From NCBI GenBank assembly GCA_963840265.1, contig CAWIYA010000002.1, positions 612,289 to 676,288 on the forward strand: a stretch of 64,000 nucleotides of DNA. Direction: 5' to 3'. The translations under genes and the position numbers were made by a program. Below the pieces are notes generated by a model. It was not told the origin of the DNA, did not search any database, and saw nothing but the letters and a program-made list of their open reading frames with translations. Positions 1 to 64,000 of this stretch are shown here, piece after piece (the first letter of the stretch is position 1; the number at the start of each line of letters is the position of its first letter). This stretch comes from an uncultured Chloroflexia bacterium. Its GTDB lineage: Bacteria > Chloroflexota > Anaerolineae > Anaerolineales > Villigracilaceae.

Positions 1-1
1 C

Positions 2-547
2 GAGGAGAATATCCGCCAGACAAAAGAAATCGTAGATTACTGCCACAAAATTGGAAATATCTCAGTGGAAGGCGAATTGGGCACTGTCAGCGGTGTGGAG
101 GACCAGATCAAGGTGTCAGAAGATGAGACACAACTTGCCAACCCGAAACAAGCTGTCGAATTCGTGGAAAGAACCGGCCTGGATATCTTTGCTCCAGCAA
201 TAGGCACTGCCCATGGAGTGTACAAAACCAAAAATCCAAAGGTCGATTTCGAACGACTTGGCCAGATCAACCAAATGATGAACGGTAAAAGTATCAAAAC
301 TCCCCTGGTTGTGCATGGGGGGACCGGGTTGCCGGAAGACTATATCAAGAAATTGATCGCAATGGGTGGTGCGAAGGTGAATGTTTCAACTGAATTAAAG
401 CGAACCATGATCGACGCTGAATATGAATACATCGCCACACACCGGGAGGAATACGATCCAGGCAAGGTCGATGAAGCTGTAAGAGCTGCCATACGAACGG
501 CTGTTGGTAATTGGATCGATATCCTCGGCAGCGCGGGCAAAGCATAA
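2..547 (+). CDS. class II fructose/tagatose-bisphosphate aldolase family protein, C-terminal part (5' end outside window)
   Basis: The frame is open from the window edge (EENIRQTKEIVDYCHKIGNISVEGELG...). It has the canonical class II aldolase metal-His motifs PAIGTAHGVYK and PLVVHGGTG. The ORF track lists only 65..547. Confidence 0.85.
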   Translation, partial: EENIRQTKEIVDYCHKIGNISVEGELGTVSGVEDQIKVSEDETQLANPKQAVEFVERTGLDIFAPAIGTAHGVYKTKNPKVDFERLGQINQMMNGKSIKTPLVVHGGTGLPEDYIKKLIAMGGAKVNVSTELKRTMIDAEYEYIATHREEYDPGKVDEAVRAAIRTAVGNWIDILGSAGKA

Positions 548-637
548 GTTTAATTTGATATATTTTGAGGAACGGTGAGGGAGGAATATACCCCCCAACA
601 TTTCCTTGATTCATCATTCACGAAAAAGGAGTAACAC

Positions 638-1741
638 ATGAAGAAGGTAGAAGAGTATTTTGTTCCCTGGGTGAAAGGCATTCCGATGTATATTTCCGGG
701 CATATTGAACTCGCCTGGAAAAAACCCGAATTACACCGCATGATGTCCAATGAAAACCCGAACCAACCCTCCGAGAAGGTCCTGGAAGCGATCATAAAAT
801 ATGCCAAAATGTCCAATCGATACCCGGACCAGGGCCTGGTGGTACGCAGCAAGATTGCCCAGATCAACGGGATTGGCGGCGCAGAGAATGTGATGTTGGG
901 AAACGGTTCAAGCGAGGTGTACGATAATATCTTCCGCTGCTTCCTGACCACCGGAGAAGAAGTGATCCAGCACACTCCATGCTTTGGCATCTACAAGCTG
1001 CGCGGGACTATCCTAGGAGGCAAGATGGTCTCTGTACCCATGATCTACAAGGATAAATACCTTCATTATGATGCTGCGGGAATCCTCAAAGCAATAACCG
1101 ACAAGACCAAGATCATCGTCATTGCCAACCCTAACAATCCGACTGGCAACTTTATGGATGCCAAAGATTTCGTTCGCATCGCTGAAACAGGCATCCCCTT
1201 CATTGTTGATGAGGCATACGTGGAATATGCGGGGCTTGGAATGTCCCAGGTTGCCCTTACCAAGAAATACAAGAATGTGATCGTCACTCGCACGCTTTCC
1301 AAGGCATACGGTCTTGCTGGCTTACGCTTTGGCTATGCCATGGGCGACAAGGATGTGATCGGACAGATCTCGGCTGCCCTGCTCCCCTGGAATGTAGGTA
1401 CAATCCCCATGTGGGCAGCGCTGGCTGCGCTTGAGGATACGGAAGCCCTGGCGTTCAGGGTTAAGTACAACAATAGCGAAATCGATTTCATCACTGAAAC
1501 ATTAAGTGAAGTCCCCAACCTGGTGGTATTTCCTTCCAAAGCCAACTACATTCTTTTTGATTGCGGCGAAACAGGCAAGAAGGGCAAGGATATGGTGGCC
1601 TACGCCGAGCAGAAAGGTTTGATCTTCCGTCCGGAAACAGAAAAATATGGCAGCGATGGCTGGTTCCGAATTACCATTGGTACGAAGGAGGAAAACCGCA
1701 TGGCTGTCGATGTTGTGCGTGAGTATCTAACGAATAAGTGA
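638..1741 (+). CDS. hisC: histidinol-phosphate aminotransferase-like class II PLP aminotransferase
   Basis: 367 aa. It has the SNENPNQPS N-terminal motif and the PLP-lysine motif TLSKAYGLAGLRFGY typical of the HisC family. An AAGGAG RBS lies upstream. Confidence 0.75.
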   Translation: MKKVEEYFVPWVKGIPMYISGHIELAWKKPELHRMMSNENPNQPSEKVLEAIIKYAKMSNRYPDQGLVVRSKIAQINGIGGAENVMLGNGSSEVYDNIFRCFLTTGEEVIQHTPCFGIYKLRGTILGGKMVSVPMIYKDKYLHYDAAGILKAITDKTKIIVIANPNNPTGNFMDAKDFVRIAETGIPFIVDEAYVEYAGLGMSQVALTKKYKNVIVTRTLSKAYGLAGLRFGYAMGDKDVIGQISAALLPWNVGTIPMWAALAALEDTEALAFRVKYNNSEIDFITETLSEVPNLVVFPSKANYILFDCGETGKKGKDMVAYAEQKGLIFRPETEKYGSDGWFRITIGTKEENRMAVDVVREYLTNK

Positions 1742-1798
1742 CCCGTTTATCCTGGAGGTCGAAACGATCTCCAGGGTTATTGTGCGAGGAGGAAAAGC

Positions 1799-2563
1799 AT
1801 GGGAAAAATAAAAGCAGTTTTTTTTGACCAGGATGGTGTGATCATTGATACTGAACGGGATGGTCACCGCGTATCCTTCAACATGACCTTTAAAGAATTC
1901 GGGTTTACAGACGAGTGGAGCGTGGATTATTACCATGAGCTCCTGCAGATTGCCGGTGGTAAAGAGCGGATGAAGCATCACCTGCAGACAAAGGGCTTCA
2001 GCAAACCGATTCCCCCTGAAAAAGTGGATGACCTCATCAAGGAAATGCACAAACGCAAAACTGCTCTTTTCGTAGAATTGATCGAGAGCGGGAAGCTTCC
2101 TTTAAGACCAGGCATCCACAGGTTCATGAAGGAAGCTATCGATGCCGGATTAAAGGTCGGGGTTTGTACCACGTCCAATGAACAGGCTGCAAAGGCAATA
2201 ACGGAAAAAATCCTTAAAGATATCAAATTCGACATTGTGCTTGCTGGGGATGTGGTCAGCAAGAAAAAGCCCGATCCTGAGATTTACAACCTGGCTCTTT
2301 CCAAGACCGGGTTGAAAGCGGATGAAGTCATCGTAGTGGAAGATTCAAAGAATGGTGTTCTGGCCGGGAAGGCTGCCGGAGCAAACGTGATTGTAACCAC
2401 CAATTACTACACTGCGAAGGAGGACGTAAGCAGTGGCGATATTATTGTCACCAGTCTCGGCGATCCGGAAGGTGAGAAAGGCAACCTTACCAAGGGCGCC
2501 ACAAACCTGAAATATGATGGTGTTCTAAGGATAATGCAGGTGGTTGAGTATTTTGGCAGTTGA
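1799..2563 (+). CDS. HAD-IA hydrolase, CbbY-like sugar-phosphate phosphatase
   Basis: 254 aa. Motif I plus a CbbY-type cap is present (AVFFDQDGVIIDTERDGHRVSFN), along with the KKPDP and VEDSKNG motifs. A GAGGAGG RBS lies upstream. Confidence 0.8.
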   Translation: MGKIKAVFFDQDGVIIDTERDGHRVSFNMTFKEFGFTDEWSVDYYHELLQIAGGKERMKHHLQTKGFSKPIPPEKVDDLIKEMHKRKTALFVELIESGKLPLRPGIHRFMKEAIDAGLKVGVCTTSNEQAAKAITEKILKDIKFDIVLAGDVVSKKKPDPEIYNLALSKTGLKADEVIVVEDSKNGVLAGKAAGANVIVTTNYYTAKEDVSSGDIIVTSLGDPEGEKGNLTKGATNLKYDGVLRIMQVVEYFGS

Positions 2564-2590
2564 AGCCAGTGTTAATCAGGCAGAAGAACC

Positions 2591-2629
2591 AAAAAAAGGC
2601 GTAAAGATATTATCTTTTCGCCTTTTTTT
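2591..2629. terminator. bidirectional intrinsic terminator between convergent HAD and PiT genes
   Basis: Near-perfect hairpin AAAAAGGCGTAAAGATA-T-TATCTTTTCGCCTTTTT, flanked by an A-run and a T-run. Confidence 0.8.
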
Positions 2630-2729
2630 ATTGGGGCATTAAAACATCCTTTGCATGCTGAAATACGATTAATCAATGATTATTAGAAGAAAATGCTGGG
2701 AATATACCAATGTCTCTACCCGAAGCGGA

Positions 2730-3716
2730 TCACAGCATAAACCGGTTTAAGACCAGGTAGATAAACGCTGCTAAAAGAGCCGCAGCCGGTATAGTCAACA
2801 ACCAGGCAGTGATGATTTCCTGGACAATGTTCCAGCGGACCTTGTTAGGTCTTTCGGCAGCTCCAACTCCCATGATTGCAGAGCTGTTGATATGAGAGGT
2901 GCTTACAGGTCCACCGGTCAGGGAAGCAGTTAAAACAACAATCGATGAGGACAACTGGGCGCAAAACGCATCAATGGGTTCGATTTTGTAAAATTTGCGT
3001 CCAACGGTACGGATCAGTCTTTGAGCCCCCACAGCTGTTCCAGCAGAGATTGCCAATGCTGCAATAAAAATGACCCAAACTGGAACGACAAATGCATTAA
3101 GATACTTTTCAGTAATAAGTGCCAGCGTTATCATCCCCATGGTTTTAGGCGCGTCATTGCTGCCATGGCTGAGCCCCAAGGCAATAACTGTGAAAACCTG
3201 GAGTCTTTTAAGGGTCAGGTTAATTCCAGGGGACGAATCCTGGCATAATCTCATAACTATCTTAAGGATAATGAAGCCTATTCCGAAGCCAATAATAGGA
3301 GAGACGAAAAGGAATATCAATATTTTACCAAGTCCGGAAACCTGGATAGCCTGCCATCCAACTCCCATGGTTACCCCGCCGATCAGACCGCCTATGAGGG
3401 CATGGGAGGAGCTGCTCGGAAGCCCCAATGACGATGTTAACAAAATCCACAAAACAGCACTCAGCATAGCAGCCAGAATGACGTGAGCGTTAATCGCTAT
3501 TGCACTTACAACCCCCTTGCCGATCGTACTGGCAACCGAAATCCCAAAAATATAAGGTCCAAGAAATTCCGCAACGGCCGTCATAGCCAAAGCCGAACGT
3601 GGAGACATTGCGCGTGAAGAAATCATAGTTGCTACGATGCCGCTTGAATCGTTCAAACCATTCATAAAAGCGTACACAAGCGCAAGAATAATGACACCAA
3701 CGGTGATGGGTGACAC
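2730..3716 (-). CDS. inorganic phosphate transporter, PiT family
   Basis: 328 aa, polytopic. It carries two PHO4-type signature repeats, GLNDSSGIVATMISS and GSNDAPKTMG. Confidence 0.9.
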   Translation of the reverse strand: MSPITVGVIILALVYAFMNGLNDSSGIVATMISSRAMSPRSALAMTAVAEFLGPYIFGISVASTIGKGVVSAIAINAHVILAAMLSAVLWILLTSSLGLPSSSSHALIGGLIGGVTMGVGWQAIQVSGLGKILIFLFVSPIIGFGIGFIILKIVMRLCQDSSPGINLTLKRLQVFTVIALGLSHGSNDAPKTMGMITLALITEKYLNAFVVPVWVIFIAALAISAGTAVGAQRLIRTVGRKFYKIEPIDAFCAQLSSSIVVLTASLTGGPVSTSHINSSAIMGVGAAERPNKVRWNIVQEIITAWLLTIPAAALLAAFIYLVLNRFML

Positions 3717-3729
3717 GAATCTCTCCCGC

Positions 3730-4350
3730 TCAGGTAATCTTCACAATAATATCGGCAATCACATTCGCTGCCTCATCTCCGCGGTCGGCTGCATTGCTCA
3801 AATGCCGATAAACTTCGCGCGATTTCAGCATTTTGATCACATGTTGGATATCTTCTGCTCCACTGAAAAGGTCGGCCAGGGCTTCACGGTAAACCTCTTC
3901 CACCCGGTTTTCAAGTGCCTTGGCTCTCTGTGCGTGGTCGTTGGCTACCCCGGGATGGTTTTCCAGGCGATCGACGGCCATTAATAGTTCATAGGCCGCA
4001 TCCCTGAGTATGGCGGCCATACTCTGCATATAATTTGTAGGCTCAACCTTAAGAATTTCCATCTCGCTGACAGTACTGTAGGCATAATCCAGCACATCGT
4101 CAATCGTCCTGGAAAGTAAGAAAATATCTTCCCGATCAAAAGGAGTAATGAAGGTTTTGTTCAATTCGTCGATAAGGATCCGACGGGCTTCATCCGCTTC
4201 CTTCTCTTTTGTGGAAAGCATGGCCGAGGCAGCTGCATCCTGGGAGTTCATGAAAGCCTTGAGAGCTTCAAGACCTTCAAGCGTAAGAGATGCCTGGTCA
4301 TGGATCAGTTTAAGGAAAACATTCTGCTTTTTCTTAAATATGCGAAACAT
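3730..4350 (-). CDS. DUF47 / PhoU-like accessory protein of PiT transporters
   Basis: 206 aa, all-helical and acidic. It sits 13 nt upstream of the PiT gene, which is the usual DUF47-Pit pairing. Confidence 0.75.
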   Translation of the reverse strand: MFRIFKKKQNVFLKLIHDQASLTLEGLEALKAFMNSQDAAASAMLSTKEKEADEARRILIDELNKTFITPFDREDIFLLSRTIDDVLDYAYSTVSEMEILKVEPTNYMQSMAAILRDAAYELLMAVDRLENHPGVANDHAQRAKALENRVEEVYREALADLFSGAEDIQHVIKMLKSREVYRHLSNAADRGDEAANVIADIIVKIT

Positions 4351-4702
4351 GGTGATAAATCCTCCAATACTCGGTGGAATTTCCTGTGATTTCTTAGGGA
4401 ATGATGGACTGCAATTATTGGCGCTCTTTATCCGTCACACCGCATCGGGGTGGTATGAAAAAAATCTCTTAAAACCTTACCGACGAAATATTAAGGTAAA
4501 TTATTGTGATCAAATGAATATTGCAGGCAAAGAATGGAATGTAAATTATTACGAACAGCAATAATATCATAAAACCATATGGGGAATTTCCCACAGGCAT
4601 CTTAAGATTTGGAATAGAACCCCGATCCAAAAAATATAAGTGATTTCTTTACCGGTGGAAATTTAGTATCACCCTGTCCCACCAAGGAACTGGTGCGAAA
4701 AA

Positions 4703-5392
4703 TTATGTTTTAAGTGTTTCTTTAATTGAAGCGAACACCAAATCAGCTTCTGTGAAATCCGGGTGCCATCGAAACGACTCGATTTCTTTTAGCGCTTGCA
4801 TCCTTGGACCAATACCGATAAACCCGAAACCAAGAGTGCGGGAGGCCTGCATGTCCCATGGACCATCACCCAGATACACAATCCTTCCGAACCCGTGACA
4901 ATTATAAAATTTCTTTGCCAACTCAACTGCATTTTCCATGATCCTCTTGCGGTTCCGTTCGTCGTCGGAGGTCGACATCGGGATTCCTTCGACATCCAAG
5001 CCACTAGCCTTGAGTTTGAAGAGGGCTTCGCTCCTCCAACAACCAGTTGCGATCGCGATCCCCACCCCAATTTGATTCCGGAGCCGCTCCAGGAAGCGTG
5101 AAGCTCCCGGGATCTCGCAAAAGGTTTCTGGAGATTCGCGATACATTTTTTTAAAGTATCGGAGCACCTTGACTTTTACTTTTTCGATCTCATTTGCTCC
5201 TTGAATCCTACCAGTAATACGTTCGATTGCCTCCACTGTTACGCCAAGTGATGTTTTGTCAACATATCCATTCAAATCTGCATTAATAGGCGGACATCCG
5301 AGTACCTCAGCGATGGCAGTACCAAAAATTTCCCGATCATAATCGTAAGATTGTGTCAGCGTCCCGTCGATATCCAGCATAACCAAATTCAT
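4703..5392 (-). CDS. HAD family hydrolase
   Basis: Motif I is MNLVMLDIDGTLT and motif IV is LGDGPWD. I trimmed the ORF-track TTG start at 5428 to the ATG at 5392, which has an AAGGGA RBS 8 nt upstream. Confidence 0.75.
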   Translation of the reverse strand: MNLVMLDIDGTLTQSYDYDREIFGTAIAEVLGCPPINADLNGYVDKTSLGVTVEAIERITGRIQGANEIEKVKVKVLRYFKKMYRESPETFCEIPGASRFLERLRNQIGVGIAIATGCWRSEALFKLKASGLDVEGIPMSTSDDERNRKRIMENAVELAKKFYNCHGFGRIVYLGDGPWDMQASRTLGFGFIGIGPRMQALKEIESFRWHPDFTEADLVFASIKETLKT

Positions 5393-5692
5393 AATTATTG
5401 TCCCTTGGAGGAATTCATCCAGCACCAATAATACTACAGTCCCTTTTTAACACCGCATATCCAAACTGGTGACCTGGTGGGAAATGAATCTTTCCATCCC
5501 AGAAAACCTGAAGATAATATGTTTCAAAAGTTCTTAAGGATTTAGGGGTTATTCAATCACATTTATTGTTATCAATATTGGAAGCAAGGACTTTCATTCG
5601 CGCGCCTAATTTCATTTTGTTGGAATAAATGTCTGATTCCCCGACTATGAATTTCCCTTTCCCCCTAATAATATATTAAGAAGTGGTGCCAA

Positions 5693-5722
5693 GGGTACAG
5701 CCTGCCCGCCCAGGCTGTACCC
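5693..5722 (-). terminator. stem-loop just after the stop of the 5732..6694 gene
   Basis: Perfect 12-bp stem GGGTACAGCCTG/CAGGCTGTACCC with a 6-nt loop, 10 nt after the stop codon. The T-run is only weak. Confidence 0.55.
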
Positions 5723-5731
5723 TGAAATCTC

Positions 5732-6694
5732 TTAATTAGCGCGGGTCTCTTTTCGTGGGCGTATTCCTAAATAGATCAGGGCAACCCCACCGACAATCAA
5801 GGCCGCCACGAGGCCAAATTCGGTCAGCGACCCAACCGCCAATAAGACGAAAGCAACGATACTTGCGATCATGGCTGGTACACGTGCCCAAGCGGTCGGG
5901 TATTTCTCGCGCAGCCGCCAAAGCCATCCAAATGTAGCTGCCCAGCCCAGGAACAGGACTGCAGCGGGGAAAGAACTCTGGGCGAATTTTCCAAGGACCG
6001 GGAGAGTCAAGAGGGCATTGATGCCTATCGAACCCAAAATGCCAGCGGGGAGCAATGCCCACCAATATTGCTGTTGTTTGAAAAATACATAGAAGAAGGC
6101 TGCAGAGATAGCGAGGGTTACGAAAGCTCCTGCCCAAAGACCCGTAAACATGCTTAGAAGAACCATGAATCCAAAGACTGTCATTGTGAAAGCCGGGATG
6201 AGGGCCCACCAATTCTTTCGGTCAATCAGATAAACGACTGCAAATGGAATGGCGATCGCGAACATGAACAAAGAGCCGACCACTTCACCTCGCACCGTAT
6301 CCCCGAAAACGATCACCAAGCAAAGGATTGCCAGGACAAAGGATGGGATGAGAGCCCACCAATTCTTGCGGAAATCCACTGCAAAAGCGACCACGAATGG
6401 GATCACCATAGCTGCAAAGAGGGGGGTGACTGCCCAAGCTTCGCGGAATCCGGAATCAGCCAACCAGGTTATGCCTGCCAGGGCAGTAAATGTGCATGCC
6501 GGGAAAAGCCAGCCCCAGAATCGCACACCGGCAACAAGATAGCGGATCAGGAAAATCAAACCAACCCCGCCAAAGGCGATCATCCAGAACGGTGGTGTAA
6601 ACGTTTTAATCAACCCCTCTTGCTGTGCCAGTGTCAAGCCGGCCGCCAGGATGAGCAGGAAGCCCCAGAAGATATTATCGTATCGGTTTCTCAT
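5732..6694 (-). CDS. polytopic membrane protein with repeated LiaF-TM-like WW motifs
   Basis: 320 aa. It has three repeats: RKNWWALIPSF, RKNWWALIPAF and QQYWWALLPAG. The start is set at ATG 6694, with AAGGAG 6 nt upstream; the ORF-track TTG at 6712 is rejected. Confidence 0.7.
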   Translation of the reverse strand: MRNRYDNIFWGFLLILAAGLTLAQQEGLIKTFTPPFWMIAFGGVGLIFLIRYLVAGVRFWGWLFPACTFTALAGITWLADSGFREAWAVTPLFAAMVIPFVVAFAVDFRKNWWALIPSFVLAILCLVIVFGDTVRGEVVGSLFMFAIAIPFAVVYLIDRKNWWALIPAFTMTVFGFMVLLSMFTGLWAGAFVTLAISAAFFYVFFKQQQYWWALLPAGILGSIGINALLTLPVLGKFAQSSFPAAVLFLGWAATFGWLWRLREKYPTAWARVPAMIASIVAFVLLAVGSLTEFGLVAALIVGGVALIYLGIRPRKETRAN

Positions 6695-6757
6695 CGTCCA
6701 CTCCTTCAGCAATTTGGGATATCAACAATTCGAATTATATAAATTCGATCGGATAAT

Positions 6758-6806
6758 CAACCCTACCGCTAGAGGGGTTTTTACCTGTCCAATCGGCTAG
6801 GATTTC
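6758..6806 (-). repeat. box + GC-hairpin element, copy D
   Basis: Gene-sense sequence: GAAATCCTAGCCGATTGGACAGGTAAAAACCCCTCTAGCGGTAGGGTTG. The box ends about 90 nt upstream of ATG 6694. Confidence 0.65.
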
Positions 6807-6816
6807 CCTTTTGCCG

Positions 6817-6855
6817 TAAATAAAATAGGTCGAGCACAATTTCCACTCGACCTAT
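6817..6855 (-). terminator. intrinsic terminator of the DUF2807 gene
   Basis: Minus-sense sequence ATAGGTCGAG-TGGAAATTGTG-CTCGACCTAT, followed by TTTATTTA. Confidence 0.8.
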
Positions 6856-6876
6856 TCATCTAATGCGTGGTGACGA

Positions 6877-7542
6877 TCAGGGGGTAATACTGCCCGATCC
6901 TGTGACACTATGATTTACAAGGTTGGGGTCGCCGCTGTACCGAATCGTGCCCGAGCCAGGAATTTTCGCGTCCAGGCTATCACTTGCGAAAACCGTGATG
7001 TTGCCTGAACCGCCCAATGTTACGGTCGCATTTTTTGCTTTGACCTCATCGCAGTAGATATTGCCCGATCCGCTTAAATTGACAGCTATGCTGTTGGTTA
7101 TTCCATTTGCTGTAATGTTACTAGAACCAGGGAGGTCTATCTGAATGGTATCGACATCCAGGTTGGTTATCTTGATATTTCCCGACCCGCTCAGCTCGAT
7201 ATTTTGCAGAGAATTCATCGTGACATTGACACGCACAGGAGTGCTGGAGTGAATGGTGATGTTCGATTTCAAGGCAATGATCAAGCGTTGATTTTGTATG
7301 GAAGTGACAATCAGCGGGAGAATATTATCATCCGCTTCAATAGAGACGGATTCGCTATTTCCGAACGTAATGTTTACATCGGCTGATCCTCTTAGCTCGA
7401 CTGAATTAAATGCAGTCATGCTTCGAGGTTCGTTAATGACATTTCCAGACCCTTCAACTGTGCTGGTGGTAAATGACATTATTGAACAAGCTGACATCAT
7501 CAGCGCTATCACAACAAATGCAATTATCAAGTTTTTATGCAT
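6877..7542 (-). CDS. DUF2807 (head GIN domain, beta-helix) lipoprotein
   Basis: 221 aa. The lipobox is ALMMSAC and there are repeated GSGNI/GSGTI turns. The start is at ATG 7542, with a GGGAGA RBS. Confidence 0.75.
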   Translation of the reverse strand: MHKNLIIAFVVIALMMSACSIMSFTTSTVEGSGNVINEPRSMTAFNSVELRGSADVNITFGNSESVSIEADDNILPLIVTSIQNQRLIIALKSNITIHSSTPVRVNVTMNSLQNIELSGSGNIKITNLDVDTIQIDLPGSSNITANGITNSIAVNLSGSGNIYCDEVKAKNATVTLGGSGNITVFASDSLDAKIPGSGTIRYSGDPNLVNHSVTGSGSITP

Positions 7543-7599
7543 GGTCGGTCTCCCTTGCATATTGAATTGAAGTAAGTTTAGTGAAACTTGTTGAGTATT

Positions 7600-7645
7600 G
7601 CCTCAGTCAATTGGGAGGTATTTCTCTGTCCAAATGGGTAGGTTT
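7600..7645 (-). repeat. box + hairpin element, copy E (weaker hairpin)
   Basis: Gene-sense sequence: AAACCTACCCATTTGGACAGAGAAATACCTCCCAATTGACTGAGGC. The box ends about 82 nt upstream of ATG 7542. Confidence 0.5.
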
Positions 7646-7660
7646 GGGGTACGGAGAGTA

Positions 7661-8623
7661 TTACCCCCATCCCATTGCCAACACCAGGTTATAAACATAG
7701 CCAAAGCCGATAGCGCCTATCCACAGCACTCCAACCACTACAGCGATCACGCGCCAGCGGGCAATGGTAAGAGCCCCAGCAATTGCGCCAATAGATGTGC
7801 CAGAACCGGAGATCAGGAAGGCCATGGCTGCACCCTGGCTCATACCGGCATCCAGAAGCGCCCGGATCAGTGGTAAAGAAGCTTCAGTGCTGATATAGAA
7901 CGGCAAACCTAGAGTGGCTGCCAGGGGTACGCTGTAGGTATTGCCGATTCCGAAAACTCCACCAACCCATTCTGAGGGAATCAGCCCATTCAGGAAGTAT
8001 CCAATGAACGCAAAGCCAATGAACATGACGAGCAATTGTTTTCCACTCGTCCCGACTGCTTTGAAATAGTCTTTGGTTTGCATGCTTGGTTTTATTGCTT
8101 CAGGCTGGCCGCATCCGCAGGCATCAGATTGGATCATTGGAATGGTGGCACACGAAGAACAAGGAACGAGCAGGCGGGCCTGGTTCTTCAGCCAGCCGCG
8201 ACCATCCAGGAAAGCGCCCAAGGCTCCCCCTGCCAGGCCAAGTACGATCGAGGCTGTAAAAAAGGTCAGGGAGAATGGCCAGCCAAAAAGTCCGGCACTG
8301 TAGAAAAGTTCTTCAGGAGAAGTGAGCGGTGAGGCGACCATGAAGGCGATGATGGGCGCCCAAGGCATCAAACCCGCCATCATGCCCAGAACCACTGCGG
8401 TTGTCCCGCATGAGCAAAGAGGTGTGGCTACTGCTGCCGTAGTGGCAGCCAGGACGCCAGCACTCCGGTATCTCTTGAGAAAGGTGGAGACATGCTCGGC
8501 ATTCAGAAATAATTTGAGAGCCGATGCAATTAAAATGCTCACCAGGAGAAATGGCCAGTTGTGCCAGAGGGAGAGCAGAACCTGCTCGACAGATTGAAGA
8601 AAGAGTTTCAGGATGAAGTCCAT
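7661..8623 (-). CDS. PF03773/DUF318-type predicted permease (ArsP-like)
   Basis: 320 aa, multi-TM. It has a vicinal Cys motif TPLCSCGT in a TM segment and a Cys-rich loop SSCATIPMIQSDACGCG. An AAGGAGA RBS lies upstream. Confidence 0.7.
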   Translation of the reverse strand: MDFILKLFLQSVEQVLLSLWHNWPFLLVSILIASALKLFLNAEHVSTFLKRYRSAGVLAATTAAVATPLCSCGTTAVVLGMMAGLMPWAPIIAFMVASPLTSPEELFYSAGLFGWPFSLTFFTASIVLGLAGGALGAFLDGRGWLKNQARLLVPCSSCATIPMIQSDACGCGQPEAIKPSMQTKDYFKAVGTSGKQLLVMFIGFAFIGYFLNGLIPSEWVGGVFGIGNTYSVPLAATLGLPFYISTEASLPLIRALLDAGMSQGAAMAFLISGSGTSIGAIAGALTIARWRVIAVVVGVLWIGAIGFGYVYNLVLAMGWG

Positions 8624-8693
8624 TTTTATCTCCTTTATGATAGGCTTTCATCCTGATAGACGAGGTGAGTTGTAAAAAGACGCAGGTTTGGAG

Positions 8694-9293
8694 TTAAGAT
8701 CCCGGATTACAACAACAGCAACGGTCGTAATAATCGATTACCTTGCCGCGCAGATCCAATTCAATGTGACAGCAAGCGAGGATCCTGGCGCGCAGCTTGT
8801 CACGGGCACGCTGGACCCGCGACTTGGCAGCCGAAACCGAAAGGCTAATGCTATCAGCCAATTCCACCTGGCTAAGCCCCTGGTACTCAGTCAACTCGAT
8901 TGCCTCCCGGTATACTCCGGGAAGTTCCTTAACCATATCCCGTAGTGACAATGACAATTGAGTGGACGAGTCTTCTTCATCAAATCCTGCTTCGGCCGCA
9001 AGATCAGGCGGCAATTCCACAGCGGCATGCCGCTTGCGGTAGTGGTCGATAACAAGGTTTCGGGCGATCTGGTAGATCCAGCCATCCACCTTTTCAGGCT
9101 GCGGTAGGCAGCATAGGTTGTGATGGACGCGAATAAATACTTCCTGAAGGAGGTCTTCTGCATCAGCATCATTTGTTACGCGGCTGCGCAGAAATCCAAG
9201 CAGCCGGCAGCAATATGCATTCCACAGGGTTTCAAGATTGACAGATTCCACGGAATTCTCTTGTGTAATGGAAGGAAAATTAATTGGTTTCAA
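8694..9293 (-). CDS. ECF-type sigma-70 family sigma factor with a Cys-rich C-terminal tail (SigZ/CorE-like)
   Basis: Region 2 (DAEDLLQEVFIRVHH, IARNLVIDHYRKR) and region 4 (LTEYQGLSQVELADSISLSVSAAKSRVQRAR) are present. The tail is ACCHIELDLRGKVIDYYDRCCCCNPGS. The TTG start overlaps the upstream gene, so the exact start is uncertain. Confidence 0.8.
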   Translation of the reverse strand: MKPINFPSITQENSVESVNLETLWNAYCCRLLGFLRSRVTNDADAEDLLQEVFIRVHHNLCCLPQPEKVDGWIYQIARNLVIDHYRKRHAAVELPPDLAAEAGFDEEDSSTQLSLSLRDMVKELPGVYREAIELTEYQGLSQVELADSISLSVSAAKSRVQRARDKLRARILACCHIELDLRGKVIDYYDRCCCCNPGS

Positions 9294-9744
9294 TTCGGTA
9301 ATATCGTCTTACAGGTGGGGTAAGCACAAGCAGCAAGATGGCAATTCCGATAAAAGCTGTGACGAATTGCATCGGTGCAGAGAATCCGATTAATATTCCC
9401 TCAAAAACCAACCAAATCGCCAAGCCAATTCCCAAGTACAACGTTCCCGCCCATGACCAGTGCCTGCCGCTCCACTGAACAAACAATTTCGTCCAGGTCA
9501 AGCGCGGGCGGGCAAGCAAACCATAGAGAAGAATTAGCGGAGCAATGCCCATCGCAGTCAGAAGGAACACGCCCGGCAGGGTGTAATCAGGAACAGGTAA
9601 ATGTAAGAGGAATTCAGGCGGGAGGCCCATCAAAGTTCCGGAGGGATCCTTTAAAAAGATAATTCCTCCATAGATGCCGCCAATTCCCAGCAGCAGGAGA
9701 AAAAATATTAACAACCAGAGAGTAAAGGGACGTCGAGATTTCAT
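9280..9744 (-). CDS. small membrane protein, unknown function
   Basis: 154 aa, 4 predicted TM segments. I trimmed the ORF-track start from 9906 to ATG 9744, which has a GGAG RBS; the longer form would overlap the upstream CDS. Confidence 0.6.
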   Translation of the reverse strand: MKSRRPFTLWLLIFFLLLLGIGGIYGGIIFLKDPSGTLMGLPPEFLLHLPVPDYTLPGVFLLTAMGIAPLILLYGLLARPRLTWTKLFVQWSGRHWSWAGTLYLGIGLAIWLVFEGILIGFSAPMQFVTAFIGIAILLLVLTPPVRRYYRIETN

Positions 9745-9761
9745 TGAGATCTCCAATTGGT

Positions 9762-10496
9762 TTAATAAGCCACGCTGAGAAACATCGTAGCAAAGGACAT
9801 ATTCATCAGAACATGGACGATGGCTAAATAAGGCAGCATGCGCGGACGCCAATGGATAATTAATCCCGTCAGGAAAGCGAACGGTAAATACATCAGTCCA
9901 CGCCAAAGAATAAAACGAATATCAAAAAGAAGCGGCATGGTAATATGCTGAATACCAAGCATGAGTGCAGGTAAAGAAACAGCCAGCCATGGGCGGACCT
10001 GATTATTTTTTAGCACAGGCATGATGTAACCAAAATATGTGACAAGCTCAGCAAATCCTTGAGTAATGGGGAATAAAATGATTCCAATATATACCGCCCA
10101 AAACGGCAGGGTGCGAACAAACATATCCAGGGTCGCATTCGAGTCCCCGAATAGCCACCCACCTAACAAGATATTTGGGAGAATGGATACAGGTGCAAAT
10201 ATTATGGTAATTCCTAACAATGCCAGGAGATCACCTTTAACTCTGTGACGGTCGAACCGGAAAATGTCCAAGTATTGTTTTCCTTCGTCCCGGAAAACGC
10301 GGACCAGAATTACGACAGTAACCAGGTTTGCGATGGCTACAATGATCGGCCACCAATTGGCAGAAGTTTCCCATGCATTTTTGGAGCCTGCGAGATAAAA
10401 CCCGAGGGCAAAAATGGCTTGAATGAAGGCGAACAAGGTCAAACGTGAAAAAAGCATGAACCAGGGGGTTGAGGATTTGGAAGCTGGCGCGTCCAT
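9762..10496 (-). CDS. CPBP (Abi/CAAX-protease-like) intramembrane protease homologue with a partly degenerate motif 1
   Basis: 244 aa. It is a paralogue of 15071..15853. The His motifs LGIQHITM and IVHVLMNM are kept, but motif 1 reads FAELVTYFGY...PVL instead of EExxxR. Confidence 0.6.
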   Translation of the reverse strand: MDAPASKSSTPWFMLFSRLTLFAFIQAIFALGFYLAGSKNAWETSANWWPIIVAIANLVTVVILVRVFRDEGKQYLDIFRFDRHRVKGDLLALLGITIIFAPVSILPNILLGGWLFGDSNATLDMFVRTLPFWAVYIGIILFPITQGFAELVTYFGYIMPVLKNNQVRPWLAVSLPALMLGIQHITMPLLFDIRFILWRGLMYLPFAFLTGLIIHWRPRMLPYLAIVHVLMNMSFATMFLSVAY

Positions 10497-10585
10497 TTGA
10501 CATCTCCTTATTTAATACTATCTAAATTCTTTATCCAAACATTCCACCGTGTTTGGGGAATTTGGGAAATTGGGAATTGAATAGA

Positions 10586-10792
10586 TTAGTAAACTGGTGA
10601 ACCCACATTTCTGTTTTGAGAGGTAGACGACCGAAGCATTTGGAATTTTGAGTTGTAAGCATAATAATTAGGTGATTCCCTGGGCAAGAAGAATGAAAGC
10701 CGGGCAAACTGCATCAATTTGAGACCATAGGGGGGATATTCCTCTCCCAGACGGCGAGAACCTTTTCGAGGGAATTGGAGGCATGAGTACAA
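10586..10792 (-). pseudogene. N-terminal remnant of a CPBP paralogue
   Basis: PPYGLKLMQFARLSFFL...RNVGSPVY aligns with PRYGPMLMLFARSSFIL...RNWWPVY of 15071..15853. At DNA level, 10675..10705 matches 15723..15753 at 28 of 31 nt. There is no room for the remainder of the gene. Confidence 0.55.
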
Positions 10793-10830
10793 GCATTTGG
10801 GTATTTCTTGCTGGTGAATGGTCGAGATTT

Positions 10831-11742
10831 TCAGGAGAGAACCATCAGTGTCTCAATGATCGTTCTGATGTACTTGTGAATCAGTGAAATGTGACCTTCG
10901 CCGGGATAGAACATTGCTTCAACATTGGGAAGGTTCTGCGCCAGCATTCTACCGTGCGAAGCAAAGGGAGCGTTCACATCCTCTTCTCCGTGCCAGATGC
11001 AGACCTTGGTGCGGATGTCTTCGAGCCGGAATCCCCAGGGCTTCCAGTAGAGGGCACCAGCCTCGGCAACCCCCAGCCCACCCTGGCGGAGAGCCTCCAC
11101 GCCGCCATCCAAGTTGACCGCATTCACCTGTGGATGCGCCTGGATGAAAGCGAAATCCGCCTCGGCCATCATAGCTTTTTTGGCTGACTTGGGCAGCTGG
11201 TCGCGCGGGGCGTTTGCCAGAGTTTTTTTCATCATATTAAACATGAACCAGGTCAGGCGCGGATGGATGCGGGCAGTTGTCCACAACATGATGGTTGGCA
11301 TACCGTCAGTTGCGCCAGGCACGCCAAACGGCTGGGCAACCCCGCTCACCACGCCCACAGCTGTCAGGCGGTCCTGCAGCGCGTAGGCGCACGCTAAAGC
11401 ATAGGGACTGCCTGCTGAGTAACTCATCAATGCAAATTTATCGATGCGCAGGCCATCGGCGAGGCGGGCGACATCCTGCTGCCAATCGGTAAAGTGGTGT
11501 CGCGGCTGGTAGCTCGATAATCCGAAGCCGGGGCGGTCCACCGCAATGACACGAACGTTCAACTGCTTCGCGATCTCGTTGCCGTTGAAGCCGCCAAACT
11601 CGACCCGAGAACTAGGCCAACCATGAAAGTAGAACAGCGGTTTTCCTTGCGAAGCGCCATATTCGTCATATCCCAGCAAGCGGCCATCAGCCAGATGAAA
11701 GGTTTGTTGTTCGCGGTTGGTGTCTGCGGAAATTGTCCTCAT
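10831..11742 (-). CDS. alpha/beta-fold hydrolase
   Basis: 303 aa. It has an HGWPSS oxyanion-region motif, a nucleophile elbow SYSAGS, and a C-terminal GEGH. Confidence 0.75.
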   Translation of the reverse strand: MRTISADTNREQQTFHLADGRLLGYDEYGASQGKPLFYFHGWPSSRVEFGGFNGNEIAKQLNVRVIAVDRPGFGLSSYQPRHHFTDWQQDVARLADGLRIDKFALMSYSAGSPYALACAYALQDRLTAVGVVSGVAQPFGVPGATDGMPTIMLWTTARIHPRLTWFMFNMMKKTLANAPRDQLPKSAKKAMMAEADFAFIQAHPQVNAVNLDGGVEALRQGGLGVAEAGALYWKPWGFRLEDIRTKVCIWHGEEDVNAPFASHGRMLAQNLPNVEAMFYPGEGHISLIHKYIRTIIETLMVLS

Positions 11743-11750
11743 GGTCTATC

Positions 11751-12602
11751 TCAATTCCTGACAAGAGTGTCCTGTCGTTGGATTGGCAATTCTTCGACCG
11801 GCATCCGGGATAAATAGCGCGGCTTGAAAATGAAGAGTGTAGCCACAACAACCAGGAAAAGCAGTGGCCCGGCGGTCATATAGAAAAGCATTGCAGGCAT
11901 CAGACTCACAGCACCTGCGATAAGAGTCGAGGACAGGTTGTAGGTGAAATGCGCCAAGATGGTGATGACCACGCTGCCGCGCGTGTTGTTGTACAACCAG
12001 GTCAGGTAGAGCGTGATCGTTAGTACCAAGAACAGGTAGATGGGCATGGGGATGCCCATCTGCGTGGCGCCGGTCAGGTAAAAGAACGGCAGGTGCCAAA
12101 AGGTCCAGATCACGCCGAGGATCAGGCTGGATACCAAGGCATTGTATTTAGATTGTAAACGCGGCAGTGCAAAACCACGCCAGCCCAGTTCTTCCCCAAT
12201 CGGGCCGGAAAAAAGCTGGAAAACGATGATCCCCAGCAGGGAGGATGTTGTCACGCCCGGCTTGAGGCCCGCGGCCGGATGTCCCAGCGCAATATAGACC
12301 AGTGCAATTACCAACGGACCGAGCAACAAGAACGCGGCAGCGAAATACCACCTCAACCCCACCTTCCAGCGTGTAATGCCAGCCAGCAAACGCTTTACAT
12401 TGCTCCATCCGCCAGTGATCCCTGAAATGATCAGACCGCTGATGGTTGGGCTGAAGATGCCAAGCGCCCACACCAGCGACCAGGGTTGCAGGGGTTTTCC
12501 CGGTTGAAGGAAGATATACCCGAACATGACGCCAAACATGATCCCGTACGCGAGAACAAAAAACGAGACGAGTTGATGTTTATTAATCCAGTTTTTCATC
12601 AT
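11751..12602 (-). CDS. CPBP family intramembrane metalloprotease
   Basis: 283 aa. Canonical motifs are present: GEELGWRGFALPRL, WTFWHLPF and LAHFTYNL. Confidence 0.85.
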   Translation of the reverse strand: MMKNWINKHQLVSFFVLAYGIMFGVMFGYIFLQPGKPLQPWSLVWALGIFSPTISGLIISGITGGWSNVKRLLAGITRWKVGLRWYFAAAFLLLGPLVIALVYIALGHPAAGLKPGVTTSSLLGIIVFQLFSGPIGEELGWRGFALPRLQSKYNALVSSLILGVIWTFWHLPFFYLTGATQMGIPMPIYLFLVLTITLYLTWLYNNTRGSVVITILAHFTYNLSSTLIAGAVSLMPAMLFYMTAGPLLFLVVVATLFIFKPRYLSRMPVEELPIQRQDTLVRN

Positions 12603-12647
12603 TTTTGACTCCTTTTTCGACTACCCACAGGATACCGCCCATCAATC

Positions 12648-12700
12648 AAAACTCCCCCTGCTAAATGGGGAGTTTTTTACTGTCCGAATGGACAGGTTTG
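12648..12700 (-). repeat. box + GC-hairpin element, copy A
   Basis: Gene-sense sequence: CAAACCTGTCCATTCGGACAGTAAAAAACTCCCCATTTAGCAGGGGGAGTTTT. The box ends about 77 nt upstream of start 12602. Confidence 0.7.
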
Positions 12701-12753
12701 TCACTCTTCGAAATTTTCTCAATATCTCCGCTTTTTGATTATGCAATACCTTA

Positions 12754-14259
12754 TTATGGTACTTGTGTGGTGAACTTAATCCCATCGCGGTTGCACACCC
12801 TGCGGATCACATCCCGAGAGGAACGAGCTGAAGGAAAGATACCGCCTCCAGGATACAGCCACATGCCCACCTGGTAACAGCCATCCAGACCCGGCAACAA
12901 GGGAGAAAATCCTTTTGCAGCATAGGTTGCCGTCTGCGGGGTGGCTGCGAACGATTGCTTAGCCCCTTGGTGGGCGGCTGTATAGCGCTCGAAGGTCAGC
13001 GGTGTGGCAACATCACTCATTTCCACATCAGTGCGAATGCCAGGGAAGCGCTTTTCAAGATGTTCGATCAAGGCATCCACCGCGGCTTGTTTTTCCGCTT
13101 TGTATCGGGAGGAATCACCGGAGACCTGTTTCCAGAAATCGTAGCCTGTAGGGATGCGCGCTACGATCACTGTATGACCAGGGGGAGCAGTTGTCGCATC
13201 ATAGTTGAAGATGTGATACCACAATGCTTCCTGTTCCCGTCCGCCGATTGTGGTCGGTGAAGACAGAAGGTCAACTTGCGAGTGGGCAACGCCTCCCAGG
13301 TCACGGTTTACCCCCAGCGAAACCTGGATAATGGCTGTGTTCAGTGGGAGTTTGGCATATCGTTCCCGTAGCTCGTCATCCAGGAAGTGCCCATCCAGCA
13401 GGTGATAGAGGGTATTGTAACCATCGCAGGCCGCGATGACCCAATCGCCCTGTATTTCGCGACCATCAGTCAACCGCAGCCCAACAGCCCGCGCTACCTG
13501 GCGATCCGAGAGCTTATCGGTAAGAATTTTTTCAACGCATGTCTTATAGTGAATCTGCCCACCCAGCGCAAGGAAGCGCTGCTCCACGGCTTCGGCAAAA
13601 GCTTGGGAACCACCGATCGGATAGCCTTGTGATTTGGTAACCGTCCAGGCGAGCATTCCGATCACACTGCCCATCGGTAGTTCCCCCGGCTGGATGTGGG
13701 CAAAGGTATCCCGCAGGAAGTTCGAACGGAAGCGCCGGGCAAATTCGACCACACTCTCACGGCTGTATTTGTTGTAAGTATTCAACCATCTGAGGAAACG
13801 TGGCAGTTCCAGTATCATTTCCAATGGATTGACATCCAGTGGCGGGTCAAAAGCCATCATTGCGCGTACCGCCTCGACGAACTCATGGATCAGGGGCGTG
13901 TCGATCGGTGAAATGGTCAACAGGTGCTTTTCCAGTTTTTTTAAATCGCCGTAGAGTACCAGTTCCTGTCCATCCGGGCTTTTCACTCGCACCATTTCAT
14001 CATGATCTATAAATGCTCTCCCTTGGACTGCGCCTACTTCCTGCCACATTCGATTGAATCGCGATGAAGAGCGGCTTCCATTAAGGAATTCGATGCAGCC
14101 ATCTATCCGGTAACCGTCCCTGGTCCAAGCAGTGACTAAACCACCAGGGCGATCTTGCATTTCGAAGATATGTGCCTGGTAGCCGTTCATTTGTGCATAG
14201 CATCCAGCAGCAAGCCCGGAGATGCCACCGCCAACGATTAGGATGGATTTTTGGGTCAT
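12754..14259 (-). CDS. FAD-dependent oxidoreductase (phytoene desaturase/amine oxidase-like fold)
   Basis: 501 aa. The dinucleotide-binding motif is ILIVGGGISGLAAG. The start is set at ATG 14259, with an AGGAG RBS. Confidence 0.75.
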   Translation of the reverse strand: MTQKSILIVGGGISGLAAGCYAQMNGYQAHIFEMQDRPGGLVTAWTRDGYRIDGCIEFLNGSRSSSRFNRMWQEVGAVQGRAFIDHDEMVRVKSPDGQELVLYGDLKKLEKHLLTISPIDTPLIHEFVEAVRAMMAFDPPLDVNPLEMILELPRFLRWLNTYNKYSRESVVEFARRFRSNFLRDTFAHIQPGELPMGSVIGMLAWTVTKSQGYPIGGSQAFAEAVEQRFLALGGQIHYKTCVEKILTDKLSDRQVARAVGLRLTDGREIQGDWVIAACDGYNTLYHLLDGHFLDDELRERYAKLPLNTAIIQVSLGVNRDLGGVAHSQVDLLSSPTTIGGREQEALWYHIFNYDATTAPPGHTVIVARIPTGYDFWKQVSGDSSRYKAEKQAAVDALIEHLEKRFPGIRTDVEMSDVATPLTFERYTAAHQGAKQSFAATPQTATYAAKGFSPLLPGLDGCYQVGMWLYPGGGIFPSARSSRDVIRRVCNRDGIKFTTQVP

Positions 14260-14302
14260 GGTTTGCTCCTGCGGTTCTTTCTGTGGAATAGATGATAACA
14301 AC

Positions 14303-15061
14303 TTATGAATTTGCCTTAAGGTTCTGCCTGGCCTTATTTGCCATCTTGGACATCATTTTTCCCATCTGGACGCGCATGTGATAGCTCATCCACAATTGGA
14401 ACCCGTTGACCAACCCTGAAACAATCACCGGACCTTTCTTCCCAACAAGTTTTGCCAATCCGCGCCCGACAGTATTAGGGTCGGCCATCATTTGAGGTGG
14501 GACTCCAAACCCTGCGGCTGATTGTGTTCGTGTTAGTGGCGGATGCATCACATTAAATGTAATGCCATCAGGCGCATATTCAAGTGCCAGGGTACGAGTG
14601 AGTGACTCGATCGCCCCTTTGCTTGAGGTATATCCGCTCATACCGGGCATGCCTGTAAAGCCAACACCCGAACTAAGATTGTGGACCATCCCATATCCCT
14701 GCTTCTGCATGATCGGGAGAACAGCATGTATCATGTTAAGATACCCAAAATAGTTAACCTCCATCTCCCGCCGAATATCATCTATTGTGCGTTCATCAAA
14801 TCGTTTGAACAAGGCAAAACAAGCGTTGTTGACCAGGACATCCACACTGCCCCACTGATGAATGACCCCATTCACAAGGGACTGGACGATGGCGGAATCA
14901 GTGACATCACAGACGAATGAAAGGAGATTGTGATTTGTTGAATCGAGGTTTCCAATGGAAAGGTCGAGTGCAGCGACACGGTCTCCCCTTTCCAATAAGC
15001 TGTTCGCCATCGACAATCCAATGCTATTGTTGGCACCTGTGATAATAATGGTTCGATTCAT
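14303..15061 (-). CDS. SDR family oxidoreductase
   Basis: 252 aa. It has the ITGANNSIG cofactor motif and the YTSSK catalytic motif. Confidence 0.85.
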   Translation of the reverse strand: MNRTIIITGANNSIGLSMANSLLERGDRVAALDLSIGNLDSTNHNLLSFVCDVTDSAIVQSLVNGVIHQWGSVDVLVNNACFALFKRFDERTIDDIRREMEVNYFGYLNMIHAVLPIMQKQGYGMVHNLSSGVGFTGMPGMSGYTSSKGAIESLTRTLALEYAPDGITFNVMHPPLTRTQSAAGFGVPPQMMADPNTVGRGLAKLVGKKGPVIVSGLVNGFQLWMSYHMRVQMGKMMSKMANKARQNLKANS

Positions 15062-15070
15062 GTCTTTCCT

Positions 15071-15853
15071 CTATCCGACCTGGTACAAAAATAAAACATT
15101 CGAAAGATCCATCAGCCAATGTGCAACGATAAGCGGTGGCAGACGACGGATGCGCAGATAGACCAGTACCATCGCAATGGAAAGCGGGACGAAGGCGAGA
15201 AACATATAGAACCCGAACTGGAAACCGGCTAGCATCAGGAAACTGTGCTGGATGGCAAAGAAGAAAGAAACCACCGCTACCGATTTCCAACGGGATTTGG
15301 TCAAGGCAAGCAGCCGCGGCAGGGCATAGCCGTTATAGGTCATTTCTTCGGTGGCAGACCAAAGCGGCCACCAGAGAATCCGGGCGTAAAGCAACGCAAA
15401 CAATGGTAGGATGCGCGTGAACGTGTATTCCGGAAATTCTGGATTGAGTGTGCCGTATGCGATCAACTTTGCCAGCATCCCGCCACCAAAGATAGTTATG
15501 GGAGCAATCACCAAAAATAATCCCAGCCCAAGCGGGATTTCGGTTTTTAGTTTGGTTTTTACTAATTCGAGCAAGTCGAACAGGCGAATCCCTTCCCGCC
15601 TGGTCAACAACATTAATAGTCCCAGGCAGCCGAAATCTACCAAGGTGCCGTACACTGGCCACCAGTTACGGATGACAACCGATGCATTTGAAACCTTGAG
15701 TTGCATAAACAGTAGATAAGTTATTCCCTGGGCAAGTAGAATGAAAGACGAGCGCGCAAACAACATCAGCATGGGGCCGTAGCGCGGGATTCGGCCCGCT
15801 GCGAGACGGGATTGAACCGCTTGTTGCGAGTTTAAGGAAGGATCAGTTTGCAT
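15071..15853 (-). CDS. CPBP family intramembrane metalloprotease
   Basis: 260 aa. Motifs: ATEEMTYNGYALPRL, FAIQHSF and VAHWLMDL. An AAGGAGA RBS lies upstream. Confidence 0.8.
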   Translation of the reverse strand: MQTDPSLNSQQAVQSRLAAGRIPRYGPMLMLFARSSFILLAQGITYLLFMQLKVSNASVVIRNWWPVYGTLVDFGCLGLLMLLTRREGIRLFDLLELVKTKLKTEIPLGLGLFLVIAPITIFGGGMLAKLIAYGTLNPEFPEYTFTRILPLFALLYARILWWPLWSATEEMTYNGYALPRLLALTKSRWKSVAVVSFFFAIQHSFLMLAGFQFGFYMFLAFVPLSIAMVLVYLRIRRLPPLIVAHWLMDLSNVLFLYQVG

Positions 15854-15889
15854 GGCAATCTCCTTTCATCAAAGAATAGCATTCTAGTT

Positions 15890-15942
15890 AAAAAATAACC
15901 CCCTACCAGAGGGGGGGTTTGTACTAGTCAGGTGGACAGGTG
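15890..15942 (-). repeat. box + GC-hairpin element, copy C (overlaps the stop of the upstream gene; the hairpin also works as a terminator)
   Basis: Gene-sense sequence: CACCTGTCCACCTGACTAGTACAAACCCCCCCTCTGGTAGGGGGTTATTTTTT. The box ends about 68 nt upstream of start 15853. Confidence 0.65.
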
Positions 15943-16572
15943 ACGATTGAAAGAAATGATCAGCAGGATACATAAAAAGATAAATCCAGGGCCCCACGCA
16001 AGTGCACCCACATAAGTAAGCCAGGTGATCCCCAGTGGCAAAGCCAGGACAGAAACCAGGCACAGGATTCCATTCCCTGCTAGAGTCCATGAAAGAAGTC
16101 TTTCAAACCGACCGCCATTGAAAACAGGGGTGAGGAATATAAATGCCAGTCCTAAGAAAAAGCCCCAGGCGAGATTCTCCATTCCGGTCATGATTGAGTA
16201 TGCACCATAGGGAGTAAACCAATCGATTCCACTGCTTTTACCCATATACAATCCTGGGCGAACAATTGCCAGATGGGTAAATCGGTTTATGCTGGTTACG
16301 CCAGCAAAGAGAGTGGCAAAGGCGAGTGCAATCAAACTCAGAAGTTTCCGGTCATCGGGGGTACAGGCGTGGATTACTGCAAATAGGATCAAGATCACAA
16401 TTCCAGAAAGCAGACTGATGATACTGATGAGCATCCCATAAGGCTCAACAGGTGGAAACCCAGATGAAGAAGAAGCAGTTGCCACCATGGCACCGAGATA
16501 AGCCAGAGCCAGAACGACACCGCTTATTGAAATCCAAATTCCAAAGCGAAGATTATATTTAGTAGCGTTCAT
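15928..16572 (-). CDS. polytopic membrane protein, unknown function
   Basis: 214 aa, about 6 hydrophobic segments. I recognise no family motif. Confidence 0.55.
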   Translation of the reverse strand: MNATKYNLRFGIWISISGVVLALAYLGAMVATASSSSGFPPVEPYGMLISIISLLSGIVILILFAVIHACTPDDRKLLSLIALAFATLFAGVTSINRFTHLAIVRPGLYMGKSSGIDWFTPYGAYSIMTGMENLAWGFFLGLAFIFLTPVFNGGRFERLLSWTLAGNGILCLVSVLALPLGITWLTYVGALAWGPGFIFLCILLIISFNRHLST

Positions 16573-16587
16573 AGGGAGTATCTCTCT

Positions 16588-17796
16588 TCAGGATAATGTC
16601 TTGCCAAGTTGTTCAACTTCATTTTTCCAGGCATAGACATGGCGCAAGCTTTCCTCCAATTTGGAGGGATCTTTTTCATACCCTTTAGCCAACTCTGCGA
16701 GGTGATTGTAATAATCGGCAAGCTTTTCCAATGGCGGCTGCACAATCGGGCCGTTTCCACGCAATCTTTCTTCCAACCGAGCCAGCACCTCCAGCCATTC
16801 TTCGATCGGCATGCCGGCGATTTTTTTGAAATCACGGATGGCCCACTGCCGTTCAAATATGGAGCGATGCTTCCAATCATCTGACTGCGTTTTTAGGTTA
16901 AGGAGCACTCGCCCACATTGTTCCAGAGCTTGTCCCCTTTTTTCTGTGCTGATCGTAGTTGCTGTCCCTCCCGATTCCACAGTCCCAAATTGAATATCTG
17001 CTGCCTTGAGAGCCTGGGTTGAGGAAATCTCCTGCCCACGGAATTTTCCGGCAAAGACAATTGAGGCGGCAAATCCTGCTCCAGCTTCCTCAATTGTCAG
17101 CAAGGCATTCTTGTTCAGCTTGTAGAATTCATCCAAGCTCATTCCCATAAGGGGTGCCAGTTGAGAGACGGCATTTGAAGCTGTCTCGGTCGGTACTAGA
17201 CCTGGTCCAATCGTAAATGCATTCACATCAGTGCCTTCCAATTCAGCGTCAATTGTGTTGGCAAGGTGTACCTGGGCGGCTTTAAAGGTCTCATACCCTC
17301 CCAGGAAAGCGGTGCCTGTTGAAGAAACACAAATGAATGCACCGTGGTTGCGTTTTATCATGCCTGGCAGAAATGTGCGGGCCATCAACACGGGACCGCG
17401 CAGGTTAACACGATAACTTGCATCCCATTTTTCGATTGATAAATCCTTAACCGCACCCAATACTGCAATAGTGGCATTGTTGAGTACCACGTCGACTTTG
17501 CCAAAACAACGCAACGATTCAACGTACAGGTTTTGCACATTGACCTCATCCCCCACATCAGTATGGACAAAAAGAACTCGTCCTCTATCGAATTCGTTTC
17601 CTAGATTCTGGGCTGCATTTTCGCCGTTAACCTGGTTGATCTCGGCAATGATCACGTTGGCGCCCAGCCAAAGCAATGCGCGGGCAGTCTCGAACCCGAT
17701 CCCTCCTCCAGCTCCGGTTACTACGACCGTTTCGCCATGCAATTGGTCGACCTCAAGACCTACTTTGGAAATGACCATCATATTGTTTTGCATCAC
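16588..17796 (-). CDS. SDR family oxidoreductase with a ~130-aa C-terminal helical extension
   Basis: 402 aa. The N-terminal part has VVVTGAGGGIG and an SDR core, followed by a charged helical tail of unknown family. Confidence 0.75.
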   Translation of the reverse strand: MMQNNMMVISKVGLEVDQLHGETVVVTGAGGGIGFETARALLWLGANVIIAEINQVNGENAAQNLGNEFDRGRVLFVHTDVGDEVNVQNLYVESLRCFGKVDVVLNNATIAVLGAVKDLSIEKWDASYRVNLRGPVLMARTFLPGMIKRNHGAFICVSSTGTAFLGGYETFKAAQVHLANTIDAELEGTDVNAFTIGPGLVPTETASNAVSQLAPLMGMSLDEFYKLNKNALLTIEEAGAGFAASIVFAGKFRGQEISSTQALKAADIQFGTVESGGTATTISTEKRGQALEQCGRVLLNLKTQSDDWKHRSIFERQWAIRDFKKIAGMPIEEWLEVLARLEERLRGNGPIVQPPLEKLADYYNHLAELAKGYEKDPSKLEESLRHVYAWKNEVEQLGKTLS

Positions 17797-17836
17797 TTAG
17801 TCTCCAATAATTTCGATTTGATAAAAGCGCTCAGGA

Positions 17837-18544
17837 TTAAAACAAGATAACCACCAGATTCATTGCAGCATGCAACAATATCGATGGATAAACGCTCTCA
17901 GTCTTATAGCGAGCATACCCATATACAACACCCCAAATGGTCGCATTGAGGACCTGGATTGCAACAAAATTAATTGGGACGCCTGCTGCCAAATTATTAG
18001 CATGCAAAAGGCCAAATGTAATTCCACCCAGCCAGACCGACAATTGATTGCTGGTATTCTCAGAGTAAAGGACTCGAAAAGCCCAGAGAAGTGCACTGAA
18101 AACAAGGCCGCGCCAGAATATCTCTTCCACGAGGGGCACTGTGATCACTTCGGTCACCAGCCATTGGTTTCCGCTATAAGGTGTCGTGCTACCTGTCAAC
18201 CACAAGTAAGCAGCAATAACTCCGCAGTTGGCGAATACCATGATCAGCAGCATGAGCCAATGCTCACGTAACTTTCCGACCTTGAAACCAAGTTGCCGCG
18301 GCCGCCAAAGAATTAACGGAATTATGAGGATTATCAGGTGTAAACGCGAAACTACTCCCCACAGATTGGCCAACCAGGCAGATGTTCCCACATTGGGGAA
18401 GTGTGCATCGGCGAACTTGAAATATGCATTATCAACCACCAGGAAGACGACGGTGAAGGTAGCAATTGCTAGTAGAATTAAAACCGTAAATTTGAGTTTT
18501 CTCGATCCAGGCATTGGATTGATTGCTGTCACAATATTGTTCAT
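17837..18544 (-). CDS. CPBP family intramembrane metalloprotease
   Basis: 235 aa. Motifs: LVEEIFWRGLVF, FGLLHANN and LLHAAMNL. Confidence 0.85.
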   Translation of the reverse strand: MNNIVTAINPMPGSRKLKFTVLILLAIATFTVVFLVVDNAYFKFADAHFPNVGTSAWLANLWGVVSRLHLIILIIPLILWRPRQLGFKVGKLREHWLMLLIMVFANCGVIAAYLWLTGSTTPYSGNQWLVTEVITVPLVEEIFWRGLVFSALLWAFRVLYSENTSNQLSVWLGGITFGLLHANNLAAGVPINFVAIQVLNATIWGVVYGYARYKTESVYPSILLHAAMNLVVILF

Positions 18545-18625
18545 TAAAATTCCTTTCGTAAAAAATAATAAATGTCTGCTTTGTTTCGGTGGGGAAAATT
18601 TGCTTCTCGCACTTTCTGGAAAATC

Positions 18626-18982
18626 TTACTCCATATGAATTAAAATGTGGACACTGACTACGTCAAGCGCAAGGAGAACCACAAACATTCCCACCATCGG
18701 CAACTGACCAAGTTGGGCAAAGTATCCGGGGCTGACGATAGTTGTATATGCTAACAACCCACCAGCAAAAACTGCCAGGTTCTTTGCCCAACTTGCACCC
18801 CGCAGTAAGGCAATCCCACCACCCAGAAGACAAATCGCAGTAATAAATTCCGCTGCCAGGTGAAAAGAAAGAGCTATCGGCTCTGTCTGCACCTCTGGCA
18901 CCGCTCCCGCAGCAAGAAAAAAGCCCCATTGTCCAAACATAATGACGCCGACGAGAATAAAATACCAGGCTGAAAATTTCAT
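18626..18982 (-). CDS. small 4-TM membrane protein, unknown function
   Basis: 118 aa from ATG 18982, with a GGAG RBS 8 nt upstream. The ORF-track start at 19015 lacks an RBS. Confidence 0.55.
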   Translation of the reverse strand: MKFSAWYFILVGVIMFGQWGFFLAAGAVPEVQTEPIALSFHLAAEFITAICLLGGGIALLRGASWAKNLAVFAGGLLAYTTIVSPGYFAQLGQLPMVGMFVVLLALDVVSVHILIHME

Positions 18983-19126
18983 GTTTGTTACTCCATAACT
19001 TTGATAACCAGCCATAGACCATAAATCTATTGTTTAGCAGAAAAAAGTGTAATAATTCCAAATGATCGGAGCGAACTTTTCCGAAGGTATATCATCTTGC
19101 TGAATTTATCTTATTGCATACATATC

Positions 19127-19179
19127 AAAACTCCCCCTGCCAAAGGAGGAGTTTGATACTGGTCAAGTGGATAGGATTT
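19127..19179 (-). repeat. box + GC-hairpin element, copy B
   Basis: Gene-sense sequence: AAATCCTATCCACTTGACCAGTATCAAACTCCTCCTTTGGCAGGGGGAGTTTT. It starts 9 nt after the stop of the DUF2807 gene. Confidence 0.7.
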
Positions 19180-19187
19180 AGAAAAGA

Positions 19188-19940
19188 CTATTTGGATCCG
19201 AGGGCCTTGTAAGTTCCCAGTCCGGTTGTGCTGGTACTGGTCTGAGGATTGCCATAATAAGCAATATTGCCACCCCCGCTGATACTGCCGGTCAATTGAT
19301 CCGTGACCCATACGGTGGCGCTGCCCAACCCCGGAATGGTGATGTTGGCAGTCTGAACCTTAAGATCGGGAGCGTTCACGCTTCCCGCGCCCGAGATATT
19401 GATGGTTGCCTGCGGAACTACACCGGTGAGGTCGACATTCCCCAACCCGCTGACGTTGATATTGGTGGTGTCAGCTGTCAGCTGATCGATCTTTACCTGA
19501 CCGGCACCGCTCATGGTAATTGCCAGAGCAGAGGTCGAGAGGGAACCCATCCCAACTTCGCTCAACCCGCTGACCGTCAGGGAGGTTAGGTCCTTGACTG
19601 AAATCGTGAAAGTTAACACGTTTTCGTTGTTCAGGGTCGTGACGTTGACATCCTCTTTCAATTCCAACGTCAGAATCCCGTTTTGAATAGAGGATGTGAC
19701 CAGGGGGACGACATTGTCACTACCTTGAACTGTCAGCGCTTCGTTGGAACCCTGGCTGAGAATGATCTTGCCGAATGTACGCATATCGATGCCCTTGAAA
19801 TTGCTCACAGAACGGGTCTCGCTGATTATGGCATTCGAAGGCGTAATGACCTTGCCATTTCCGGTGATTTGGAAAATTCCACAACCGGTCACCAGGATGG
19901 CTGCCAGCAAAACCGGCAGAATTACGGAAGTTTTTTTCAT
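19188..19940 (-). CDS. DUF2807 (head GIN domain) lipoprotein, second paralogue
   Basis: 250 aa. The lipobox is LVTGC, and there are repeated SGLG/SGAG beta-helix turns. An AGGAGA RBS lies upstream. Confidence 0.75.
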   Translation of the reverse strand: MKKTSVILPVLLAAILVTGCGIFQITGNGKVITPSNAIISETRSVSNFKGIDMRTFGKIILSQGSNEALTVQGSDNVVPLVTSSIQNGILTLELKEDVNVTTLNNENVLTFTISVKDLTSLTVSGLSEVGMGSLSTSALAITMSGAGQVKIDQLTADTTNINVSGLGNVDLTGVVPQATINISGAGSVNAPDLKVQTANITIPGLGSATVWVTDQLTGSISGGGNIAYYGNPQTSTSTTGLGTYKALGSK

Positions 19941-19963
19941 ATGATCTCCTTATTGGATGATAA

Positions 19964-20311
19964 TTAATCAGGCAGCAGCACATTGACAATCAAGCCAATG
20001 CCTGCCAGGGCAATTAGGATGGGGCCAAGGAAGGTCCAGTTCATGCTAAATAGAAACATGGCGGTCACAAGTACCAGGACCAGCCCCACGATCAGGACTC
20101 CCCGTGCACGCACATTAAACCTTCCACCGGCAGCCTGGACGACCCGCCCGGCAGTTGCAAACGAACCCAATGCCGGGATCAGGATAAATAATGCCCACCA
20201 ATTGCTGAGGGTGTAGATCTTGAGATTCTGCAGAAGCAAGATGCCTGCCAGCAGGATGAGGATGATCCCCAAGATCCACCCACCACGTCCGCGGGAACCA
20301 CGCCTTTCCAT
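19964..20311 (-). CDS. small LiaF-TM-like membrane protein
   Basis: 115 aa. It has an Arg/Gly-rich N-terminus followed by 4 TM segments containing the SNWWALFILIP motif. It lies 23 nt upstream of the DUF2807 gene. Confidence 0.6.
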   Translation of the reverse strand: MERRGSRGRGGWILGIILILLAGILLLQNLKIYTLSNWWALFILIPALGSFATAGRVVQAAGGRFNVRARGVLIVGLVLVLVTAMFLFSMNWTFLGPILIALAGIGLIVNVLLPD

Positions 20312-20587
20312 CCGACGTTCCAGCCTCTCTTCTCGGCGACCCGAGAAATTGGAAGTGGCATATTTTCTGTCATTTTTCCCTTCCTTTCAAATACGGATTT
20401 TGGGTGACACTTGATATACGTCGATTCCAGCAACTTGTTTTTACAAAATTCCAGATAAAGGCTAACCCAATAACCCCGACAGAATGGTATCCTTACCTTC
20501 GTTGACCTTTCGGCGATTCCATATGCTGAAATATTAGAAATTGAACAACCCAATTAAGTGAACACGCTTAGTGTAGCCAATTGCCCT

Positions 20588-20639
20588 AAAATTTACCCCT
20601 GCCAGAAGGCAAGTATTTCCCTGTCCAGGTGGATAGTTG
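20588..20639 (-). repeat. box + hairpin element, copy F, in the divergent region next to the kinase operon
   Basis: Minus-sense sequence: CAACTATCCACCTGGACAGGGAAATACTTGCCTTCTGGCAGGGGTAAATTTT. It is about 310 nt upstream of start 20311 and about 150 nt from the kinase start 20790. Confidence 0.5.
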
Positions 20640-20789
20640 CCGGCAAATTCGTGAATTTGGAGCCAATTTTAGTCAAGGGAAAGCTTTTTCCAGGTTTTTG
20701 GGTTATTACTCCTGAATAATTGGGTGAGCTTCCAGAGATGATGTTCATAGAAACAGGGTAAAATCCATTGTAGTACGCAGGTGACATAA

Positions 20790-23168
20790 ATGCCCAGAAT
20801 AAAGACCACCACCAAATCCCCGGCCCAAACCATTGAAGATCTCAAACGCTCAGAAGCCACCTTCCGAGCCATGTTCGAAACCTCTGCAGTCGGTATCGGA
20901 ATTCTCGGCCTAGATCACAAGATAATTGACGCCAACCCGGCTATTTGCCGAATGTTTGGACGGACAAAAGAGCAGTTCATCGGTCAAGAACCAGCTGTTG
21001 CTACCCTCCCCGAGGATTACCCAAAATCAACGGAAGAATTCCAGGAATTAATGGATGGCAAGCGGGATTATTATTGGGATGAACGCCGATATGTGCGTAC
21101 GAATGGGGATGTATTTTGGGCACATGTGACCATGAGTGTGGTCCGGGATGAAAACAGGATACCGCTGTACCTGGTAGGCATGGTCATCGATATTGATGAG
21201 CAAAAACGAGTTGTGGCTGAATTGCAGACATCCGAATCTCGCTCCCGCGCCATTTTTGAGAACTCCACGGTCGGATTGTTGATCCTCGATGTCAGCAATT
21301 TGACCTTTCAAACCAATGCCGCTGCTCGTGCAATCCTGGATGATCCTGATTTGAATCGGAAACTCAAAGATGTATATGAATTCATCCATGTTCGCTACCA
21401 GGAGTTGGAACGTGATCTTTTCAACCAGTTGCTGAACGGGAAACGCGATCACTATGAAACAGAGCGAATTTATCAGCGCCCTGGGGAAGAGCCAAAATTA
21501 GCAAATCTGACTTTTTCAGCCATCCGCGATGCAAACAAACAGCTCCGTTATATTCTGGGAATGATCGACGATATCACGGAAAAGAAAAAAGTCCAGGACA
21601 GCCTGCGCGAATCCGAAGCGCGCTTCCGGGCAATGTTCGAGAGTTCAGCGATGGGGGTTTTTATCCTGGACGTCAATACCCTGACCTTGCGCTCCAATGA
21701 CGCTGCCAAAGCCATCGTGGAAGATCCTTACCAAGATCGAAAGCTAGAGGATGTATATGAATTCCTCAACCCTCGCTACCGGGAAGCAGAGCGCGATCTT
21801 TACGACCAATTGCTGAGAGGGGACCGGGATACCTACGTAGTGGAGCGCTGTTATTTTCAACAACCGGGAGAAGGGGAGAAATGGGCAAAAGTGACGTTTT
21901 CCACAATAAGGGGAAAAGATGGGAAACTTAATTACGTGGTAGCGATGCTCGATGAGATCACCGAACAGAAAAATGCCCAGGATAACCTGCGTGAAACAGA
22001 GGCACGGTTCCGGGCAATGTTTGATAATGTGTCTGTCGGTATGTCTTTGATGGGCCTGGACCGGCGAGCGATGGCAGTTAATCAAGCGACCGAGCGGATT
22101 ATCGGTTACTCGGCGGAAGAAATCCCCAATGTTGACATCTCCCTTTTGACCTTCCCTGATGATCGAGAGATCGGAGTGAAAGAGTTCGGGGAATTGACCG
22201 TCGGCAAACGGGACAGTCTCCAGATGGAAAAGCGCTACATACGCAAGAATGGTGATGTCTTTTGGGCACGTGTGACGTATTCCCTGGTTCGTAACGCAGA
22301 GGGAAAGCCTCAATACCTCGTGGGATCAATCGAAGATATCAATGAGGTGAAACTGGCTTCCCAAAAATTGGCGGCACAGGAGGCGGAAAATCTCCGGAAT
22401 CTCGAGCAGCGGGTGAAGGAACGTACCCGCGAATTGAGTGAAGCAAACCTGCGCCTGGTGAATGAGATCGAACACCGCCAGAAAGCGGAGGAAGCCCTGG
22501 CAGCCAAGGCTGTAGAGGAGGCGATTACTTCCGAAAGAACCCGCCTGGCTCGCGACCTGCACGATGCAGTCACCCAGACCCTCTTCTCCGCCAGTTTGAT
22601 CGCAGAAGTCCTGCCCGAGATGTGGAAAATGGACGAAGTCGAAGCGAGGAATTCTACTGAAGAGCTGAGACAGCTTACCCGAGGCGCCCTGGCGGAAATG
22701 CGCACACTGCTGCTTGAGCTTCGCCCGGCTGCCCTAACCCAGGCACGCTTTCCTGATCTGCTCAAGCAGCTCAGTGAGGCCTTGATCGGACGTGCCCGAC
22801 TGCCCATCAACCTGCAAGTAAGTGGTGATTATGAAATGCCGCCCGATGTCAAAGTGGCTTTTTACCGGATCGCCCAGGAGAGTCTGAATAACATTGTAAA
22901 GTATGCACGTGCCGACCAGGTGGAAATTCAACTTCGATTACAGTGCTGCAATGTTCATCTTAAAATCAAAGATAATGGAACCGGTTTCGATACTTCAGCG
23001 ATTAAACCCACCAGCCTGGGCATGCGCATCATGAGGGAACGCGCAGATGCAATCCATGCCCATCTGAACATTGACAGTAGTCCAGGGCAGGGAACTTCAG
23101 TCAGCCTGGATTGGAACGAAGATGAGTTAATACCGATCTCTAAAATCATTACGAGAGGTGAAACATGA
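20790..23168 (+). CDS. soluble multi-PAS sensor histidine kinase (HisKA_3/NarX-LiaS class)
   Basis: 792 aa with no TM segment. There are four PAS units, each opening with an xxRFRAMFE-like helix, then a coiled coil, the H-box RLARDLHDAVTQTLF, and HATPase motifs (NNIVKYA, DNGTGF, GLGMRIM). Confidence 0.9.
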   Translation: MPRIKTTTKSPAQTIEDLKRSEATFRAMFETSAVGIGILGLDHKIIDANPAICRMFGRTKEQFIGQEPAVATLPEDYPKSTEEFQELMDGKRDYYWDERRYVRTNGDVFWAHVTMSVVRDENRIPLYLVGMVIDIDEQKRVVAELQTSESRSRAIFENSTVGLLILDVSNLTFQTNAAARAILDDPDLNRKLKDVYEFIHVRYQELERDLFNQLLNGKRDHYETERIYQRPGEEPKLANLTFSAIRDANKQLRYILGMIDDITEKKKVQDSLRESEARFRAMFESSAMGVFILDVNTLTLRSNDAAKAIVEDPYQDRKLEDVYEFLNPRYREAERDLYDQLLRGDRDTYVVERCYFQQPGEGEKWAKVTFSTIRGKDGKLNYVVAMLDEITEQKNAQDNLRETEARFRAMFDNVSVGMSLMGLDRRAMAVNQATERIIGYSAEEIPNVDISLLTFPDDREIGVKEFGELTVGKRDSLQMEKRYIRKNGDVFWARVTYSLVRNAEGKPQYLVGSIEDINEVKLASQKLAAQEAENLRNLEQRVKERTRELSEANLRLVNEIEHRQKAEEALAAKAVEEAITSERTRLARDLHDAVTQTLFSASLIAEVLPEMWKMDEVEARNSTEELRQLTRGALAEMRTLLLELRPAALTQARFPDLLKQLSEALIGRARLPINLQVSGDYEMPPDVKVAFYRIAQESLNNIVKYARADQVEIQLRLQCCNVHLKIKDNGTGFDTSAIKPTSLGMRIMRERADAIHAHLNIDSSPGQGTSVSLDWNEDELIPISKIITRGET

Positions 23169-23794
23169 CAGCCATACGAATACTCCTGGTGGATGACCAC
23201 GCCGTCGTTCGCAGTGGGTTGAGCAAATTCCTGATGGTCAACAAAGACCTTGAATTGGTCGCCGAGGCCTCGGATGGAGCCGAAGCAATCCAAATGACTG
23301 GCTTGCACAAGCCCGATGTGATACTAATGGATCTGATGATGCCAGGGATGGACGGCATTTCGGCTACGCGAGAGATCCATAAAAAATACCCCATGGTTAA
23401 GGTGATCGCCCTGACAAGTTTCTCAGAGCAAAACATGGTCCAGGGCGCTCTGCAGGCTGGAGCTATCGGGTTCCTGCAGAAAAATGTCACTGCCGTGGAA
23501 TTGGGAAGTGCCATTCGTTCCGCCCATGCTGGACGCATGACCCTTTCCCCCGAGGCGGCGCAGGCTCTTGCTCAGACAGTAACCCTGTCTCACCTGCCAG
23601 GTAACGGGTTGACCGATCGGGAGAGGGATGTCCTGCGCTGCATGGTGGAGGGACTGAACAATAACGAAATTGCGGAGAAATTGGTCATCAGCCTAGGTAC
23701 GGTAAAGTTTCACATTTCGAATATTTTCCAGAAACTTGGCGTCGACAGCAGAGTCGAAGCAGTCAAGCTGGGCATCGAACAAAAAATAATCTAA
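23165..23794 (+). CDS. NarL/LuxR-family response regulator
   Basis: 209 aa. The REC domain has LVDDH and the phospho-acceptor DVILMDLMMPGMDG. The C-terminal LuxR HTH reads LTDRERDVL...NNEIAEKL. A 4-nt overlap couples it to the kinase gene. Confidence 0.9.
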   Translation: MTAIRILLVDDHAVVRSGLSKFLMVNKDLELVAEASDGAEAIQMTGLHKPDVILMDLMMPGMDGISATREIHKKYPMVKVIALTSFSEQNMVQGALQAGAIGFLQKNVTAVELGSAIRSAHAGRMTLSPEAAQALAQTVTLSHLPGNGLTDRERDVLRCMVEGLNNNEIAEKLVISLGTVKFHISNIFQKLGVDSRVEAVKLGIEQKII

Positions 23795-23841
23795 TCTCCC
23801 ATTGTTTAAGTTTAGCTGCGACTCGAGTCGCCGATAATATA

Positions 23842-23883
23842 CCTATCCGTTCGGCTAGGTAAAACCTCGACCTACGGCAGGCG
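23842..23883 (+). repeat. box element, copy J (the only plus-strand copy, upstream of a plus-strand gene)
   Basis: CCTATCCGTTCGGCTAGGTAAAACCTCGACCTACGGCAGGCG. The box ends about 63 nt upstream of ATG 23925. Confidence 0.6.
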
Positions 23884-23924
23884 CTATTCCATTTCGTAAA
23901 GCGTAAACTTCAGGCGAGGTAAAA

Positions 23925-24287
23925 ATGAAACGCATCTTAATCGCAGATCCAGATCCGGCTTTCAGAAAGGCTCTGGCCCTTTTGATCGCACAGAAACTGG
24001 ATATTAACCAGATATCGGAAGCCGCTGATACAGGGACCCTGATCCAAATATTATCGGACACCTGCCCTGACCTTTTATTACTTAACTGGTCCATTCATGG
24101 TGTTCCGGGACCCGAGACCTGCGTCCTATTAAAAAATACCTATCCCGACCTGAAGATAATCCTGCTCAGCCTGAACCCGGAGGATGCTGATGCCGCTCAC
24201 GCGGCAGGTGCCGGATTTATTTGCAAGAGTGGTTCACCTGAAGATACCCTTTTGGCTCTTAAGTCGATCCTATCAAAAGGAAATTAA
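23925..24287 (+). CDS. stand-alone receiver-like protein lacking the phospho-acceptor Asp (pseudo-receiver)
   Basis: 120 aa with a REC fold (ILIADPDP...LLLLNWSIHG...LLSLN...ICKSG). Asn sits where the neighbouring regulator has Asp (ILMDLMMPG). Confidence 0.7.
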   Translation: MKRILIADPDPAFRKALALLIAQKLDINQISEAADTGTLIQILSDTCPDLLLLNWSIHGVPGPETCVLLKNTYPDLKIILLSLNPEDADAAHAAGAGFICKSGSPEDTLLALKSILSKGN

Positions 24288-24290
24288 GTT

Positions 24291-24731
24291 TTGAAAATTC
24301 TCCCTATATTCCTGGTAATGCTGATTTCATTGGGGTTCTCATCTTGTACCATGATCGGCCCGCCACTGCCCTGGAAAGAATCAACTTTTACTCCAGAACA
24401 ACCCGTGCTCCAACCATCCGCTACTCCTGAACAACCTTTGGCTGAGTCAACCACAACACCTGAGATATTTATGCCAATCCCAGCAGAACAACGCGCTTTC
24501 GAAAAAGTCCGCGTAACCCTGGCTGGAAAACTGGGCGTGGATCCAATAATCATCTCCCTGGTGGATGTCACCATGGTCGATTGGCCGGACAGCTGCCTGG
24601 GACTGCCCGAGATAGGGGAAATGTGTGCACAGGTTGTGACCCCCGGCTTTCGAGTGCGCATCCAGGAGGGAGGAGCTATCTACGAATTCCACACCGACCT
24701 GGAGGCGAAAGGCGTTCGACAGGTTAAATAG
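24291..24731 (+). CDS. small lipoprotein, unknown function
   Basis: 146 aa from a TTG start. The lipobox is LGFSSC, followed by a Pro/Thr-rich linker and then a Cys-containing domain DWPDSCLGLPEIGEMCAQVVTPGF. Confidence 0.55.
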   Translation: MKILPIFLVMLISLGFSSCTMIGPPLPWKESTFTPEQPVLQPSATPEQPLAESTTTPEIFMPIPAEQRAFEKVRVTLAGKLGVDPIIISLVDVTMVDWPDSCLGLPEIGEMCAQVVTPGFRVRIQEGGAIYEFHTDLEAKGVRQVK

Positions 24732-24790
24732 TGATGCATTTTAATTAATGGTCTTAAAAAATAACTAATATCGAACTGCTTACCAACAGA

Positions 24791-24814
24791 AAAATGGCAC
24801 CAAGATGCCATTTT
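24791..24814. terminator. intrinsic terminator after the lipoprotein gene
   Basis: AAAATGGCA-CCAAGA-TGCCATTTT. Confidence 0.75.
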
Positions 24815-25106
24815 GACCCAAACATCTCCATAACCTTAAAAGAAATAAGGAAATCTGAATCATCCCTTGCCGGTTTTTTTGTGTATTCGTAATTGACTTA
24901 TAATTGACTGACTATTAAGCTTTAGAGTTCGATTTGATTTCTCTGTAGTGTAGCGCAGCCTAGACCTTGATAATATTTCCAATCTTCATCCCCATGATAT
25001 TTGAAATCTTACCGGAGAGAAAATCATTTTATGATTCACCTGGAAGAACGTGAAATTACCTGTAAGCCCACCCTGAAGAAGAATGCCTGCTTGATGGCAG
25101 TTTGAA

Positions 25107-27947
25107 ATGGATCTGAAAACCACTCTCTCCAGCATCCTTCCTGAAGAGCGCATCCTGACGAGTCCGCTCGAGCGCTATGCATATGCAAACGACGCATCCT
25201 ATTTCAGATTGATCCCGCAAGCAATTGTACAGCCCATCTCGATCGATGAGATCCGCAGCCTGTTCCAATTTTCACAGCGGAACCGTATTCCCATTACTTT
25301 CCGCGCCGCTGGTACCAGCCTTTCAGGACAGTCCATCAGCAACGGCATTTTGGTTGTTCTTTCACGGTACTGGGGAAACGTCCGGGTGGAAGACGGTGGC
25401 GCCCTTGTGCGTGCCCAGCCTGGTGTGGTGGGAAGCTTCATCAACAATGTTCTCAAGCCCTACGGACGCCGCATTGGTCCCGACCCGGCCTCCCTAGACG
25501 CAGCCATGTTGGGAGGAATTCTAGCCAACAATTCCAGCGGGATGTGCTGCGGGGTGGCGGAGAATGCTTATCACACCGTCCACTCGTTGACGTTGATTCT
25601 GCCAAACGGACTGGTACTGGATACAGGCGCACCAGATGCTAATGCGCGGTTCCGGGAGGGAGCCCCCGAGATCGCCAACGGCCTGCTCGAATTGCGCGGG
25701 CGTTTACTTGCGGATGCCGCACTATCAGAACGCGTGCTCCTCCGGTACCAGACGAAGAATACCGATGGCTATTCGCTGAATGCACTGCTCGATTTCGATA
25801 ATCCCAAAGACATCCTGACCCACCTCATGATCGGCTCGGAAGGCACTTTGGGCTTCATTGCCGAGGCAGTGCTACATACTCTGCCTGATTACACGCGCAA
25901 ATATACGGGTCAACTATATTTCCGGAACATCCAGGATGCGGCCAAAGCAATAGAATCTCTGCGCGATTCGGGGGCGCGTGCAGCCGAAATCATGGAGCGT
26001 GCTGCCCTGCGCTCAGTGGAGAACCTGGCTGGGGCACCAATCATCCTGCGCCAATTACCAGATTCGGCTGCCGCCATCCTGGTGGAATATCAGGGCAGCA
26101 CCACGGAGGATATCATCACTTTTCAAAAGATCTCAGCCCGCATAGTTCGGGGTATGCACTTGCTGTACGACCCAGAGTTTACGGAAGATCCGCTCGTCCA
26201 GGCAAACCTATGGAAATTAAGAAAAGGCCTGTTCCCCACCATGGGTGCCATGAGACCCAGGGGTTATTCTGTTATGACGGAAGATCTGGTGTTCCCGGTA
26301 CCGTGCCTGGCTGAAGCCATCACCGACTTGAAATCCAAATTCCAAGGTCATGGCTACGAGGATGCAATTATTTTTGGACACGCCAAAGATGGCAACCTGC
26401 ACGTCAACTTCAGCTGCCTGCTCAACAGCCAGGAGGAAATCCTGCGCCTGGAGCGCTTCCTGGACGATATGCTTGGATTGGTAAGGAAAAAGTATGATGG
26501 TGCGCTGAAGGGGGAACATGGGACTGGGCGCGCCGTGAGCCCATATCTGGAAGCTGAGTGGGGACGCAACGGCCTTGCAATCATGCAAGATATCAAGTCA
26601 CTTTTTGACCCCTCCGGCATGCTCAACCCGGATGTAATCATCAACCTCAACACCCGCTCCCACATCTCGGACATCAAGGATATGCCCCCGGTAGAAGAGG
26701 AAGTGGACAAATGCATCGAGTGCGGGTTTTGTGAAGCACGCTGTCCCAGCCGGCGCCTAACCCTGACCCCACGCCAGCGCATTGTGATTCGGCGTGAAAT
26801 CGCCCGGCTCCACAATTCAGAAACGGATGCCCCCCTGCTATATACTCTTTTGACCGATTTCAAATATGCCGGCCTGGATACCTGCGCTGTGGACGGGTTA
26901 TGTGCTTCAGCCTGCCCGGTAAACATTAACACCGGCGATTTGACCAAGCACTTGCGGGCCGATCTGGTGACCCCGCTCGCTGCAAAAAATGCACATTGGC
27001 TTGTGAAGCATTTTAGGGGGGTGGAGAAATCCCTGGCCGCTGGTGTTAAACTCGGGCATGCGGCCGAATCGGTCATTGGGGCGAAGGCCATCACAGGGCT
27101 GACTCGTATTGGCGAAAAAATCTCAGGGATGACCCTTCCCAAGTGGAACACAGCCGTGCCATATGTCCCAGCGAGGCGTCCCGTAACCCAACGAGCAGGT
27201 GCGGATTATATATACTTCCCCTCCTGCATCTCGCGGCGTTTGGGAGTCCCTAAACAAGGCATGTTTTCGCTGGCCGAAACTATGGTCACAGTTGCAAAAA
27301 GAGCGGGAGTTTCGCTGTGGATTCCGGAGGATGTGGATGGCAACTGCTGCGGTATGCCATTCGGCTCCAAGGGCTACACAGCCGCGTACAAAGTCATCCG
27401 TCGGCGAACCCTGGAGCGGTTCTGGGAATGGTCTGAAAAGGGGCGCCTGCCAATCATAATCGACACCACATCCTGCACATATACCCTGCGCCAGTATGCT
27501 GGTAACCTCTCCGACCTGACACCCGAAGAGCGCGTCATTTTTGAGAAACTCACCCTTCTTGATGGACTTGAACTGATGCATGATGTACTACTGCCTGGGC
27601 TGGACGTACAGCAGGTGACTGATGCGGTGGTATTGCATCCCAACTGCTCGAGCCGCAAATTAAACCTGCAAGATAAAATGGTTGCCATTGCAAGCCGGTG
27701 TGCAAAAACAGTTACAGTGCCTCTCAACCTGGATTGCTGCGCTTTTGCTGGTGATCGCGGTTTGCTCTTCCCCGAATTGACCGACTCAGCCACCTCCCTG
27801 GAAAGCGCTGAAGTTAACGCCCGTCCCTACGACGGATACTATTCATCCAATATCACGTGTGAGATGGGCATGACGCTTGCCACCCAGCACAATTACCACT
27901 CCATTATCTACCTGCTGGAGAAAGCATCACGTGATTCCTCCCAATGA
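25107..27947 (+). CDS. fused FAD-binding / Fe-S-binding oxidoreductase (Dld-II / YdiJ-like D-2-hydroxyacid dehydrogenase)
   Basis: 946 aa. It has an N-terminal FAD-linked oxidase domain (FRAAGTSLSGQS), ferredoxin-type motifs CIECGFCEARCP and CAVDGLCASACP, and C-terminal CCG-type repeats (NCCGMPFG, DCCAFAGDRG). Confidence 0.8.
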   Translation: MDLKTTLSSILPEERILTSPLERYAYANDASYFRLIPQAIVQPISIDEIRSLFQFSQRNRIPITFRAAGTSLSGQSISNGILVVLSRYWGNVRVEDGGALVRAQPGVVGSFINNVLKPYGRRIGPDPASLDAAMLGGILANNSSGMCCGVAENAYHTVHSLTLILPNGLVLDTGAPDANARFREGAPEIANGLLELRGRLLADAALSERVLLRYQTKNTDGYSLNALLDFDNPKDILTHLMIGSEGTLGFIAEAVLHTLPDYTRKYTGQLYFRNIQDAAKAIESLRDSGARAAEIMERAALRSVENLAGAPIILRQLPDSAAAILVEYQGSTTEDIITFQKISARIVRGMHLLYDPEFTEDPLVQANLWKLRKGLFPTMGAMRPRGYSVMTEDLVFPVPCLAEAITDLKSKFQGHGYEDAIIFGHAKDGNLHVNFSCLLNSQEEILRLERFLDDMLGLVRKKYDGALKGEHGTGRAVSPYLEAEWGRNGLAIMQDIKSLFDPSGMLNPDVIINLNTRSHISDIKDMPPVEEEVDKCIECGFCEARCPSRRLTLTPRQRIVIRREIARLHNSETDAPLLYTLLTDFKYAGLDTCAVDGLCASACPVNINTGDLTKHLRADLVTPLAAKNAHWLVKHFRGVEKSLAAGVKLGHAAESVIGAKAITGLTRIGEKISGMTLPKWNTAVPYVPARRPVTQRAGADYIYFPSCISRRLGVPKQGMFSLAETMVTVAKRAGVSLWIPEDVDGNCCGMPFGSKGYTAAYKVIRRRTLERFWEWSEKGRLPIIIDTTSCTYTLRQYAGNLSDLTPEERVIFEKLTLLDGLELMHDVLLPGLDVQQVTDAVVLHPNCSSRKLNLQDKMVAIASRCAKTVTVPLNLDCCAFAGDRGLLFPELTDSATSLESAEVNARPYDGYYSSNITCEMGMTLATQHNYHSIIYLLEKASRDSSQ

Positions 27948-27994
27948 ATTCGGAGGGTGGAGTAACTCAGGCACCGTTGTTGTTATTAATAATA

Positions 27995-28023
27995 ACCGGG
28001 CAGGGATTGGAAACCTGCCCGGT
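27995..28023. terminator. hairpin between convergent genes
   Basis: 10-bp stem ACCGGGCAGG/CCTGCCCGGT with a 9-nt loop, followed by CATGTTTT. Confidence 0.65.
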
Positions 28024-28056
28024 CATGTTTTCAAAATGAAAGCTAGATTTTCGTAT

Positions 28057-28890
28057 TTAGGGTGCCAAATCAAGGTCTTTAAAAGCTTCGACCTGAAACC
28101 GGATGGCGCGTTCGGTCGGGAGACGTTCAATGGATGATGCACCGAAGAAACCAACAATGCCGGGCATCTGCTTCAATGCCTTGCCAACATTCTCAGGCTC
28201 ATCAAATGGTCCTCCATGGCATATCACCATCAAATCCTTGCGAACAGACCACCCCGCTTCAGCGATAATCATCACCTTTTCGATGGCTTCTTCAAGAGTG
28301 AAGGCGACAGCCGCTCCTATACTACCGGCGGTGGTCAGGCCAACATGACCCACCAGCAGGTCGGCTCCGGCTTTGGTCATGGCTTTTGCTTCGTCTGCGG
28401 TGAAAGCGTAAGGTGTGGTGAATAGATCCATCTCGTGTGCAAGGCGGATCATTTCGACCTCTTTATCATAGCCCATGCCACTGGCCTCCAAATTGGCACG
28501 GAACTTGCCGTCGAACAAACCAACAGTCGGGAAATTTTGCACGCCTGAAAAGCCTATCTCTTTCAATTGTTTCAAAAAAACGGACATCAATCGAAATGGA
28601 TCGGTTCCACAAACTCCAGCTTGAACCGGGGTGTCCTTTACAACCGGCAATACCTCTGCTGCCATTTCGACAACAATGCCATTGGCATCGCCATATGGCA
28701 GTAATCCCGCGAGAGAGCCGCGGCCAGCCATCCGATAGCGTCCCGAGTTGTAAATGATGATGACGTCAGCACCACCAGCTTCGGCGAACTTTGCGGAAAT
28801 CCCAGTCCCTGCCCCACACCCAACGATCGGTTTTCCAGCTTTCACCTGGGTCTGCAGGCGCTTGATGATCTCTTTGCGTGAAATTGTCAT
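28057..28890 (-). CDS. phosphoenolpyruvate hydrolase-like TIM-barrel protein (PF09370 type; partner of Tm-1-like proteins)
   Basis: 277 aa. GCGAGTGISAKFAEAGGADVIIIYNSGRYRMAGRGSLAG resembles the PEP-mutase/isocitrate-lyase-like fold. It is a paralogue of 61301..62158. Confidence 0.7.
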   Translation of the reverse strand: MTISRKEIIKRLQTQVKAGKPIVGCGAGTGISAKFAEAGGADVIIIYNSGRYRMAGRGSLAGLLPYGDANGIVVEMAAEVLPVVKDTPVQAGVCGTDPFRLMSVFLKQLKEIGFSGVQNFPTVGLFDGKFRANLEASGMGYDKEVEMIRLAHEMDLFTTPYAFTADEAKAMTKAGADLLVGHVGLTTAGSIGAAVAFTLEEAIEKVMIIAEAGWSVRKDLMVICHGGPFDEPENVGKALKQMPGIVGFFGASSIERLPTERAIRFQVEAFKDLDLAP

Positions 28891-28902
28891 TGCGAATATC
28901 TC

Positions 28903-30114
28903 CTATTTTTCCAGCATGTTCAACAAGATTTGAGCTGCCCTGTCGGCGAATTCAGGATCATTTACATTATTGTCCATTTCTATGACCGGGATGCCCGGCC
29001 TGAGATTCTTTTTTATGGCCTCAAAACAGGCGCGATCTGCCTCTGGGTCCCAAAACGCACATCCGAGACTATCCAGTTGCGAAACTCCCTTGAGCGGGAT
29101 CAAGATGACAATCCAGGATGTGGCGGCGTTGGCAGCGGCAGCAATCATCCCCCCGATGCGCTTATTTTCTTCAGCGTTGGTACGCAGCAAAGTGATATTG
29201 GGATTCCATTGATACAAATTGCGGGACTTGAATTTATCGGGGACGGTTTCGATCCCCCAAAAGTTCGCCATATCCACGCAGCCCGGAACGAGAACTGCCG
29301 GGATGCCGGCGCGCGAGGCAGCCAGGCAGCGGTCGGGACCCGCGCTCAACACTCCTCCGCACACCTCATCGGCAAGCTCGGTGGTGGTGATGTCCAATAC
29401 TGCCGTAATATAGCCGTCGGAGATCAGACCTTCCATTGTCCTGCCTCCCGTGCCTGTGGCATGAAAGACCAAGACTTCATAACTGCGATTCTCCAGAACG
29501 CCACGCGCCCGATCCACGGCAAGGGTAGTATTTCCAAACATCGAGGCTGCGATCAATGGTTTCTCCTCGTCTCCTTTGACGGTTTTCATTTTTACCATTC
29601 CGGTAATTGCCCCCACGGCATTGCTATAGATGGTGCGGCTGATTCGATTGAAGCCAGCCACATCCACAATAGACGGAATGAAAATAATATCCCGGGTTCC
29701 GATGTAGGCACTGACATCCCCTCCACCCAGGGTGGACACCATTACTTTAGGAATGCCCACCGGCAGGCCGCGCATCGCCGCGGTCGTGAGGGATGTCCCA
29801 CCGCCACCACCCATCCCGATGATCCCATCCAACCTGCCCTCGTCGAAAAGGCGGCGAACAACCACAGTTAAGCCAGCCGCCATGACCCGCATGGCTTCAT
29901 CCTTATGGCCGCCGGAAGCCAGGAAGGATAAATCTCCACCGCCTGCTTTTGCCACTTCCTGGCGTGTAATATCTGGTGCAAAGGTGGGTTCCCCCAACAC
30001 ACCAAAGTCAATCACCAAGGTTCCGATATCTTCTTTCCGAATCAAGTCCTTTAGATAAGCAAATTCCTGACCTTTTGTGTCCAGGGCTCCGGTGATGACA
30101 ATCGTTTTGGTCAT
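28903..30114 (-). CDS. Tm-1-like ATP-binding protein (UPF0261 family), copy 1
   Basis: 403 aa. It has the N-terminal IVITGALDTKGQEFAYLKD and the MGGGGGTS motif. It is a paralogue of 37051..38289 and 60071..61291. Confidence 0.75.
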   Translation of the reverse strand: MTKTIVITGALDTKGQEFAYLKDLIRKEDIGTLVIDFGVLGEPTFAPDITRQEVAKAGGGDLSFLASGGHKDEAMRVMAAGLTVVVRRLFDEGRLDGIIGMGGGGGTSLTTAAMRGLPVGIPKVMVSTLGGGDVSAYIGTRDIIFIPSIVDVAGFNRISRTIYSNAVGAITGMVKMKTVKGDEEKPLIAASMFGNTTLAVDRARGVLENRSYEVLVFHATGTGGRTMEGLISDGYITAVLDITTTELADEVCGGVLSAGPDRCLAASRAGIPAVLVPGCVDMANFWGIETVPDKFKSRNLYQWNPNITLLRTNAEENKRIGGMIAAAANAATSWIVILIPLKGVSQLDSLGCAFWDPEADRACFEAIKKNLRPGIPVIEMDNNVNDPEFADRAAQILLNMLEK

Positions 30115-30125
30115 ATTACCTTCAT

Positions 30126-30884
30126 CTAGAAAAAAATTAGCAACAAAGCTGTAATTACCAGCAGAACAAGAATGATGTTATCGAAAATATTCTTCGATAC
30201 CTTGGTCACCAACCAGCGTCCAATCCAAACGCCAAATGGGACAATCGGGAACACCCATGCAACCTGCCAGAGCAGGTGGAAGTCGAACATTCCGGTAAAG
30301 AAGTAATATGGAACTTTGACCCAGTTGAGAATGGCATAGAACAAAACGGAGGTTGCAACGAATACTGCCGGAGTTACATCATGAAGCATGAGATAAATAC
30401 TAATAGGAGGCACGCCACTATGGGCCATTGCAGATGTAAAGCCTGACGTGGTTCCAGCCAACCAGCCATGCCAGTTTTTCTCCTGATATTTCACCGAACC
30501 GATGATACGCTTTTCGAGAAGCTTGTAAATAACAAATAACAATGCAATGATAGCCAGCCCGATCTTGAGCACTTGAGTGGAGACATTGGTTATGAAATAA
30601 GTACCGATTGTCACTCCTACTACTGCGCCTGGGATCAACAACCTGACCAACCGCCCGTTCCAGCGTTTCCAATGGAAAGCAATTGAGAACACATCCGCAA
30701 GCAACATAATAGGTAGCAACAAGCCAAGAACCTCATTTACAGGCATTACCAGCGCCATCAACGGCGTTGACAAGGTTCCCGCCATTCCACCCAATCCGCC
30801 TTTCGACAAGCTGACTAATAACGTGACGGCTGCAAGCATGATTAAAAATACAGTCGGATTATTTGTCATTATTTTTGGCTCCAA
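30126..30884 (-). CDS. TauE/SafE-family anion exporter-like membrane protein
   Basis: 252 aa, about 8 TM segments, Gly-rich helices (LSKGGLGGMAG). The start (30884 or 30869) overlaps the 3' end of the AOR gene. Confidence 0.65.
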   Translation of the reverse strand: MEPKIMTNNPTVFLIMLAAVTLLVSLSKGGLGGMAGTLSTPLMALVMPVNEVLGLLLPIMLLADVFSIAFHWKRWNGRLVRLLIPGAVVGVTIGTYFITNVSTQVLKIGLAIIALLFVIYKLLEKRIIGSVKYQEKNWHGWLAGTTSGFTSAMAHSGVPPISIYLMLHDVTPAVFVATSVLFYAILNWVKVPYYFFTGMFDFHLLWQVAWVFPIVPFGVWIGRWLVTKVSKNIFDNIILVLLVITALLLIFF

Positions 30885-32691
30885 GCGAATCCGAAATTCC
30901 TAGCTCATTCAACCGCAACAGGGTTGGAACGCCATTCATGTCCCATCCCATGATGCGATAGTATTCATCAAGCATTGGTTCAAGATCAACCACCTGCCCG
31001 CCGGCAGAACCAACAACCATTGGCTGAGTCAGGTTGCGAGCCGGCAGAGTATCTGCGGCACGGGAAAACCCTTCGCGGACATTGAACAGACGAGACAGGG
31101 TTGAGATGCGCTCCCCAAGTCGCTCCAAATCCGACACTTTGGGATAGTCAAAACCCGTCGCAGCCTTAACCAACTGCCACAATTCCTTGAGGGTCATCCC
31201 ATATCCGGGGAAAGCGCATAAACATGCACTATCCCAAACGGCTTTATCGGCCTGGTGATCGCGGAACAGCTGCGGTTTTCCTTCTATCGTCAGCGGATTG
31301 GCAGCCCCGCTAAATATCTCGCCCAGCGGGGCACCGCGCAGGTGACAGGCTCCGCGTTCAGAAACTGCATAAGCCAGCGCCGTACCCTTGGCCGCGTTGG
31401 GGTGATAGGCGGGCATTTCCAGCCCTTTGACATGCATTGCGAACGCCTCAATTTCAGGGAAGCGTTTTGCAATTGCAGCCACTCCCTGTACCAACCAAGT
31501 GCCACAGCCCTCACCTTTGGCCATTTTCTCTACCAGTGCAATTGCAGCATCTGCATTCCCCCAGGTTGGGGAAATTCCATCCAGTACATTTGAAGACACA
31601 ATGCTACGCTCGAACATCTCCATTATGAGACCGACCACACCGCCCACGCTGATCGTATCCAAACCATATTCATCGCACAGCCAATTAAGCCGGATAATTG
31701 CGTCACGGCTGCCGATGGCGCAGTTCGACCCAAGTGCATAGATGGTCTCATATTCCGGCCCCTCAATAACTTTGCCATCTTCCAGGGGTGAGGTCCATTT
31801 GCCACAACCGATCGGGCAACCAAAACAGGCATACTCATTTTTCCAGCTATTCTGCCGGAAGGCGTCGCCGGAAATCTCGTCCGACATATCAAACTGTCCC
31901 TGTTGGAAGTTGCGGGTGGGCAGCGCTCCCATGACATTGATCACCTCGAGGATGTTTGCCGTTCCCTCTTTGCGAAGCATGCTGACGGGACCAGACATGC
32001 GCACCGCCCGGAAGGCCAGCTGCAAGGCACGCTCGTATTGTTTTTTATCGTGGACGTGGACACTCCCGCTGCCACGAACGACGATGGCCTTGAGTTTTTT
32101 CGAGCCCATAACTGCACCAACCCCACCACGAGCCAATGCCCTGCTTTCGTTAAAGATCCCGGCAAGGTTACGCTGCGCCTCCCCGGGAGGACCGATCACC
32201 AGGGATTGCCATTCCTGTCCTAATTCAGTCTTAATTTTTTCTGTTGCCGCGGAGATGGTGGTACCCCACAGATTTTCGGCCGGACGGATTTCCACGCGGT
32301 CGCCATCGATGACCAGCATGACAGGGGTTTGAGCAGCGCCTGTTAGAACCAAGGCATCATAACCCGCATATTTAAACACGTTGCCCCAATAGCCTCCGCA
32401 GTAGGAATCGAAATAGGTGCCGGTGGCCGGGCTCTTGGTAGTCAGGCCGAAACGCCCTGCGGTAGGCGCTGTAGTACCAGTCAGTGGCCCGGTGTGGAAG
32501 ATCATGTGGTTTTCCGGAGAGAGTGGATCCACCCCAGCAGGTTGCTCAGTGAACAACAGCCAGGCTCCCAGCCCTTTACCGCCGAGAATCAGCGGCATTG
32601 CCTCTGCCGGCAAGGATGTAGTTTCAATGGATCCTGTGGATAAATTCACCCGCAAGATGCGGTCGCAGTATGCTCGTTGAGTTAGATCCAT
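30859..32691 (-). CDS. aldehyde:ferredoxin oxidoreductase family (tungsto/molybdopterin) enzyme
   Basis: 610 aa. The N-terminus ILRVNLSTGSIETTSLP...LGGKGLGAWLL is typical of AOR. The [4Fe-4S] motif CFGCPIGC plus a distal Cys (DSACLCAF) is present. Confidence 0.85.
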   Translation of the reverse strand: MDLTQRAYCDRILRVNLSTGSIETTSLPAEAMPLILGGKGLGAWLLFTEQPAGVDPLSPENHMIFHTGPLTGTTAPTAGRFGLTTKSPATGTYFDSYCGGYWGNVFKYAGYDALVLTGAAQTPVMLVIDGDRVEIRPAENLWGTTISAATEKIKTELGQEWQSLVIGPPGEAQRNLAGIFNESRALARGGVGAVMGSKKLKAIVVRGSGSVHVHDKKQYERALQLAFRAVRMSGPVSMLRKEGTANILEVINVMGALPTRNFQQGQFDMSDEISGDAFRQNSWKNEYACFGCPIGCGKWTSPLEDGKVIEGPEYETIYALGSNCAIGSRDAIIRLNWLCDEYGLDTISVGGVVGLIMEMFERSIVSSNVLDGISPTWGNADAAIALVEKMAKGEGCGTWLVQGVAAIAKRFPEIEAFAMHVKGLEMPAYHPNAAKGTALAYAVSERGACHLRGAPLGEIFSGAANPLTIEGKPQLFRDHQADKAVWDSACLCAFPGYGMTLKELWQLVKAATGFDYPKVSDLERLGERISTLSRLFNVREGFSRAADTLPARNLTQPMVVGSAGGQVVDLEPMLDEYYRIMGWDMNGVPTLLRLNELGISDSLGAKNNDK

Positions 32692-32700
32692 GTTAATTTC

Positions 32701-34026
32701 CTACTCCCGCACCGGGTTAAAATTCGGCCTATCGGCGATGAATATCGCCCCAGTGGGACAGATGCCTGCGCACTCAGGTTTGCCCCTGCACAGATCACAG
32801 ACCACCGGGAACCAGTCTAGCTGTCGTCCATCATCGAAGATAAGACTCCCTTCCGAATGAATAATCACATGTGTTGGGCAGATGTCCACACATTTGGAGC
32901 AATTGTCACAGCGTTCGGGGATCAATTCCACTGCGCCACTCTCAAGGTGCCACCGCAAGGCGTTGGTTGGGCAAATATCGATGCACTTTTTACAAATGGT
33001 GCAGAACATGACCTTATGGTGCCCGGGCTGGCTGCCCAACTGAATCCGCAGGCGCGCTTGATTGAGTCCATAGTCACCGTTGCCGTGGCTGGCTACGCAG
33101 GCTCCCACACATAAATCGCAGCCTGTACACAAGGCAGGCCTGGCTTTCAAGCGCACGAAATCCCAGGTTTTCCCGCGTAAGGCTTCATCCACCGTCCAGC
33201 CGCGATGGCCAATATTGCTGAGTTGTTCGATCATCGCTTTAGGATCCGGAGATTTGGTCACATTACGCCCCATCAAGCAACCGGATGCTCCAGCTTCATG
33301 GGCCTCAGCGTATAGTTCAAGTGCGTCGCGCTCGTTATCTGAACGAGCGCCACCCAGCACCAGGGTGGGTACACCACTGATATCAATCAGGTTTCGGAAT
33401 GAATCCACGTCCCCCGTGTATGGGATCTTGAGAGCGTCAGCTCCGATCTCCACCGCCATGCGGGCTCCCAGGGTAAGAATCTCAACAATATTTGCACCGG
33501 TTACCTGTCCCCCGTACGCCAACGGCTCAATGATACAAGGCAACCCGATCCGGCGGCACTCATTGACGAATTTGGCACACTTATCGATGCCGATGGTCTC
33601 CACTTTATCGCTGTATCCCAAAAACAAATACACCGTGATGGCAGTGGCACCTAATGACAAAGCCTGTTCTGCGGTGATAATTTTCTCATTGATCAGCAAG
33701 CGCTGAGGGACGGCATTACTCACGTTCGAAGTGCCCAAGCGGGGCATATTCATCCAGTCGGCGCGGACTATCAAAGCGGGACCAGCGCGCCCTTTGAATA
33801 GGGGAGCCAAACGAAGAGCTTGTCCGGGAGACAGCAGAATCCCATCCACACCGCCAGCTATCACCGCCTCAACGGTCGCGCGCAGGTTGACCACATTTGG
33901 CGTTACATCACTCATATAGCCATGATCCGCTGCCACGCAAATGGCGCGGCCATCCCCCTGGTGGTTGAACAGCCGGTCCATCCGGTTTTGCAGCCCTGTT
34001 TTCATTTCACGAAACCTCATGGGCAT
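32701..34026 (-). CDS. class I aldolase (DhnA/ADH-synthase type, DeoC/LacD superfamily) fused to a C-terminal polyferredoxin
   Basis: 441 aa. The aldolase motifs are DGRAICVAADHG, LGATAITVY, GADALKIPYTGD (Schiff-base Lys), LGGAR and MGRNV. These are followed by four cluster motifs: CTGCDLCVGAC, CTICKKCIDICP, CDNCSKCVDICP and CDLCRGKPECAGICP. Confidence 0.8.
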   Translation of the reverse strand: MPMRFREMKTGLQNRMDRLFNHQGDGRAICVAADHGYMSDVTPNVVNLRATVEAVIAGGVDGILLSPGQALRLAPLFKGRAGPALIVRADWMNMPRLGTSNVSNAVPQRLLINEKIITAEQALSLGATAITVYLFLGYSDKVETIGIDKCAKFVNECRRIGLPCIIEPLAYGGQVTGANIVEILTLGARMAVEIGADALKIPYTGDVDSFRNLIDISGVPTLVLGGARSDNERDALELYAEAHEAGASGCLMGRNVTKSPDPKAMIEQLSNIGHRGWTVDEALRGKTWDFVRLKARPALCTGCDLCVGACVASHGNGDYGLNQARLRIQLGSQPGHHKVMFCTICKKCIDICPTNALRWHLESGAVELIPERCDNCSKCVDICPTHVIIHSEGSLIFDDGRQLDWFPVVCDLCRGKPECAGICPTGAIFIADRPNFNPVRE

Positions 34027-34780
34027 GCACCAAGTGCTTCATAATTAGCAGCACTGTGCTAGGATCTTCAACTGCGAATATGCCTTCATCAAGCCAGAAA
34101 CCGACTGCTCCAAGCTGCAGGGCTTCTGCGAGAATGGGTTGATTAGATTCCAGGCTGACAGTTCTGACCCATACCGGCAGGCCGCTGCACATGGCTTGGA
34201 TGGTCTTAAAGGATTGCGCTTCAGGCCAGGGAATGATGATGCCATCGGCACCGCCCTCAAGAGCATAAGAGACGCCCAGTTCGATGGCTTTTTTCATCAG
34301 GACTATACGCGGACCAACAGGCTGGACGTCCACCAGCAACGGCATGCCAATCTTGAGCCCGTCCAACGCCAAATTGACCACCTCCTGAATACAACGGGCT
34401 TCTATCTCCTCCTCATGACCAAGGATAAAATGCATCACCAGGGCGTTAGCGCCAAGGTCCAAGGCATCCGCGGGGTTGAGAAGTGGAATATATTGGATCA
34501 TTTCAGGCGGCAGGACGAAGTCAGTCCCACGCAGGGCATTGGTCCAATCTGCACGAATAAGGAGAGCGGCTTCCTGTCGAGTCCGAGTTCCCAGTTTACG
34601 CGCCTGCCCGGGACTGGTGACGATCCCATCCAAAAACGGCAATAACGGGCGGACAGATTCTTCGAAATGTTCCAATCCTGGAAGTACACCCAGAACCAAA
34701 CCATTGCTGGTATCCAAAACCAGGCTGTGCCCATCTGAAGAATTAAGCAACTCATTCAAGCGGTATTGTTTACTATTCAT
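34007..34780 (-). CDS. DhnA-type aldolase-like protein lacking the Schiff-base lysine (probably non-catalytic paralogue)
   Basis: 257 aa, colinear with the aldolase domain of 32701..34026. It reads GADGIIIPWP where the neighbour has GADALKIPYTG, and LDTSNG where the neighbour has AADHG. It overlaps the neighbour by 20 nt. Confidence 0.6.
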   Translation of the reverse strand: MNSKQYRLNELLNSSDGHSLVLDTSNGLVLGVLPGLEHFEESVRPLLPFLDGIVTSPGQARKLGTRTRQEAALLIRADWTNALRGTDFVLPPEMIQYIPLLNPADALDLGANALVMHFILGHEEEIEARCIQEVVNLALDGLKIGMPLLVDVQPVGPRIVLMKKAIELGVSYALEGGADGIIIPWPEAQSFKTIQAMCSGLPVWVRTVSLESNQPILAEALQLGAVGFWLDEGIFAVEDPSTVLLIMKHLVHAHEVS

Positions 34781-36060
34781 ACTTCTCCTCGCAAATAGGG
34801 AATCGTTTGCGGTCCTTCAGGAATGACACATATACGAGCCTGCGAACCGTACTTCGCTTGCAATTGTAAGACAGTTTGCTCAATGTTTCGAGTGGGTATG
34901 AACAACGCCTGCTCGATCTGCCGGTCTGTCAGACCATCACTGTAAACGTACACATCTGCCCGGTGTTGAATTTGAGCCTGGATTTGCACTTGCCACTGGT
35001 CCTGTTCACAGAACCCGGGAATGGAGATCATGTCAATCACACCTTGCGGGGAGCCAGCCTTAACCAGCAAGGCTGCATACCGCCCGTGATTGGGTAAACC
35101 GTCCTCGCAGGCTGCCGCCATTAGAATACTTCCCGCGTCTCGAACGATCTGGTTTGCAGCACTCATGCCTTTCACGGATTGATAAAGATTTTGATCCAAT
35201 GGATAGCCACTATTGGTGGTTATCACAATATCGTAAGGTTTGTCCACCGCGCGCATGGCGTTCTCTCTCACAAATGCGCAACCCTCTGCATGAGCGGAAA
35301 GCATGTCGCCTGCAAAGATGCCAGTAATCTCGCGTTTAACATTGAGGGACACATTCAGCAGGAAGGATGGATTTGTGCGCAATGCCACGGCGCGCATTTC
35401 CTCCCAGATGGGATTCCCTACAAGAACTCCCCAGGTCGCCTTGGGGTGAGCGATCATTTCAAGCCCGTGATTGGTAAAGACACTCTCTGCTCCCGAAAGC
35501 GAGGGAATTACAGCCTTGGGTCCGCCGCTAAACCCGGCAAAAAAATGTGGTTCAATAAAGCCAGTCAGGATGCGAACATCAGCTTCAAGATATGAGCGAT
35601 TGATACGCACCGGATGTCCCAATGAAGTGTCCCCCAGATTAACAAGGTTAGTTTTATCGTTGCAGTCATGCTGGAGACAGCGGTACCCATCCACGATGCG
35701 ATCGCCGAGCATGGCGCGCAACTCGTCTTTGGTTTGCGGACGGTGCGTTCCCAGTCCATTCAACAGTGTGATGTTCTCCCGCGCAATTCCTGCCGACTCC
35801 AATTCAACGAGCAGGACGGGGAGGATGCGATCATTGGGGGTGGCGCGGGTGATGTCGGTATGAACCACCACAACCTGGTCGCCAGGTTTGACAAGTTCTG
35901 CCAAAGGAGGAGATCCAATCGGATTGCGCAAAGCTTCCTGCAGAGCCTCAATCTCATTGGGTAAACCTGGCAAGAAGCGCGGCGCCAAAACGTCCGTTGT
36001 GTCGGGGAGCGTTACGTTCAGACCATAGCGGCCATAAGCCAATTTAATATGCATTGCCAT
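34777..36060 (-). CDS. LarA-family (nickel-pincer cofactor dependent) 2-hydroxyacid racemase/epimerase homologue
   Basis: About 427 aa. It has a DUF2088-type N-terminus with NGLGTHRP and the FAGFSGGPKAV motif, which includes the Lys at the cofactor-tether position. The start is uncertain (36060, 36054 or 36099). Confidence 0.75.
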   Translation of the reverse strand: MAMHIKLAYGRYGLNVTLPDTTDVLAPRFLPGLPNEIEALQEALRNPIGSPPLAELVKPGDQVVVVHTDITRATPNDRILPVLLVELESAGIARENITLLNGLGTHRPQTKDELRAMLGDRIVDGYRCLQHDCNDKTNLVNLGDTSLGHPVRINRSYLEADVRILTGFIEPHFFAGFSGGPKAVIPSLSGAESVFTNHGLEMIAHPKATWGVLVGNPIWEEMRAVALRTNPSFLLNVSLNVKREITGIFAGDMLSAHAEGCAFVRENAMRAVDKPYDIVITTNSGYPLDQNLYQSVKGMSAANQIVRDAGSILMAAACEDGLPNHGRYAALLVKAGSPQGVIDMISIPGFCEQDQWQVQIQAQIQHRADVYVYSDGLTDRQIEQALFIPTRNIEQTVLQLQAKYGSQARICVIPEGPQTIPYLRGEV

Positions 36061-36120
36061 TAAATGGGACACGGATTGGCATGGACCATCATCGCACAAT
36101 CCGTGTCCAGGGTTCCAAAC

Positions 36121-37047
36121 TTAAAATGCCCGGTCAACAAACTCACGGGTATGAACGTTTACGGGGACCTTCATCAACTCAAGAACTCCGCGGGCTGTAT
36201 GTTCCGAAAGCCGGCGAAAAGCTTCTTCGCCTTTCTCCTTGGTGGCGCGCAACGGGTTGCCAATCACGCCGCTCTCGATGAATTCGTGGTGATCCATTGG
36301 GAAAGCAAAGTACTTATAGCCATCAAATTCCACGTCGGGCATGCCGTCTTTTTTCTCGAATGACCTGGGCAGGAATTCCGGGACATGCGCCTTGGTAAAA
36401 TTGGCGCGATCCATACGGACAAATCTCTCATTCCAAGCAAGGTCCTGGGAAGTTTCAAGTTCGCTCGAGTGCCAACCGGGGGTCTCCTCAGGGGGGTTTT
36501 CCATTAATCCTGCAAGAATACCTACATAATTCTCCATATATGGTTTAACAAAGCCAATCAGCGCACCGGTCTCATAGCGCAGTTTGCGCAGGATCGGATC
36601 GACCACTTTAACGTTGGAACCATGACCATTGACAAAGATGATGCGGTTGAAGCCATGATGGATCAGGCTTCGCCCAACATCGTACAGCAGGTTCAACAAG
36701 GTACTGCTGCGCAAGGTGATGGTGCCGCGTCCCATCCCGGGTCTATGCATGTGCTGCGGCGAATAGCCTGTCCAGATGGGCGGGGAATGCAACACTCCAA
36801 TCATCTCCGACACACGGCAGGAAATTTCAATGGCGGTAATTGTATCGGTGTAGATCGGGAGGTGTTGTCCGTGCTGCTCAAAGCTGGCCATCGGCACCAG
36901 GATCGTATCTTTTGTTTTAAGATATTCCTGGATATCAACGTAGGTCAGGTCGCCCAATTCCCACGAAAGGAATTTCTTGCGAAATTCTTCATCTCCTTCG
37001 GTTAGGTGGGGAATATCTCTGTAGTCGCGTCCATTTCCAGTTAACAT
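36121..37047 (-). CDS. creatininase-family metal-dependent amidohydrolase
   Basis: 308 aa. Motifs: EQHGQHLPIYTD, FVNGHGSN and HSSELETS. Confidence 0.75.
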   Translation of the reverse strand: MLTGNGRDYRDIPHLTEGDEEFRKKFLSWELGDLTYVDIQEYLKTKDTILVPMASFEQHGQHLPIYTDTITAIEISCRVSEMIGVLHSPPIWTGYSPQHMHRPGMGRGTITLRSSTLLNLLYDVGRSLIHHGFNRIIFVNGHGSNVKVVDPILRKLRYETGALIGFVKPYMENYVGILAGLMENPPEETPGWHSSELETSQDLAWNERFVRMDRANFTKAHVPEFLPRSFEKKDGMPDVEFDGYKYFAFPMDHHEFIESGVIGNPLRATKEKGEEAFRRLSEHTARGVLELMKVPVNVHTREFVDRAF

Positions 37048-37050
37048 TTT

Positions 37051-38289
37051 TTACTCCTTGCTCATAAGATCCATGAACAGGTCAGCGACCTCGATTCCGA
37101 ATTTGGGATCGTTGACATGGCGTTCGTAGGTAAGAATTGGGATGTCTTTCCGGATCCCACTGCGCAGCGTTTCCAGGAAGGCCGCGTCAGCTTCCGGATT
37201 CCAGAAAACGCCACCTGGAACATTGGGGATGGAGAGTCCCTTGGTGGGAACGGCGATACGAAGCGGTCCTTTAGCCAGGTTCAACCGTTCGGTAAAAAGG
37301 CGGCCGAGGGCGATCATTTCTGCATGGGTGGCACGCACGAGCGTGTACTCAGGATTGTGGTCATACACCGGGCGCCCTTGTAATGCGGGGGGAATTGCAC
37401 CCGCGTGGAATACGCAGAAGTCAATACAGCCTGGAACAACGACCTGCGGCAATCCCAGAAGACCAATCCGCTTGAGGCGGTCAGGACCGCCATCATGAAT
37501 TCCACCATTCATGGGATCGAATGTTTCATTGGTGGTGAAGTCTATCACGCCGACAAAATGACCGGTTTCTGCCAGTTCTTCCATGGCCCGGCCACCCACA
37601 CCGTTAGAGTGGAAGATGACAGCTTCGTATCCGTGTTCGGCCAAACGATCTTTGAGCGCCATCACAGACCTGGTGGTATTGCCCAGCATGGTTACGGCTA
37701 CATACTTTTCACCCGGGACAGGCTCCGGCAACCTGTGACCGTGTTGGACCATGCCCTTGAGGGCGGCAGCGACATTATCAAAGATCGTAGTAGCGATCGG
37801 ATTCAACCCTAGAATATCCACAATAGAGTGAACGACCATGATATCGCTTGTGCCAACCATGGGGTCGAAGTAATGCTTTCCAGAAGCGATCGGGGAAACC
37901 AACACCTTGGGTACGCCGACTGGGAGCTGCATCATGGCGGCTGAACCCATTACAGCTCCTTCCGCACCACCCATGCTTACAATGGCGTCCAGTTTGCCCT
38001 GAGAGAAAAACTCCAGGGTCAATTTTTTGAGGGCAGTGCGCATCCCTTCAACGGCCTTCCCGCGACTTCCGGCATTGCGGAGTGCCTCGATCGTCGTACC
38101 TGCATAACGAGCAGCTTCGGCATGGCTGATATCGCGACCCTTTTCCAGGACGATACCAATAGGTTCGCCTAGAATGCCCGAATCAACCACAATCGTTTCC
38201 AGGTCGAGGGCTTGCAAGCGGTCGCGCAGATAGGCAATCTCTGGTCCTTTAGTGTCCAGAGTGCCAATGATCATAACTTTTTTGCCCAT
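37051..38289 (-). CDS. Tm-1-like ATP-binding protein (UPF0261 family), copy 2, with no PEP-hydrolase-like partner
   Basis: 412 aa. It has VMIIGTLDTKGPEIAYLRD and MGGAEGAV. Its stop lies 3 nt before the creatininase-like gene. Confidence 0.75.
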   Translation of the reverse strand: MGKKVMIIGTLDTKGPEIAYLRDRLQALDLETIVVDSGILGEPIGIVLEKGRDISHAEAARYAGTTIEALRNAGSRGKAVEGMRTALKKLTLEFFSQGKLDAIVSMGGAEGAVMGSAAMMQLPVGVPKVLVSPIASGKHYFDPMVGTSDIMVVHSIVDILGLNPIATTIFDNVAAALKGMVQHGHRLPEPVPGEKYVAVTMLGNTTRSVMALKDRLAEHGYEAVIFHSNGVGGRAMEELAETGHFVGVIDFTTNETFDPMNGGIHDGGPDRLKRIGLLGLPQVVVPGCIDFCVFHAGAIPPALQGRPVYDHNPEYTLVRATHAEMIALGRLFTERLNLAKGPLRIAVPTKGLSIPNVPGGVFWNPEADAAFLETLRSGIRKDIPILTYERHVNDPKFGIEVADLFMDLMSKE

Positions 38290-38348
38290 TTAATACCTCA
38301 AAGAGGCAGGAATGGCAAACATCCACCCCTGCCCCGGGGTTGCAGCAA

Positions 38349-39236
38349 CTATTTAATTATTGGGAGAAGAGTTTCCGATGTCTTGGCGACCAACCAATCA
38401 TAGTATTCTTCGGACAACAGGTTGGATCCGTGTTCCTGAATGAACTTAAACTGTTCAGGACTAATGTCGACTGGATTCTTCTCAATGGCATTCGGGTATT
38501 GATTCGCGGGGGTGCGATCGATCGGAGCGACAAACTCTACGGTCAATGCGCCGTCATAGCCGATCGTCTTGAGCGTGCCGACCAACTTCAACCAGTCCCA
38601 ATGGCCCATGCCGGGTGCCATGCGATTGCTATCAGCAACGTGAAAATCCACCAACCTGCCCTTGGCAGACCGGATCGCCTCAAAAGGATCCGCTTCCTCG
38701 ATATTGAGGTGGAAGGCATCCAGGCATACACCGCACTCAGGACCAACCGCTTTCGCCAAGGCAAGGGCCTGGGCGGCGCGCGAGCAGAAATATGTCTCGA
38801 AGCGGTTGAGCGGTTCAAGTGCCAGTTTCACACCGGCCTTGGAGGCATGATCCTGGACTTCCTTCAAACTTTCCACTGCCCACTTCCATTCTTCCTCGGG
38901 GGTGGCCTCAGGATTGATCTTGCCGACCGTGCAGGGGACGATGGTGAGTTCATAACCTTCCATGTCCTTTACCAGGGTCACGCAGTCCTTGGTATATTTC
39001 ACAGAGTTCGCCCGCTGGGCTGGGTCCTTGGCAAGCAGGTTGCGGTCTTTGAGCATCAATGTCACCGCGCCCCAGCAGCGAATGTTGTTGTCTTTGAGGG
39101 TCTTTCGCAGTTCCTTGGCATTATAGATCTCCGGCTCGCCGCTGATCTCGATGCTCTCATAGCCGTACTTCTTGAGCCTGCGAATGGTGACCTCGGGCGA
39201 TTCAGCCCTCATCCAGTTGTGCATTGAGAGATGCAT
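38349..39236 (-). CDS. xylose isomerase-like TIM-barrel protein (sugar phosphate isomerase/epimerase family)
   Basis: 295 aa with an AP_endonuc_2-type pattern (LALEPLNRFE, DAFHLNIEE, HVADSNR). The equally long plus-strand ORF 38340..39227 is its antisense shadow. Confidence 0.8.
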   Translation of the reverse strand: MHLSMHNWMRAESPEVTIRRLKKYGYESIEISGEPEIYNAKELRKTLKDNNIRCWGAVTLMLKDRNLLAKDPAQRANSVKYTKDCVTLVKDMEGYELTIVPCTVGKINPEATPEEEWKWAVESLKEVQDHASKAGVKLALEPLNRFETYFCSRAAQALALAKAVGPECGVCLDAFHLNIEEADPFEAIRSAKGRLVDFHVADSNRMAPGMGHWDWLKLVGTLKTIGYDGALTVEFVAPIDRTPANQYPNAIEKNPVDISPEQFKFIQEHGSNLLSEEYYDWLVAKTSETLLPIIK

Positions 39237-39351
39237 TTCGTACCTCCTTTAAACAGAATGAATTTGGATAGGATGTAATCAAACTTAGTGTTACTCCACA
39301 ATTATGATAAAAACGCGGCATCCATAGATTTTGGAATGCCTCGCCTATATC

Positions 39352-40467
39352 CTAAGGCAGGTGGTCTTCCAACAACTCATATAGACCCTGGACGTGCAGT
39401 CCAAAGCGATCCGCATGGCGGTTAAGGTGCCTCAAGCAGCCTGGATCCTCGGTGATCAGGACCTGGGCGCCTGCTTGTTGAGCATCAGCCAGGCGCGCAT
39501 ATGTCAGGTGGTCGGAAATATGCGGGTTCAGGAACTGCAAACCACCATTTCCGCACGGATGGGCGCGCTCCTTGCGCCAGAACAGTTCATGACCAGCAGT
39601 GGACATCGCACTTGACAGCAAACGCCGCGGGGTGTCATAACGTGCTGGAATACGCAACGAATGAGTTGGATCAATATATGCGTATGGCATTTTTACATCA
39701 GAAGGTTTGAACTTAAGCGCACCAGCTTGATGTTTTTCATCCAGGAGTGAGATGACTTCCTGAAGTTCAACGCTAAGAGGCCATTCTACTTCCAACCGTT
39801 CGGTCAACAGTGTGGTGAAAGCGTAATAGTCACCGGGTGTAAGCACCAACATGCGGCGTGCGCCGCTGGTTTTAAGTTCATCCAATGTTGCCTGTACCAG
39901 CTTTTTAGCTGTTTCAGGGAAACCGAGAGAGGAAGGCAGGTAACCACTGCTGCGACCCACCCCAATCAACACGGGTTTGATTCCCACAGTATCGAGCAAC
40001 TTGAGTGCACTTTTCAAAGCGGAAGGCCAAAGATATTGGGCGTCATCGCCGACAAATAAAGCGATTTCTGCCTGACCGATAACTATATCGGGAGCACGCT
40101 TTTCGTATGGGTTGCCCCATTCCTGAATTGCCTTGTGAACATCATAGGCAGCGTCTGGGGCCAGGTTTTGAGAGGCAACATGGGCTCGGGTGAACGCGAT
40201 TGCATCAGGTAAAGGTTGATCAGTGACACAATGGGCGCGGCAGGTGCCGCAATCAGCGCAGGAATATAGCACATCCAGCGTATCCTGGTTCCAGGTTAAT
40301 CGGCCGCGTTGCACGGATGCTATGGTCAAGCCCCAACCATGCGGCGTGAGCGTTTCCCTGCGGGTGGCATGTCCCACAGGGCAGACATGGCGACACATCA
40401 AGCAGTAACGACAATTTTCAATAGTAGCGGTTGCTTTTTGTGATTGCATAATATTTTCTTTATTCAT
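39352..40467 (-). CDS. (Fe-S)-binding protein, GlcF/heterodisulfide-reductase-like
   Basis: 371 aa. It has CRYCLMCRHVCPV and CADCGTCRAHC, followed by a Cys-containing C-terminal domain. It abuts the FAD oxidase gene. Confidence 0.7.
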   Translation of the reverse strand: MNKENIMQSQKATATIENCRYCLMCRHVCPVGHATRRETLTPHGWGLTIASVQRGRLTWNQDTLDVLYSCADCGTCRAHCVTDQPLPDAIAFTRAHVASQNLAPDAAYDVHKAIQEWGNPYEKRAPDIVIGQAEIALFVGDDAQYLWPSALKSALKLLDTVGIKPVLIGVGRSSGYLPSSLGFPETAKKLVQATLDELKTSGARRMLVLTPGDYYAFTTLLTERLEVEWPLSVELQEVISLLDEKHQAGALKFKPSDVKMPYAYIDPTHSLRIPARYDTPRRLLSSAMSTAGHELFWRKERAHPCGNGGLQFLNPHISDHLTYARLADAQQAGAQVLITEDPGCLRHLNRHADRFGLHVQGLYELLEDHLP

Positions 40468-40468
40468 C

Positions 40469-41914
40469 CTAGAAACCGAAGCCGGTCTTCCCAGGGTTCA
40501 TGATACCGTTAGGATCGATCGTTTTCTTGATTTTCAGCAGCAGCGGCCAGGCTTCACCGTATTGCTTGCGCATGTACCGGGAAAGTTTTAGCCCAACACC
40601 ATGATGTTCGTTAATCATCCCACCATTCGCCATGACTGCCTGCATCGCCGCATTCCAGACCCGGTTGTGCAGTCGCAGGGCTTCCTGGGCGTCCTTCGGC
40701 GGTTCTTCGATGATGAACCTTGAGTAGACCATCACACCCCAGTGAAACCAGTGGGAGAAGTGGGCGATAAACTTCACATTCCAGTCAGCGAAACCTTCCT
40801 CCACCGCTTTCTTTTCAGCCCAATAGAGATTCTCTATCTTGTCAAAGGTAGTCACTGTCTCTGTCGTACCGTACATCCAGGGAAGCTTGAGGCTTTTGGG
40901 GGGATAATAAAAATCGTAACGGTGATCCCACCAGGCATCACCGGGATCGCGACCCAGGTCACGCCCTCCGAGTTGCTGACAATACTCCAGTGCTTTCTTT
41001 TCTTGAAGAGTGGCTATCTCCGGGTCACCATCGAAGCCCATCACCATGTATGCGCCGTCATATTCGTAACCCAGCACTTTTTTGACCTGGGAGATGGTTG
41101 ATTCGCGATCGTACAAGCGGATGACCAGCGGGTTTAGGCGGTGGGTCATGATAAGACGCCCGACTTCAAGCGCCTTATTTAGGTCATCAAACAGGACTGC
41201 CCGCATCAGGCGTGCTTCAGGCAAATAATCGAGCTGCATGGTGGCTTCAGTAATGATGCCGAAATTACCTTCCGCACCCAGAAAGAGACGGAACCAGTCC
41301 GGACCTGCAGCATGTTTCGGGACTGGCGGAGTACGGATGATTTCTCCGGTGGGCAGCACAACCTGCATGCTGAGCACCATATCCTCTGCCTTACCGTACT
41401 TGGTGCTGAGCGTGCCGGTGCCTCTGGGTGCCAACGCACCTCCCAAGGTTGCGCAATTGCTCGAGGCTGCGTAGTGGGGCAGCATGAAGCCTTTTTCGTT
41501 TAATGCCCATTCGAGTTGGGCGATAATGATGCCTGCCTGTGCAGTTACTGTAAGCGATTTCTCATCGATGGCAATGATCTTGTCCATGCGTTTTGTATCG
41601 ATGAGGATCCCACCGAAAATGGGTAAAGCGCCACCCTGGGTGCCTGAACCTCCCCCCCAAGGTATGACAGGGATACGATACTTGTTGGCGACCTCCAGTA
41701 TCTCGGCAATCTCTTCAGCTGAACTCGGATGAACAATGTAATCCGGCGGCCTAAGCTGTTGACCTCGATCCAACCACATCTGAGGCATCCAAGCCCAGTC
41801 GGTTGAATATATGAACTTATCGCTTTCTGCATCCGAAACAAAATCAGGACCGACGATCTCGCTTAATTCACTACGGATCATCTCAGATAGGAACAGATTA
41901 TTTTCCATGATCAA
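40469..41914 (-). CDS. FAD-linked oxidase (GlcD / D-lactate dehydrogenase / alkyl-DHAP-synthase-like)
   Basis: 481 aa. It has an FAD_binding_4-type motif VIPWGGGSGTQGG and a C-terminal HHGVG motif. Confidence 0.8.
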   Translation of the reverse strand: MIMENNLFLSEMIRSELSEIVGPDFVSDAESDKFIYSTDWAWMPQMWLDRGQQLRPPDYIVHPSSAEEIAEILEVANKYRIPVIPWGGGSGTQGGALPIFGGILIDTKRMDKIIAIDEKSLTVTAQAGIIIAQLEWALNEKGFMLPHYAASSNCATLGGALAPRGTGTLSTKYGKAEDMVLSMQVVLPTGEIIRTPPVPKHAAGPDWFRLFLGAEGNFGIITEATMQLDYLPEARLMRAVLFDDLNKALEVGRLIMTHRLNPLVIRLYDRESTISQVKKVLGYEYDGAYMVMGFDGDPEIATLQEKKALEYCQQLGGRDLGRDPGDAWWDHRYDFYYPPKSLKLPWMYGTTETVTTFDKIENLYWAEKKAVEEGFADWNVKFIAHFSHWFHWGVMVYSRFIIEEPPKDAQEALRLHNRVWNAAMQAVMANGGMINEHHGVGLKLSRYMRKQYGEAWPLLLKIKKTIDPNGIMNPGKTGFGF

Positions 41915-42948
41915 TGGGTGCCCATCAAGGTGTTAATAATGAACCAGTCAAGTTCTTCATAATCGCGGGATGAGATCAATTCTTTATACTTCGTGTGATC
42001 CAGGGAGCGTACCACTTCCACAAGGCGCAGGAAGATTTGCAGGCTATTACGCAAGTGCTTGGTGGCAACTTCGACCGGCTGCGTGCGAATCGCCTTCACA
42101 TCCATACCAACCATGCCTTTTTCGAAAAACCGGTTGCCATCCAGGACACGGACTTCGTTGAATGCCCGCCGAAGGTCCACCGAACCAAAGGAACGATCCT
42201 GATCGTATTTAAGACCGTTTTGATCATTCAGGTGAACACTCCATAATTTGTCAAAAGCCAGACCAAAGGCCATTTCATCGGACGGATCCAAACCAGCAAG
42301 GATCGCATGGGCCAATTCGACCAGGCAGCCGACGCGCTCCGGATGATCTGATTGAGAACCCAGTGCCAAAGCATGCCCGATGGTGGGGAGATAGGCCATA
42401 TCCATGGGCTCATTCGGTTTGGTCTCAATGGCAATACGCAAATCCTTATCGTAATCCAGCAAGGTGTTAACAGCTGCTAGCAGGTGGTGGGCAGCCTGTG
42501 AGGCGTCTTTTGCCTCGCGCATGTAGGTGCCTTCGCGCGCCAACCAGAGTACCATCAGGTTACAGCCCACTTCCCGGGCGATATCGGCTGCCTTTTTGGA
42601 ACGATCAATGGCATACTTGCGCATTTTTGGATCGTTGGCAGTATAAGCGCCGTCAACAGTATTCGGGGATTCCCATAGGCGTGGCGCTACGAATTCTGCC
42701 ACCAGGCCATTATCCGTCAGCTTGGCACGGATTGCCCGAGCCTGCTTGGTGATCTCTGCCGGAGAGAATTTATCCAGATTGGGAACCACATCATCGTCGT
42801 GAAATTGCATGGCGTCGTAGCCAATTCCCTTGAGAATCTCCACTTTTTTATCAAATTGAACAGCAGGCCGGACAGTTGGCCCAAAGGGGTCAGCACCCTC
42901 ATGAATATTCCACGGCCCAAAAGAGAAGCGGTAACCAAATTTTTCCAT
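41911..42948 (-). CDS. divergent xylose isomerase-family paralogue
   Basis: 345 aa, colinear with the xylA in this window (FSFGPWNIHEGADPFG, FHDDDVVP, IETKPNEP, ELAHAILAG, HLNDQ, YDQDRSFG). It is shorter, and some metal and active-site positions are changed. Confidence 0.7.
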   Translation of the reverse strand: MEKFGYRFSFGPWNIHEGADPFGPTVRPAVQFDKKVEILKGIGYDAMQFHDDDVVPNLDKFSPAEITKQARAIRAKLTDNGLVAEFVAPRLWESPNTVDGAYTANDPKMRKYAIDRSKKAADIAREVGCNLMVLWLAREGTYMREAKDASQAAHHLLAAVNTLLDYDKDLRIAIETKPNEPMDMAYLPTIGHALALGSQSDHPERVGCLVELAHAILAGLDPSDEMAFGLAFDKLWSVHLNDQNGLKYDQDRSFGSVDLRRAFNEVRVLDGNRFFEKGMVGMDVKAIRTQPVEVATKHLRNSLQIFLRLVEVVRSLDHTKYKELISSRDYEELDWFIINTLMGTH

Positions 42949-43019
42949 CTTAGCTCCTACTCCGGAATTTCCGGAACAAAACGAAGAATTTAATTTCCAG
43001 GGAAAATCACATCACGTTT

Positions 43020-43977
43020 TTAAGTTGCCATCAGTGGTGCATTCTTCATGAAAGATAATGTTTCAGACAGCGAGCGCACCCCACCTGAAGCCCCTATTCC
43101 GGTCACACACAGGGCACCAACAGCGTTAGCAAATCGGGAGGTCTCCTCCAATGACCATCCATGCCATACGCCAGTAATGAAGCCAGCAGCAAAGGCATCC
43201 CCAGCGCCGGTTGCATCCACCACATCAACCTGGAAGGTTGGGAGTTGAAATCGGCTGATCGTTACCAGAAACCACCAGGCAACCTTCAACCCCCATTTTG
43301 AGGCCCACCGTAGTTACACCACAATCCAACAGGGCATGCGCAACTCCAAAAGGGTCTTCTAAGCCGGTAAGGGCTTGACCTTCGGGCAGACTTGGAACGA
43401 AATAATCAATATATGGGAGGCAAGGTGCCAAAATATCCATCCAACGCCCGGTGTCATCCCAAACGGTGTCCAGAAAGGTGGCAACCCCCGCGGCGCGGGC
43501 ATGGCGCAACAATTCAGCTGTCGGTTGACCATCAATACCGGGCATAACCAACGATCCGGCAATATGCAGGATGGAACCAGCCTCCACCATCGATAGGTCA
43601 ATATCATCCAGTGTCAGGCGGGCATTGGCTCCGATATAGTGAACAAAGCGGCGTTCGCCATCTGGTGCAACCATAACCATGGTGGCTGAGGTACCCACCT
43701 CTTTATCACGCCTGATGCCTTTGATCCCAATTTTACGCTCAGTGAGGGCATTTAAAACAAAGTCACCGAAAGAGTCTGAACCGATCTTCCCAATCACTTC
43801 CACTGGAAGGCCAAGCCGCGCCAGCGCAGTTGCAGTATTGCTGGCACACCCGCCCGTGTGAAGGCTCATTTCGTCAACCAGGACTAGTCTGCCCGGATCC
43901 GGAACGGTTCGGAGAGGACGTCCGACGATATCGGCTACCAATATTCCAAGACATAGAATGGGCTTATTTTTAGTCAT
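43020..43977 (-). pseudogene. PfkB-family sugar kinase interrupted by a frameshift
   Basis: The N-terminal ORF 43225..43977 ends ...GCLVVSGNDQPISTPNLPG*. The C-terminal signature VDVVDATGAGDAFAAGF continues in another frame (43020..43289). The total span is 958 nt, not a multiple of 3. Confidence 0.75.
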
Positions 43978-44084
43978 TTATTAAGGTGGACTCGGAAAAT
44001 AGATGAATCGTTGATGTAAAAGCTATCCAGCTGATAATTAATTATTTCGCCTCAAATCGTTGAAGAAAAAAAAGAGGCAGATTA

Positions 44085-45581
44085 TCAGTTTACATCGGCC
44101 ATCGCTTGATATTCTGGTGACAGGGCAGGATATAACGCACGGTAATGAGGATAAAGGTCCTGATATATGCGGCTGTCCGGGGAGGGACTGGTGCGGCCGG
44201 TAATCTGGATGGTGGCTTCACAGGCAGACAGTACATCCGGATAAACTCCGGCGCCAACGCCGGCCAGAAGTGCAGCGCCGAAAGCTGCGCCTTCGGTGGT
44301 ATTGACCGTCACCAACTCTACGCCCAGCACATCCGCCATGATCTGCCGCCACAGACCACTTTTAGCACCACCCCCCGAAATACGCACTTGGTCTATCGAT
44401 CCCAACCCAGCCTGTAATATCAGCCTGAAGCTGTCTTTAATCCCAAAGGCTACGCCTTCCAAGACCGCACGCGTCATATGAGCCCTTGTATGGCGAACAG
44501 TGAGTCCGACCCACGCAGCCCGCACTAAAGGGTCGGGGTATGGAGTTCTTTCACCGGTCAAATAGGGCAGAAAAAACAATCCTTCGCTGCCAGCTTTTAT
44601 GTCACCTGTTTCATTGACCAGGATATCGAAGTCAGCATCCGGGGCAAGGGTGTCCCGATACCATTGCAGGCTGCCTGCAGCACTGAGCATGACGCCCATC
44701 AAATGCCAGCGGTCGGGGACAGCATGACAAAAGGCATGCAGGCGACCCTCAGGTTCAATCAACGGTGACTCGGTGGTTGCGAAAACAACTCCAGAGGTCC
44801 CCAATGTAAGGGAAATAATGCCCGTTTGTACTGCCCCCACACCGACTGCTTGGGCCGCGCAGTCACCACTACCTCCGACAACAGGAGTTCCTTGCGCCAA
44901 ACCGGTCTCTGCCGCTGCCATCGCACTCACGCTGCCAGTCACTGCAGGACCTTCAAAGGTTGGTGGCAGCCAATTGGCTGGGATTTCAAGAGTGGATAAT
45001 ACTTCAGATGACCAATTACGGGTCTTTAGGTCAAATAGGATGGTTCCGGAGCCGTCGGCTTTGTCCATGGCAAAGTCGCCGGTCAGCCGGTAACGGATAT
45101 AATCCTTGGGCAGCAGGATGTGATGTGCCTGGGCAAATACATCCGGTTCGTTCTGCTGAACCCACAGGATTTTAGGCGCAGTGAAGCCAGTCAGAGCATC
45201 ATTGCCAGTGACCTGTATCAGATGTCCCTTGCCAAGGCGTGAGCGCATTTCGTCGCATTGGGCCCCGGTTCGCTGGTCGTTCCATAAGATGGCAGGACGC
45301 AACACTTCACCCTGTGCATCCAACAAAACCAATCCATGCATCTGGCCTGTTAAGCCGACGGCAGTGACGGCAGAACCTGCCACCCCTGCCTGTTCGAGTG
45401 CTTGACTAATGCTTTTTGCCATGCCCGCCCACCAATCGCGCGGGTCTTGTTCCGACCAAAGTGGATGCGGTGTGGAAAGTGTCAAGGGTGAGGTCGCACT
45501 GCTGACCACGCCTCCCTTTTCGTCGATCAGCAGCGCTTTTGCTCCGGTTGTTGAAACGTCAAGGCCTAAAAAAAGATTCAT
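44085..45581 (-). CDS. xylB: xylulokinase (FGGY family)
   Basis: 498 aa. It has LGLDVSTTGAKALLIDE and HPLWSEQDPRDWW, and it is adjacent to xylA. Confidence 0.8.
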   Translation of the reverse strand: MNLFLGLDVSTTGAKALLIDEKGGVVSSATSPLTLSTPHPLWSEQDPRDWWAGMAKSISQALEQAGVAGSAVTAVGLTGQMHGLVLLDAQGEVLRPAILWNDQRTGAQCDEMRSRLGKGHLIQVTGNDALTGFTAPKILWVQQNEPDVFAQAHHILLPKDYIRYRLTGDFAMDKADGSGTILFDLKTRNWSSEVLSTLEIPANWLPPTFEGPAVTGSVSAMAAAETGLAQGTPVVGGSGDCAAQAVGVGAVQTGIISLTLGTSGVVFATTESPLIEPEGRLHAFCHAVPDRWHLMGVMLSAAGSLQWYRDTLAPDADFDILVNETGDIKAGSEGLFFLPYLTGERTPYPDPLVRAAWVGLTVRHTRAHMTRAVLEGVAFGIKDSFRLILQAGLGSIDQVRISGGGAKSGLWRQIMADVLGVELVTVNTTEGAAFGAALLAGVGAGVYPDVLSACEATIQITGRTSPSPDSRIYQDLYPHYRALYPALSPEYQAMADVN

Positions 45582-45642
45582 TTAACAAATCCACACACCT
45601 GTAATGATTGAAACATGAGGCAATTTTAAACAAACGAAGCGA

Positions 45643-46812
45643 TTAACGTACTCCCAGCAACAATTCCACGGTTAATTGGTCAAGGCGCTCATAAGAGAGA
45701 CCCCGGGTACCCATTGCCTTCCGGTTAAAGATCTTGTTCTTAAGGCTTGTAGCTCTCTCCGGACTGTATTCTCCCAGCAGCGGAGATATTTTCTCCCGGT
45801 CAGAGTTGATTTCCTTTAGCAGGGCTTGAATTTCCTTGTCCTGTTTCCATTGTTCAGCCTTTGCCTTGAGGATGAGGTAGGTGCGCATACAACCGCGGGC
45901 GAAATCTTTTACCCCTTCGTAATCCTCTGTGCGATATGCATGAGCATCGAAATGTCGGCTTCCTTTGTAACCGTGTTCTTCCAGCAACTTGACCAAGAAG
46001 AAGGCGCTTTTTAGATTGACTGCTCCAAAGCGGAAGTCTTGGTCATAACGCCCGAAAGCTTGATCATTGAGGTCAATGTGGAAAAGCTTACCGGCATCCA
46101 GTGCCTGGGCAACTGCATGAGTAAAATTCAACCCTGCCATCTGCTCGTGAGCAACTTCAGGGTTAACCCCCACCATTTCAGGGTGATCCAAGGTTCCAAT
46201 GAATGCCAGCATGTGCCCGGTGGTGGCATTGTACATATCTCCGCGCGGTTCATTGGCCTTGGCTTCCAGGGCAAATTTCAATTTATAACCCTGGTGGATG
46301 GAATATTCACACAGGAAATTTATCGCCTCGCGGGTGCGTTTGATTGCAGTGAGCGGGTCTTTGGATGCGTCTGTTTCCGTGCCTTCGCGTCCGCCCCAGA
46401 AGACATATATCTTGGCGCCCAACTCCACCCCCAAATCCATCGCATTCATGGTCTTTTGCAAGGCATAGGCTCGCACGCGCGGATCGTTGGAGGTGAAAGC
46501 ACCATCCTTGAAAGCCGCATCGTAGAACAGGTTTGTGGTGGCCATTGGGACGACAAGGCCGGTTTCCTTCAGGGCTTTTTTAAAATCCTTTACAATCCGA
46601 TCCCGTTCAGCTGGAGTGGCATCGATCGGGACCAGGTCATTATCATGGAAGTTGAGGCCATATGCTCCGACTTCTGCAAGCAAGTGGACGAGTTCGACAG
46701 GCGTTTTCGCCTCTCGTACCGGACCACCGAAGGGGTCGCGACCAATCGAGCCAACGGTCCACAGGCCGAATGTAAATTTATGCTCAGGCTTTGGTTGATA
46801 GAGGTTAGTCAT
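45643..46812 (-). CDS. xylA: xylose isomerase, class I
   Basis: 389 aa from ATG 46812. Motifs: [40 protein letters not shown] and HIDLNDQ. Confidence 0.9.
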
Positions 46813-46904
46813 TGAAAACCCTTTCAAATAATGTATTCTTGTAGGCAAACTCAAAATGGAGCCAGATACTTCTTAATTGAAATATCGGTGCTTAACGGTC
46901 CACT

Positions 46905-47351
46905 CTAGTTCATTTCCTGATTGGCAGTGTTACCAGCTTCTTTCTGGCGGCGTTCTCCTTTTGGTTTTATATGGCTCCACCATATGAAACCAAGTGTGGA
47001 AAAAAGGAGAACAAGGAATCCAACTTTATAGAATATTATCAACCATGGTTGGAACATCCCAAATATGCCCAGGACAATCCCCGCAATGAGTACTCTTTCA
47101 ATGAAGATGAATAGACGCTGCGAGATGTTACCGTTGAGCAAACTGGCGGACATTCTAATCAGAGAGATGAAAGCCAGCAGGACGGCAACAAAAATAAGGA
47201 TGAAGGGAATTGCTGAAAGAAGTACATTCGTAGCCCTTTGTTTTTCGGTTGTCAATGCCTTGATAGCTGGGCTAGCGATCAAACCAAGAACCAAGGTCAC
47301 AACGATCGCAATGAAGAGACCAACCGGTAAACGAAGACGACTTTTCGCCAT
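46905..47351 (-). CDS. small membrane protein, unknown function
   Basis: 148 aa from ATG 47351 (AGGAG RBS), 4 TM segments. Confidence 0.55.
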   Translation of the reverse strand: MAKSRLRLPVGLFIAIVVTLVLGLIASPAIKALTTEKQRATNVLLSAIPFILIFVAVLLAFISLIRMSASLLNGNISQRLFIFIERVLIAGIVLGIFGMFQPWLIIFYKVGFLVLLFSTLGFIWWSHIKPKGERRQKEAGNTANQEMN

Positions 47352-47383
47352 AATTGCTCCTAAAACCATCTAATAGGGATGTT

Positions 47384-47410
47384 GGAGCGAGACAGAACAT
47401 GTCTCGCTCC
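47384..47410 (-). other. intercistronic stem-loop
   Basis: Perfect 10-bp stem GGAGCGAGAC/GTCTCGCTCC with a 7-nt loop and no T-run. It lies between the Gfo-family gene and the small membrane protein gene. Confidence 0.55.
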
Positions 47411-47421
47411 CGGACAGGTGA

Positions 47422-48630
47422 CTAATATTTAATATCGACTTGCTTTTTAATTTCTGCTGATCTCAGAATTGCGTCGCATATGACCGCGGCACGGTATCCA
47501 TCTTCGAAAGTTGCGCCGTGTGGACCAACATCTTTCTTATTGACGATGCAATCCAGCAAGTGCGTGATCTCGTGCACAAAAGTGTGTTCCCAACCAATGA
47601 TATGCCCATGCGGCCACCAGTTCCCCCACCAGGGATGGTAACCCTCGGTGACTAGAACGGTCGTCCAACCGCCTGTCTCCTTTGGCTCATGATCGCGGTA
47701 GAAAATATCGAATTCGTTGAATCGCTCTAAGTTGAAACGGACACTCGCCTTTTCACCGTTGATCTCGAAACAGTTGTAATTCTTGCGCCCAAGGGCAAAA
47801 CGAGTGGATTCGAACGTGCCCAATGCTCCATTCTCAAACTCGCAAATGGAAACAAAAGCATCATCCACATCAACTGTACCCATCTTGGCCGGATTATCTG
47901 GCAGTGGTCGTTCAGTGATGAAGGTCTTCGCCATTGCAGAGACTGTTTTGACCCCCCCCACCAAATAGTGTGCAAGGTCAATAATATGTGCTCCCAAGTC
48001 TCCCAATGCTCCGCTGCCAGCTATTGATTTATCCAATCGCCAAATCTTGGGAGTGTTGTAGTGCGGGAGGATCCATTCCTGGAGGTATACCGCCCGCCAG
48101 TGGTAGATTTTTCCCAATGCACCACTATCAATCAAATTGCGGATCTGCCGGACTGCCGGTACGAAACGGTAATTGAACCCCACCATATTCTTGACACCGG
48201 TTGTCCTCGCAACTTCGACCATTTGTTTGGCTTCTTCAGATGTACGAGCGATCGGTTTTTCGCATAGGACATGCTTGCCAAGTTTCATGGCATAAATGGT
48301 CGGAGCCATGTGAACGTTATTTGGGCCGCAATTGTCGAACAGGTCAATCATTTTTGCGGAGTCGTCCAACATGCCTTTCCAGTCGTCCGGACAGCCTTCG
48401 CGGAAGCCATATCGTTTGACGGCTTCTTCGACAGCTTCCTTTCCCAAGCCGCATATCACCTCAAGCCGGGGAATCGCCGGCGGAGGATACATCATGTAAG
48501 GGATCTTCTTGTAGGCGTTTGTGTGCGCCTTGCCCATGAAGGAATAACCGAGCATGCCAACCCCGATCTCCGGGATCTCGCCCTTGGCTTTGGCTGCAGC
48601 CATCGTGGTGAATCCAGTTTCCTCACTCAT
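47422..48630 (-). CDS. Gfo/Idh/MocA family oxidoreductase
   Basis: 402 aa from ATG 48630 (GGGAGGG RBS). The N-terminal Rossmann motif is IGVGMLGYSFMGKAH. The ORF-track start at 48678 would overlap the upstream gene. Confidence 0.8.
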   Translation of the reverse strand: MSEETGFTTMAAAKAKGEIPEIGVGMLGYSFMGKAHTNAYKKIPYMMYPPPAIPRLEVICGLGKEAVEEAVKRYGFREGCPDDWKGMLDDSAKMIDLFDNCGPNNVHMAPTIYAMKLGKHVLCEKPIARTSEEAKQMVEVARTTGVKNMVGFNYRFVPAVRQIRNLIDSGALGKIYHWRAVYLQEWILPHYNTPKIWRLDKSIAGSGALGDLGAHIIDLAHYLVGGVKTVSAMAKTFITERPLPDNPAKMGTVDVDDAFVSICEFENGALGTFESTRFALGRKNYNCFEINGEKASVRFNLERFNEFDIFYRDHEPKETGGWTTVLVTEGYHPWWGNWWPHGHIIGWEHTFVHEITHLLDCIVNKKDVGPHGATFEDGYRAAVICDAILRSAEIKKQVDIKY

Positions 48631-48640
48631 GATACCCTCC

Positions 48641-49645
48641 CTATTTCTTGGCTGCAAAAGCAGCATCGAAGGCGACATTTGAGGGGGTGAAATCCTGCTT
48701 GCGGATCATCTTTAAAGCTTCAGGAGCACCCCATTCACGATCCATGCCACTATCTTCCCACTCGATGGAGAGGGGGCCTTTGTAACCAACTCGATTGAGA
48801 GCACGCACAATTTGGTCCCATTTGACGTCGCCCCGACCTGGCGAGACAAAATCCCATCCCCGACGGCTGTCCCCGAAATCCAAGTGTGATGACAGGATGC
48901 TGTTGCGACCAGTGAGTTGCAAACGCGAATCCTTCACGTGGACATGCCAGATGCGGTCACCAAAATCGTTGACGAACTCGACAGGGTTAATGAACTGGTG
49001 GATGAAGTGACTTGGGTCGAAATTGAAGCCAAAGGCAGGATGGTTGCCAATGGCCTCCAGCGTGCGCCTGGCAGTAACAAGGTCATAGGCGATTTCAGTC
49101 GGGTGAACTTCCAGGGCAAACTTGACACCATTCTTGGCGAACACTTCCATGATCGGTTTCCAGCGGGCCGCGAAATCTGCATAACCTTTATTGATATCAT
49201 CCTGGTTCGTCGGAGGGAAGAAATACAGATTCTTCCAAACCGGGCTGCCAGTGAACCCATTGACAATACTTACACCGAATTTCTTGGCGGCAATAGCTGT
49301 ATTTTTTACTTCTTCAGCACAGCGCTGGCGAACACCTTCAGGGTCGCCGTCGCCCCAAAGTCGAGGCGAGAGGACTCGTTTGTGACGTTCGTCTATGGGG
49401 TCATCAGCCACACATTGACCGACCAGGTGCGTGCTGATGGCTAAGCACTTGAGATTGTATTTATTGAGGATGTCCCAGCGACCTTTAACATAGCCATCAT
49501 TTTCCAGGGCTTTTTCCACTTCAAAGTGGTCTCCCCAGCAAGCTAATTCCAAACCATCAAAGCCCCAGGCGCTGGCTTTTTTGGCCACATCGTCCAATGT
49601 CAGATCTGCCCATTGGCCGGTGAAGAGGGTGATCGGTTTACTCAT
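48641..49645 (-). CDS. xylose isomerase-like TIM-barrel protein
   Basis: 334 aa with an AP_endonuc_2 pattern (FALEVHPTE, FNFDPSH, HVKDS). Confidence 0.8.
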   Translation of the reverse strand: MSKPITLFTGQWADLTLDDVAKKASAWGFDGLELACWGDHFEVEKALENDGYVKGRWDILNKYNLKCLAISTHLVGQCVADDPIDERHKRVLSPRLWGDGDPEGVRQRCAEEVKNTAIAAKKFGVSIVNGFTGSPVWKNLYFFPPTNQDDINKGYADFAARWKPIMEVFAKNGVKFALEVHPTEIAYDLVTARRTLEAIGNHPAFGFNFDPSHFIHQFINPVEFVNDFGDRIWHVHVKDSRLQLTGRNSILSSHLDFGDSRRGWDFVSPGRGDVKWDQIVRALNRVGYKGPLSIEWEDSGMDREWGAPEALKMIRKQDFTPSNVAFDAAFAAKK

Positions 49646-49669
49646 TTGATTTTCTCCTTTTGTAATTGG

Positions 49670-50776
49670 CTATTTATAGTCAGGCAAGTGAATCAATTTC
49701 CCACCTAGCATGGCAGATTCATGTGCCAGGATGCCCACAGAAGTCCAATTTGCGGATTCAAATACATTTGGGAATGGCTCGCGGTTGTCCACTATGGCTT
49801 GAAGGAACTCATTCGCGAGATGCGGATGTGAACCGCCATGTCCGGAGCCTTGAATGAAGGAAAGGTGTTTGTTTTCGGCCATGTCGTAAACGCACTTGGT
49901 CGTGAATTCACGGATTCCTTCTGGGAGAAGATGGGCATAGTCCTTGATACCTGCGTGCTTGGCCTCTTCGCCGCCAAGGTGGACCACTGGTTCTTCATTG
50001 GAAACCAGCTGCCACTCAAAACTCATTTCGCTTCCATAAACATCGAAACTCTCAATATATTGACGAGCGACATCAAATAATGACCTGGTGACTTCAGCGG
50101 AAAGATCAGACCCCTTCAACTTGATGTGCGCAGTTTCAACAGCGAACGGAGAACCGTATTTTGGAATAAGAGAGTCGGCTATCTTACCTGATCCAAAACA
50201 TGAAACATACTCCGCCATCGCGGCACCCATTGCCAAACAAGGACTTACCACGTGGGTCGCATAATGCATGGGCGGAAGACCTTCCCAATACCCCGGCCAA
50301 CCGTACATGTTCTGCTGGTGAGCTGCACGCAAGAATTGTAGTTTGCCCAGCTTTCCGGTATCCCGCAACTCTTTCACAAATAAATATTCGCGTGAATAGA
50401 TGACCGTTTCCATCATCATGTACTTCTTGCCGGAAGCTTTTTGTGCTTCAATGATCTGCCAGCACTCATCCACCGAAGTTGCCATGGGAACCGTACAAGC
50501 AACATGTTTCCCGGCTTTAAGTGCAGCGACGCTCATGCGAGCATGCTCATGGATGGGAGAGTTGATATGCACCACATCCACGTTTGGATCCTCGATGAGT
50601 TCGTCAAAGCTTGAGAAACGCGCTTTGATACCAAATGCCTCCCCAATCTGGTTCAATTTTTGCTCGTTGCGCTGGCAGATCGCATACATGTTTGCGTTCG
50701 GATGGCGCTGGTATATGGGAATGAATTCTGCACCAAACCCCAGCCCTACAATCGCAATATTCAGCTTATTTGTCAT
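49670..50776 (-). CDS. Gfo/Idh/MocA family oxidoreductase
   Basis: 368 aa. The N-terminus is LNIAIVGLGFGAEF. Confidence 0.8.
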   Translation of the reverse strand: MTNKLNIAIVGLGFGAEFIPIYQRHPNANMYAICQRNEQKLNQIGEAFGIKARFSSFDELIEDPNVDVVHINSPIHEHARMSVAALKAGKHVACTVPMATSVDECWQIIEAQKASGKKYMMMETVIYSREYLFVKELRDTGKLGKLQFLRAAHQQNMYGWPGYWEGLPPMHYATHVVSPCLAMGAAMAEYVSCFGSGKIADSLIPKYGSPFAVETAHIKLKGSDLSAEVTRSLFDVARQYIESFDVYGSEMSFEWQLVSNEEPVVHLGGEEAKHAGIKDYAHLLPEGIREFTTKCVYDMAENKHLSFIQGSGHGGSHPHLANEFLQAIVDNREPFPNVFESANWTSVGILAHESAMLGGKLIHLPDYK

Positions 50777-50806
50777 ATTGCCTCCGTAGATTCAAATCCC
50801 ATTCGA

Positions 50807-51658
50807 TTATTTCATCAACTCATGCAGGAAAACCACACCATCTGAAGCCAAAGCGTCCTGTGAGGAAGCCAAAGGCCGCCAAATTGCTGCTGCGCGCGCA
50901 ATACTTTTCACTTTGCTAGTAAAAGATTCTATGACCAGCACGCCATCAAATTTGATATCTTTCAACGCTTGGGCAACTTCTTTCCAGGGCACATGTCCAG
51001 CGCCAGGAGTACCGCGATTGTTCTCGTTGCTATGGACCTGGAGCAGACGTGACCCAACCTTTCGGATGGCATCCCCCATGGAATTCTCTTCAATATTCAT
51101 GTGGAAGGTATCCAGCATGATTTTGCACGCAGGGTGATTCACGCGATCTACCAGCTCGATGGCTTGATCCGCTGTGGTAATAAAGCTGGTCTCAAAGCGG
51201 TTTAAAGGTTCCAGTCCGAGGATAACCCCTTTCTTACTGGCATAATCCGCAAGATCCTTTAATATTCCCACCAGGATCTGCAAATCGTGTTCCCGTTCTT
51301 CTGCCGTTTGCTGCCAAGTGCGCCCCACTGCTGAGTAGAAAGGTCCAACGAGGTTCTTCCCCCCGATCAAGGCCAATCCATCAATACTAGCCTTGACGTA
51401 ATCCGCCCCGTTTTGGCGGACTTTAGGATCGGGGTCGATCAGATCGCGGTCGGGACCCATCGCAACGCAGCAACTGATGCTGGTAATCCCCGCCCTGTTG
51501 ATGATCTCAAGACATTTCTTGAAATCAAGGGTTTTTGGATCATCGATAGGAATCTCAATGTGGTTAAAGCCCATTTTTGCGATCTTGGGCGCCAAGACTT
51601 CCAATTCCTCCGTGGTCAGCGGGGCGGTCCAGACCCAGGTGTTTACTCCGAATTTCAT
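50807..51658 (-). CDS. xylose isomerase-like TIM-barrel protein (ketose 3-epimerase-like)
   Basis: 283 aa. Motifs: MKFGVNTWVW, LGLEPLNRFE, DTFHMNIEE and HSNENNRG. Confidence 0.8.
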   Translation of the reverse strand: MKFGVNTWVWTAPLTTEELEVLAPKIAKMGFNHIEIPIDDPKTLDFKKCLEIINRAGITSISCCVAMGPDRDLIDPDPKVRQNGADYVKASIDGLALIGGKNLVGPFYSAVGRTWQQTAEEREHDLQILVGILKDLADYASKKGVILGLEPLNRFETSFITTADQAIELVDRVNHPACKIMLDTFHMNIEENSMGDAIRKVGSRLLQVHSNENNRGTPGAGHVPWKEVAQALKDIKFDGVLVIESFTSKVKSIARAAAIWRPLASSQDALASDGVVFLHELMK

Positions 51659-51679
51659 AGTGAACTCTCCTTTCCGGGA

Positions 51680-52741
51680 TTACGGCTGAAGGCGGTCCCC
51701 GTTCAGCCCAAAATAGTGGATATGTTCATATGCAATATCAAACTTCATCACATCACCGATATGGTAAGTGGTTATTCCTGGAACCAGGCTAAGCAAGGTG
51801 CGCTGCCCTGACTGGATATGGAGGATGGTTTCAACCCCAAGTGGTTCGGCAAGAACAAGTTCCCCAGTAAATCTGCCGTTCAAATCAGGTTTGACATTCT
51901 CAGGACGGATCCCCAACATGAATTCCGAAGGCAGCTTACTCCCACCTGGAGAAGGTAGGAGTACATCACTCTCATTGATGGATGTGACCTCATTCTCGTT
52001 CCGGGCGTTGTATAGATTAATACGGGGGGAGCCAACCAATTGAGCAATAAAGGTCGATGCTGGCCGGTCGTAGATGTCTTCCGGCGTACCTACCTGGATT
52101 AAACGCCCCTCGTTCAAAACACCGATGCGGTCAGCCATGGTAAGCGCTTCGATCTGATCGTGGGTCACAAACAGCGTGGTGCTGCCCTGGGTTTTCTGTA
52201 AATGCTGCAATTCAATCCGCAAGGCTTCCCGCAACTTCGCATCCAGGTTGGATAAGGGTTCGTCCATCAGGAAAACACGCGGTGAGCGGACGATTGCCCG
52301 TCCAATGGAGACACGCTGCATTTCGCCACCCGATAGATGGGCAGTCTTGCGCTTCAGAAGGTGGGAGATTCTTAACTTGTCGGCAGTCTCTTCCACTTTT
52401 TTTCGGATCTCCTCTGCAGACTTGCGCCTCAAAGGGGAGCGGAGCGGAAAAGCCAGGTTGTCATAGACGGACATGGTTGGATAGAGCGAGTATTGTTGGA
52501 ACACAAGGGCAACATCACGATCCGAAGGTGCTAGGTTATCTACTGCTTCACCATCGTAGAGTATGGAGCCCGAATCCTGGTGTTCCAAACCCGCGATCAC
52601 ACGTAATGTGGTCGTTTTTCCCGCTCCTGTGGGGCCCAACAGGACAAAGAATTCTCCATCTTTGACATCAAAAGAAACATCTTCCAGCGCGGTAACGCCT
52701 GGAAAGGTTTTACCTATTTGCTTAAGTTCTATGTGACTCAT
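51680..52741 (-). CDS. ABC transporter ATP-binding protein (MalK/UgpC-like), copy B
   Basis: 353 aa. It has Walker A GPTGAGKTT, the signature LSGGEMQR, Walker B FLMDEP, and a C-terminal regulatory/TOBE-like domain. Confidence 0.9.
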   Translation of the reverse strand: MSHIELKQIGKTFPGVTALEDVSFDVKDGEFFVLLGPTGAGKTTTLRVIAGLEHQDSGSILYDGEAVDNLAPSDRDVALVFQQYSLYPTMSVYDNLAFPLRSPLRRKSAEEIRKKVEETADKLRISHLLKRKTAHLSGGEMQRVSIGRAIVRSPRVFLMDEPLSNLDAKLREALRIELQHLQKTQGSTTLFVTHDQIEALTMADRIGVLNEGRLIQVGTPEDIYDRPASTFIAQLVGSPRINLYNARNENEVTSINESDVLLPSPGGSKLPSEFMLGIRPENVKPDLNGRFTGELVLAEPLGVETILHIQSGQRTLLSLVPGITTYHIGDVMKFDIAYEHIHYFGLNGDRLQP

Positions 52742-53835
52742 TGGGTCACCTCTGGTTTGCAGGCAACTTCCGTCTTTGGATTAAAGAAGCGTACCATTTG
52801 GGGGTTAATGTCAAAATGTACCAAGGTATCAATGGGATAGGAGATCACACGATCCGTGCGGATATGGATAATATCGTTCTCATTGATCGTCAGGTGAAGG
52901 ACAGCAGAGGAACCCTGCATCTCGCTGGCATACACTTTACCTACCAATTTACCCCGATCATTGATCTGGGCAGCTTCGGGCCGAAAACCGACAATGATCT
53001 CGCTCCCACCATCCAGGCCTTTGATTAATGAACTTTGCCATCTTTGCGGAACATCATAGCGATTATCCAAGCCAGCCATTTGAATGACTCTATCGGAATA
53101 TTTGCCAGAGATAAGATTCATGCCCGGACTGCCAATGAAACGCGCCACAAACAAGTTGGCAGGATTATTGTAAACCTCAGACGGGGTGCCGATTTGCTGG
53201 ATTGCAGCTTCGGACATAACCACAATGCGATCACCCATTGCCATGGCCTCAACTTGGTCATGCGTAACGTATACCGTGGTGGCACGTTGAAGAACATGCA
53301 GGCGTTTAATTTCAGAGCGCATCGACTCGCGAAAGTCAGCGTCGAGAGCTCCCAACGGTTCATCCATTAAGAATGCTGCTGGTCTGCGCACCAACGCGCG
53401 CGCAAGCGCAACACGCTGCTGATCTCCGCCGCTTAACTGACCAGGGTGCGCCTTGAGCACATGCTCGATCTGCAGCAATTTCACCACCTCATCGACACGC
53501 TTTTCCACTGTCTCGTGTGATTCTCCCTGCGCCTGGAGGGGGAAAGCGATATTTTGACGGGCGGTAAGGTGGGGGTAAAGTGCATAGAATTGGAAAACAA
53601 AAGCGATATCCCGTTCAGCGGGATGCAGCCAGGTTACATTTCGCCCATTCAGCCATATCGTCCCCCCCGAGACTGTCTCCAGCCCGGAGATCATGCGCAA
53701 GGTGGTGGTCTTGCCGCAACCGGATGGACCCAGCAGGACGATAAACTCCCCATCCTGGATGGTCAGATCCAGCGGCTTTACAGCGTGAAGGTCGCCAAAT
53801 TTTTTTTCGACTTGCCGGAGTTCAATCGTGGACAT
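52738..53835 (-). CDS. ABC transporter ATP-binding protein (MalK/UgpC-like), copy A
   Basis: 365 aa. It has GPSGCGKTT, LSGGDQQR, FLMDEP and a C-terminal TOBE-like domain. It overlaps the next ATPase gene by 4 nt. Confidence 0.9.
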   Translation of the reverse strand: MSTIELRQVEKKFGDLHAVKPLDLTIQDGEFIVLLGPSGCGKTTTLRMISGLETVSGGTIWLNGRNVTWLHPAERDIAFVFQFYALYPHLTARQNIAFPLQAQGESHETVEKRVDEVVKLLQIEHVLKAHPGQLSGGDQQRVALARALVRRPAAFLMDEPLGALDADFRESMRSEIKRLHVLQRATTVYVTHDQVEAMAMGDRIVVMSEAAIQQIGTPSEVYNNPANLFVARFIGSPGMNLISGKYSDRVIQMAGLDNRYDVPQRWQSSLIKGLDGGSEIIVGFRPEAAQINDRGKLVGKVYASEMQGSSAVLHLTINENDIIHIRTDRVISYPIDTLVHFDINPQMVRFFNPKTEVACKPEVTQ

Positions 53836-53862
53836 AATCAGTTTCCATTTATATTGAATAAT

Positions 53863-54861
53863 TTACTTGCGGACAGCGCCAAAGGTAACGCCGCGCAATA
53901 AGTAATTCCGCAGTGCGAACGTGACGATCACTACGGGGATCAGGAAGCCCAGGCTTCCAGCAGCTATCGCTGACCATTCCAGGCCGCCGCTTCCAAGCAT
54001 CGTGGCAATACTGGGTGGTGCCGTGCGTGCCTTGTCGCTGGTGAGCATGAGCGCAAAGGCATACTCATTCCACGCAAAGATCAGACAAAAGACAGTCGTT
54101 GCGGCGATCCCGTTCACAGCCTGGGGCAGGACAATCCTAAAGAATGCCTGCAGGCGGGTATAGCCATCCACCAGGGCAGCCTCTTCATACTCGACCGGGA
54201 TCTCGTCAATGAACCCTTTAAGCAACCAGACTGAAAAGGAGAGGTTAAAAACGGTATATAGAATGATCATCCCAATATGCGTATCGTTCCATCCCAACTG
54301 TTTGTACAACAGAAAAAGCGGAATGGTTACCACAACTCCTGGCAACATGCGAGTACTCAGAATAAAGAATAACAAGTCATCTTTTCCTGCAATTTTGAAA
54401 CGACTGAAAGCATAAGCGGCAAACAATCCCAGAATCACTGAAAGGATCGTCGAAGTGCCGGCAATGATCACAGAGTTTTTCAACCGATTCACATAGTCAC
54501 TGGTACCTGTGATCTGCTGCCCATTCGCAAGTGCAAGCCGTTCCCAATAGCCCAAATTTCCTGGATTGGCTTGCGCAGCTGTCAGGTTGGCTGGAGAAAG
54601 CAAGGCGCGGTCAGTAAACAGGTAAAGGAAACCCTCCAGGGTGGGGTGAAAGAATACTTTGGGGGGTGGGGTGGTGATCGTGGCGCGGGATTTGAAGGCA
54701 GTCATGACCATCACGATGACGGGAATCAACATGATGAAGGTCACGATCACGACGATGACCACCCTTATGGATCTTCCCAACTTGGCACGCGGGTGAACCT
54801 TGTCAACTCGGGTTGGTTCGACAACAGGCATTCGGGGACCAGTTTCTTCAAAGTGAGCCAT
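53863..54861 (-). CDS. carbohydrate ABC transporter permease (MalG-like)
   Basis: 332 aa. The EAA loop is EEAALVDGYTRLQAFFRIVLP. Confidence 0.85.
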   Translation of the reverse strand: MAHFEETGPRMPVVEPTRVDKVHPRAKLGRSIRVVIVVIVTFIMLIPVIVMVMTAFKSRATITTPPPKVFFHPTLEGFLYLFTDRALLSPANLTAAQANPGNLGYWERLALANGQQITGTSDYVNRLKNSVIIAGTSTILSVILGLFAAYAFSRFKIAGKDDLLFFILSTRMLPGVVVTIPLFLLYKQLGWNDTHIGMIILYTVFNLSFSVWLLKGFIDEIPVEYEEAALVDGYTRLQAFFRIVLPQAVNGIAATTVFCLIFAWNEYAFALMLTSDKARTAPPSIATMLGSGGLEWSAIAAGSLGFLIPVVIVTFALRNYLLRGVTFGAVRK

Positions 54862-54864
54862 GGC

Positions 54865-55818
54865 TTAACCCTCCCCTTTGCTTTGATTGAGGTACTTGAT
54901 ATACAAGTTGCTGACTGCAATAATGATGATCAGGATGATATATGCCAGCGCGCTGGCAGGGCCGGTGCGGAATTGCCCCAGGAAGGCGATGCGGTAAATG
55001 TCGACGGAAATCAATTCCGTCTGGACACCCGGTCCCCCACCGGTCATGCCCATCACCAGGTCAAATGATTTAAATGCCTCGATGGTACGAAAAAGGATGG
55101 CGATCAATAATAAGGGTGCAACCTGCGGCAAGGTAATGCGCCAGAATTGGAACCACGAACTGGCGCGGTCAACAGCAGCAGCTTCGTACAGGTAGTCAGG
55201 AATTGCTTTTAAACCTGAGAGAACCAATAACATTACGAACGGTGCCCACATCCATACATCCACAATCACCACGGCAATTAAAGCCAAGCCAGGAACCGGG
55301 TGACCGCCAATCCGGCTGGCCAGCCAATCTGGGGATTTGGATGGGTCACTCAAGCCAAGCAGGGCATTAAAAAAACCGAAGGTGGGGTTGTACATCAATT
55401 TCCAAAATAAACCCACGACCACCGGTGAGATCATCATGGGTATCAGGATCAGCGTTGTTAAAATACCGCCGCCCTTGAATTTTTCGCGCACCAGCATTGC
55501 CAGGCTAAAACCCACGAGAACCTGGAGGGTGACCGACATCAAGGCATAACGTCCAGTGGTAGCGAAATATTGCCATAAATTCTTATCATTCAGGATATTA
55601 TTGAAGTTCTGGAAGGCTACCCATACCGGGGCCTTTTGTGCAATTGCGGAGTAATTGGTGAAGCCAAGATACAGGCTGTAAAACAATGGGAAGACGTTCA
55701 TCGCGATCAGGAGCAATAGCGTCGGCCAGATGAACAGGTTGACAATCGCCCGATTGCTGAGATGGCGCTGGCGAACTTTGGGACTTGGACCTCTCAATTG
55801 AGATTCACTCACAGACAT
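54865..55818 (-). CDS. carbohydrate ABC transporter permease (MalF-like)
   Basis: 317 aa. The EAA loop is YEAAAVDRASSWFQFWRITLP. Confidence 0.85.
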   Translation of the reverse strand: MSVSESQLRGPSPKVRQRHLSNRAIVNLFIWPTLLLLIAMNVFPLFYSLYLGFTNYSAIAQKAPVWVAFQNFNNILNDKNLWQYFATTGRYALMSVTLQVLVGFSLAMLVREKFKGGGILTTLILIPMMISPVVVGLFWKLMYNPTFGFFNALLGLSDPSKSPDWLASRIGGHPVPGLALIAVVIVDVWMWAPFVMLLVLSGLKAIPDYLYEAAAVDRASSWFQFWRITLPQVAPLLLIAILFRTIEAFKSFDLVMGMTGGGPGVQTELISVDIYRIAFLGQFRTGPASALAYIILIIIIAVSNLYIKYLNQSKGEG

Positions 55819-55848
55819 AATCCTGCCTCTTTCTTGGCGGCTTTTGTT

Positions 55849-55874
55849 GGGGAGGCGGCTTCCGCCGCCTCCCC
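55849..55874 (-). other. intercistronic GC-rich stem-loop between the binding-protein and permease genes
   Basis: Perfect 11-bp stem GGGGAGGCGGC/GCCGCCTCCCC with a TTCC/GGAA tetraloop and no T-run. Confidence 0.65.
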
Positions 55875-55913
55875 ATTTAGTTATTAAAAGGTTACTTAAG
55901 TAGCAATGTCGGC

Positions 55914-57314
55914 TTAGGGGATGACACCATCTGCTTTCAACGCAGCGGTCTGTTCGCGGGCGATGTTATCCAAGGCCTCTTTTGCTGTGCCTTGTCCACC
56001 AACAACAAAGGCGCTCAAATAATTTTGCGAGGGAGTAAGCAGCGCAGCGTAGGTTGGGATGTTCCAGAAGTCCATGACGAAGGTCATGGTCTCGGAGAAG
56101 GCCGGGTTGTAAGGCGTTGCATTCATGAACGTGTCGCTCTTGAGCACGTTCGAGTTGCAGGTATAGCCTCCAAGCTTGGCCCATTCCAACTGGATACTTT
56201 CCTGTGCAAACCACTTGATGAAGTCAAGGGATGCCTGCTGGCGTTCAGGACTGACAAAGGAGATGACACTTAGGCCCTGACCACCGAGAGCTGCAGCGCG
56301 TTTTCCGCCTGGGCCAGCAGGATTGGCGAAGAAACCGGTACCAGCTGCAAAGGGGTTGGTGCCTGCATTGGCAAGCGCCGGAAGGAAGGCGAAGTAGTTC
56401 ATGGTCATCGCCACCTGGCCACCAATGAAGGCGTCATTGGTTTCAGTGTAGAAGGCGTTGTTCAAGCCGGGCGCCTGGCAGCAATCGTACAGGTCTTTGT
56501 AGTACTGCAGAGCACTAACCATATCAGGAGAGTTAACCACACCCTCGACGGTATTATCTGCAGCCTGCCACGCACCGCCCCAGGAGAACATCACGTTCTC
56601 AAAACCCATCGTGATGGCATCATAATCTTTCTGGGTATAGATTGCCACACCGTTCATGCTTCTGTCCGGTTTGGTAAAGAATTTGGCGATGTCCATCAAT
56701 TGAGCCCAGGTAGTCGGAACGGCGAGATCATAGCCGTATTGGGTCTTGAAGGCAGCCATATTGGCAGGATCCTCAAAGAGATCCTTGCGATAAGCCCAGC
56801 CATCGGCGTCACCTTCGGTCGGGTAGCCATAATACTTGCCAGAGCCAGCCGGATATTCGCCGTAGTACTTCAGGGTGGCAGGTGTGACGGTCTTGTCGAT
56901 CCCATTGCTCTTCATGAAGTCGGTCAGGTCAACATAGTACCCTGCGGTCGCGCCCTGGCCAATCCACTGGCTGTCACCAACGACCATATCCCATGCGTCA
57001 CCGCCGGCAGCCATTTCGACGTTGAACCGGTCACCGAACGAACCCCAAGGTTCTTGAATGATGTTAACCTTGATGCCGGTTGCTGCCTCGTACATGTTGC
57101 CGATCTGCTGCAAGTAGTCTGCCGGGGACCACTGTGCCCACAAGATATTCAATTCTTTGACGGAAGAGGCAGCAGGCGGTGTTGTTGGTTGAGCAGCCGG
57201 CGGTTGAGTTGCGCCTCCAACGGGCGGCACAGTCGTAGCTGTAGCAGCAGGACCGCAGGCTGATAAAACCATTACCAGGATAAGCGTCAGTGCAAATGCA
57301 TATTTCTTAAACAT
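55914..57314 (-). CDS. extracellular solute-binding lipoprotein (CUT1 sugar ABC family)
   Basis: 466 aa. The lipobox is VLSAC, followed by a Pro/Thr/Ala linker and a family-1 SBP body. Confidence 0.85.
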   Translation of the reverse strand: MFKKYAFALTLILVMVLSACGPAATATTVPPVGGATQPPAAQPTTPPAASSVKELNILWAQWSPADYLQQIGNMYEAATGIKVNIIQEPWGSFGDRFNVEMAAGGDAWDMVVGDSQWIGQGATAGYYVDLTDFMKSNGIDKTVTPATLKYYGEYPAGSGKYYGYPTEGDADGWAYRKDLFEDPANMAAFKTQYGYDLAVPTTWAQLMDIAKFFTKPDRSMNGVAIYTQKDYDAITMGFENVMFSWGGAWQAADNTVEGVVNSPDMVSALQYYKDLYDCCQAPGLNNAFYTETNDAFIGGQVAMTMNYFAFLPALANAGTNPFAAGTGFFANPAGPGGKRAAALGGQGLSVISFVSPERQQASLDFIKWFAQESIQLEWAKLGGYTCNSNVLKSDTFMNATPYNPAFSETMTFVMDFWNIPTYAALLTPSQNYLSAFVVGGQGTAKEALDNIAREQTAALKADGVIP

Positions 57315-57472
57315 GTTTTATTTTCTCCTCTTGAATTGTGAAAGGGGTTATAGAACAAGAATTTGTGGGCTATTGGTTTAATTTATTTTCGTTCACCTCC
57401 TTATAGGAGAACACTTCATAACTTGATTGGTATTTGCGGCCAACTAAATTGGCACAAAAAGAAGAATATTGC

Positions 57473-58717
57473 TTACGAAACAAGCGCGCCCACAATATCA
57501 GGTTGCGCCAGGATCGCTTGGTAGACCGCCGCGACGCCTCCCATCACACAGGCGTCAGAGGCATGGCGAGCCAACACCAATTGCATGGCTTCACGATTCC
57601 ATTTCAAGGCACGCTGCTCCACTTCCTTTTTTATAACGGGCATCAAAAAATCACCCGCCAGGCTGAGGATCCCGCCGAACACGACAAGTTCAGGGTTCAG
57701 GGCATTCACCAGGGAGGCAATGCCAATCCCCAGGTGACGTCCGATGATCTCCAATGCATCCAGGGCAACAGCATCTCCAGCACGAGCCGCCTCCACGATA
57801 AATGGAACAGTCAAGGAATCCCGACTCCCGCCAGTCATTTCATACAACTTGCTGACCTCGCCTTGAGCGATACGTCTCCAAACGTGGCGAAAAAGCACAT
57901 CCTGGCTCACTTGGGTTTCCCAACAACCCTGATTACCGCACTTACAGATCTCCCCATCCGGGTCTAATGTCATGTGCCCAAACTCTGCGCTGACGCCGGA
58001 TGCTCCGCTGAACATTCGGCCTGCATGTACAATCCCTCCACCCAAGCCAACACCTGCGCTTATATAAAGCACTTCTTCAAATCCCTGTGCTGCACCAAAG
58101 TAATGCTCTCCCAGGGCAGCAATATTTGCCTCGTTGTCAACAAACAGGGGCACATTGAATGATTTCTGAATGATGGAGCGTATGGGAAGATCCTTCCACC
58201 CTAGGTTGGGGGCAAACAACAATGCTCCTGTCGCCTGGTCGACCAGTCCAGGGACTCCAACTGAGATACCCAGCAATGGTCCACATGAAGAACAGCCCGC
58301 CTCAATTGCCCGATTCAAAATAACCAGCATCCGATCAAGAATCGCATGCTGGCTTAGAGTTCGATCAAATTGCTCCTGATAGCGCCAAATGGTCTTTGGG
58401 GAGAAATCTGTACAAATTACCAGAATAAAATATGTCCCGATTTCGCAACTGACAATAAATCCCGCAGTGGGGTTTAATTTTAATAAAATCGCGGGGCGCC
58501 CCGAACTGGGGGAAGCAAGGCCAATTTCTTCCACAAATTGTCTCTCAATCAATTCATTCACCAGGCTTGAAACCGTTGTCTTGTTCAACCCCGTGGTTTC
58601 CGCAAGAGCAGCCCGCGAGATTGGCGCGTATGTTCGCAAGTGATTCATAATCACCGAAAGGTTGATTTCGCGAACTAGGGCTTGATCACCGGTGCGATAT
58701 TGGTTTTGAGTAACCAT
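57473..58717 (-). CDS. ROK-family transcriptional regulator
   Basis: 414 aa. It has an N-terminal winged HTH (ISRAALAETTGLNKTTVSSLVNEL), a ROK sugar-kinase-like body, and the Zn motif CKCGNQGCWE. Confidence 0.85.
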   Translation of the reverse strand: MVTQNQYRTGDQALVREINLSVIMNHLRTYAPISRAALAETTGLNKTTVSSLVNELIERQFVEEIGLASPSSGRPAILLKLNPTAGFIVSCEIGTYFILVICTDFSPKTIWRYQEQFDRTLSQHAILDRMLVILNRAIEAGCSSCGPLLGISVGVPGLVDQATGALLFAPNLGWKDLPIRSIIQKSFNVPLFVDNEANIAALGEHYFGAAQGFEEVLYISAGVGLGGGIVHAGRMFSGASGVSAEFGHMTLDPDGEICKCGNQGCWETQVSQDVLFRHVWRRIAQGEVSKLYEMTGGSRDSLTVPFIVEAARAGDAVALDALEIIGRHLGIGIASLVNALNPELVVFGGILSLAGDFLMPVIKKEVEQRALKWNREAMQLVLARHASDACVMGGVAAVYQAILAQPDIVGALVS

Positions 58718-59085
58718 GTAGGATGCAGGAATTTATCAGTTTTGTTCAACAACAGGGGGGATAGTTGGTTGTACCAACAAACTAATTGTACAAGAGAATT
58801 TGGAAAAGTCAAGTGGTAATTAGTCATTTCCAAAACATTCTGCACAACGGTTTGTGACAAATTGCGGGGTTTGATTCCATCCTTATCATATAGAGATGTT
58901 TCTGATCCGTCACTTATTAAATCAAATGCGAATACTACTTTATGCATCGGCTAATTTCTTTCTTTTTTTGTTTTTTTTAATGTCGTCAAATATGTCAAGG
59001 TTGACCTTGGAAAACGCACACAACCTCGCAGTAATGGTTGACTTCCTTACATAATCATGATTAATTTATTAATACATCTTGAAGA

Positions 59086-59114
59086 TTGACACTTGCCACA
59101 TTGGATGGTATCGT
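59086..59114 (+). promoter_or_regulatory. candidate sigma-70-type promoter of the plus-strand operon
   Basis: TTGACA, a 17-nt spacer, then TATCGT. It lies about 110 nt upstream of ATG 59227. This is a sequence match only. Confidence 0.4.
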
Positions 59115-59226
59115 AGCAAATGTCGAGTAAATCCCATTGGAGGACTGCATCTTAACGAGGATTCTTTCAAGTTTTATGAAAGCAGTCCACCCCAGATCCT
59201 CTTCCCCCTGAAAGGAGATTAATACC

Positions 59227-60057
59227 ATGATCAAGATCGGCATTAATACTGACAACTGGCGGCATGCGGACAAACCGGTTGAATATTGCTTTGAGAAGAT
59301 TGTCCAGCAAGGTGTGGAGTATTGCGAATTAGAGGCTGTAGGCGGCGCGGAGTTCTTCACTGGCCTCGGATTTGCACCCTTCATTCCTTTGGATAGCGAC
59401 CCACTCGAACTACGCAAGAAACTTGAAAAGCATGGCTTGAAGGTCTCGGAATTCGACGTTTCCTTTCCCATCAACCGCTGGGAGTGCATCGACTTTATCC
59501 GCCGGGGCATAATCTTTGCCGGTCTGCTCGGCTGCCGTAAAGTGGATACCACTGATGGAGCGCAAAAACTTCCCGGCTTGTCAGACAAAGAACAACTGGA
59601 CCGCATCCGCTATCACTTGTCCCAATGCGTTTCGGTTGCAGAGAATCACAAGGTGATTATCAACGTTGAACCGCATGGACCCTACACTAATAATGTCGAG
59701 ACCCTTTTGGGAATCGTCGAGCCATTCCAATCCGAATATGTGCAGATCAATTTCGATACCGGGAATACTTTCATCGCCGGCAACGACCCGCTCACCTTTC
59801 TGAAGGGTGTGCGCAAGTATGTAAATCATGTGCATTGTAAGGATGTTAGCAAGGGTTTGGCAGACGCGGTGCGAGGCAAAGATACCGGTATCTCGGCCTC
59901 GGTGGTGCCCATCGGCCAGGGAGTAAATGCATCCAACATTGCCTCCTGCATCCAGTATCTGAAGGAAACAAACTGGGACGGAGTCTTCTCCATCGAAAGC
60001 GACGGCGAAGAGAACATTAAACCCTCAGTCGAGTGGCTGAGGAAACAGATCGGATAA
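59227..60057 (+). CDS. xylose isomerase-like TIM-barrel protein
   Basis: 276 aa with an AP_endonuc_2 pattern (INVEPHG, NFDTGN, HCKD). A GGAG RBS lies upstream. Confidence 0.8.
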   Translation: MIKIGINTDNWRHADKPVEYCFEKIVQQGVEYCELEAVGGAEFFTGLGFAPFIPLDSDPLELRKKLEKHGLKVSEFDVSFPINRWECIDFIRRGIIFAGLLGCRKVDTTDGAQKLPGLSDKEQLDRIRYHLSQCVSVAENHKVIINVEPHGPYTNNVETLLGIVEPFQSEYVQINFDTGNTFIAGNDPLTFLKGVRKYVNHVHCKDVSKGLADAVRGKDTGISASVVPIGQGVNASNIASCIQYLKETNWDGVFSIESDGEENIKPSVEWLRKQIG

Positions 60058-60070
60058 GGAGAACCAGGCA

Positions 60071-61291
60071 ATGAGTGGAAAAACCATCATCGTTCTCGCG
60101 ACTCTTGATACAAAAGGGCGCGAGGCACAGTATCTGCGCGAGCAGATTAAGAAACTTGGCGATAAGGCACTGGTGATGGACACGGGCGTGACCGGTTCTC
60201 CCGGTACTCGGCCTGACGTTACCCGCGAAGAAGTGGCTGAGGCTGGCGGGATGTCGCTGGCAAAAATCCTGGAACACCCATCTCGAGATGTTGCTGCGCC
60301 AGTGATGGCGGAGGGGGCAACCAAGATCGTCACCAGGCTTGCCGTAGAAGGTAAGGTCCACGGCATCGTGGCAATGGGCGGAACGCAGGGAACCACGCTC
60401 AGCACACGGGTGATGCGCGCACTCCCATACGGATTCCCGAAAGTGATGGTGTCCACCATGGCTTCCGGTAACGTCGCCCCGTGGGTGGACATCCGGGACA
60501 TCACCATGATGTTTTCAGTCACCGATATCATGGGATTAAACCCGGTAATGCGCAAGATTCTTGCGAACGCTGCCGGGGCGGTATGCGGCATGGCTGCGGT
60601 GGAAGTTAAGCTCGAAAAGAAAGAGAAACCACTTGTTGCTATTACCACGGTAGGCATTACCACACAGGGAGCTATGAAAGCTGCCGAAGTGCTGGAGGCT
60701 GCCGGTTTTGAGACCATCACATTCCATGCCATAGGTCCAGGCGGCCGAGCCATGGAACAAATGATGAAGGAAGGTCTCATAAGCGCAGTGCTGGACTATT
60801 CCATCATCGAAGTGTCCAATGAGATGCACCATGCCCTGCTTGCGGGCGGTCCTGACCGGCTGACAACCGCAGGTAAATTAGGCCTTCCGCAAGTGTTGTG
60901 CCCAGGTGCAATTGAGGTACTGGTATACAACGAACCAGAAACGGTGCCTCCGCCGTTTAACTCGCGCACTCTTATCCGGCACAGCCCGCAGATCACCGAT
61001 GTGCGCCTGAACAAAGAGGAGATGGCAGAGGTGGGCAAGGAAGTTGCCCGCCGGTTAAAACATACAAAAGGCGATGCTGTCTTCCTCATCCCAACCGCCG
61101 GCTACGACAGTTACGCTGTCAAAGGCATGGGCTTTTTCGACCCCCAGGCTGACCAAGCGTTCGTGGATGCCTTGAAGAAGGACCTGCCGAAGAACATCCG
61201 TATAATTGAGCGGGACACTCACATCGAAGACCCGGCGTTTGCAGTGGAAGCTGCCGAGATGCTGATTGAGTTAATCCGTGCCAAGGGATAG
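60071..61291 (+). CDS. Tm-1-like ATP-binding protein (UPF0261 family), copy 3
   Basis: 406 aa. It has IIVLATLDTKGREAQYLRE and MGGTQGTT. Confidence 0.75.
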   Translation: MSGKTIIVLATLDTKGREAQYLREQIKKLGDKALVMDTGVTGSPGTRPDVTREEVAEAGGMSLAKILEHPSRDVAAPVMAEGATKIVTRLAVEGKVHGIVAMGGTQGTTLSTRVMRALPYGFPKVMVSTMASGNVAPWVDIRDITMMFSVTDIMGLNPVMRKILANAAGAVCGMAAVEVKLEKKEKPLVAITTVGITTQGAMKAAEVLEAAGFETITFHAIGPGGRAMEQMMKEGLISAVLDYSIIEVSNEMHHALLAGGPDRLTTAGKLGLPQVLCPGAIEVLVYNEPETVPPPFNSRTLIRHSPQITDVRLNKEEMAEVGKEVARRLKHTKGDAVFLIPTAGYDSYAVKGMGFFDPQADQAFVDALKKDLPKNIRIIERDTHIEDPAFAVEAAEMLIELIRAKG

Positions 61292-61300
61292 GAGGACTTA

Positions 61301-62158
61301 ATGGCCAAACAGTACACTCGCCAACAATTTCTCGACCGCCTTTGGAACGAGATCAAGCGCGGTAAACCACTGGTAATGACCGGCGCAGGCAACGGCATCG
61401 GAGCCAAGTTCATCGAACGTGGAGGCGTGGACATACTGGGCGTGTATAACACAGGTTACTTCCGCATGCAGGGATATGGCTCCCTGGCTGGCATGCTGCC
61501 CATGGCTGACGCCAATGAAATGGTCTACCAGATTGGCAAACGGGAGGTTCTGCCGCAGGTCAAGGAAACCCCGGTCATCGCAGGGCTTAATGGCGTGGAC
61601 GTCCTGCGCGACATGCGATTATTTCTCGAAGATATCCGACATATCGGCTATTCGGGCGTGCATAACTTTCCTACCGTGGCCTGGTTTGACGGTGACTTCC
61701 GCAAAACGTTGGAAGGAACAGGATTGGGCTATCAGCACGAGATTAACATGCTCAACTATGCCCATGAGTTGGACCTGTTAACCATCGGCTACGCCTTCAA
61801 CGAAGTTGACGCTGAACGTTTGATGCGCGAGGCTGCACCAGACATCTTCATCTATCACGCCGGCATCACCCGCGGCGGCTCCACCGGCTACAGCGCCAGC
61901 CAGGGACTTGAGGACATGGCGAAGCGCAGCCAGTCACATTATGCACTAGCCAGGATGTTGAAACCCGATGTGATCCTCCTTGCCCACGGTGCGGCGCTGG
62001 TAAACCCTGAAGACGCTCAATATATGCTTGACAATACCGATTGCCATGGAATCCAATTGGGGTCGAGCATCGAGCGCATGGCAGTTGAAGTTCCGCTGCA
62101 GGAGCGCGCGGCTTCGTTCAAGGGTGTGCATTATCCTGAAGGTGTGAAACGCTGGTGA
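61301..62158 (+). CDS. phosphoenolpyruvate hydrolase-like TIM-barrel protein (PF09370 type), copy 2
   Basis: 285 aa. TGAGNGIGAKFIERGGVDILGVYNTGYFRMQGYGSLAG is paralogous to 28057..28890. Confidence 0.7.
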   Translation: MAKQYTRQQFLDRLWNEIKRGKPLVMTGAGNGIGAKFIERGGVDILGVYNTGYFRMQGYGSLAGMLPMADANEMVYQIGKREVLPQVKETPVIAGLNGVDVLRDMRLFLEDIRHIGYSGVHNFPTVAWFDGDFRKTLEGTGLGYQHEINMLNYAHELDLLTIGYAFNEVDAERLMREAAPDIFIYHAGITRGGSTGYSASQGLEDMAKRSQSHYALARMLKPDVILLAHGAALVNPEDAQYMLDNTDCHGIQLGSSIERMAVEVPLQERAASFKGVHYPEGVKRW

Positions 62159-63102
62159 GTTCGAACCTGCGCGTTGTCTTCTTTGGTAACTCGCAGAGTA
62201 TTTTTAGTAACAGGATCTTCTCCCCTTTGCTTGACGCACCCTGCGACTTAGTGGGAGTGGTGGATGTGCCGCCCGCAAAGCGACAGTCCACCAACCCTTG
62301 GACCGCGACTCACTTTTCCAGTTTCGTTGAAACTGCACACGTGCACGGAACGCCGGCTTTCGAGCCGCCCGACCCCAATGACTTTGTATTTAATGGAACT
62401 CTGGCAGCCTTATCCCCCGACCTGTTCATCGCAGCCGGTTACATGTTCTTGTTTAAACCGGCGCTGCTATCCGTCCCGCGGATTGTCGCGGTCAACTTCC
62501 ATGCTTCGCTCCTGCCTGCCTATCGCGGCAAGCACCCGGTGTTCTGGGCATTACGAAACGGGGAACGCGAAGCTGGTCTTACCGCGCATGTGATGGATCC
62601 TCGTTTTGATACCGGCGATATTCTATATCAAGTGCGGGTGCGCACCCGTAAACGGGATACGGTAACCTCGCTTTATGACCGCATTATCGAGAAAAGCGTG
62701 TCGCTAATTCCCCGTCTTCTCGGAGACGTGTCTCAAGGGACTCTGAAGCACACGCCACAACCGGAAACATACGCCTCTTATTTCTCCTCAGTAAACGACG
62801 AAAACTTTCACCTCGACTGGACCCGACCAGCAGAGAGTTTGCGACGCTGGATACAGACATCTCCGGGAGAATGTTGGAGGATGATGGGTGGCCGGCGAAT
62901 TTATTTTATGGATGCGAAGGTCATCTGGTTTGAAGGCACTGCGACCCCCGGCCAGGTAATCGGCCTAGGAAGATATACCGCCACGCTGGCAACGGGCGAA
63001 AACGCGTTGGTTGTGCACTGGGTCCGGCTTGAGGGCGAGGTCAAACGTTCGCTCTCACAACTGTGTAAGGAACTGGGACTGAAGGTGGGAGATCTGGTGT
63101 AA
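62155..63102 (+). CDS. formyltransferase family protein (Fmt-like, N- and C-terminal domains)
   Basis: 315 aa. The catalytic motifs NFHASLLPAYRG and FDTGDIL are present. The GTG start overlaps the upstream stop (GGTGA). Confidence 0.75.
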   Translation: MSSNLRVVFFGNSQSIFSNRIFSPLLDAPCDLVGVVDVPPAKRQSTNPWTATHFSSFVETAHVHGTPAFEPPDPNDFVFNGTLAALSPDLFIAAGYMFLFKPALLSVPRIVAVNFHASLLPAYRGKHPVFWALRNGEREAGLTAHVMDPRFDTGDILYQVRVRTRKRDTVTSLYDRIIEKSVSLIPRLLGDVSQGTLKHTPQPETYASYFSSVNDENFHLDWTRPAESLRRWIQTSPGECWRMMGGRRIYFMDAKVIWFEGTATPGQVIGLGRYTATLATGENALVVHWVRLEGEVKRSLSQLCKELGLKVGDLV

Positions 63103-63115
63103 TTGATGGAGGATA

Positions 63116-64000
63116 ATGCCGTTAGCGACGTTTGCTGAGTTGATGACCGATGCAGAACAGGGCGGCTACGCGGTCGGTTACTTTGAAAGCTGGAATCTGG
63201 AGTCACTGCTGGCGGTTTGCGACGCCGCGGAAGCGACGCGTTCGCCAGTCCTGCTGGGGTTCAGCGGCATATATCTGCCCCATCCAGGACGGGTGAGGCA
63301 CGACCCGCTAATCCTTTACGCCAAACTTGGTTTGGAAGCCATCCGAGGGCTATCAGTTCCAGCTTGTCTCGTCTTTAACGAGTCTCCGGATATCAAATGG
63401 GTGCTGGAGGCGGTTACCCACAAATTCGGCCTGGTGATGTTTAGCGATGAAACACTCAATTACGAGAGTCAAGTGGAGCAAGTGAGGCAAGTAGTGGAGA
63501 TCGCCCACGAAAGTGGTTTGGCAGTGGAAGGAGAAGCCGAGTCACTGCCTGGCGTTGGAGGGGAACTATCGATCATCCCCGATGACCTGCACCTCACCGA
63601 ACCAGACCAGGCTCGCGACTTCGTAAAGCGAACCGGAGTGGATGCGTTTGCTGTAAACGTTGGACAGGCTCATCTGCATGGGCGGAGGCGGGTGAGGTTA
63701 AATTTTGCGCGCCTCGCGGAACTCAAACTGGCACTTAATGTTCCGCTGGTTCTCCATGGAGCCAGCTCGGTAGACCCTGCCGATATACAGGAAGCCATCC
63801 ATCTTGGCATCCGGAAGATTAATGTGGGAAGTGCGCTCAAGCGTGCTTACTTTGATGCTGTGCGACAAGCTGCTGCGCAAGCCGTGGACGATTATAATCC
63901 GTACGATGTGGTTGGCTCCGGACTGGCAAGTGATGTGCTGACCGCTGGGAGGATAGCGGTGCAGAAAACTGTGGAGGATCTGATGAGGGTGTTCGGAAGT
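63116..64000 (+). CDS. class II aldolase-like protein with altered active-site motif (3' end outside window)
   Basis: This ORF is not in the ORF track because it runs off the window. I translated 295 codons by hand with no stop: MPLATFAELMTDAEQGGYAVGYFESWNLE...VPLVLHGASS...KINVGSA. The HLDHG motif is replaced by LVFNES. Confidence 0.7.
   Translation, partial: MPLATFAELMTDAEQGGYAVGYFESWNLESLLAVCDAAEATRSPVLLGFSGIYLPHPGRVRHDPLILYAKLGLEAIRGLSVPACLVFNESPDIKWVLEAVTHKFGLVMFSDETLNYESQVEQVRQVVEIAHESGLAVEGEAESLPGVGGELSIIPDDLHLTEPDQARDFVKRTGVDAFAVNVGQAHLHGRRRVRLNFARLAELKLALNVPLVLHGASSVDPADIQEAIHLGIRKINVGSALKRAYFDAVRQAAAQAVDDYNPYDVVGSGLASDVLTAGRIAVQKTVEDLMRVFGS

Follow-up and report, generated by a model that had tools for sequence, protein, structure and literature searches.

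A stretch of 64,000 nucleotides of DNA from the order Anaerolineales, analysed at its full length (the window), contains seven related repeats (A-F and J), raising the question of what these repeats do. The original prediction described each as a box followed by a hairpin, together about 45-50 nt, and offered four readings: an operator for the adjacent regulator, a promoter for an extracytoplasmic function (ECF) sigma, a leader RNA, or a REP-like repeat. Judging from their sequence, the repeats are most likely promoters of an envelope-stress-type gene set.

All seven copies (7/7) are present at the predicted positions, far above chance expectation. With a leave-one-out position weight matrix (PWM) they score 22-51 bits, whereas no other site in the window exceeds 9.8 and the shuffle maximum is 13. 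A 72-nt model trained on 144 sites, all from other genomes, recovers exactly these seven (20.8-62.9 bits); the next site scores -10.1 and the shuffle maximum is -14. The window has no additional copies within 1-6.7 kb and none further at 24-64 kb. The shared parts, i.e., the box, the A-rich stretch, the C-run/G-run hairpin and the conserved GGYAGG, are each found, and copy E is indeed degenerate, having the lowest model score of the seven and no hairpin. Some details change. GGYAGG, placed 19-20 nt past the box, in fact begins 17 nt beyond a box of 17 nt, or 16 nt beyond it in copy C. The hairpin is strong in A, B and C (ΔG of -14.9, -16.5 and -11.9 kcal/mol) and moderate in F, but weak or absent in D, E and J. 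Finally, every copy contains a conserved -10-like hexamer at idx 63-68 (idx 1 is the first base of the box), which had been overlooked; thus, the unit is about 70 nt rather than 45-50 nt long. The modules are as follows, each box being given from its first base, with scores from the other-genome model and with the -10 elements as predicted:

Module A, 12629..12696, minus strand (62.3 bits): box 12696..12679, CCTGTCCATTCGGACAGT; site 2, terminator hairpin and T-run 12676..12646; -10 TATCCT 12634..12629; predicted start site ~12622; target, a CPBP protease (11751..12602).
Module B, 19108..19175, minus strand (62.9 bits): box 19175..19158, with the variant 3' half TGACCAG; hairpin and T-run 19155..19125; -10 TAAGAT 19113..19108; predicted start site ~19101; target, a small 4-TM protein (18626..18982/19015).
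Module C, 15873..15940, minus strand (42.0 bits): box 15940..15923, which includes the TGA stop of ORF 15928..16572; hairpin and T-run 15920..15890; -10 TATTCT 15878..15873, or TAGAAT 15886..15881 (8 nt upstream); predicted start site ~15866; target, a CPBP protease (15071..15853).
Module D, 6734..6801, minus strand (43.9 bits): box 6801..6784; site 2 6781..6751, lacking a real hairpin; -10 TATAAT 6739..6734; predicted start site ~6727; target, a 320-aa membrane protein (5732..6694).
DUF2807 gene terminator (intrinsic, separate from the modules), 6822..6856, minus strand, AATAGGTCGAG..CTCGACCTATTTT: lies immediately upstream of module D.
Module E, the most degenerate copy, 7575..7642, minus strand (20.8 bits): box 7642..7625; no hairpin; -10 TAAACT 7580..7575; predicted start site ~7568; target, a DUF2807 lipoprotein (6877..7542/7560).
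Module F, 20570..20637, minus strand, in the divergent region next to the kinase gene (43.8 bits): box 20637..20620; moderate hairpin 20617..20587; -10 TACACT 20575..20570; predicted start site ~20563; facing gene LiaF-TM-like, with probable start ATG 20372 and apparently frameshifted (19964..20372).
Module J, 23842..23909, plus strand (44.7 bits): box 23842..23859; site 2 CCTCGAC-CTA-CGGCAGG 23865..23881, no hairpin; -10 TAAACT 23904..23909; predicted start site ~23916; target, the receiver-only gene.

Several modules have counterparts elsewhere. Module D has a near-identical copy in locus L065, the position of module F is also filled in loci L002, L003 and L004, and the module J sequence is conserved ahead of the receiver gene in L001-L005, L093, L104 and L105. 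The half-site variant of module B is present in 27 of the 211 related sites described below. Other members of the cluster of the module D membrane protein weakly match LiaI-LiaF-like TM/DUF7144 proteins.

About 55 Anaerolineales assemblies supply the wider set of 211 unique related sites. Although the -10 region played no role in choosing these sites, 196 of the 211 contain TAnnnT beginning at idx 62-64, compared with a background of ~2% per position. The box-to-hexamer distance is rigid, with starts at idx 63 (151 sites), 62 (32) and 64 (13). A search for a -35 hexamer 16-18 nt away yields no recognisable element, with a best match of ≤3/6 in 195/196 sites. Start codons lie at a median idx of 100, with a Shine-Dalgarno (SD) sequence in 172/197, and are ~25 nt past the predicted start sites, which fall 5-9 nt beyond TAnnnT. 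The hexamer is most likely the normal -10 element of a complete, ~70-base σ70-type promoter, and in the numbering used here the T of TAnnnT is -12 relative to the predicted start site. The sites are strictly oriented, keep a set distance to the start codon and favour certain gene classes, and they are retained at orthologous loci of relatives.

Upstream of the hexamer lies the 18 bp box (-74..-57, centred at about -65.5), whose consensus is nCTnnCC-N4-GGnnAGn. Its outer bases, C2 T3 ... A16 G17, are invariant and set CT and AG 12 nt apart. Positions 4 and 15 vary independently (GC 71, AC 55, AT 45, GU 40), and base-pair covariation within the box does not rise above that of shuffles (53, 93 and 83 of 500). 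Because the box lacks such covariation, it can be assigned as a DNA operator.

The C-run/G-run hairpin with its T-run (-54..-26) behaves differently: its covariation lies above all 500 shuffles by three measures, and in its pairs G.U greatly exceeds A.C (AT 84, GC 27, GT 22, AC 2; CG 109, TG 28, TA 5, CA 1). The hairpins have a median ΔG of -15.8 (-4.9 when the sequence is shuffled), and 69% of sites have a T-run behind them. Of 181 upstream genes, 144 are co-directional, and the median distance from stop codon to box is 34 nt. Given the covariation and the excess of G.U over A.C, the hairpin sequence indicates selection at the RNA level, as an intrinsic terminator of transcripts from the co-directional upstream gene. 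Strong hairpins are also present at 22/37 sites whose upstream gene is divergent, so that there is no co-directional transcript to terminate; at such sites the excess of G.U over A.C is weaker (18:14 vs 68:27), a difference that is not significant. Taken together, hairpin-less sites show no significant tendency to have a compensating terminator of their own further upstream. Module D does have a separate DUF2807 terminator (6822..6856) ahead of it, so it cannot be explained as that gene's terminator alone; this arrangement fits the loss of an embedded hairpin from module D.

Within the hairpin stretch lies a degenerate second box, ACTCCCC-N3-nGRYRGG (-51..-35, centred at -43; site 2). Half-site PWM scores peak at -51 (forward) and -41 (reverse), with means of -2.8 and -5.5 versus about -22 elsewhere; with a mean score below 0, site 2 is still a weak match, and in most sites it is confounded with the hairpin. 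The 30 stemless sites keep A-53, C-50, C-45, G-40, C-38, A-37 and G-36. By its sequence and by analogy, site 2 may thus function as a secondary operator.

A candidate for the protein that binds these sites is encoded between modules F and J. The genes there and just past module J are the following:

Cognate histidine kinase, 20790..23168, plus strand: four PAS domains and HisKA_3/HATPase_c, no membrane segment.
NarL/GerE-family response regulator, 23165..23794, plus strand: Response_reg and GerE domains; proposed binder of the box.
Receiver-only protein, 23925..24287, plus strand: conserved regulon member.

The best solved relatives of the regulator are LiaR/VraR (5hev at 1.5e-45, 7ve6, 4gvp). 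Its orthologs, with 58-94% identity, adjoin modules in other genomes, and the order regulator-[module]-receiver is maintained at kinase identities of 72, 66, 56 and 46%. Among 98 motif-selected 8-kb blocks, NarL/GerE regulators are the only recurrent DNA-binding family (18 blocks); close orthologs are present in 8 of the 98, plus all 7 ortholog loci, and several NarL-family paralogs also lie near motifs. The transmitter of the kinase is closest to LiaS, though under the family cut-off, and the kinase can be considered soluble since its maximum Kyte-Doolittle value is 1.17. In the receiver-only protein of this clade the phospho-acceptor Asp is replaced by Asn. Downstream genes encode CPBP proteases, ABC transporters, and LiaF-like and toastrack proteins. 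At least 17 promoters are found in one genome, with CPBP proteases and ABC transporters dominating, and the stereotyped cassette occurs at over 200 promoters. No module facing the kinase-regulator operon was found; instead, modules drive genes on both sides. Thus, direct autoregulation of this operon is not seen, and it is adjacency and analogy that tie the modules to the regulator.

Each copy is probably an activator-dependent σ70-type promoter cassette that combines a LiaR/VraR-like operator, an upstream terminator and a -10 element. The box would be a high-affinity operator for a dimer of the regulator, and site 2, about two helical turns downstream, would occupy the usual place of the -35 element; the TAnnnT -10 would be followed by a ~25-nt 5'UTR with an SD sequence. 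Like VraR moving from R1 onto R2, and like the LiaR tetramer, phosphorylated regulator would spread from site 1 to site 2, where it would recruit RNA polymerase to a promoter without its own -35. At ~70% of sites, the site 2 stretch also supplies the loop and 5' arm of a hairpin that is rich in G+C and has a T-run after it; in the sense-strand RNA this hairpin would terminate the co-directional transcript from upstream. Having an embedded terminator and its own operator, each gene or short operon within a tandem array would be insulated and individually dependent on the regulator. Where transcription starts, which protein binds the box, activation over repression and the role of site 2 are inferred; the missing -35 argues for activation and against repression. 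The proposed operator of a Lia-like envelope regulon is therefore favoured without its autoregulation, and the element would be a whole activator-dependent promoter, whose hairpin is an upstream-gene terminator overlapping a secondary operator.

It is rather unlikely that the promoter and terminator are real but that the box binds another factor, such as a NarL/LuxR paralog, a MalT-type STAND LuxR or an unlinked regulator, which may be a repressor or architectural protein instead of a VraR-like activator. The kinase-regulator operon without a facing module, the NarL-type paralogs (43-47% identity) and MalT-like GerE proteins at some motif-bearing loci, and a box unlike the LiaR consensus would suit such a factor. 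However, the recurrent neighbour is a close ortholog of regulator 23165..23794, the geometry is that of VraR R1/R2, and activation is more plausible than repression where any -35 is missing.

A leader RNA or attenuator, starting upstream of the box and using the box and terminator hairpins as a 5'UTR termination switch, is very unlikely. The sense-strand hairpin, under RNA-level selection and with a U-run behind it, would be expected, and pairing between GGCAGG and the box's 5' half is conceivable in principle. However, the box has no pairing constraint, nothing is conserved upstream of it, and in module D only 20 nt separate it from a bona fide terminator. Moreover, the hairpin lies upstream of the predicted start site and, at a fixed distance, of a strongly conserved -10; 30 hairpin-less sites, including J and its orthologs, retain all other parts; and an Rfam search gives no match.

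A REP/MITE-like selfish repeat or duplicated cassette, conserved through recent copying rather than regulation, is just as improbable. The stereotyped ~70-nt sequence does have many copies per genome in island clusters, its stem is more uniform than pairing alone demands, and hairpins are also kept in divergent contexts. However, the sites are strictly oriented, at a fixed distance from the -10 and with a start codon and SD sequence downstream (197/211 sites); flanks are dissimilar among copies; orthologous positions keep the same sites at kinase identities of only 46-72%; downstream gene class is biased; and neither terminal repeats nor a transposase is seen. Compensatory changes in the hairpin likewise imply long-term selection. 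That the ECF sigma 8694..9293 reads the element as its promoter, through an AAAYC-like -35 and a GTAAA-like -10, is scarcely credible despite the SigZ-family gene inside the cluster and the AAAC motif in the element. The box, whose two halves form a dyad and vary independently, does not look like a -35 element. The hexamer conserved in position is TAnnnT, which follows the box by 45 nt and sits away from the proposed -10. There is no AAC/CGT pair, and 16-17 nt beyond the AAC no -10 of the CGT type is conserved. An ECF ortholog accompanies the motif in only 1/98 blocks (that of a near-identical relative), and the ECF gene itself is apparently within the module A transcription unit.

The closest known systems are the VraR-dependent vraSR promoter of S. 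aureus and the LiaR-dependent promoters of enterococci and Bacillus. At the S. aureus vraSR promoter, R1 (-75..-50) is bound by unphosphorylated VraR, and the less conserved R2 (-46..-26) requires VraR-P (PMC6612188); the LiaR tetramer spans a consensus site and an adjoining secondary site, ~42-44 nt in total (PMC4482077). The cassette resembles these in its proposed regulator, a NarL-family (GerE HTH) protein of the same clade, its upstream dyad operator (-74..-57, compared with R1), a less conserved adjoining site that reaches the -35 region (-51..-35, compared with R2), and envelope-related targets, including LiaF/LiaI-like and toastrack proteins. Unlike them, it belongs to Chloroflexota rather than Bacillota, a terminator hairpin is merged with its secondary site, its regulon is large, and its kinase-regulator operon has no facing module. 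Its kinase is a soluble, four-PAS protein, whereas LiaS and VraS are membrane kinases that work with LiaF/VraT, and of the LiaR consensus T(X)4C(X)4G(X)4A its box shares only the central C-N4-G.

Interoperon terminator-promoter overlaps, termed "operon concatenation", are known from Enterobacteria (tufB-secE, S10-spc-alpha; PMC6735719). Here too the intrinsic terminator of an upstream unit overlaps a downstream promoter, and the arrangement is evolutionarily conserved. However, those overlaps are unique, locus-specific and found in housekeeping operons, whereas here one cassette serves a single regulon, with the terminator placed between the activator site and the -10.

The operators of LuxR-family activators, lux boxes, are CT-N12-AG dyads of about 18-20 bp, centred at about -42.5 (class II) and bound by acyl-homoserine-lactone receptors. 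The box is likewise a dyad of this size, with outer CT and AG 12 nt apart, and would also be bound by a GerE-type HTH dimer. In contrast to lux boxes, the strong dyad of the cassette lies at -65.5, with only the weak second site at about -43, and its proposed binder would be a phosphorylated response regulator.

All seven copies of the element originally described in the window (a unit of ~70 nt), modules A, B, C, D, E and F on the minus strand and module J on the plus strand, are confirmed in the sequence. When the 64-kb window is scanned with a 51-nt PWM, the copies have leave-one-out scores of 22-51 bits, compared with 9.8 bits for the best other site and at most 13 for shuffled sequence. 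A 72-nt profile built from 144 sites of other genomes only recovers exactly the same seven copies (20.8-62.9 bits); the next site in the window lies at -10.1 bits and the shuffle maximum at -14. The PWM scan yields no further copies in 1-6.7 kb or 24-64 kb of the window, in keeping with the earlier reading by eye, in which no full copies were seen in intergenic regions of the 25-64 kb block. Each of the seven copies contains a TAnnnT hexamer downstream of the box, an 18-bp dyad (nCTnnCC-N4-GGnnAGn). The C-run/G-run hairpin that had been described for the copies is strong in A, B and C and moderate in F, and weak or absent in D, E and J; a terminator scan of the window lists A, B, C and F. The GGYAGG of its 3' arm, previously placed 19-20 nt past the box, actually begins 17 nt after the 17-nt box, or 16 nt in C.

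A search of 185,579 species-representative genomes, using one pattern that covers only positions 1-30 (counted from the first base of the box), returned 98 stretches. About 90% of these are labelled Anaerolineales or Chloroflexi, and only about four are probable chance matches. A box PWM applied to all of the fetched DNA gives 211 unique sites in ~55 assemblies. As in the window, the sites are grouped in islands, and one metagenome-assembled genome (MAG) contains 17 of them in six 8-kb blocks. Most of the differently labelled contigs also contain complete modules, and the following records are probably mislabelled or include mis-binned Anaerolineales contigs.

Modules in contigs labelled as other taxa
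L051, CAVPSQ01, labelled 'uncultured proteobacterium', 805-kb contig: complete modules with hairpin and -10, and an 81%-identical regulator ortholog
L058, L097 and L098, JBLMZU01, labelled 'Bacteroidota': complete modules with hairpin and -10
L063, L087, L092 and L094, JBLNAU01, labelled 'Syntrophothermus': complete modules with hairpin and -10
L052, labelled 'Ectothiorhodospiraceae': complete modules with hairpin and -10

The TAnnnT region played no role in the selection of sites. The hexamer starts at positions 62-64 in 196 of the 211 sites (position 63 in 151, 62 in 32 and 64 in 13), with 1-10 sites at each neighbouring position, so that the spacing between box and hexamer is rigid within 1 nt in these 196. 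If the first T of the hexamer is set at -12 relative to a predicted start site, the profile of the sites reads as follows.

Site profile of the element, relative to the predicted start site
-74..-57: box
-54..-51: A-rich stretch
-50..-45: C-50 T C C C C-45
from -40: loop, G-40 (91%), R, Y, R
-36..-33: GGGG, then A and G
-30..-26: TTTTT
-25..-13: stretch without information
-12..-7: TAtnAT

An ORF lies downstream of 197 of the 211 sites (median start codon at position 100), and 172 of these 197 sites have a Shine-Dalgarno sequence. Because of this arrangement of -10, Shine-Dalgarno sequence and ORF, the element can be regarded as a complete promoter with a short leader, in which the hairpin would lie upstream of the start site. 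The conserved dyad, at -74..-57 relative to that predicted start, occupies the region upstream of the core promoter (~-75..-50) where LiaR/VraR-type promoters have theirs. A -35 hexamer (TTGACA, 16-18 nt) is not present: no site has more than 4/6 matches, and 195 of 196 have at most 3/6. The loop sequence TTGGCA/TTGACG is too far away to serve as a -35: in essentially every site 24 nt separate it from the -10, and 17 nt downstream of it no sequence is conserved. Other readings of this region fail as well. The TAnnnT consensus is absent at the position of GTAAAAAC, a candidate -10; a sigma-54 reading of TGGCAG...TTGA is off in spacing by 3 nt (judged by eye); and a small leader peptide after the hairpin is inconsistent between copies.

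Within the box, positions 2, 3, 6 and 7 of the first half (C2, T3, C6, C7) and 12, 13, 16 and 17 of the second (G12, G13, A16, G17) hardly vary. Positions 4 and 15, which do vary, assort independently of each other (GC 71, AC 55, AT 45, GU 40), and covariation in the box helix is not above that of shuffles (53, 93 and 83 of 500, 140-sequence alignment). Together these results argue that the box is two independently read DNA half-sites, CCT[AG][TG]CC; mismatched halves are tolerated in J-type sites, which are placed as module J. The element had also been proposed to be a leader RNA or attenuator. A cis-regulatory leader RNA or riboswitch is disfavoured by this absence of covariation in the box helix, by the position of the hairpin upstream of the predicted -10, and by Rfam, which gives no relevant match to the element at the gathering threshold or at E up to 10. 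A third proposal, a REP- or MITE-like repeat, fails on the regular presence of a downstream ORF and on the positions that the element keeps in relatives. Where the kinase ortholog is 66-72% identical (five loci), copies are placed as in the window: a J-type copy precedes the receiver gene, an F-type copy occupies the divergent region across from the kinase, and further copies precede CPBP, DUF2807 and SDR genes. The element persists in loci whose kinase identity is down to 56% and 46%, and the lack of conservation at orthologous loci that would have spoken for such a repeat is thus not seen. Paralogous gene duplication does not account for the similarity of the copies, as the flanks are unalignable and the modules precede unrelated gene families.

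The hairpin behaves differently from the box. Its covariation exceeds that of all 500 shuffles by three measures, and at its variable pairs (AT 84, GC 27, GT 22, AC 2; and CG 109, TG 28, TA 5, CA 1) G.U is common and A.C rare, the pairing signature of a sense-strand RNA. When sites are split by the orientation of the upstream gene, this asymmetry shows only a trend. The median folding energy is -15.8 kcal/mol, versus -4.9 for shuffled sequence; a T-run (at least 5 T in 8 nt) follows the hairpin in 69% of sites; and in 144 of 181 cases the nearest gene upstream is co-directional, its stop codon preceding the box by a median of 34 nt. Given its pairing, its energy, the T-run and the co-directional upstream gene, the hairpin is most simply explained as a predicted intrinsic terminator of that gene. 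The hairpin-less modules D and J have a separate hairpin upstream instead, which before D is a clear terminator (6822-6856), and further clear cases are several J-type orthologs, L103 and L095; over all sites, a separate upstream terminator is not significantly associated with a weak embedded hairpin (p = 0.54). Between the regulator stop codon and box J lies a perfect 14-nt palindrome, GCGACTCGAGTCGC, at 23818-23831 (+). A G+C-rich hairpin with a T-run is found in the same place in three related loci (L002, L003, L093), and the palindrome, which in the window has no T-run, is probably the terminator of the kinase-regulator operon.

A second operator appears to lie beneath the hairpin. Thirty sites without a canonical stem keep A-53, C-50, C-45, G-40, C-38, A-37, G-36 and G-33, as in the J-type example CCTCGAC-CTA-nGGCAGG. 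A half-site PWM derived from 422 box halves and slid over positions 19-93 peaks only at -51..-45 in the forward direction (mean -2.8) and at -41..-35 in the reverse (mean -5.5), with scores of about -22 elsewhere; the region from -51 to -35 thus amounts to a second, degenerate box with 7-3-7 spacing, centred at -43, which is 22.5 bp (~two helical turns) from the box centre at -65.5. Because this second site underlies the hairpin, loop bases and stem polarity are conserved beyond the needs of pairing. Adjoining the box, less conserved than it and reaching the -35 region, it is a candidate secondary site for the regulator. A variant box, present in 27 of the 211 sites, has the same 7-3-7 spacing: its 3' half is TGAC[CT]AG after a 3-nt spacer, not GGMYAG after 4 nt. 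It may represent a lower-affinity or differently regulated subclass, and has two copies in the window.

Variant-box copies in the window
19158-19175 (-)
15923-15940 (-)

The TGA stop of the ORF at 15928-16572 (-) lies inside box C, so that coding sequence and operator overlap (15928-15940). Packing between genes is very tight overall, with a 5th percentile of 4 nt for the stop-to-box distance over all sites.

The hairpin might do more than insulate: since it occupies the -35 position and overlaps the proposed phosphorylation-dependent secondary operator, termination of the upstream unit and regulator-dependent initiation of the next might be mechanistically coupled, forming a fused terminator-promoter switch that balances read-through and re-initiation in tandem arrays. 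We think this improbable. Polymerase released at the terminator could be captured by the adjacent promoter, given that post-termination sliding and reinitiation have been seen in vitro (PMC6978380), or regulator bound at the second site could change the efficiency of termination. Were coupling true, evolution would have reused one cassette as a unit at hundreds of promoters.

The candidate regulator is a NarL/GerE-family response regulator with Response_reg and GerE domains (23165-23794, +), encoded together with a four-PAS histidine kinase (20790-23168, +). Its closest solved relatives are LiaR/VraR (5hev, 1.5e-45; 7ve6; 4gvp; E 1e-45 to 1e-40), followed by ChrA, DevR, NarL and DesR. When all proteins of the 98 motif-selected blocks are clustered without prior assumptions, the commonest families are ABC ATPases (22), NarL/GerE regulators (18) and CPBP proteases (at least 15), with hydrolases, SDRs, PAS-HisKA_3 kinases (12) and DUF2807/toastrack proteins (9) also frequent; the NarL/GerE regulator is the sole recurrent DNA-binding family. 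Orthologs of the window regulator (at least 58% identity) are present in 8 of the 98 blocks, ~40 times chance for a single-copy gene, and the regulator is 83-94% identical in genomes whose kinase is 66-72% identical. The kinase orthologs are known only from Anaerolineales or Chloroflexota MAGs. A putative cognate regulator of the LiaR/VraR clade is thus encoded nearby, with linkage kept across orthologous loci, and among the four original proposals the operator of the adjacent NarL/LuxR regulator, in a Lia-like regulon, is the best supported. We infer that this regulator binds the box; the direction in which it would regulate is likewise inferred. No module faces the kinase-regulator operon in the window, and a mirror-image module, in which the palindromic F box would drive the kinase, is rejected because no TAnnnT occurs at the mirrored position.

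The remaining proposal, a promoter for the ECF sigma factor (AAC-type -35 and CGT-type -10, 16-17 nt apart), is not supported, as the profile contains no CGT element, its conserved hexamer being TAnnnT, and a SigZ-family ECF ortholog occurs in only 1 of the 98 blocks, from a near-identical relative. The window ECF sigma (8694-9293, -) passes the SigZ cut-off (TIGR02959, 191 bits versus 168.65). Between modules A (12.7 kb) and E (7.6 kb) its gene has neither its own module nor an obvious terminator, and so it may be one of the regulon's targets and not what controls it.

Genes near the copies in the window encode three CPBP (Rce1-like) proteases, two DUF2807 proteins, a LiaF-TM-like protein, small membrane proteins, SDRs, an amine oxidase, an alpha/beta hydrolase, an ArsP-type permease, the SigZ-family ECF sigma factor, the PAS kinase and NarL-type regulator (an operon), and a receiver-only protein. 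The seven modules split 5.7-24.7 kb of the window into seven predicted units.

Predicted units, by module
F: LiaF-TM-like protein, DUF2807
B: small membrane protein, CPBP, SDR, 214-aa protein
C: CPBP, SDR, amine oxidase
A: CPBP, hydrolase, through to ECF sigma and ArsP permease
E: DUF2807
D: 320-aa membrane protein
J: pseudo-receiver, 146-aa protein

Across the 197 sites with an ORF, the gene directly downstream encodes a CPBP protease in at least 24, an ABC ATPase in 13, the receiver-only protein in 9 and a LiaI/LiaF-like TM or DUF7144 protein in 8. HlyD, DUF2807, squalene/phytoene synthase, serine and metallo-beta-lactamase-fold proteins and DUF6544 also occur, and many genes behind modules encode unannotated membrane proteins. 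Three gene models deserve comment. At 19964-20553 (-), two ORFs in different frames (20179-20553 and 19964-20311) share 133 nt. An ATG at 20372, behind a good Shine-Dalgarno sequence, begins a reading frame that leads into the LiaF-TM-like ORF, which is in another frame; the two are probably a single ~135-aa gene with a frameshift (a long-read assembly error or a pseudogene). With a start at 20372, the leader of module F would be unusually long, ~190 nt. In the receiver-only protein (23925-24287, +), the phospho-acceptor Asp is replaced by Asn (LLLLNW), with ADPDP for the acidic pocket, in the window and in L001-L003 and L093. Distant orthologs (L030, L031, L043, L090) retain Asp (LLLLDW), which suggests a pseudo-receiver of recent origin, possibly a feedback modulator of regulator or kinase. 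The 146-aa protein that follows (24291-24731, +) has no family match; L003-L005 and L059 encode a counterpart at the same place (58-60% identity), so it probably belongs to the signalling module too.

To our knowledge, transcriptional control has hardly been described in Anaerolineales, a Chloroflexota order that is abundant and for the most part uncultured. The element specifies a concrete regulon for a two-component system in this order, with operator, promoter anatomy, targets and candidate regulator. The targets (CPBP proteases, ABC exporters, LiaF/LiaI-like and toastrack proteins, beta-lactamase-fold enzymes, the pseudo-receiver) look like an envelope or antimicrobial-stress response, under a cytoplasmic PAS kinase. 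With the motif, many membrane proteins listed as 'hypothetical' in Anaerolineales MAGs can be annotated, and the stereotyped operator-terminator-(-10) cassette offers a naturally occurring promoter part that is compact, insulated and inducible, handy for studying what an overlap of terminator and promoter does to expression in arrays of tandem genes.

The predicted geometry, with sites at -74..-57 and -51..-35, is that of VraR and LiaR promoters. In Staphylococcus aureus, the conserved R1 site (-75..-50) binds unphosphorylated VraR and the less conserved R2 site (-46..-26) requires VraR-P (PMC6612188). Enterococcus faecalis LiaR, when activated, forms a tetramer on a consensus and an adjoining secondary site, ~42-44 nt in all; the tetramer bends the DNA and is believed to recruit polymerase (PMC4482077). 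The systems differ in other respects. Only the central C-N4-G of the module operator agrees with the LiaR consensus T(X)4C(X)4G(X)4A, and the operator resembles no published site that we could cite. Unlike membrane LiaS/VraS with their LiaF/VraT, the module kinase is soluble (four PAS domains, no hydrophobic segment, maximum hydropathy 1.17), and LiaF-TM-like proteins are found only among the targets, not as kinase partners. LiaR/VraR systems have an autoregulated operon, whereas no module precedes the kinase gene. The secondary site is also fused to a terminator, unlike those of VraR/LiaR promoters. Interoperon terminator-promoter overlaps are known, for example at tufB-secE (PMC6735719), but these are single loci, whereas the module is a regulon-wide cassette. 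A literature search found no paper on this motif or on Anaerolineae envelope-stress promoters. Thus, the element is known in kind, as a LiaR/VraR-type regulon promoter, and new in its lineage, its sensor and its stereotyped fusion of operator, terminator and -10.

Follow-up and report, generated by a model that had tools for sequence, protein, structure and literature searches.

A conserved 27-gene array in an uncultured soil Anaerolineales bacterium, a candidate layered sugar-catabolic supra-operon

Background

The published levoglucosan loci consist of a ROK or LacI regulator, an ABC system and LgdA, B1, B2 and C. The sulfo-EMP cluster of Arthrobacter carries a TauE/TSUP permease, an ABC importer and a Gfo/Idh/MocA gene. 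The array described here, from an uncultured soil Anaerolineales bacterium, is similar in gene content to the former and shares these three components with the latter. Two of its families also have described relatives. The kinase YdjH (RefSeq name L-glycero-L-galacto-octuluronate kinase) phosphorylates a ketose at C1, and its aldolase partner takes the 1-phosphate. UPF0261 proteins have the fold of MarK-family ATP-dependent kinases (PMC12624787).

Structure and gene content

The array runs from position 58717 down to 28057 of the window (the whole stretch of DNA analysed, 64,000 nucleotides). It consists of 27 genes, g01 to g27, all on the minus strand (Table 1); Pfam and NCBIfam models were used to identify the product domains. 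Across the 26 junctions the gap has a median of 21 nt and stays below 100 nt in 23 cases. Genes overlap by 4 nt at three junctions (g05/g06, g15/g16 and g21/g22) and by more at three others; the short gaps and 4-nt overlaps had been described in the initial annotation. In a crude whole-genome gene call, only three other same-strand runs of 26–32 genes occur among ~870 runs. A terminator-like hairpin follows g27. Nothing comparable is found within the array except a weak U-tailed hairpin after g17, where transcription may be split.

Most of the gene families named in the initial annotation are present, as is the absence of a glycoside hydrolase: no such domain was detected by Pfam or NCBIfam in the 27 products. 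However, TauE had been placed last, a position occupied by a PEP-hydrolase-like TIM barrel. Two UPF0261 genes, one creatininase-family gene and a 154-aa membrane protein had not been listed, and the reported 'aldolases' are a catalytic class I aldolase–polyferredoxin fusion and a paralogue without the Schiff-base lysine.

Table 1. Genes and predicted RNA structures of the array
Feature	Coordinates	Strand	Basis
g01 ROK-family transcription regulator, N-terminal HTH, NagC/Mlc-like	57473..58717	-	Pfam ROK + HTH; NagC model 236 bits, under cut-off
g02 CUT1 solute-binding protein	55914..57314	-	SBP_bac_8/1; best solved relatives maltose/trehalose-binding proteins
Strong stem-loop, no U tail, between binding-protein and permease genes	55848..55875	-	12-bp GC stem, z = -4.4
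g03, g04 two ABC permeases	53863..55818	-	BPD_transp_1; MalF/MalG- and GlcT/GlcU-like
g05, g06 two MalK/UgpC-like ABC ATPases, 4-nt overlap	51680..53835	-	ABC_tran + OB_MalK/TOBE
g07 TIM barrel, 283 aa, ketose-3-epimerase-like, LgdB1 size	50807..51658	-	AP_endonuc_2; D-psicose 3-epimerase model 197 bits vs cut-off 300
g08 Gfo/Idh/MocA oxidoreductase, LgdC position of levoglucosan loci	49670..50776	-	family match and position
g09 TIM barrel, 334 aa, 2-hydroxy-3-keto-glucal hydratase homologue	48641..49645	-	PDB 2zds 446 bits; 8ro4 134 bits
g10 levoglucosan-dehydrogenase-like Gfo/Idh/MocA 3-dehydrogenase	47422..48678	-	NF052479 352 bits vs cut-off 650
g11 hydrophobic protein, 154 aa	46905..47369	-	conserved position, G001–G005
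g12 xylose isomerase, class I	45643..46854	-	TIGR02631 569 bits, over cut-off 447
g13 xylulokinase	44085..45581	-	TIGR01312 574 bits, over cut-off 380
g14 PfkB kinase, YdjH-like, split in two frames	43020..43977	-	YdjH 31% identity, 129 bits; YihV 46 bits
g15 XylA paralogue, 345 aa	41911..42948	-	TIGR02631 210 bits, under cut-off; class I XylA structures ~167 bits
g16 FAD-linked oxidase-family flavoprotein	40469..41914	-	PDB: alkyl-DHAP synthase 185 bits (best), LctD 135 bits, D-LDH 130 bits
g17 Fe-S/CCG-domain partner of g16	39352..40467	-	Fer4_8 + CCG; weak LdhH, TfrB, GlpC matches
Hairpin with U-rich tail 3' of g17, possible internal terminator/attenuator	39285..39351	-	z = -2.5
g18 TIM barrel, IolO/ketose-epimerase-like	38349..39236	-	NF041099 140 bits vs cut-off 300
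g19 UPF0261 protein	37051..38289	-	MarK-family ATP-dependent kinase fold (PMC12624787)
g20 creatininase-family hydrolase	36121..37047	-	PF02633; IolN model 87 bits vs cut-off 245
g21 LarA-type racemase homologue	34777..36099	-	NF033504 503 bits, over cut-off 460; cofactor motifs retained
g22 DhnA-type aldolase paralogue without Schiff-base lysine	34007..34780	-	lysine replaced in all full-length copies
g23 class I (DhnA/MJ0400-type) aldolase fused to AorA-like polyferredoxin	32701..34026	-	domain and structure matches
g24 aldehyde:ferredoxin oxidoreductase (AOR), P. furiosus AOR type	30859..32691	-	AFOR_N + AFOR_C; PDB 1aor 435 bits, full length
g25 TauE/SafE (TSUP) permease	30126..30884	-	PF01925; linked to g09/g10 elsewhere
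g26 second UPF0261 protein of the array	28903..30114	-	family match
g27 PEP-hydrolase-like TIM barrel, last array gene	28057..28890	-	PF09370, 410 bits
13-bp hairpin, then UUAUUAUU; likely array terminator	27985..28056	-	z = -4.5

Conservation and modularity

The order of g01 to g25 is the same in five other Anaerolineae genomes (G001–G005), with g08 missing in G004 and G005. A sixth, G104, carries g06 to g23 in the same order on one 26-kb contig. Mean protein identity to the array is ~87% in G104, 73% in G004 and 70% in G005, and the flanks differ. The array is not a chance grouping, and this comparison bears out the proposal that it acts as one unit.

Related loci carry the same components in other combinations. 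The order in L024 is g10, PfkB, a XylA-like gene, the aldolase/AOR unit (g22–g24) and TauE, and that in L026 is TIM barrel, LarA, g10, MFS, XylA-like, TauE, lyxose isomerase, PfkB and the unit. Both of these compact versions lack g18–g20. The whole of g16–g21 is absent from L024, whereas L025, which has downstream genes in common with L024, carries it. In the G122 variant g09/g10 are accompanied by g17–g20, an isomerase, a kinase and TauE. TauE genes also adjoin g09–g10 in loci that lack a kinase, an aldolase and an AOR; a TauE-like gene lies downstream of the pair in L057, L058 and L060, and the gene annotated between them in L057 is an MFS transporter. The outer genes, g09–g10 and TauE, are fixed in these three loci and in L024 and L026. 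This counts for a reading in which modules would have been inserted between the dehydrogenase/TIM-barrel pair and the TauE permease.

Proposed three-layer route

On balance it seems probable that the array is a genuine supra-operon for sugar catabolism in uncultured Anaerolineae, built in layers, with a three-layer route that includes the splitting of a ketose 1-phosphate and an AOR. What the sequences show directly is the gene content, its conservation and modularity, the homologies and the association of the polyferredoxin domain with the AOR; every reaction and substrate in the route is one that we infer.

The first layer (g01–g11) comprises the ROK regulator, the CUT1 ABC importer and an enzyme set of levoglucosan-dehydrogenase type, in which two Gfo/Idh/MocA dehydrogenases are combined with two TIM barrels. 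This set would open an anhydro- or glycosidic C–O bond: oxidation at C3 would be followed by beta-elimination, hydration and reduction. In composition g07–g10 match a levoglucosan-type oxidative C–O cleavage set, which may be able to replace a glycosidase. No glycoside hydrolase would be needed because the oxidative set would open the bond, so its absence would not be the gap it had been taken for. The structure matches of g10 are PDB 4h3v (307 bits), levoglucosan dehydrogenase (LGDH, 6a3f, 287 bits) and SqgA (8qc2, 43 bits), and g09 matches the 2-hydroxy-3-keto-glucal hydratase at 134 bits. However, g10 falls far under the NCBIfam levoglucosan-dehydrogenase cut-off, which counts against the proposed route, and the substrate of this layer is therefore not fixed as levoglucosan. 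The two ATPases, g05 and g06, are 40% identical, and g11 has no family match in Pfam or NCBIfam.

In the second layer (g12–g15) the freed aldose would be converted to ketose phosphates. XylA (g12, the sole xylA of the genome) and XylB (g13) would provide the ordinary 5-phosphate route, and the XylA paralogue g15 with the YdjH-like kinase g14 would provide a ketose 1-phosphate. The paralogue has 345 aa, compared to 382–394 aa in the matched solved class I enzymes. The kinase is closest to YdjH and scores lower against YihV (Table 1). As first reported, its gene is frameshifted (frames 43225–43977 and 43020–43289). Compared with L033, a T3 run near 43250 carries an additional base; the counterpart in relatives is a single ORF of 313–318 aa. 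The frameshift counts against the proposed route. No short-read soil contig spans the site, and the frameshift may therefore be an assembly error.

The third layer (g22–g24) would consist of a class I aldolase that cleaves the ketose 1-phosphate to DHAP plus a free aldehyde, and a tungsten-type AOR, docked on the aldolase-fused polyferredoxin, that oxidises the aldehyde to an acid and passes the electrons to ferredoxin. The Schiff-base lysine is kept in 27/27 copies of g23 and replaced by A, I, V, S or T in 27/27 full-length copies of g22. The C-terminal domain of g23 matches AorA (8c0z_C, E 2e-13), the WOR5 small subunit and MvhB. The aldolase pair is present in all 43 related loci and the AOR follows it in 36. 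The aldolase lacks the polyferredoxin domain in L036, L037 and L040, and the AOR does not follow in L036 and L040. MoaC is present, in support of the AOR. The suggested hand-over from a class I aldolase to a ferredoxin-linked AOR is thus well supported by adjacency and by homology to the AorA/WOR5 small subunits. A modelled complex of g22 with the g23 aldolase domain scored 0.73 (best control 0.00), a mark that 58 of 80 solved complexes attained, as did 2 of 110 mismatched pairs, although this pass may reflect only likeness to many-chain crystal entries, MJ0400 and the archaeal class I FBP aldolase. Contact agreement between model runs was at least 87% and partner pLDDT at least 87, on our own alignments. 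Based on the model, g23 probably forms a hetero-oligomer with the lysine-less g22.

The three genes are a portable unit, found in at least three other gene contexts, in most of which the gene immediately upstream encodes a PfkB or FGGY kinase. Elsewhere the unit is accompanied by a GH38 mannosidase, and also by a lyxose/mannose isomerase and PfkB.

The flavin/Fe-S pair (g16/g17), the UPF0261 kinases g19 and g26, the creatininase-like hydrolase g20, LarA (g21) and the PEP-hydrolase-like barrel g27 would act in accessory steps on the acid or keto-acid products. The flavin/Fe-S pair is present as described, but the label D-2-hydroxyacid oxidase is doubtful for g16, which has alkyl-DHAP synthase as its best solved relative. 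An inversion step by LarA is consistent with the retained cofactor motifs and with the presence of LarA in 15 of the 43 loci, in three distinct arrangements. Counting against it, and against the route, a search of this genome found no LarB, LarC or LarE, which leaves the LarA step in doubt; LarC is also missing in 9 of 10 other genomes with LarA beside the unit.

Alternative explanations

A 6-deoxyhexose route, the non-sulfo half of the initial reading, is a special case of the layered route and not an exclusive rival. A 6-deoxy ketose 1-phosphate would be split into DHAP and lactaldehyde, the AOR would form lactate, LarA would interconvert L- and D-lactate, and a dehydrogenase (g16/g17 or a convergent 946-aa FAD/Fe-S fusion at 25107–27947) would yield pyruvate. 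We regard it as tentative. The recurrence of LarA favours it, as does g21, which exceeds the NCBIfam lactate-racemase cut-off and has lactate racemases as its best solved relatives. The FAD/Fe-S fusion adjoins the array both here and in L006, L010 and L033, and a 25%-identical one occurs in the G122 variant. However, the array has no orthologue of RhaA/B/D or FucI/K/A, and the unit-adjacent FGGY kinase of other loci is best matched by xylulokinase (271 bits; fuculokinase 163, rhamnulokinase 68). The mannosidase, isomerase and PfkB found beside the unit point to ordinary hexoses or pentoses. The missing Lar proteins and the greater similarity of g16 to alkyl-DHAP synthase than to D-LDH also argue against this route.

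It is unlikely that the array is an island of unrelated sugar operons, sharing a strand and held together by descent with no common pathway. The first layer does occur alone in G121, and 19 genomes have it but not the aldolase fusion; the portability of the unit, the absence of g16–g21 from L024, the possible terminator after g17 and the ordinary equivalogs xylAB fit such an island as well. Against it, the full order is kept at ~70% protein identity while both flanks have changed, gaps are short and there is no strong internal terminator. Moreover, three independent compact rearrangements reunite g09/g10 with lower-array components, namely PfkB, the XylA-like gene, the unit and TauE in L024 and L026, and g17–g20, an isomerase, a kinase and TauE in G122.

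A cyclitol route is improbable. The inositol route of Thermotoga maritima is reportedly built from such families, and would here involve oxidation to a diketone by the two Gfo/Idh/MocA enzymes, ring opening by the creatininase-family protein, a TIM-barrel epimerase, a kinase and an aldolase. The array has two Gfo/Idh/MocA enzymes, TIM barrels, a creatininase-family protein and a PfkB kinase, with a ROK regulator and ABC system, and IolG, IolE, IolN, IolO and IolC are best or near-best NCBIfam names. However, scores are far under the equivalog cut-offs (IolN 87/245, IolO 140/300, IolG 98/355, IolC 92/300), g10 and g09 are much nearer levoglucosan and 3-keto-glycoside enzymes, and g18–g20 are absent from compact L024 and L026.

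Sulfoglycolysis, in which sulfoquinovose or a glycoside would yield sulfofructose 1-phosphate, then DHAP and sulfolactaldehyde, with sulfolactate formed by the AOR and exported by TauE, maps one-to-one by enzyme class, has TauE/TSUP permeases in its known clusters and could draw on a FucI-like isomerase beside the unit elsewhere (only NCBIfam match SftI, sulfoquinovose isomerase, 75 bits against a cut-off of 700), but is highly improbable: g23 matches YihT at 27 bits and 25% identity (MJ0400 104 bits), g22 does not match it, g14 and g10 are not YihV- or SqgA-like, the solved structures that g02 matches include neither SmoF nor another SQ-binding protein, TauE adjoins g09–g10 where aldolase and AOR are lacking, and a literature search found no link between AOR and sulfolactaldehyde.

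The pathway first proposed is thus partly supported: there is support for unit behaviour, aldolase-to-AOR transfer, the YdjH-like PfkB and the recurrence of LarA at these loci, the LarA step and the oxidase label of g16 are in doubt, and the sulfo branch, TauE export of the AOR product and the glycosidase gap are not supported. In the proposed supra-operon the candidates for the aldehyde are lactaldehyde, glyceraldehyde and glycolaldehyde, with sulfolactaldehyde the least likely. Among 151 genomes sampled from the order, g10 orthologues are present in 22 and the aldolase fusion in 3. The first layer therefore works mostly in genomes without the third, and here too each layer could act on a substrate of its own, which counts against the proposed route.

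Gene content and organization of the array

The array consists of 27 consecutive genes (g01–g27, the split PfkB gene counted once), all on the minus strand. Packing is close, as the initial annotation had described: 23 of the 26 gaps are shorter than 100 nt and the median junction is 21 nt. Three junctions show the reported 4-nt overlap, one of them between g16 and the XylA-paralogue gene g15, and another three overlap by more. The gene order given earlier is correct, although some genes had been left unlisted and the last one was misidentified. The absence of glycoside hydrolases also holds, as a domain search found such a domain in none of the 27 products. The source genome (G000) is a 3.5-Mb MAG in four contigs and is 91% complete; the window spans G000:C2:612289-676288. 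Elsewhere in it only three same-strand runs of 26–32 genes occur among ~870 runs; this ranking is approximate, being based on a crude gene call that broke the array itself at a spurious antisense ORF.

Features of the array, of the divergent operon and of related loci mentioned in the text (window positions unless a locus is named)
Feature	Coordinates	Product or description
Array	58717–28057	g01–g27, minus strand
g01		ROK regulator with HTH
g02–g06		CUT1 binding protein, two permeases, two MalK/UgpC-like ATPases
g07		TIM barrel, 283 aa
g08		Gfo/Idh/MocA
g09		TIM barrel, 334 aa
g10		Gfo/Idh/MocA, levoglucosan-dehydrogenase (LGDH)-like
g11		Hydrophobic protein, 154 aa
g12, g13		XylA, XylB; both exceed equivalog cut-offs
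g14	extra base near 43250	PfkB kinase
g15		XylA paralogue, 345 aa
g16, g17	40469–41914 (g16)	FAD-linked oxidase and Fe-S/CCG partner
g18		TIM barrel
g19		UPF0261
g20		Creatininase family
g21	34777–36099	LarA
g22		Aldolase paralogue
g23		Class I aldolase fused to polyferredoxin
g24		AOR
g25		TauE; PF01925, 113 bits
g26		UPF0261
g27		PEP-hydrolase-like TIM barrel
Divergent operon	59227–64000, on to G000:C2:679498 (L052:303-3498)	Plus strand
YdjI-like aldolase	63116–64000	Class II aldolase of the divergent operon
L057	7625–11921	g09–g10, MFS transporter, TauE-like gene
L036	10233–11045	Free-standing catalytic aldolase
L037	6495–7349	Free-standing catalytic aldolase
L030	14155–17032	Unit within polysaccharide locus
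L009	6318–7745	VhuA-like [NiFe]-hydrogenase large subunit
L005	3172–4641	FucI-like isomerase

The genome contains three CUT1-type permease sets in total, so that the array is one of very few sugar-import loci. It also contains one xylAB pair and six AOR paralogues. The array XylA and XylB score 569 bits (cut-off 447) and 574 bits (cut-off 380), respectively, as expected for xylose utilization. The g16 product had been labelled 'GlcD-like', and matches alkyl-dihydroxyacetone-phosphate synthase over nearly its full length (185 bits). This enzyme is closer than any solved D-lactate or glycolate dehydrogenase, LctD and D-LDH scoring 135 and 130 bits. The first catalytic activity described for UPF0261, represented here by g19 and g26, is that of an ATP-dependent kinase and dates only from 2025 (PMC12624787).

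The last gene is followed by a 13-bp hairpin with a U-rich tail (z = -4.5), and a weaker hairpin with a U tail lies 3' of g17. The binding-protein gene and g10 are each followed by a strong stem-loop lacking a U tail, and a U8 run 3' of xylB lacks a hairpin (z = 0.25). Scanned for consensus promoters and terminators, the array gives about as many hits as shuffled sequence, and the ten larger array gaps have only trivial 10-mers in common as candidate operator words. Upstream, a divergent operon has a 509-nt promoter region in common with the ROK gene. It encodes a TIM barrel, a UPF0261 protein, a PEP-hydrolase-like barrel, an Fmt-like formyltransferase and a YdjI-like class II aldolase, followed past the window edge by the E2, E1-alpha and E1-beta genes of a 2-oxoacid dehydrogenase complex.

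The frameshift noted earlier in the PfkB gene is present in the assembled sequence, where it may be an assembly error, and consists of one extra base in a T3 run, seen by comparison with the related locus L033; the gene is intact in relatives. Short contigs near-identical to the window occur in soil metagenomes of 2024, and none of the contigs from four soil DNA runs (151–440 nt) bridges the frameshift site.

Conservation of the block

The comparison among relatives that had been proposed bears out the array as a unit, as the complete g01–g25 order is present in five other genomes (G001–G005), with only g08 missing from it in G004 and G005. A single 26-kb contig of a sixth, G104, carries g06–g23. 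Identity to the source genome over a 333-aa RpoB core is 98% for G003, 96% for G002, 94% for G001, 85% for G004, 82% for G005 and 80% for G104, and the array proteins of the last three average ~73% (G004), ~70% (G005) and ~87% (G104). The flanks vary, with an IS66 transposase 3' of TauE in one relative and a P-type ATPase in another, and the genes upstream of the block likewise differ. Taken together, the retained order, the low identities and the changed flanks indicate that the block has been maintained over clear divergence.

The copy in G104 (L065, on contig C304, also represented as L004) departs from this trend. Its array proteins are ~87% identical where RpoB is 80% identical, compared with ~73% and 85% in G004, which points to lateral transfer or to a mis-binned contig as the probable source; G104 is a MAG of 380 contigs. 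G003 contains two RpoB core copies (on C38 and C84), 98% and 94% identical to that of the source genome, and this MAG is probably a mixture of two strains. Neither g10 nor g23 was found in any of the 12 genomes sampled from the family to which the window belongs, so the distribution of the array is patchy.

A putative levoglucosan-type module at the 5' end

The first layer of the array (g01–g11) resembles the levoglucosan loci of Bacillus smithii and Paenarthrobacter, in which lgdA-lgdB1-lgdB2-lgdC are accompanied by an ABC importer and by a regulator of the ROK or LacI family, and whose TIM barrels are of about 275 and about 325 aa (PMC7676230, PMC10066097). The array shows the same ROK gene, binding protein, two permeases and ATPase, both TIM-barrel sizes and two Gfo/Idh/MocA proteins. 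As in the published descriptions, two Gfo/Idh/MocA proteins and two PF01261 TIM barrels lie beside the importer and regulator, g07–g10 being placed behind the ROK gene and the CUT1 system. In contrast, the array has two ATPase genes rather than one, is found in an Anaerolineae host, and runs on into xylAB, a YdjH-like ketose kinase and the aldolase–AOR unit. The g10 product also falls far under the NCBIfam LGDH cut-off, with a full-length alignment to the LgdA equivalog model NF052479 of 352 bits against 650. Against solved structures it scores 307 bits (4h3v) and 287 bits (LGDH, 6a3f). For the g09 product the scores are 446 bits (2zds) and 134 bits (its homologue 2-hydroxy-3-keto-glucal hydratase). 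The predicted module of layer 1 is distantly related to the levoglucosan and 3-keto-glycoside systems, and the array puts a levoglucosan-type oxidative module in the Anaerolineae. The binding protein gives no useful lead to the substrate; its solved relatives are maltose and trehalose binders, with 84 bits to MalE3.

The g09/g10 pair and TauE

Orthologues of g10 (57–93% identical) are present in 22 of the 151 genomes of the order sample, and the g23 fusion in only 3. In one genome (G121) the ABC genes occur with g09, g10, g07 and g08 and with no other array genes. In three loci from another family of the order (L057, L058 and L060) g09–g10 is followed by a TauE-like gene, 34–35% identical to g25, with an MFS transporter intervening in L057. 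No array kinase, aldolase or AOR is among the matches in these three loci. G122 shows the order g17-g18-g19-g20-g09-g10-TIM isomerase-FGGY kinase-TIM-Gfo-TauE with an FAD/Fe-S fusion nearby, and lacks the aldolase and AOR. In L024 the order is g10-PfkB-XylA-like-unit-TauE, and in L026 it is TIM-LarA-g10-MFS-XylA-like-TauE-lyxose isomerase-PfkB-unit. These layouts suggest that g09/g10 and TauE keep both ends of the block while other genes are inserted between them.

This constancy supports the functional coherence that had been claimed for the array. It also counts against the proposal that TauE exports the AOR product, since TauE follows whatever g09/g10 act on. A TauE/TSUP permease is expected of a sulfo-EMP cluster and is present here, but it is non-specific because it adjoins g09–g10 also where kinase, aldolase and AOR are lacking. 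For annotation, a lone TauE gene should be regarded as weak evidence of sulfonate metabolism.

The aldolase–polyferredoxin–AOR unit

The unit consists of g22–g24. In a collection of species-representative genomes, 43 loci encode a relative of g23, all of them in MAGs of Anaerolineae/Chloroflexota. A g22-type gene precedes the g23 relative in all 43, and an AOR gene follows in 36; most of the remaining loci stop at a contig edge. The Schiff-base lysine (GAD-x-x-K motif) is present in all 27 g23-type copies (g23 and 26 orthologues) and is absent from all 27 full-length g22-type copies, which have A, I, V, S or T instead. Lacking this lysine, g22 is not classed as a catalytic member of the DhnA/MJ0400-type aldolases. 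The aldolase domain of g23 scores 104 bits to MJ0400, 75–79 to archaeal class I FBP aldolase, 65 to LsrF and 27 to YihT.

Residues 275–432 of g23 match AorA (8c0z_C, E 2e-13), the small subunit of WOR5 (6x6u_B) and 9mqx_E, as well as MvhB. The g24 product belongs to the AOR family (AFOR_N 244 bits, AFOR_C 404 bits) and has the P. furiosus AOR (1AOR) as its nearest match, aligned at full length (435 bits, residues 10–601). A polyferredoxin subunit is therefore encoded beside an AOR catalytic subunit, as in the multi-subunit tungsten enzymes AorABC from Aromatoleum aromaticum (8C0Z), WOR5 from P. furiosus (6X6U) and the Fe-S/AOR pair 9MQX, all of which combine the catalytic subunit with a four-cluster polyferredoxin. 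Unlike in these systems, the polyferredoxin is fused to an aldolase. Moreover, no AorC-like FAD/NAD subunit is encoded nearby, the corresponding domain being found in no array gene. MoaC, which belongs to pterin cofactor synthesis, is present in the genome. The aldolase–polyferredoxin gene is single copy there, in contrast to the six AOR paralogues.

In L036, L037 and L040 the catalytic aldolase is free-standing (270–284 aa) and carries no polyferredoxin. In L036 and L040 there is also no adjoining AOR, DUF4432 and URO-D-like genes being found instead. Their joint absence from these two loci suggests that the polyferredoxin domain and the AOR occur as a pair.

A complex model of g22 with the aldolase domain of g23 scored 0.73 against 0.00 for the best control. 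Among solved complexes 58 of 80 come up to this mark, as do 2 of 110 mismatched pairs. With our own alignments, at least 87% of contacts agree between runs and partner pLDDT is at least 87. However, related aldolase crystals hold many chains of one sequence, and the favourable score may reflect likeness to such entries.

Outside the array the unit occurs in several other contexts. One (context B) includes a LacI regulator, a FucI-like isomerase, a class II PF01116 aldolase or epimerase, DUF4432 and an FGGY kinase whose best model is xylulokinase. In another (C), an ABC importer, a GH38 mannosidase and a 397-aa PfkB kinase lie 5' of the unit, and DUF2961, a URO-D-like and B12-binding pair, LarA, XylA and GH3 or GH5 lie 3' of it. 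In a further context (D) a lyxose isomerase and PfkB precede the unit. A sugar kinase is directly upstream in most contexts, which fits a ketose-phosphate substrate for the unit.

Two loci (L027 and L030) place the unit within a polysaccharide locus with GH38, DUF2961 and GH3 or GH5. In L030 the URO-D-like protein adjoins the B12-binding protein, a pairing that may point to the removal of methyl groups from methylated sugars. A VhuA-like [NiFe]-hydrogenase large subunit is encoded just upstream of the aldolase pair in L009, and the same ORF family appears ~9 kb upstream of the unit in L023, giving two such loci in all. These upstream positions suggest hydrogen as a sink for AOR electrons.

LarA and its cofactor genes

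The g21 product resembles the LarA nickel-pincer racemases (L. plantarum 5HUQ and the broad-spectrum 9EID) both in a curated model and in cofactor motifs. It scores 503 bits to NF033504 (cut-off 460) and retains the GTHRP, IEPH, SGGPK and HG positions, with His, Lys and His aligned to those of 9eid. LarB, LarC and LarE were not found in the 91% of the genome represented by the MAG, which weakens those steps of the earlier proposal that need an active nickel-pincer racemase. LarC was likewise not found in nine of ten other genomes in which LarA lies beside the unit (G001–G005, and G157–G160 as four of five further genomes), nor in any of the 12 genomes sampled from the same family. Of the 41 genomes in the order sample that are Lar_N-positive, 20 lack it. 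The UPF0261 and creatininase genes (g19, g20) were considered as a substitute for LarBCE and rejected, as the L027 and L030 genomes lack LarC and have LarA with no g19/g20 nearby. The array poses a question about LarA homologues in genomes without the nickel-pincer cofactor genes.

Comparison with ydj, sulfoglycolytic and inositol clusters

In a structure search the PfkB kinase (g14) has E. coli YdjH as its best solved relative, at 122 bits. Aligned directly, the two proteins are 31% identical (129 bits), and YihV scores 46 bits. RefSeq names YdjH an L-glycero-L-galacto-octuluronate kinase and YdjI the corresponding L-glycero-L-galacto-octuluronate-1-phosphate aldolase. The array shares the logic of the ydj cluster, in which a ketose kinase is followed by aldol cleavage of the 1-phosphate. 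It differs in that the aldolase beside the AOR is of the class I DhnA type rather than YdjI, and in that the aldehyde product would be oxidized with ferredoxin. The YdjI-like class II aldolase, 33% identical to YdjI, is encoded in the divergent operon.

The array is also similar to the sulfo-EMP clusters (E. coli yih and Arthrobacter) in combining an isomerase, a PfkB kinase, a DeoC/LacD-superfamily class I aldolase, aldehyde oxidation and TauE, and in having no classical sulfoquinovosidase. The Arthrobacter variant contains an ABC importer, SqgA and TauE (PMC8873060). In contrast to these clusters, the aldehyde step has a ferredoxin-linked AOR in place of an NAD enzyme, and TauE is linked to the dehydrogenase/TIM pair and not to the aldehyde step. 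The sulfo branch proposed in the initial annotation finds orthology at none of the steps compared (YihT, YihV, SqgA). The g23 product is 25% identical to E. coli YihT over 195 aa (27 bits), g22 does not match it, and the NCBIfam hits include no YihT-type model; the g14 score to YihV is not that of a sulfofructose kinase. Within the array no sulfoquinovosidase (YihQ/GH31 or the NAD-dependent SqgA) or SQ-binding protein was found, g10 scoring 43 bits to SqgA 8qc2. No publication linking AOR to sulfolactaldehyde, or to lactaldehyde and rhamnose, came up in literature searches. In context B, the FucI-like isomerase of L005 has SftI (sulfoquinovose isomerase) as its sole NCBIfam match (75 bits; cut-off 700), which shows a common superfamily and not orthology. 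A T. maritima-type inositol pathway (IolG/M/N/O) is unlikely, with scores of 87 against 245 for IolN and 140–155 against 300 for IolO.

Proposed pathway and its meaning

The best-supported account of the array is a layered pathway. The substrate would be imported, and g07–g10 would open an anhydro- or glyco-sugar without hydrolysis. Isomerization and phosphorylation would follow in the second layer (g12–g15), with XylAB as the ordinary route and the XylA paralogue and YdjH-like kinase as a second branch leading to a ketose 1-phosphate. The g22/g23 pair would then carry out aldol cleavage, and g24 would at once oxidize the free aldehyde in a ferredoxin-linked reaction. The remaining array genes would work on the acid products.

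Three aldehydes fit this account. Lactaldehyde agrees with the linkage to LarA and with the FAD/Fe-S fusion next to the array, glyceraldehyde with the contexts that have a mannosidase or a mannose isomerase, and glycolaldehyde, from xylulose 1-phosphate, with XylA, lyxose isomerase and the GlcD/GlcF-like pair. Sulfolactaldehyde has TauE as its one point in favour, and the linkage of TauE points elsewhere.

A more ambitious reading, which we consider unlikely, is that everything from g09/g10 through TauE makes up a single anaerobic pathway not described before. NAD-dependent oxidation and elimination would open a sugar derivative without a hydrolase. The opened sugar would be isomerized, phosphorylated at C1 and split by a hetero-oligomeric aldolase that is in physical contact with a tungsten AOR. 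In this scheme the free aldehyde would stay within the complex, electrons would pass to ferredoxin or hydrogen, and the hydroxy-acid product would be handled by a LarA without the known LarBCE cofactor pathway.

Every enzyme family in the layered pathway, as in the array at large, is already known. In the literature searched, no description was found of the aldolase–polyferredoxin–AOR unit, or of a locus in which this unit, together with xylAB and a YdjH-like kinase, is inserted between a TSUP permease and a dehydrogenase/TIM pair. Soils, sediments and digesters are rich in Anaerolineae, but few have been cultured and their sugar metabolism is mostly inferred. The block suggests a way for such anaerobes to use sugars that on cleavage yield a reactive, non-phosphorylated aldehyde, which would be burnt on site with ferredoxin rather than being reduced to a diol or oxidized with NAD. 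In the aldolase pair, its fused polyferredoxin and the AOR, the block offers a defined, portable set of genes.

Follow-up and report, generated by a model that had tools for sequence, protein, structure and literature searches.

A split Tm-1-like gene pair, UPF0261 and PF09370, in Anaerolineales: comparative evidence for a proposed two-subunit catabolic enzyme

UPF0261 and PF09370 genes of the window

The window is a 64,000-nt stretch of an Anaerolineales (Chloroflexota) genome (contig CAWIYA010000002.1, forward-strand positions 612,289-676,288). An initial annotation proposed that it holds three UPF0261 genes, two of them next to a PF09370 TIM-barrel gene across gaps of 9-12 nt. All three UPF0261 open reading frames lie exactly where it placed them and are full-length, both barrels are borne out by open reading frames and Pfam, and an HMM search upheld both family assignments (PF06792 and PF09370). 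The gaps are 12 nt in module 1 and 9 nt in module 3, with the PF09370 gene 3' of UPF0261. The five genes are:

28057-28890, minus strand: PF09370 TIM barrel of module 1 (PF09370#1), Pfam 410 bits
28903-30114, minus strand: UPF0261 protein of module 1 (UPF0261#1), PF06792 203 bits and PF23189 282 bits
37051-38289, minus strand: second UPF0261 protein (UPF0261#2), PF06792 164 bits and PF23189 222 bits
60071-61291, plus strand: third UPF0261 paralogue, module 3, PF06792 206 bits and PF23189 226 bits
61301-62158, plus strand: PF09370 TIM barrel of module 3 (PF09370#2), Pfam 301 bits

The Pfam cut-offs are 33.8 bits for PF09370 and 27 bits for the UPF0261 domains, and the PF09370 matches span profile positions 1-266 of 267. 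NCBIfam model NF002674 scores 406-565 bits across the three UPF0261 copies (565 for UPF0261#1; cut-off 335). NCBIfam covers UPF0261 with 'hypothetical protein' models only and has no named model for PF09370. An AGGAG ribosome-binding site lies 5' of PF09370#1. A search of the contig index for an exact copy of the window's UPF0261 protein gave no match.

Gene neighbourhoods

PF09370#1 is the final gene of a long minus-strand operon. The features around module 1 are:

27988-28023, minus strand: candidate intrinsic terminator of the module 1 operon, read from the sequence
30126-30884, minus strand: TauE/SafE-family membrane protein (PF01925, 113 bits), directly upstream of module 1
30859-32691, minus strand: aldehyde:ferredoxin oxidoreductase (AOR family; Pfam AFOR_N and AFOR_C)
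32701-34026, minus strand: DhnA/DeoC-type class I aldolase with a fused 2x[4Fe-4S] ferredoxin domain (PF01791 and Fer4 families)
34007-34780, minus strand: second DhnA-type aldolase-like protein
34777-36099, minus strand: LarA-type nickel-pincer 2-hydroxyacid racemase or epimerase (NCBIfam Ni_dep_LarA, 503 bits, cut-off 460)

Both aldolase-like proteins match NCBIfam NF005556 under its cut-off (165 bits for the ferredoxin fusion, 64 bits for the second protein). A TauE-family gene directly upstream of the pair recurs in several related Anaerolineales loci (eight loci, including the window). The TauE/aldolase/AOR block offers two leads: a sulfoquinovose-type pathway, or a 6-deoxyhexose route that would run from lactaldehyde through lactate to pyruvate. 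The operon likely ends at the hairpin at 27988-28023, a putative intrinsic terminator with a perfect, GC-rich 10 bp stem (ACCGGGCAGG / CCTGCCCGGT) and a 9-nt loop, followed by TATTATT. The consensus terminator scan missed this hairpin because its loop is longer than 8 nt; the matches from the consensus promoter and terminator scans were no higher than shuffled expectation.

UPF0261#2 has no PF09370 partner and belongs to a separate orthogroup, with 35-37% identity to the other two window copies. It is surrounded by:

36121-37047, minus strand: creatininase-family protein (PF02633, Pfam 186 bits)
38349-39236, minus strand: xylose-isomerase-like TIM barrel of the ketose or keto-acid epimerase type (PF01261), 5' of UPF0261#2
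39352-40467, minus strand: GlcF-like Fe-S/CCG subunit (Pfam)
40469-41914, minus strand: GlcD-like FAD-linked oxidase (Pfam)

This gene is no lone copy of the pair: its orthogroup consistently pairs with a creatininase-family gene rather than with PF09370. Such a gene is present in 36 of the 46 loci related to UPF0261#2, and is directly 3' of UPF0261 in most. UPF0261#2 belongs to a clade in which a creatininase-family protein takes the place of PF09370 as partner. The creatininase-family gene has weak NCBIfam matches to creatininase, MftE and IolN, and the barrel at 38349-39236 matches IolO (140 bits) and psicose epimerase (131 bits), all under cut-off. The barrel's position 5' of UPF0261#2 is conserved in related loci, and the GlcF-like and GlcD-like genes are kept upstream in 27 loci.

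Module 3 lies in a plus-strand operon with the following genes:

59227-60057, plus strand: xylose-isomerase-like TIM barrel (Pfam), opening gene of the operon
62155-63102, plus strand: Fmt/ArnA-like formyltransferase-fold protein (Pfam Formyl_trans_N and Formyl_trans_C)
63116-64000, plus strand: class II (metal-dependent) ketose-bisphosphate aldolase family (PF01116, 189 bits), truncated by the window end

The position of the opening barrel is conserved, with a RuBisCO-like protein instead in some loci. The formyltransferase-fold gene (NCBIfam matches under cut-offs) is directly 3' of the pair in about one third of the module 3 orthologous loci, and the class II aldolase is conserved 3' of the module in about half. 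Orthologues of PF09370#2 (65-96% identity) occur in Chloroflexota, Spirochaetota, Planctomycetota and Poribacteria. Most module 3 loci have no classical sugar kinase beside the class II aldolase, and the module 3 UPF0261 is the sole kinase candidate in its operon, whose closing gene encodes a class II ketose-phosphate aldolase. As a separate aldolase is already present in this module, that role is not open to PF09370 there. The neighbours named by the initial annotation (TauE, AOR, creatininase family, xylose-isomerase-like barrels, formyltransferase-like) are correct by Pfam.

Coupling and distribution of the pair

UPF0261 is directly upstream of, and on the same strand as, 47 of the 64 PF09370 genes in one genome set, and in a second set of greater diversity it lies within four genes of PF09370 at 36 of 46 loci. 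This adjacency is far beyond chance, and the two families co-evolve (PMC5028733). The pair forms an autonomous cassette, the flanking genes of which vary. The C-terminal barrel of tomato Tm-1 shares 62% identity with PF09370#1, and the matches of both PF09370#1 and UPF0261#1 to Tm-1 agree with the earlier statement that the two domains are fused in the plant protein. In the window they are separate open reading frames, divided by a stop codon and the 9-12 nt spacer, hence the split form.

Both families occur widely across bacteria, archaea, fungi and plants, and PF09370 comprises 3141 clusters at the 50% identity level. The presence of three modules within 35 kb had been called an unusual enrichment. 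The triplet is real, but it is conserved in the lineage rather than specific to this genome, and the modules are old paralogues: a related Anaerolineales MAG has the same three-module layout on a single contig (CAWHGD010000002.1; loci L002, L172 and L094). Some rhizobial plasmids carry three to four copies.

The neighbourhood comparison recovered recurrent partners in catabolic operons of a sugar-type context, as had been proposed. Recurrent neighbours are sugar ABC transporters, Gfo/Idh/MocA dehydrogenases, xylose-isomerase-like barrels and RuBisCO-like proteins, along with a dedicated cupin or a fused VOC domain. Amidase-type genes also recur (FmdA/AmdA, creatininase family, M24 peptidase, cyclase/formamidase family), as do amino-acid transporters. 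An M24 Xaa-Pro/creatinase-fold gene is found in rhizobial operons and a cyclase/formamidase-family gene at the Thermomicrobium locus, and in the Thermoanaerobacter cassette FmdA/AmdA and an amino-acid permease are the only other genes. The Thermomicrobium and Gluconobacter loci include aromatic or xenobiotic-type genes, some loci resemble detoxification clusters, and TetR regulators control several pairs. One Vibrio plasmid copy lies amid restriction-modification, Abi and integrase genes.

At three independent metagenomic loci, all lacking UPF0261, PF09370 has an unrelated kinase of the APH family as its fusion partner. These loci are sugar-acid clusters (apionate lactonase, HpcH/HpaI aldolase, DUF1537 kinase, class II aldolase, FAD oxidase), with a DUF1537 kinase gene adjoining one of the fusions. 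The fusions are rare, being singleton clusters on short metagenomic contigs, and a search for them in plasmids and species-representative genomes returned ordinary PF09370 genes only.

The UPF0261 subunit

Tm-1 had been regarded as the only studied family member, without an assigned enzymatic activity. That view is outdated: MarK (Saro_1862 of Novosphingobium aromaticivorans; crystal structure PDB 9MPY; JBC 2025) is a stand-alone UPF0261 kinase of phenolic hydroxyls that converts ATP to ADP, with acetovanillone and related phenols as substrates (PMC12624787). UPF0261#1 matches MarK 9MPY with E 1e-62 and Tm-1 with E 2e-74, and the UPF0261 model has a TM of 0.90 to Tm-1. In the alignment, D12-T13-K14, G194 and H218 of UPF0261#1 correspond to D14-T15-K16, G195 and H219 of MarK; the Tm-1 residue of the D-T-K motif is K20. 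LDTKG is present in all three window copies. Across 155 homologues the D-T-K motif is 96-100% conserved per orthogroup, and the equivalents of Gly195 and of the acceptor-contacting His219 do not vary in any copy. Homology identifies the UPF0261 subunit as a predicted MarK-type ATP-dependent phosphotransferase.

Unlike the invariant ATP motif, the pocket positions in these homologues are group-specific. Five of the seven acetovanillone contacts of MarK differ in module 1 (T196N, F283M, I285N, H304W, H348L), and no window copy retains the set Thr196, Phe283, Ile285, His304 and His348; the residues at these positions are N/F/V/H/P in UPF0261#2 and I/V/V/H/Y in module 3. The window copies share 35-41% identity and form three separate orthogroups (gap-free identities, average linkage), none of which includes MarK (31-32% identical to the window copies). 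Single-linkage clustering on the Biopython 'identity' distance lumped all sequences together and was set aside. A fold search with the UPF0261 model found nothing informative beyond the family, returning GT-B-like two-Rossmann matches only (TM < 0.3).

The PF09370 barrel

The AF2 model of PF09370#1 (pLDDT 95.7) has a TM of 0.94 to PDB 2P10, with 56-57% sequence identity (E 5e-103). The two window barrels are 41% identical to each other. Stand-alone PF09370 proteins are 57-92% conserved across phyla, and the conserved residues are D42, N70, D97, N119, E144, D177, H182, H225 and S252. After 2P10, the closest folds found by Foldseek are 2-methylisocitrate lyase, carboxy-PEP mutase and dimethylmalate lyase (probability 1.0, E 6e-12, TM 0.57-0.62, rmsd about 5 A, 13-16% identity), and NanE epimerases score nearly as high. 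Members of the PEP mutase/isocitrate lyase superfamily are TIM barrels that stabilise enolate-type intermediates of alpha-oxo/alpha-hydroxy acids, and K(K/R)CGH is the active-site loop signature of ICL/PrpB. This signature is absent from both window PF09370 sequences, and their sole C-H-G string (C224-H225-G226) is not conserved in PF09370#2.

PF09370 also occurs at the N-terminus of sigma54 enhancer-binding proteins and of AraC regulators encoded immediately beside UPF0261-PF09370 operons. H182, T186 and H225 are kept in PF09370#1 and in 23 of 23 non-regulator copies. All ten regulator-fused copies examined (sigma54 or AraC) retain the pocket residues but lack H225, which is Y or E; H182 and T186 are replaced in sigma54-type fusions (five and four copies, respectively) and retained in the AraC type. 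Such a residue pattern is that of a putative dead-enzyme sensor derived from a live enzyme.

Literature searches on UPF0261, PF09370/PF06792, COG5441/COG5564, Mll9387 and 'PEP hydrolase' returned MarK, the Tm-1 evolution paper and incidental mentions only, and a search on IolN and diketo-inositol gave almost wholly irrelevant returns. In this literature one catalytic activity was found for UPF0261 (MarK, 2025, without a partner) and none for PF09370; no assay of PEP or phosphonopyruvate hydrolysis by PF09370 was found, and the hydrolase name comes from a structural-genomics deposit. The earlier statement that the bacterial pair has no established biochemical function stands, as none was found.

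Predicted function and alternatives

The comparative evidence argues for the pair being a two-subunit catabolic enzyme. The initial suggestion of an ATP-dependent enzyme activity, as opposed to a structural role, is supported by MarK, the lyase-like folds and the kinase fusion; the phospho-enol or 2-oxo-acid substrate suggested with it is putative. Tentatively, and at slightly less than an even chance, we predict that the pair is a split, ancestral Tm-1 in which a kinase subunit and a TIM barrel act on a sugar-derived metabolite. UPF0261 would phosphorylate a hydroxyl of a small carbohydrate-derived keto/acid compound, an enolic or alpha-hydroxy-carbonyl oxygen being most plausible. The PF09370 barrel, with its putatively PEP-mutase/isocitrate-lyase-like fold, would bind the same metabolite and then catalyse an enolate-type reaction, whether C-C cleavage, isomerisation or removal of phosphate or carboxylate, possibly using H182 and H225 at the ends of strands beta6 and beta7. 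The two subunits may then constitute a KdgK/KdgA-like kinase-plus-lyase funnel that delivers an unusual intermediate (a sugar, cyclitol or sugar acid) to central metabolism. The paralogues are ancient and differ in pocket residues, and therefore the three window modules should have three different substrates. The UPF0261#2 module may use a creatininase-fold hydrolase instead of PF09370. Weighing against the prediction are MarK's activity on aromatics without a PF09370 partner, the modest similarity of the barrel to the lyases and its lack of the K(K/R)CGH signature, the separate aldolase of module 3, the amidase-type, amino-acid-transporter, detoxification and aromatic contexts, and the singleton status of the APH fusions.

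An unlikely but not far-fetched alternative is ATP-driven activation, in which UPF0261 transiently phosphorylates a carbonyl, enol or imidate oxygen and PF09370 finishes the reaction with release of phosphate, completing hydrolysis in the manner of an ATP-dependent lactam or cyclic-amide hydrolase such as 5-oxoprolinase, or C-C bond formation as in a PEP-carboxylase-like carboxylation of an enol phosphate. The recurrence of amide-hydrolase-type genes beside the modules (creatininase, M24, cyclase/formamidase, FmdA/AmdA), the formyltransferase-fold gene after module 3, and the fact that MarK's phenol substrate is an enol analogue are consistent with activation. However, MarK yields a stable phosphorylated product and ADP (PMC12624787), the contexts are mostly carbohydrate-type, and the 3' phosphate-dependent aldolases suit a stable phospho-intermediate. 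A creatininase neighbour does not demand an amide substrate, because the family includes a cyclitol-dione C-C hydrolase (NCBIfam IolN model). MarK, the sole assayed family member, could also suggest that the modules are kinases for lignin-derived or other phenolics, serving aromatic catabolism or detoxification, and the aromatic/xenobiotic-type genes at the Thermomicrobium and Gluconobacter loci and the TetR control of several pairs would fit. We consider this quite improbable: the acetovanillone contacts differ in module 1 and differ again in modules 2 and 3, MarK is distant in sequence and outside the three orthogroups, the window contexts are sugar-type, and no acv/hpe-type biotin carboxylase or phosphatase genes lie near the modules.

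It is improbable that PF09370 is non-enzymatic, a ligand-sensing or phospho-accepting regulatory partner that controls, or is modified by, UPF0261. The domain does head the sigma54 and AraC regulators adjoining the operons, and its old name is 'TIM-barrel signal transduction protein', but the fused copies have lost H225 (and, in the sigma54 type, H182 and T186) whereas every stand-alone copy retains these residues. Stand-alone PF09370 also has no output domain and is fused elsewhere to kinases and VOC enzymes, and its cross-phylum conservation, together with its identity to the Tm-1 barrel, is typical of a constrained active site. An antiviral (anti-phage) role like that of plant Tm-1 is very improbable. 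Tm-1 binds ATP, and binds and inhibits the tobamovirus replicase, but the full-length protein is thought to serve some function besides ToMV resistance (PMC5028733). Apart from the Vibrio plasmid copy among defence-type genes, the genes sit almost always in catabolic operons that include transporters and regulators. None of seven proteins matched PADLOC-DB at E <= 0.01, and a defence role is therefore unsupported.

Returning to the kinase-plus-barrel prediction, a wider form of it is possible but doubtful: a new two-component enzyme, distributed from Chloroflexota and haloarchaea to fungi and plants, that would act on a keto acid or dione from a sugar or cyclitol, phosphorylate its enolic or alpha-hydroxy-carbonyl oxygen and then perform an enolate step in a His-pair barrel, this being the ancestral metabolic function of Tm-1. 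If so, the catalytically dead PF09370 copies would represent a new type of sensor domain through which sigma54 and AraC regulators detect small molecules, and UPF0261#2 would, by its creatininase-fold partner, exemplify a second two-component module type parallel to the first. Knowing the reaction of the pair would allow thousands of genes to be annotated, would explain the non-antiviral role of plant Tm-1, and would probably supply a step still missing from sugar-acid or cyclitol catabolism. In the window, a single organism offers three diverged modules whose operon partners are defined, and the comparison suggests tractable hosts (Sinorhizobium, Rhizobium, Haloferax volcanii, Thermoanaerobacter) as well as residues of interest (K14 and H218 in UPF0261, H182 and H225 in PF09370).

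Comparison with known systems

Tm-1 (PDB 3WRV-3WRY) is one fused polypeptide of about 754 aa, whereas the window modules consist of two genes. MarK has the same two-domain UPF0261 architecture as the window copies, but it is a homodimer without a PF09370 partner, acts on aromatics and not on sugars, and its gene belongs to an operon for acetovanillone carboxylase rather than to one for sugars. The acvCDEF/hpeCBAD carboxylase-phosphatase operon is absent around the window modules, the neighbours of which are TauE, AOR, aldolases, LarA and others.

Mll9387 of Mesorhizobium japonicum (PDB 2P10), a structural-genomics entry deposited as 'putative phosphonopyruvate hydrolase', belongs to the PF09370 family and is likewise encoded directly 3' of a UPF0261 gene. 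Alongside these two genes its operon encodes a cupin, a Gfo/Idh/MocA oxidoreductase and a sigma54 regulator whose sensor domain is PF09370, and the window has none of the three; the dedicated cupin partner of other genomes was also missing from the window by tblastn (best E 0.49). To the PEP mutase/isocitrate lyase superfamily the similarity of the barrel is modest, and the conserved residues differ from those of PF09370.

DUF1537 kinases, which have a non-classical fold, phosphorylate keto/acid sugars and are encoded in operons with xylose-isomerase-like isomerases and class II aldolases. These acid-sugar kinases (OtnK/OiaK type) have no sequence or fold relation to UPF0261. They and KdgK/KdgA resemble the pair in working mode, which is an analogy rather than membership of a common family.

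UPF0261 and PF09370 genes in the window

The ORF listing matches exactly the coordinates that the initial annotation gave for three UPF0261 and two PF09370 genes, and Pfam upholds both families for all five:

PF09370#1 (module 1): 28057-28890, minus strand, PF09370 (Pfam, 410 bits)
UPF0261#1 (module 1): 28903-30114, minus strand, PF06792 + PF23189 (Pfam, full length)
UPF0261#2 (module 2): 37051-38289, minus strand, PF06792 + PF23189 (Pfam, full length)
UPF0261#3 (module 3): 60071-61291, plus strand, PF06792 + PF23189 (Pfam, full length)
PF09370#2 (module 3): 61301-62158, plus strand, PF09370 (Pfam, 301 bits)

The neighbors named there (TauE, AOR, a creatininase-family gene, xylose-isomerase-like barrels and a formyltransferase-like gene) were all borne out as well. 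The best named homologues are from MAGs of Anaerolineales/Chloroflexota. An NCBIfam search returned no model for PF09370, and UPF0261 was matched solely by 'hypothetical protein' models. The paired genes are separated by 12 nt in module 1 and by 9 nt in module 3. An AGGAG site lies 5' of PF09370#1; on the 3' side of the gene are a perfect 10-bp hairpin and then a T-rich tail. Module 1 is thus the end of a long operon on the minus strand.

UPF0261/PF09370 is an already known conserved-hypothetical gene pair. UPF0261 co-evolves with the 'TBST' domain, which is PF09370, and is present in 97% of bacterial genomes containing TBST (Yang et al., 2016; PMC5028733). COG5441-COG5564 is also among the top linked pairs in a phylogenetic-profiling paper. 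No reaction was found assigned to the pair, or to PF09370, in the literature searched.

UPF0261 subunits

The initial annotation took Tm-1 to be the sole studied family member, with no enzymatic activity assigned. This is contradicted by MarK (Saro_1862), a Novosphingobium aromaticivorans protein of the UPF0261 family: it uses ATP to phosphorylate acetovanillone as well as further ketones and aldehydes of the phenolic type, releases ADP, and is presented by its authors as the family's first catalytic function (PMC12624787). In the MarK structure (9MPY, 1.57 Å), the acceptor is held by Gly195, His219 and His348 of the C-terminal domain, and a putative ATP site, including D14-T15-K16, is in the N-terminal domain (PMC12624787). 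Apart from MarK, only the N-terminal region of Tm-1 and 2P10 (Mll9387, an unassayed structural-genomics entry for PF09370) have solved structures.

The catalytic scaffold of MarK is conserved in UPF0261#1: D12-T13-K14 aligns with D14-T15-K16, G194 with Gly195 and H218 with His219, whereas the remaining five contact positions differ (T196N, F283M, I285N, H304W and H348L). Across 155 homologues and MarK, D12, T13, K14, K123, D151, N156, G194, H218, D241, E246, R262 and R311 are essentially invariant, and the pocket positions are constant inside each orthogroup and variable between orthogroups. The three window copies represent three separate orthogroups (35-41% pairwise identity; 31-32% to MarK).

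Pocket residues of the UPF0261 orthogroups and MarK
Group 1: N/M/N/W/L
Group 2: N/F/V/H/P
Group 3: I/V/V/H/Y
MarK: T/F/I/H/H

In these alignments, the three UPF0261 subunits have the look of active kinases, each with a specificity of its own. The AF2 model of UPF0261#1 (pLDDT 90) superimposes on Tm-1 with TM 0.90 and on MarK with TM 0.65, the lower model-based value likely due to a different domain arrangement. A fold search with this model found no informative relative beyond the family itself.

PF09370 as a putative enzyme and a putative sensor

In its AF2 model (37-sequence alignment, pLDDT 95.7), PF09370 folds into a (beta/alpha)8 barrel that matches 2P10 at TM 0.94. The next nearest folds are lyase-like (2-methylisocitrate lyases, carboxyvinyl-carboxyphosphonate phosphorylmutase and 2,3-dimethylmalate lyase), with ManNAc-6-P epimerases close behind. 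The lyases and the phosphorylmutase belong to the PEP mutase/isocitrate lyase superfamily and match at TM about 0.6 and 13-16% identity; the isocitrate-lyase loop signature was not found in PF09370.

Searched exhaustively, 1.84 billion representatives yielded 3141 PF09370 clusters. Pfam scans of long matches and cluster look-ups identified four kinds of architecture:

(a) UPF0261::PF09370; the cluster includes tomato Tm-1
(b) PF09370::APH-family kinase; three independent cluster representatives
(c) PF09370::sigma54-AAA+::HTH and PF09370::AraC-HTH regulators
(d) PF09370::VOC; a VOC domain fused to PF09370 in one locus

Polar residues D42, R53, S59, N70, E79, D97, N119 and P121 are common to every architecture, as are T122, D127, R131, E135, E144, D177, S252 and R256. 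H182, T186 and H225, at or just past the C-terminal ends of strands beta6 and beta7, separate the putative enzymes from the regulators. Of the sequences examined, 23/23 stand-alone, Tm-1, APH- and VOC-fused ones keep all three, and all ten sigma54- and AraC-fused ones have Y or E in place of H225. Changes of H182 to N/D (five sequences) and of T186 to N (four sequences) are confined to sigma54-type fusions; the AraC-type fusions retain both residues. A91 is F in seven of the ten regulator-fused sequences. The simplest reading is that the regulator-fused domains would be dead-enzyme sensors, which bind the same ligand and have lost turnover, and this makes the H182/H225 pair candidate catalytic residues. 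From fold and residue pattern we predict that the non-regulator copies behave as an enzyme.

Regulators with PF09370 sensors are encoded immediately beside UPF0261-PF09370 operons in Thermoanaerobacter, in an AraC-type cassette and in rhizobia. The Thermoanaerobacter locus (L300, 10001-14109) is a minimal cassette of sigma54 regulator, UPF0261 and PF09370, and the only other genes tied to it encode a divergent FmdA/AmdA-family amidase and an amino-acid permease. The AraC-type cassette (L303, 10001-13374), likewise minimal, has the order regulator, UPF0261, PF09370. Both would be good systems for ligand identification.

UPF0261 is absent from all three loci with PF09370::APH fusions, which are singletons on short metagenomic contigs. 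Immediately upstream of each fusion is a FAD_binding_4/FAD-oxidase_C gene with overlapping stop and start codons. The surroundings (short-chain dehydrogenases, 2-hydroxyacid dehydrogenase, HpcH/HpaI aldolase, apionate lactonase, apiosidase, xylose-isomerase-like barrel, DUF1537 acid-sugar kinase and class II aldolase) are typical of acid-sugar catabolism. Thus, UPF0261 is replaceable by an unrelated kinase for small molecules, which most strongly indicates a functional unit made up of a kinase plus PF09370.

The pair as an autonomous cassette

Genetic coupling is tight. We compared 80 species-representative loci with close relatives of PF09370#1 (75-92% identity) from Chloroflexota, Syntrophobacteraceae, Spirochaetia, Gammaproteobacteria, Caldiserica, Verrucomicrobiota and others. 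UPF0261 is immediately upstream of PF09370 on the same strand in 47/64 cases, and the flanking genes vary widely. In a second, more diverse set (Actinomycetota, Bacillota, Acidobacteriota, Planctomycetota and others), the two lie within four genes of each other in 36 of the 46 loci. The pair is an autonomous cassette.

The commonest third partner is a small, highly conserved cupin (17/46 diverse loci), which was looked for within the window and is absent; in the one locus with a PF09370::VOC fusion, the VOC domain stands in for it. Annotated plasmid copies are compactly arranged. The pSym plasmids of rhizobia such as S. meliloti or R. leguminosarum encode TetR, then UPF0261-PF09370-cupin-M24 peptidase, with a sugar ABC transporter alongside; haloarchaea have an isolated PF09370-cupin-UPF0261 cassette, and a Vibrio conjugative plasmid has TetR, then UPF0261-PF09370-DUF1097. 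Haloferax volcanii also has a plasmid copy (NC_013964.1). The operon of the crystallised Mll9387 is UPF0261-PF09370-cupin-Gfo/Idh/MocA-sigma54 regulator, an arrangement kept in Mesorhizobium, NGR234 and Terrarubrum. Rhizobial loci of this type carry an extra, shortened PF09370 gene (196 aa), divergent from the UPF0261 gene and missing the C-terminal third of the barrel, H225 included:

L217, 3360-3950
L218, 3356-3946
L088, 6051-6641

Operons of modules 1 and 2

Module 1, an orthogroup of Tm-1 type, is terminal in an operon that starts at ~45.6 kb with xylulokinase (TIGR01312, 573 bits, above cut-off), a short PfkB kinase and xylose-isomerase-like barrels. A GlcD/GlcF-like oxidase, UPF0261#2, the creatininase-family protein and a LarA-type racemase follow, then two DhnA-type aldolases (one with a fused ferredoxin domain), AOR, TauE and module 1.

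The creatininase-family gene (36121-37047, minus strand) has counterparts with UPF0261#2 relatives in 36 of 46 related loci (Chloroflexota and Trueperaceae), mostly directly downstream, so that a different fold takes the place of PF09370 in this clade. The conserved block is PfkB, xylose-isomerase-like barrel, GlcD-like, GlcF-like, a further barrel, UPF0261, creatininase family, LarA and aldolases. The creatininase-family protein scores similarly, always below cut-off, against NCBIfam creatininase, MftE and IolN (3-dehydro-scyllo-inosose hydrolase), and the best match of the barrel upstream of UPF0261#2 is IolO (5-keto-L-gluconate epimerase), also below cut-off. This hints at a variant of the Thermotoga-type cyclitol pathway (36121-39236, minus strand), with UPF0261 inserted between IolN-like and IolO-like genes.

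The racemase (34777-36099, minus strand) is of the nickel-pincer type (NCBIfam Ni_dep_LarA, 503 bits against a cut-off of 460). Its position in a sugar-catabolic operon, beside GlcD/GlcF-like 2-hydroxyacid oxidases, fits a route from aldehyde to 2-hydroxyacid, then racemisation and oxidation. One protein (32701-34026, minus strand) combines a DhnA/DeoC-type class I aldolase with a C-terminal 2x[4Fe-4S] ferredoxin domain, a fusion that appears unusual, and is encoded directly upstream of AOR (30859-32691, minus strand). This suggests that the aldehyde product is passed to AOR, with the fused ferredoxin accepting electrons. The TauE and AOR frames share 26 nt (30859-30884) when read from the earliest potential start codon; TauE may in fact begin further downstream.

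Four xylose-isomerase-like barrels and two Gfo/Idh/MocA oxidoreductases are densely clustered at 45643-57314, followed there by genes for a ROK regulator and for a sugar ABC transporter of CUT1 type, the latter with two ATPase genes. The cluster resembles 3-keto-sugar or inosose pathways. Elsewhere (20790-24287, plus strand), genes for a multi-PAS HisKA_3 histidine kinase (20790-23168), an unannotated 209-aa ORF (23165-23794) and a single-domain receiver (23925-24287) lie just upstream of a convergent FAD-oxidase/Fe-S fusion gene (25107-27947).

Module 3 operon

Module 3 has orthologues (65-96% identity) among Chloroflexota, Spirochaetota, Planctomycetota, Poribacteria and Hydrogenedentota. 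The kept order is regulator, xylose-isomerase-like barrel or RuBisCO-like protein, UPF0261, PF09370, formyltransferase-like gene, class II ketose-phosphate aldolase, and E2 + E1 of a 2-oxoacid or acetoin dehydrogenase. The end of the window cuts off the aldolase gene, whose start is at 63116. Most orthologous loci lack a classical sugar kinase near this phosphate-dependent aldolase, which fits UPF0261#3 as the pathway kinase, as far as gene context indicates.

In some orthologous operons (L103, L104, L106 and L122), the barrel directly upstream of UPF0261 gives way to a RuBisCO-like protein (6285-7712 in L103; form IV type, Pfam RuBisCO_large 140 bits). At the left window edge, an ORF (65-547, plus strand) BLAST-clusters with the class II aldolases that follow module 3 in orthologous loci, and may be a second copy, or piece of one.

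Proposed mechanism and alternatives

The gene context is mainly carbohydrate or acid-sugar. We tentatively predict that the hydroxyl phosphorylated by UPF0261 belongs to a keto or acid compound derived from a sugar or cyclitol, and that it is possibly enolic, by analogy with the phenolic acceptor of MarK. PF09370 would then carry out an enolate-type step using H182 and H225, the pair acting as a kinase-plus-lyase or kinase-plus-isomerase funnel. The main rival, ATP-driven activation followed by hydrolysis or carboxylation, draws support from the recurrence of amidase-type neighbors and amino-acid transporters; we regard it as unlikely.

A purely regulatory role for PF09370 is improbable. We give slightly less credence again to the modules being MarK-like phenol kinases. 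A role in defence is highly improbable, and a PADLOC search returned no match.

Three observations may be stated here for the first time: the UPF0261 clade partnered with the creatininase family, the PF09370::APH fusions within acid-sugar clusters, and the loss of H225 (in the sigma54 type also of H182 and T186) in regulator-fused PF09370. The family reaches from bacteria to plant Tm-1, and its reaction is now directly testable. In tomato Tm-1 the C-terminal barrel is 62% identical to PF09370#1. MarK acts as a homodimer without a PF09370 partner (PMC12624787).
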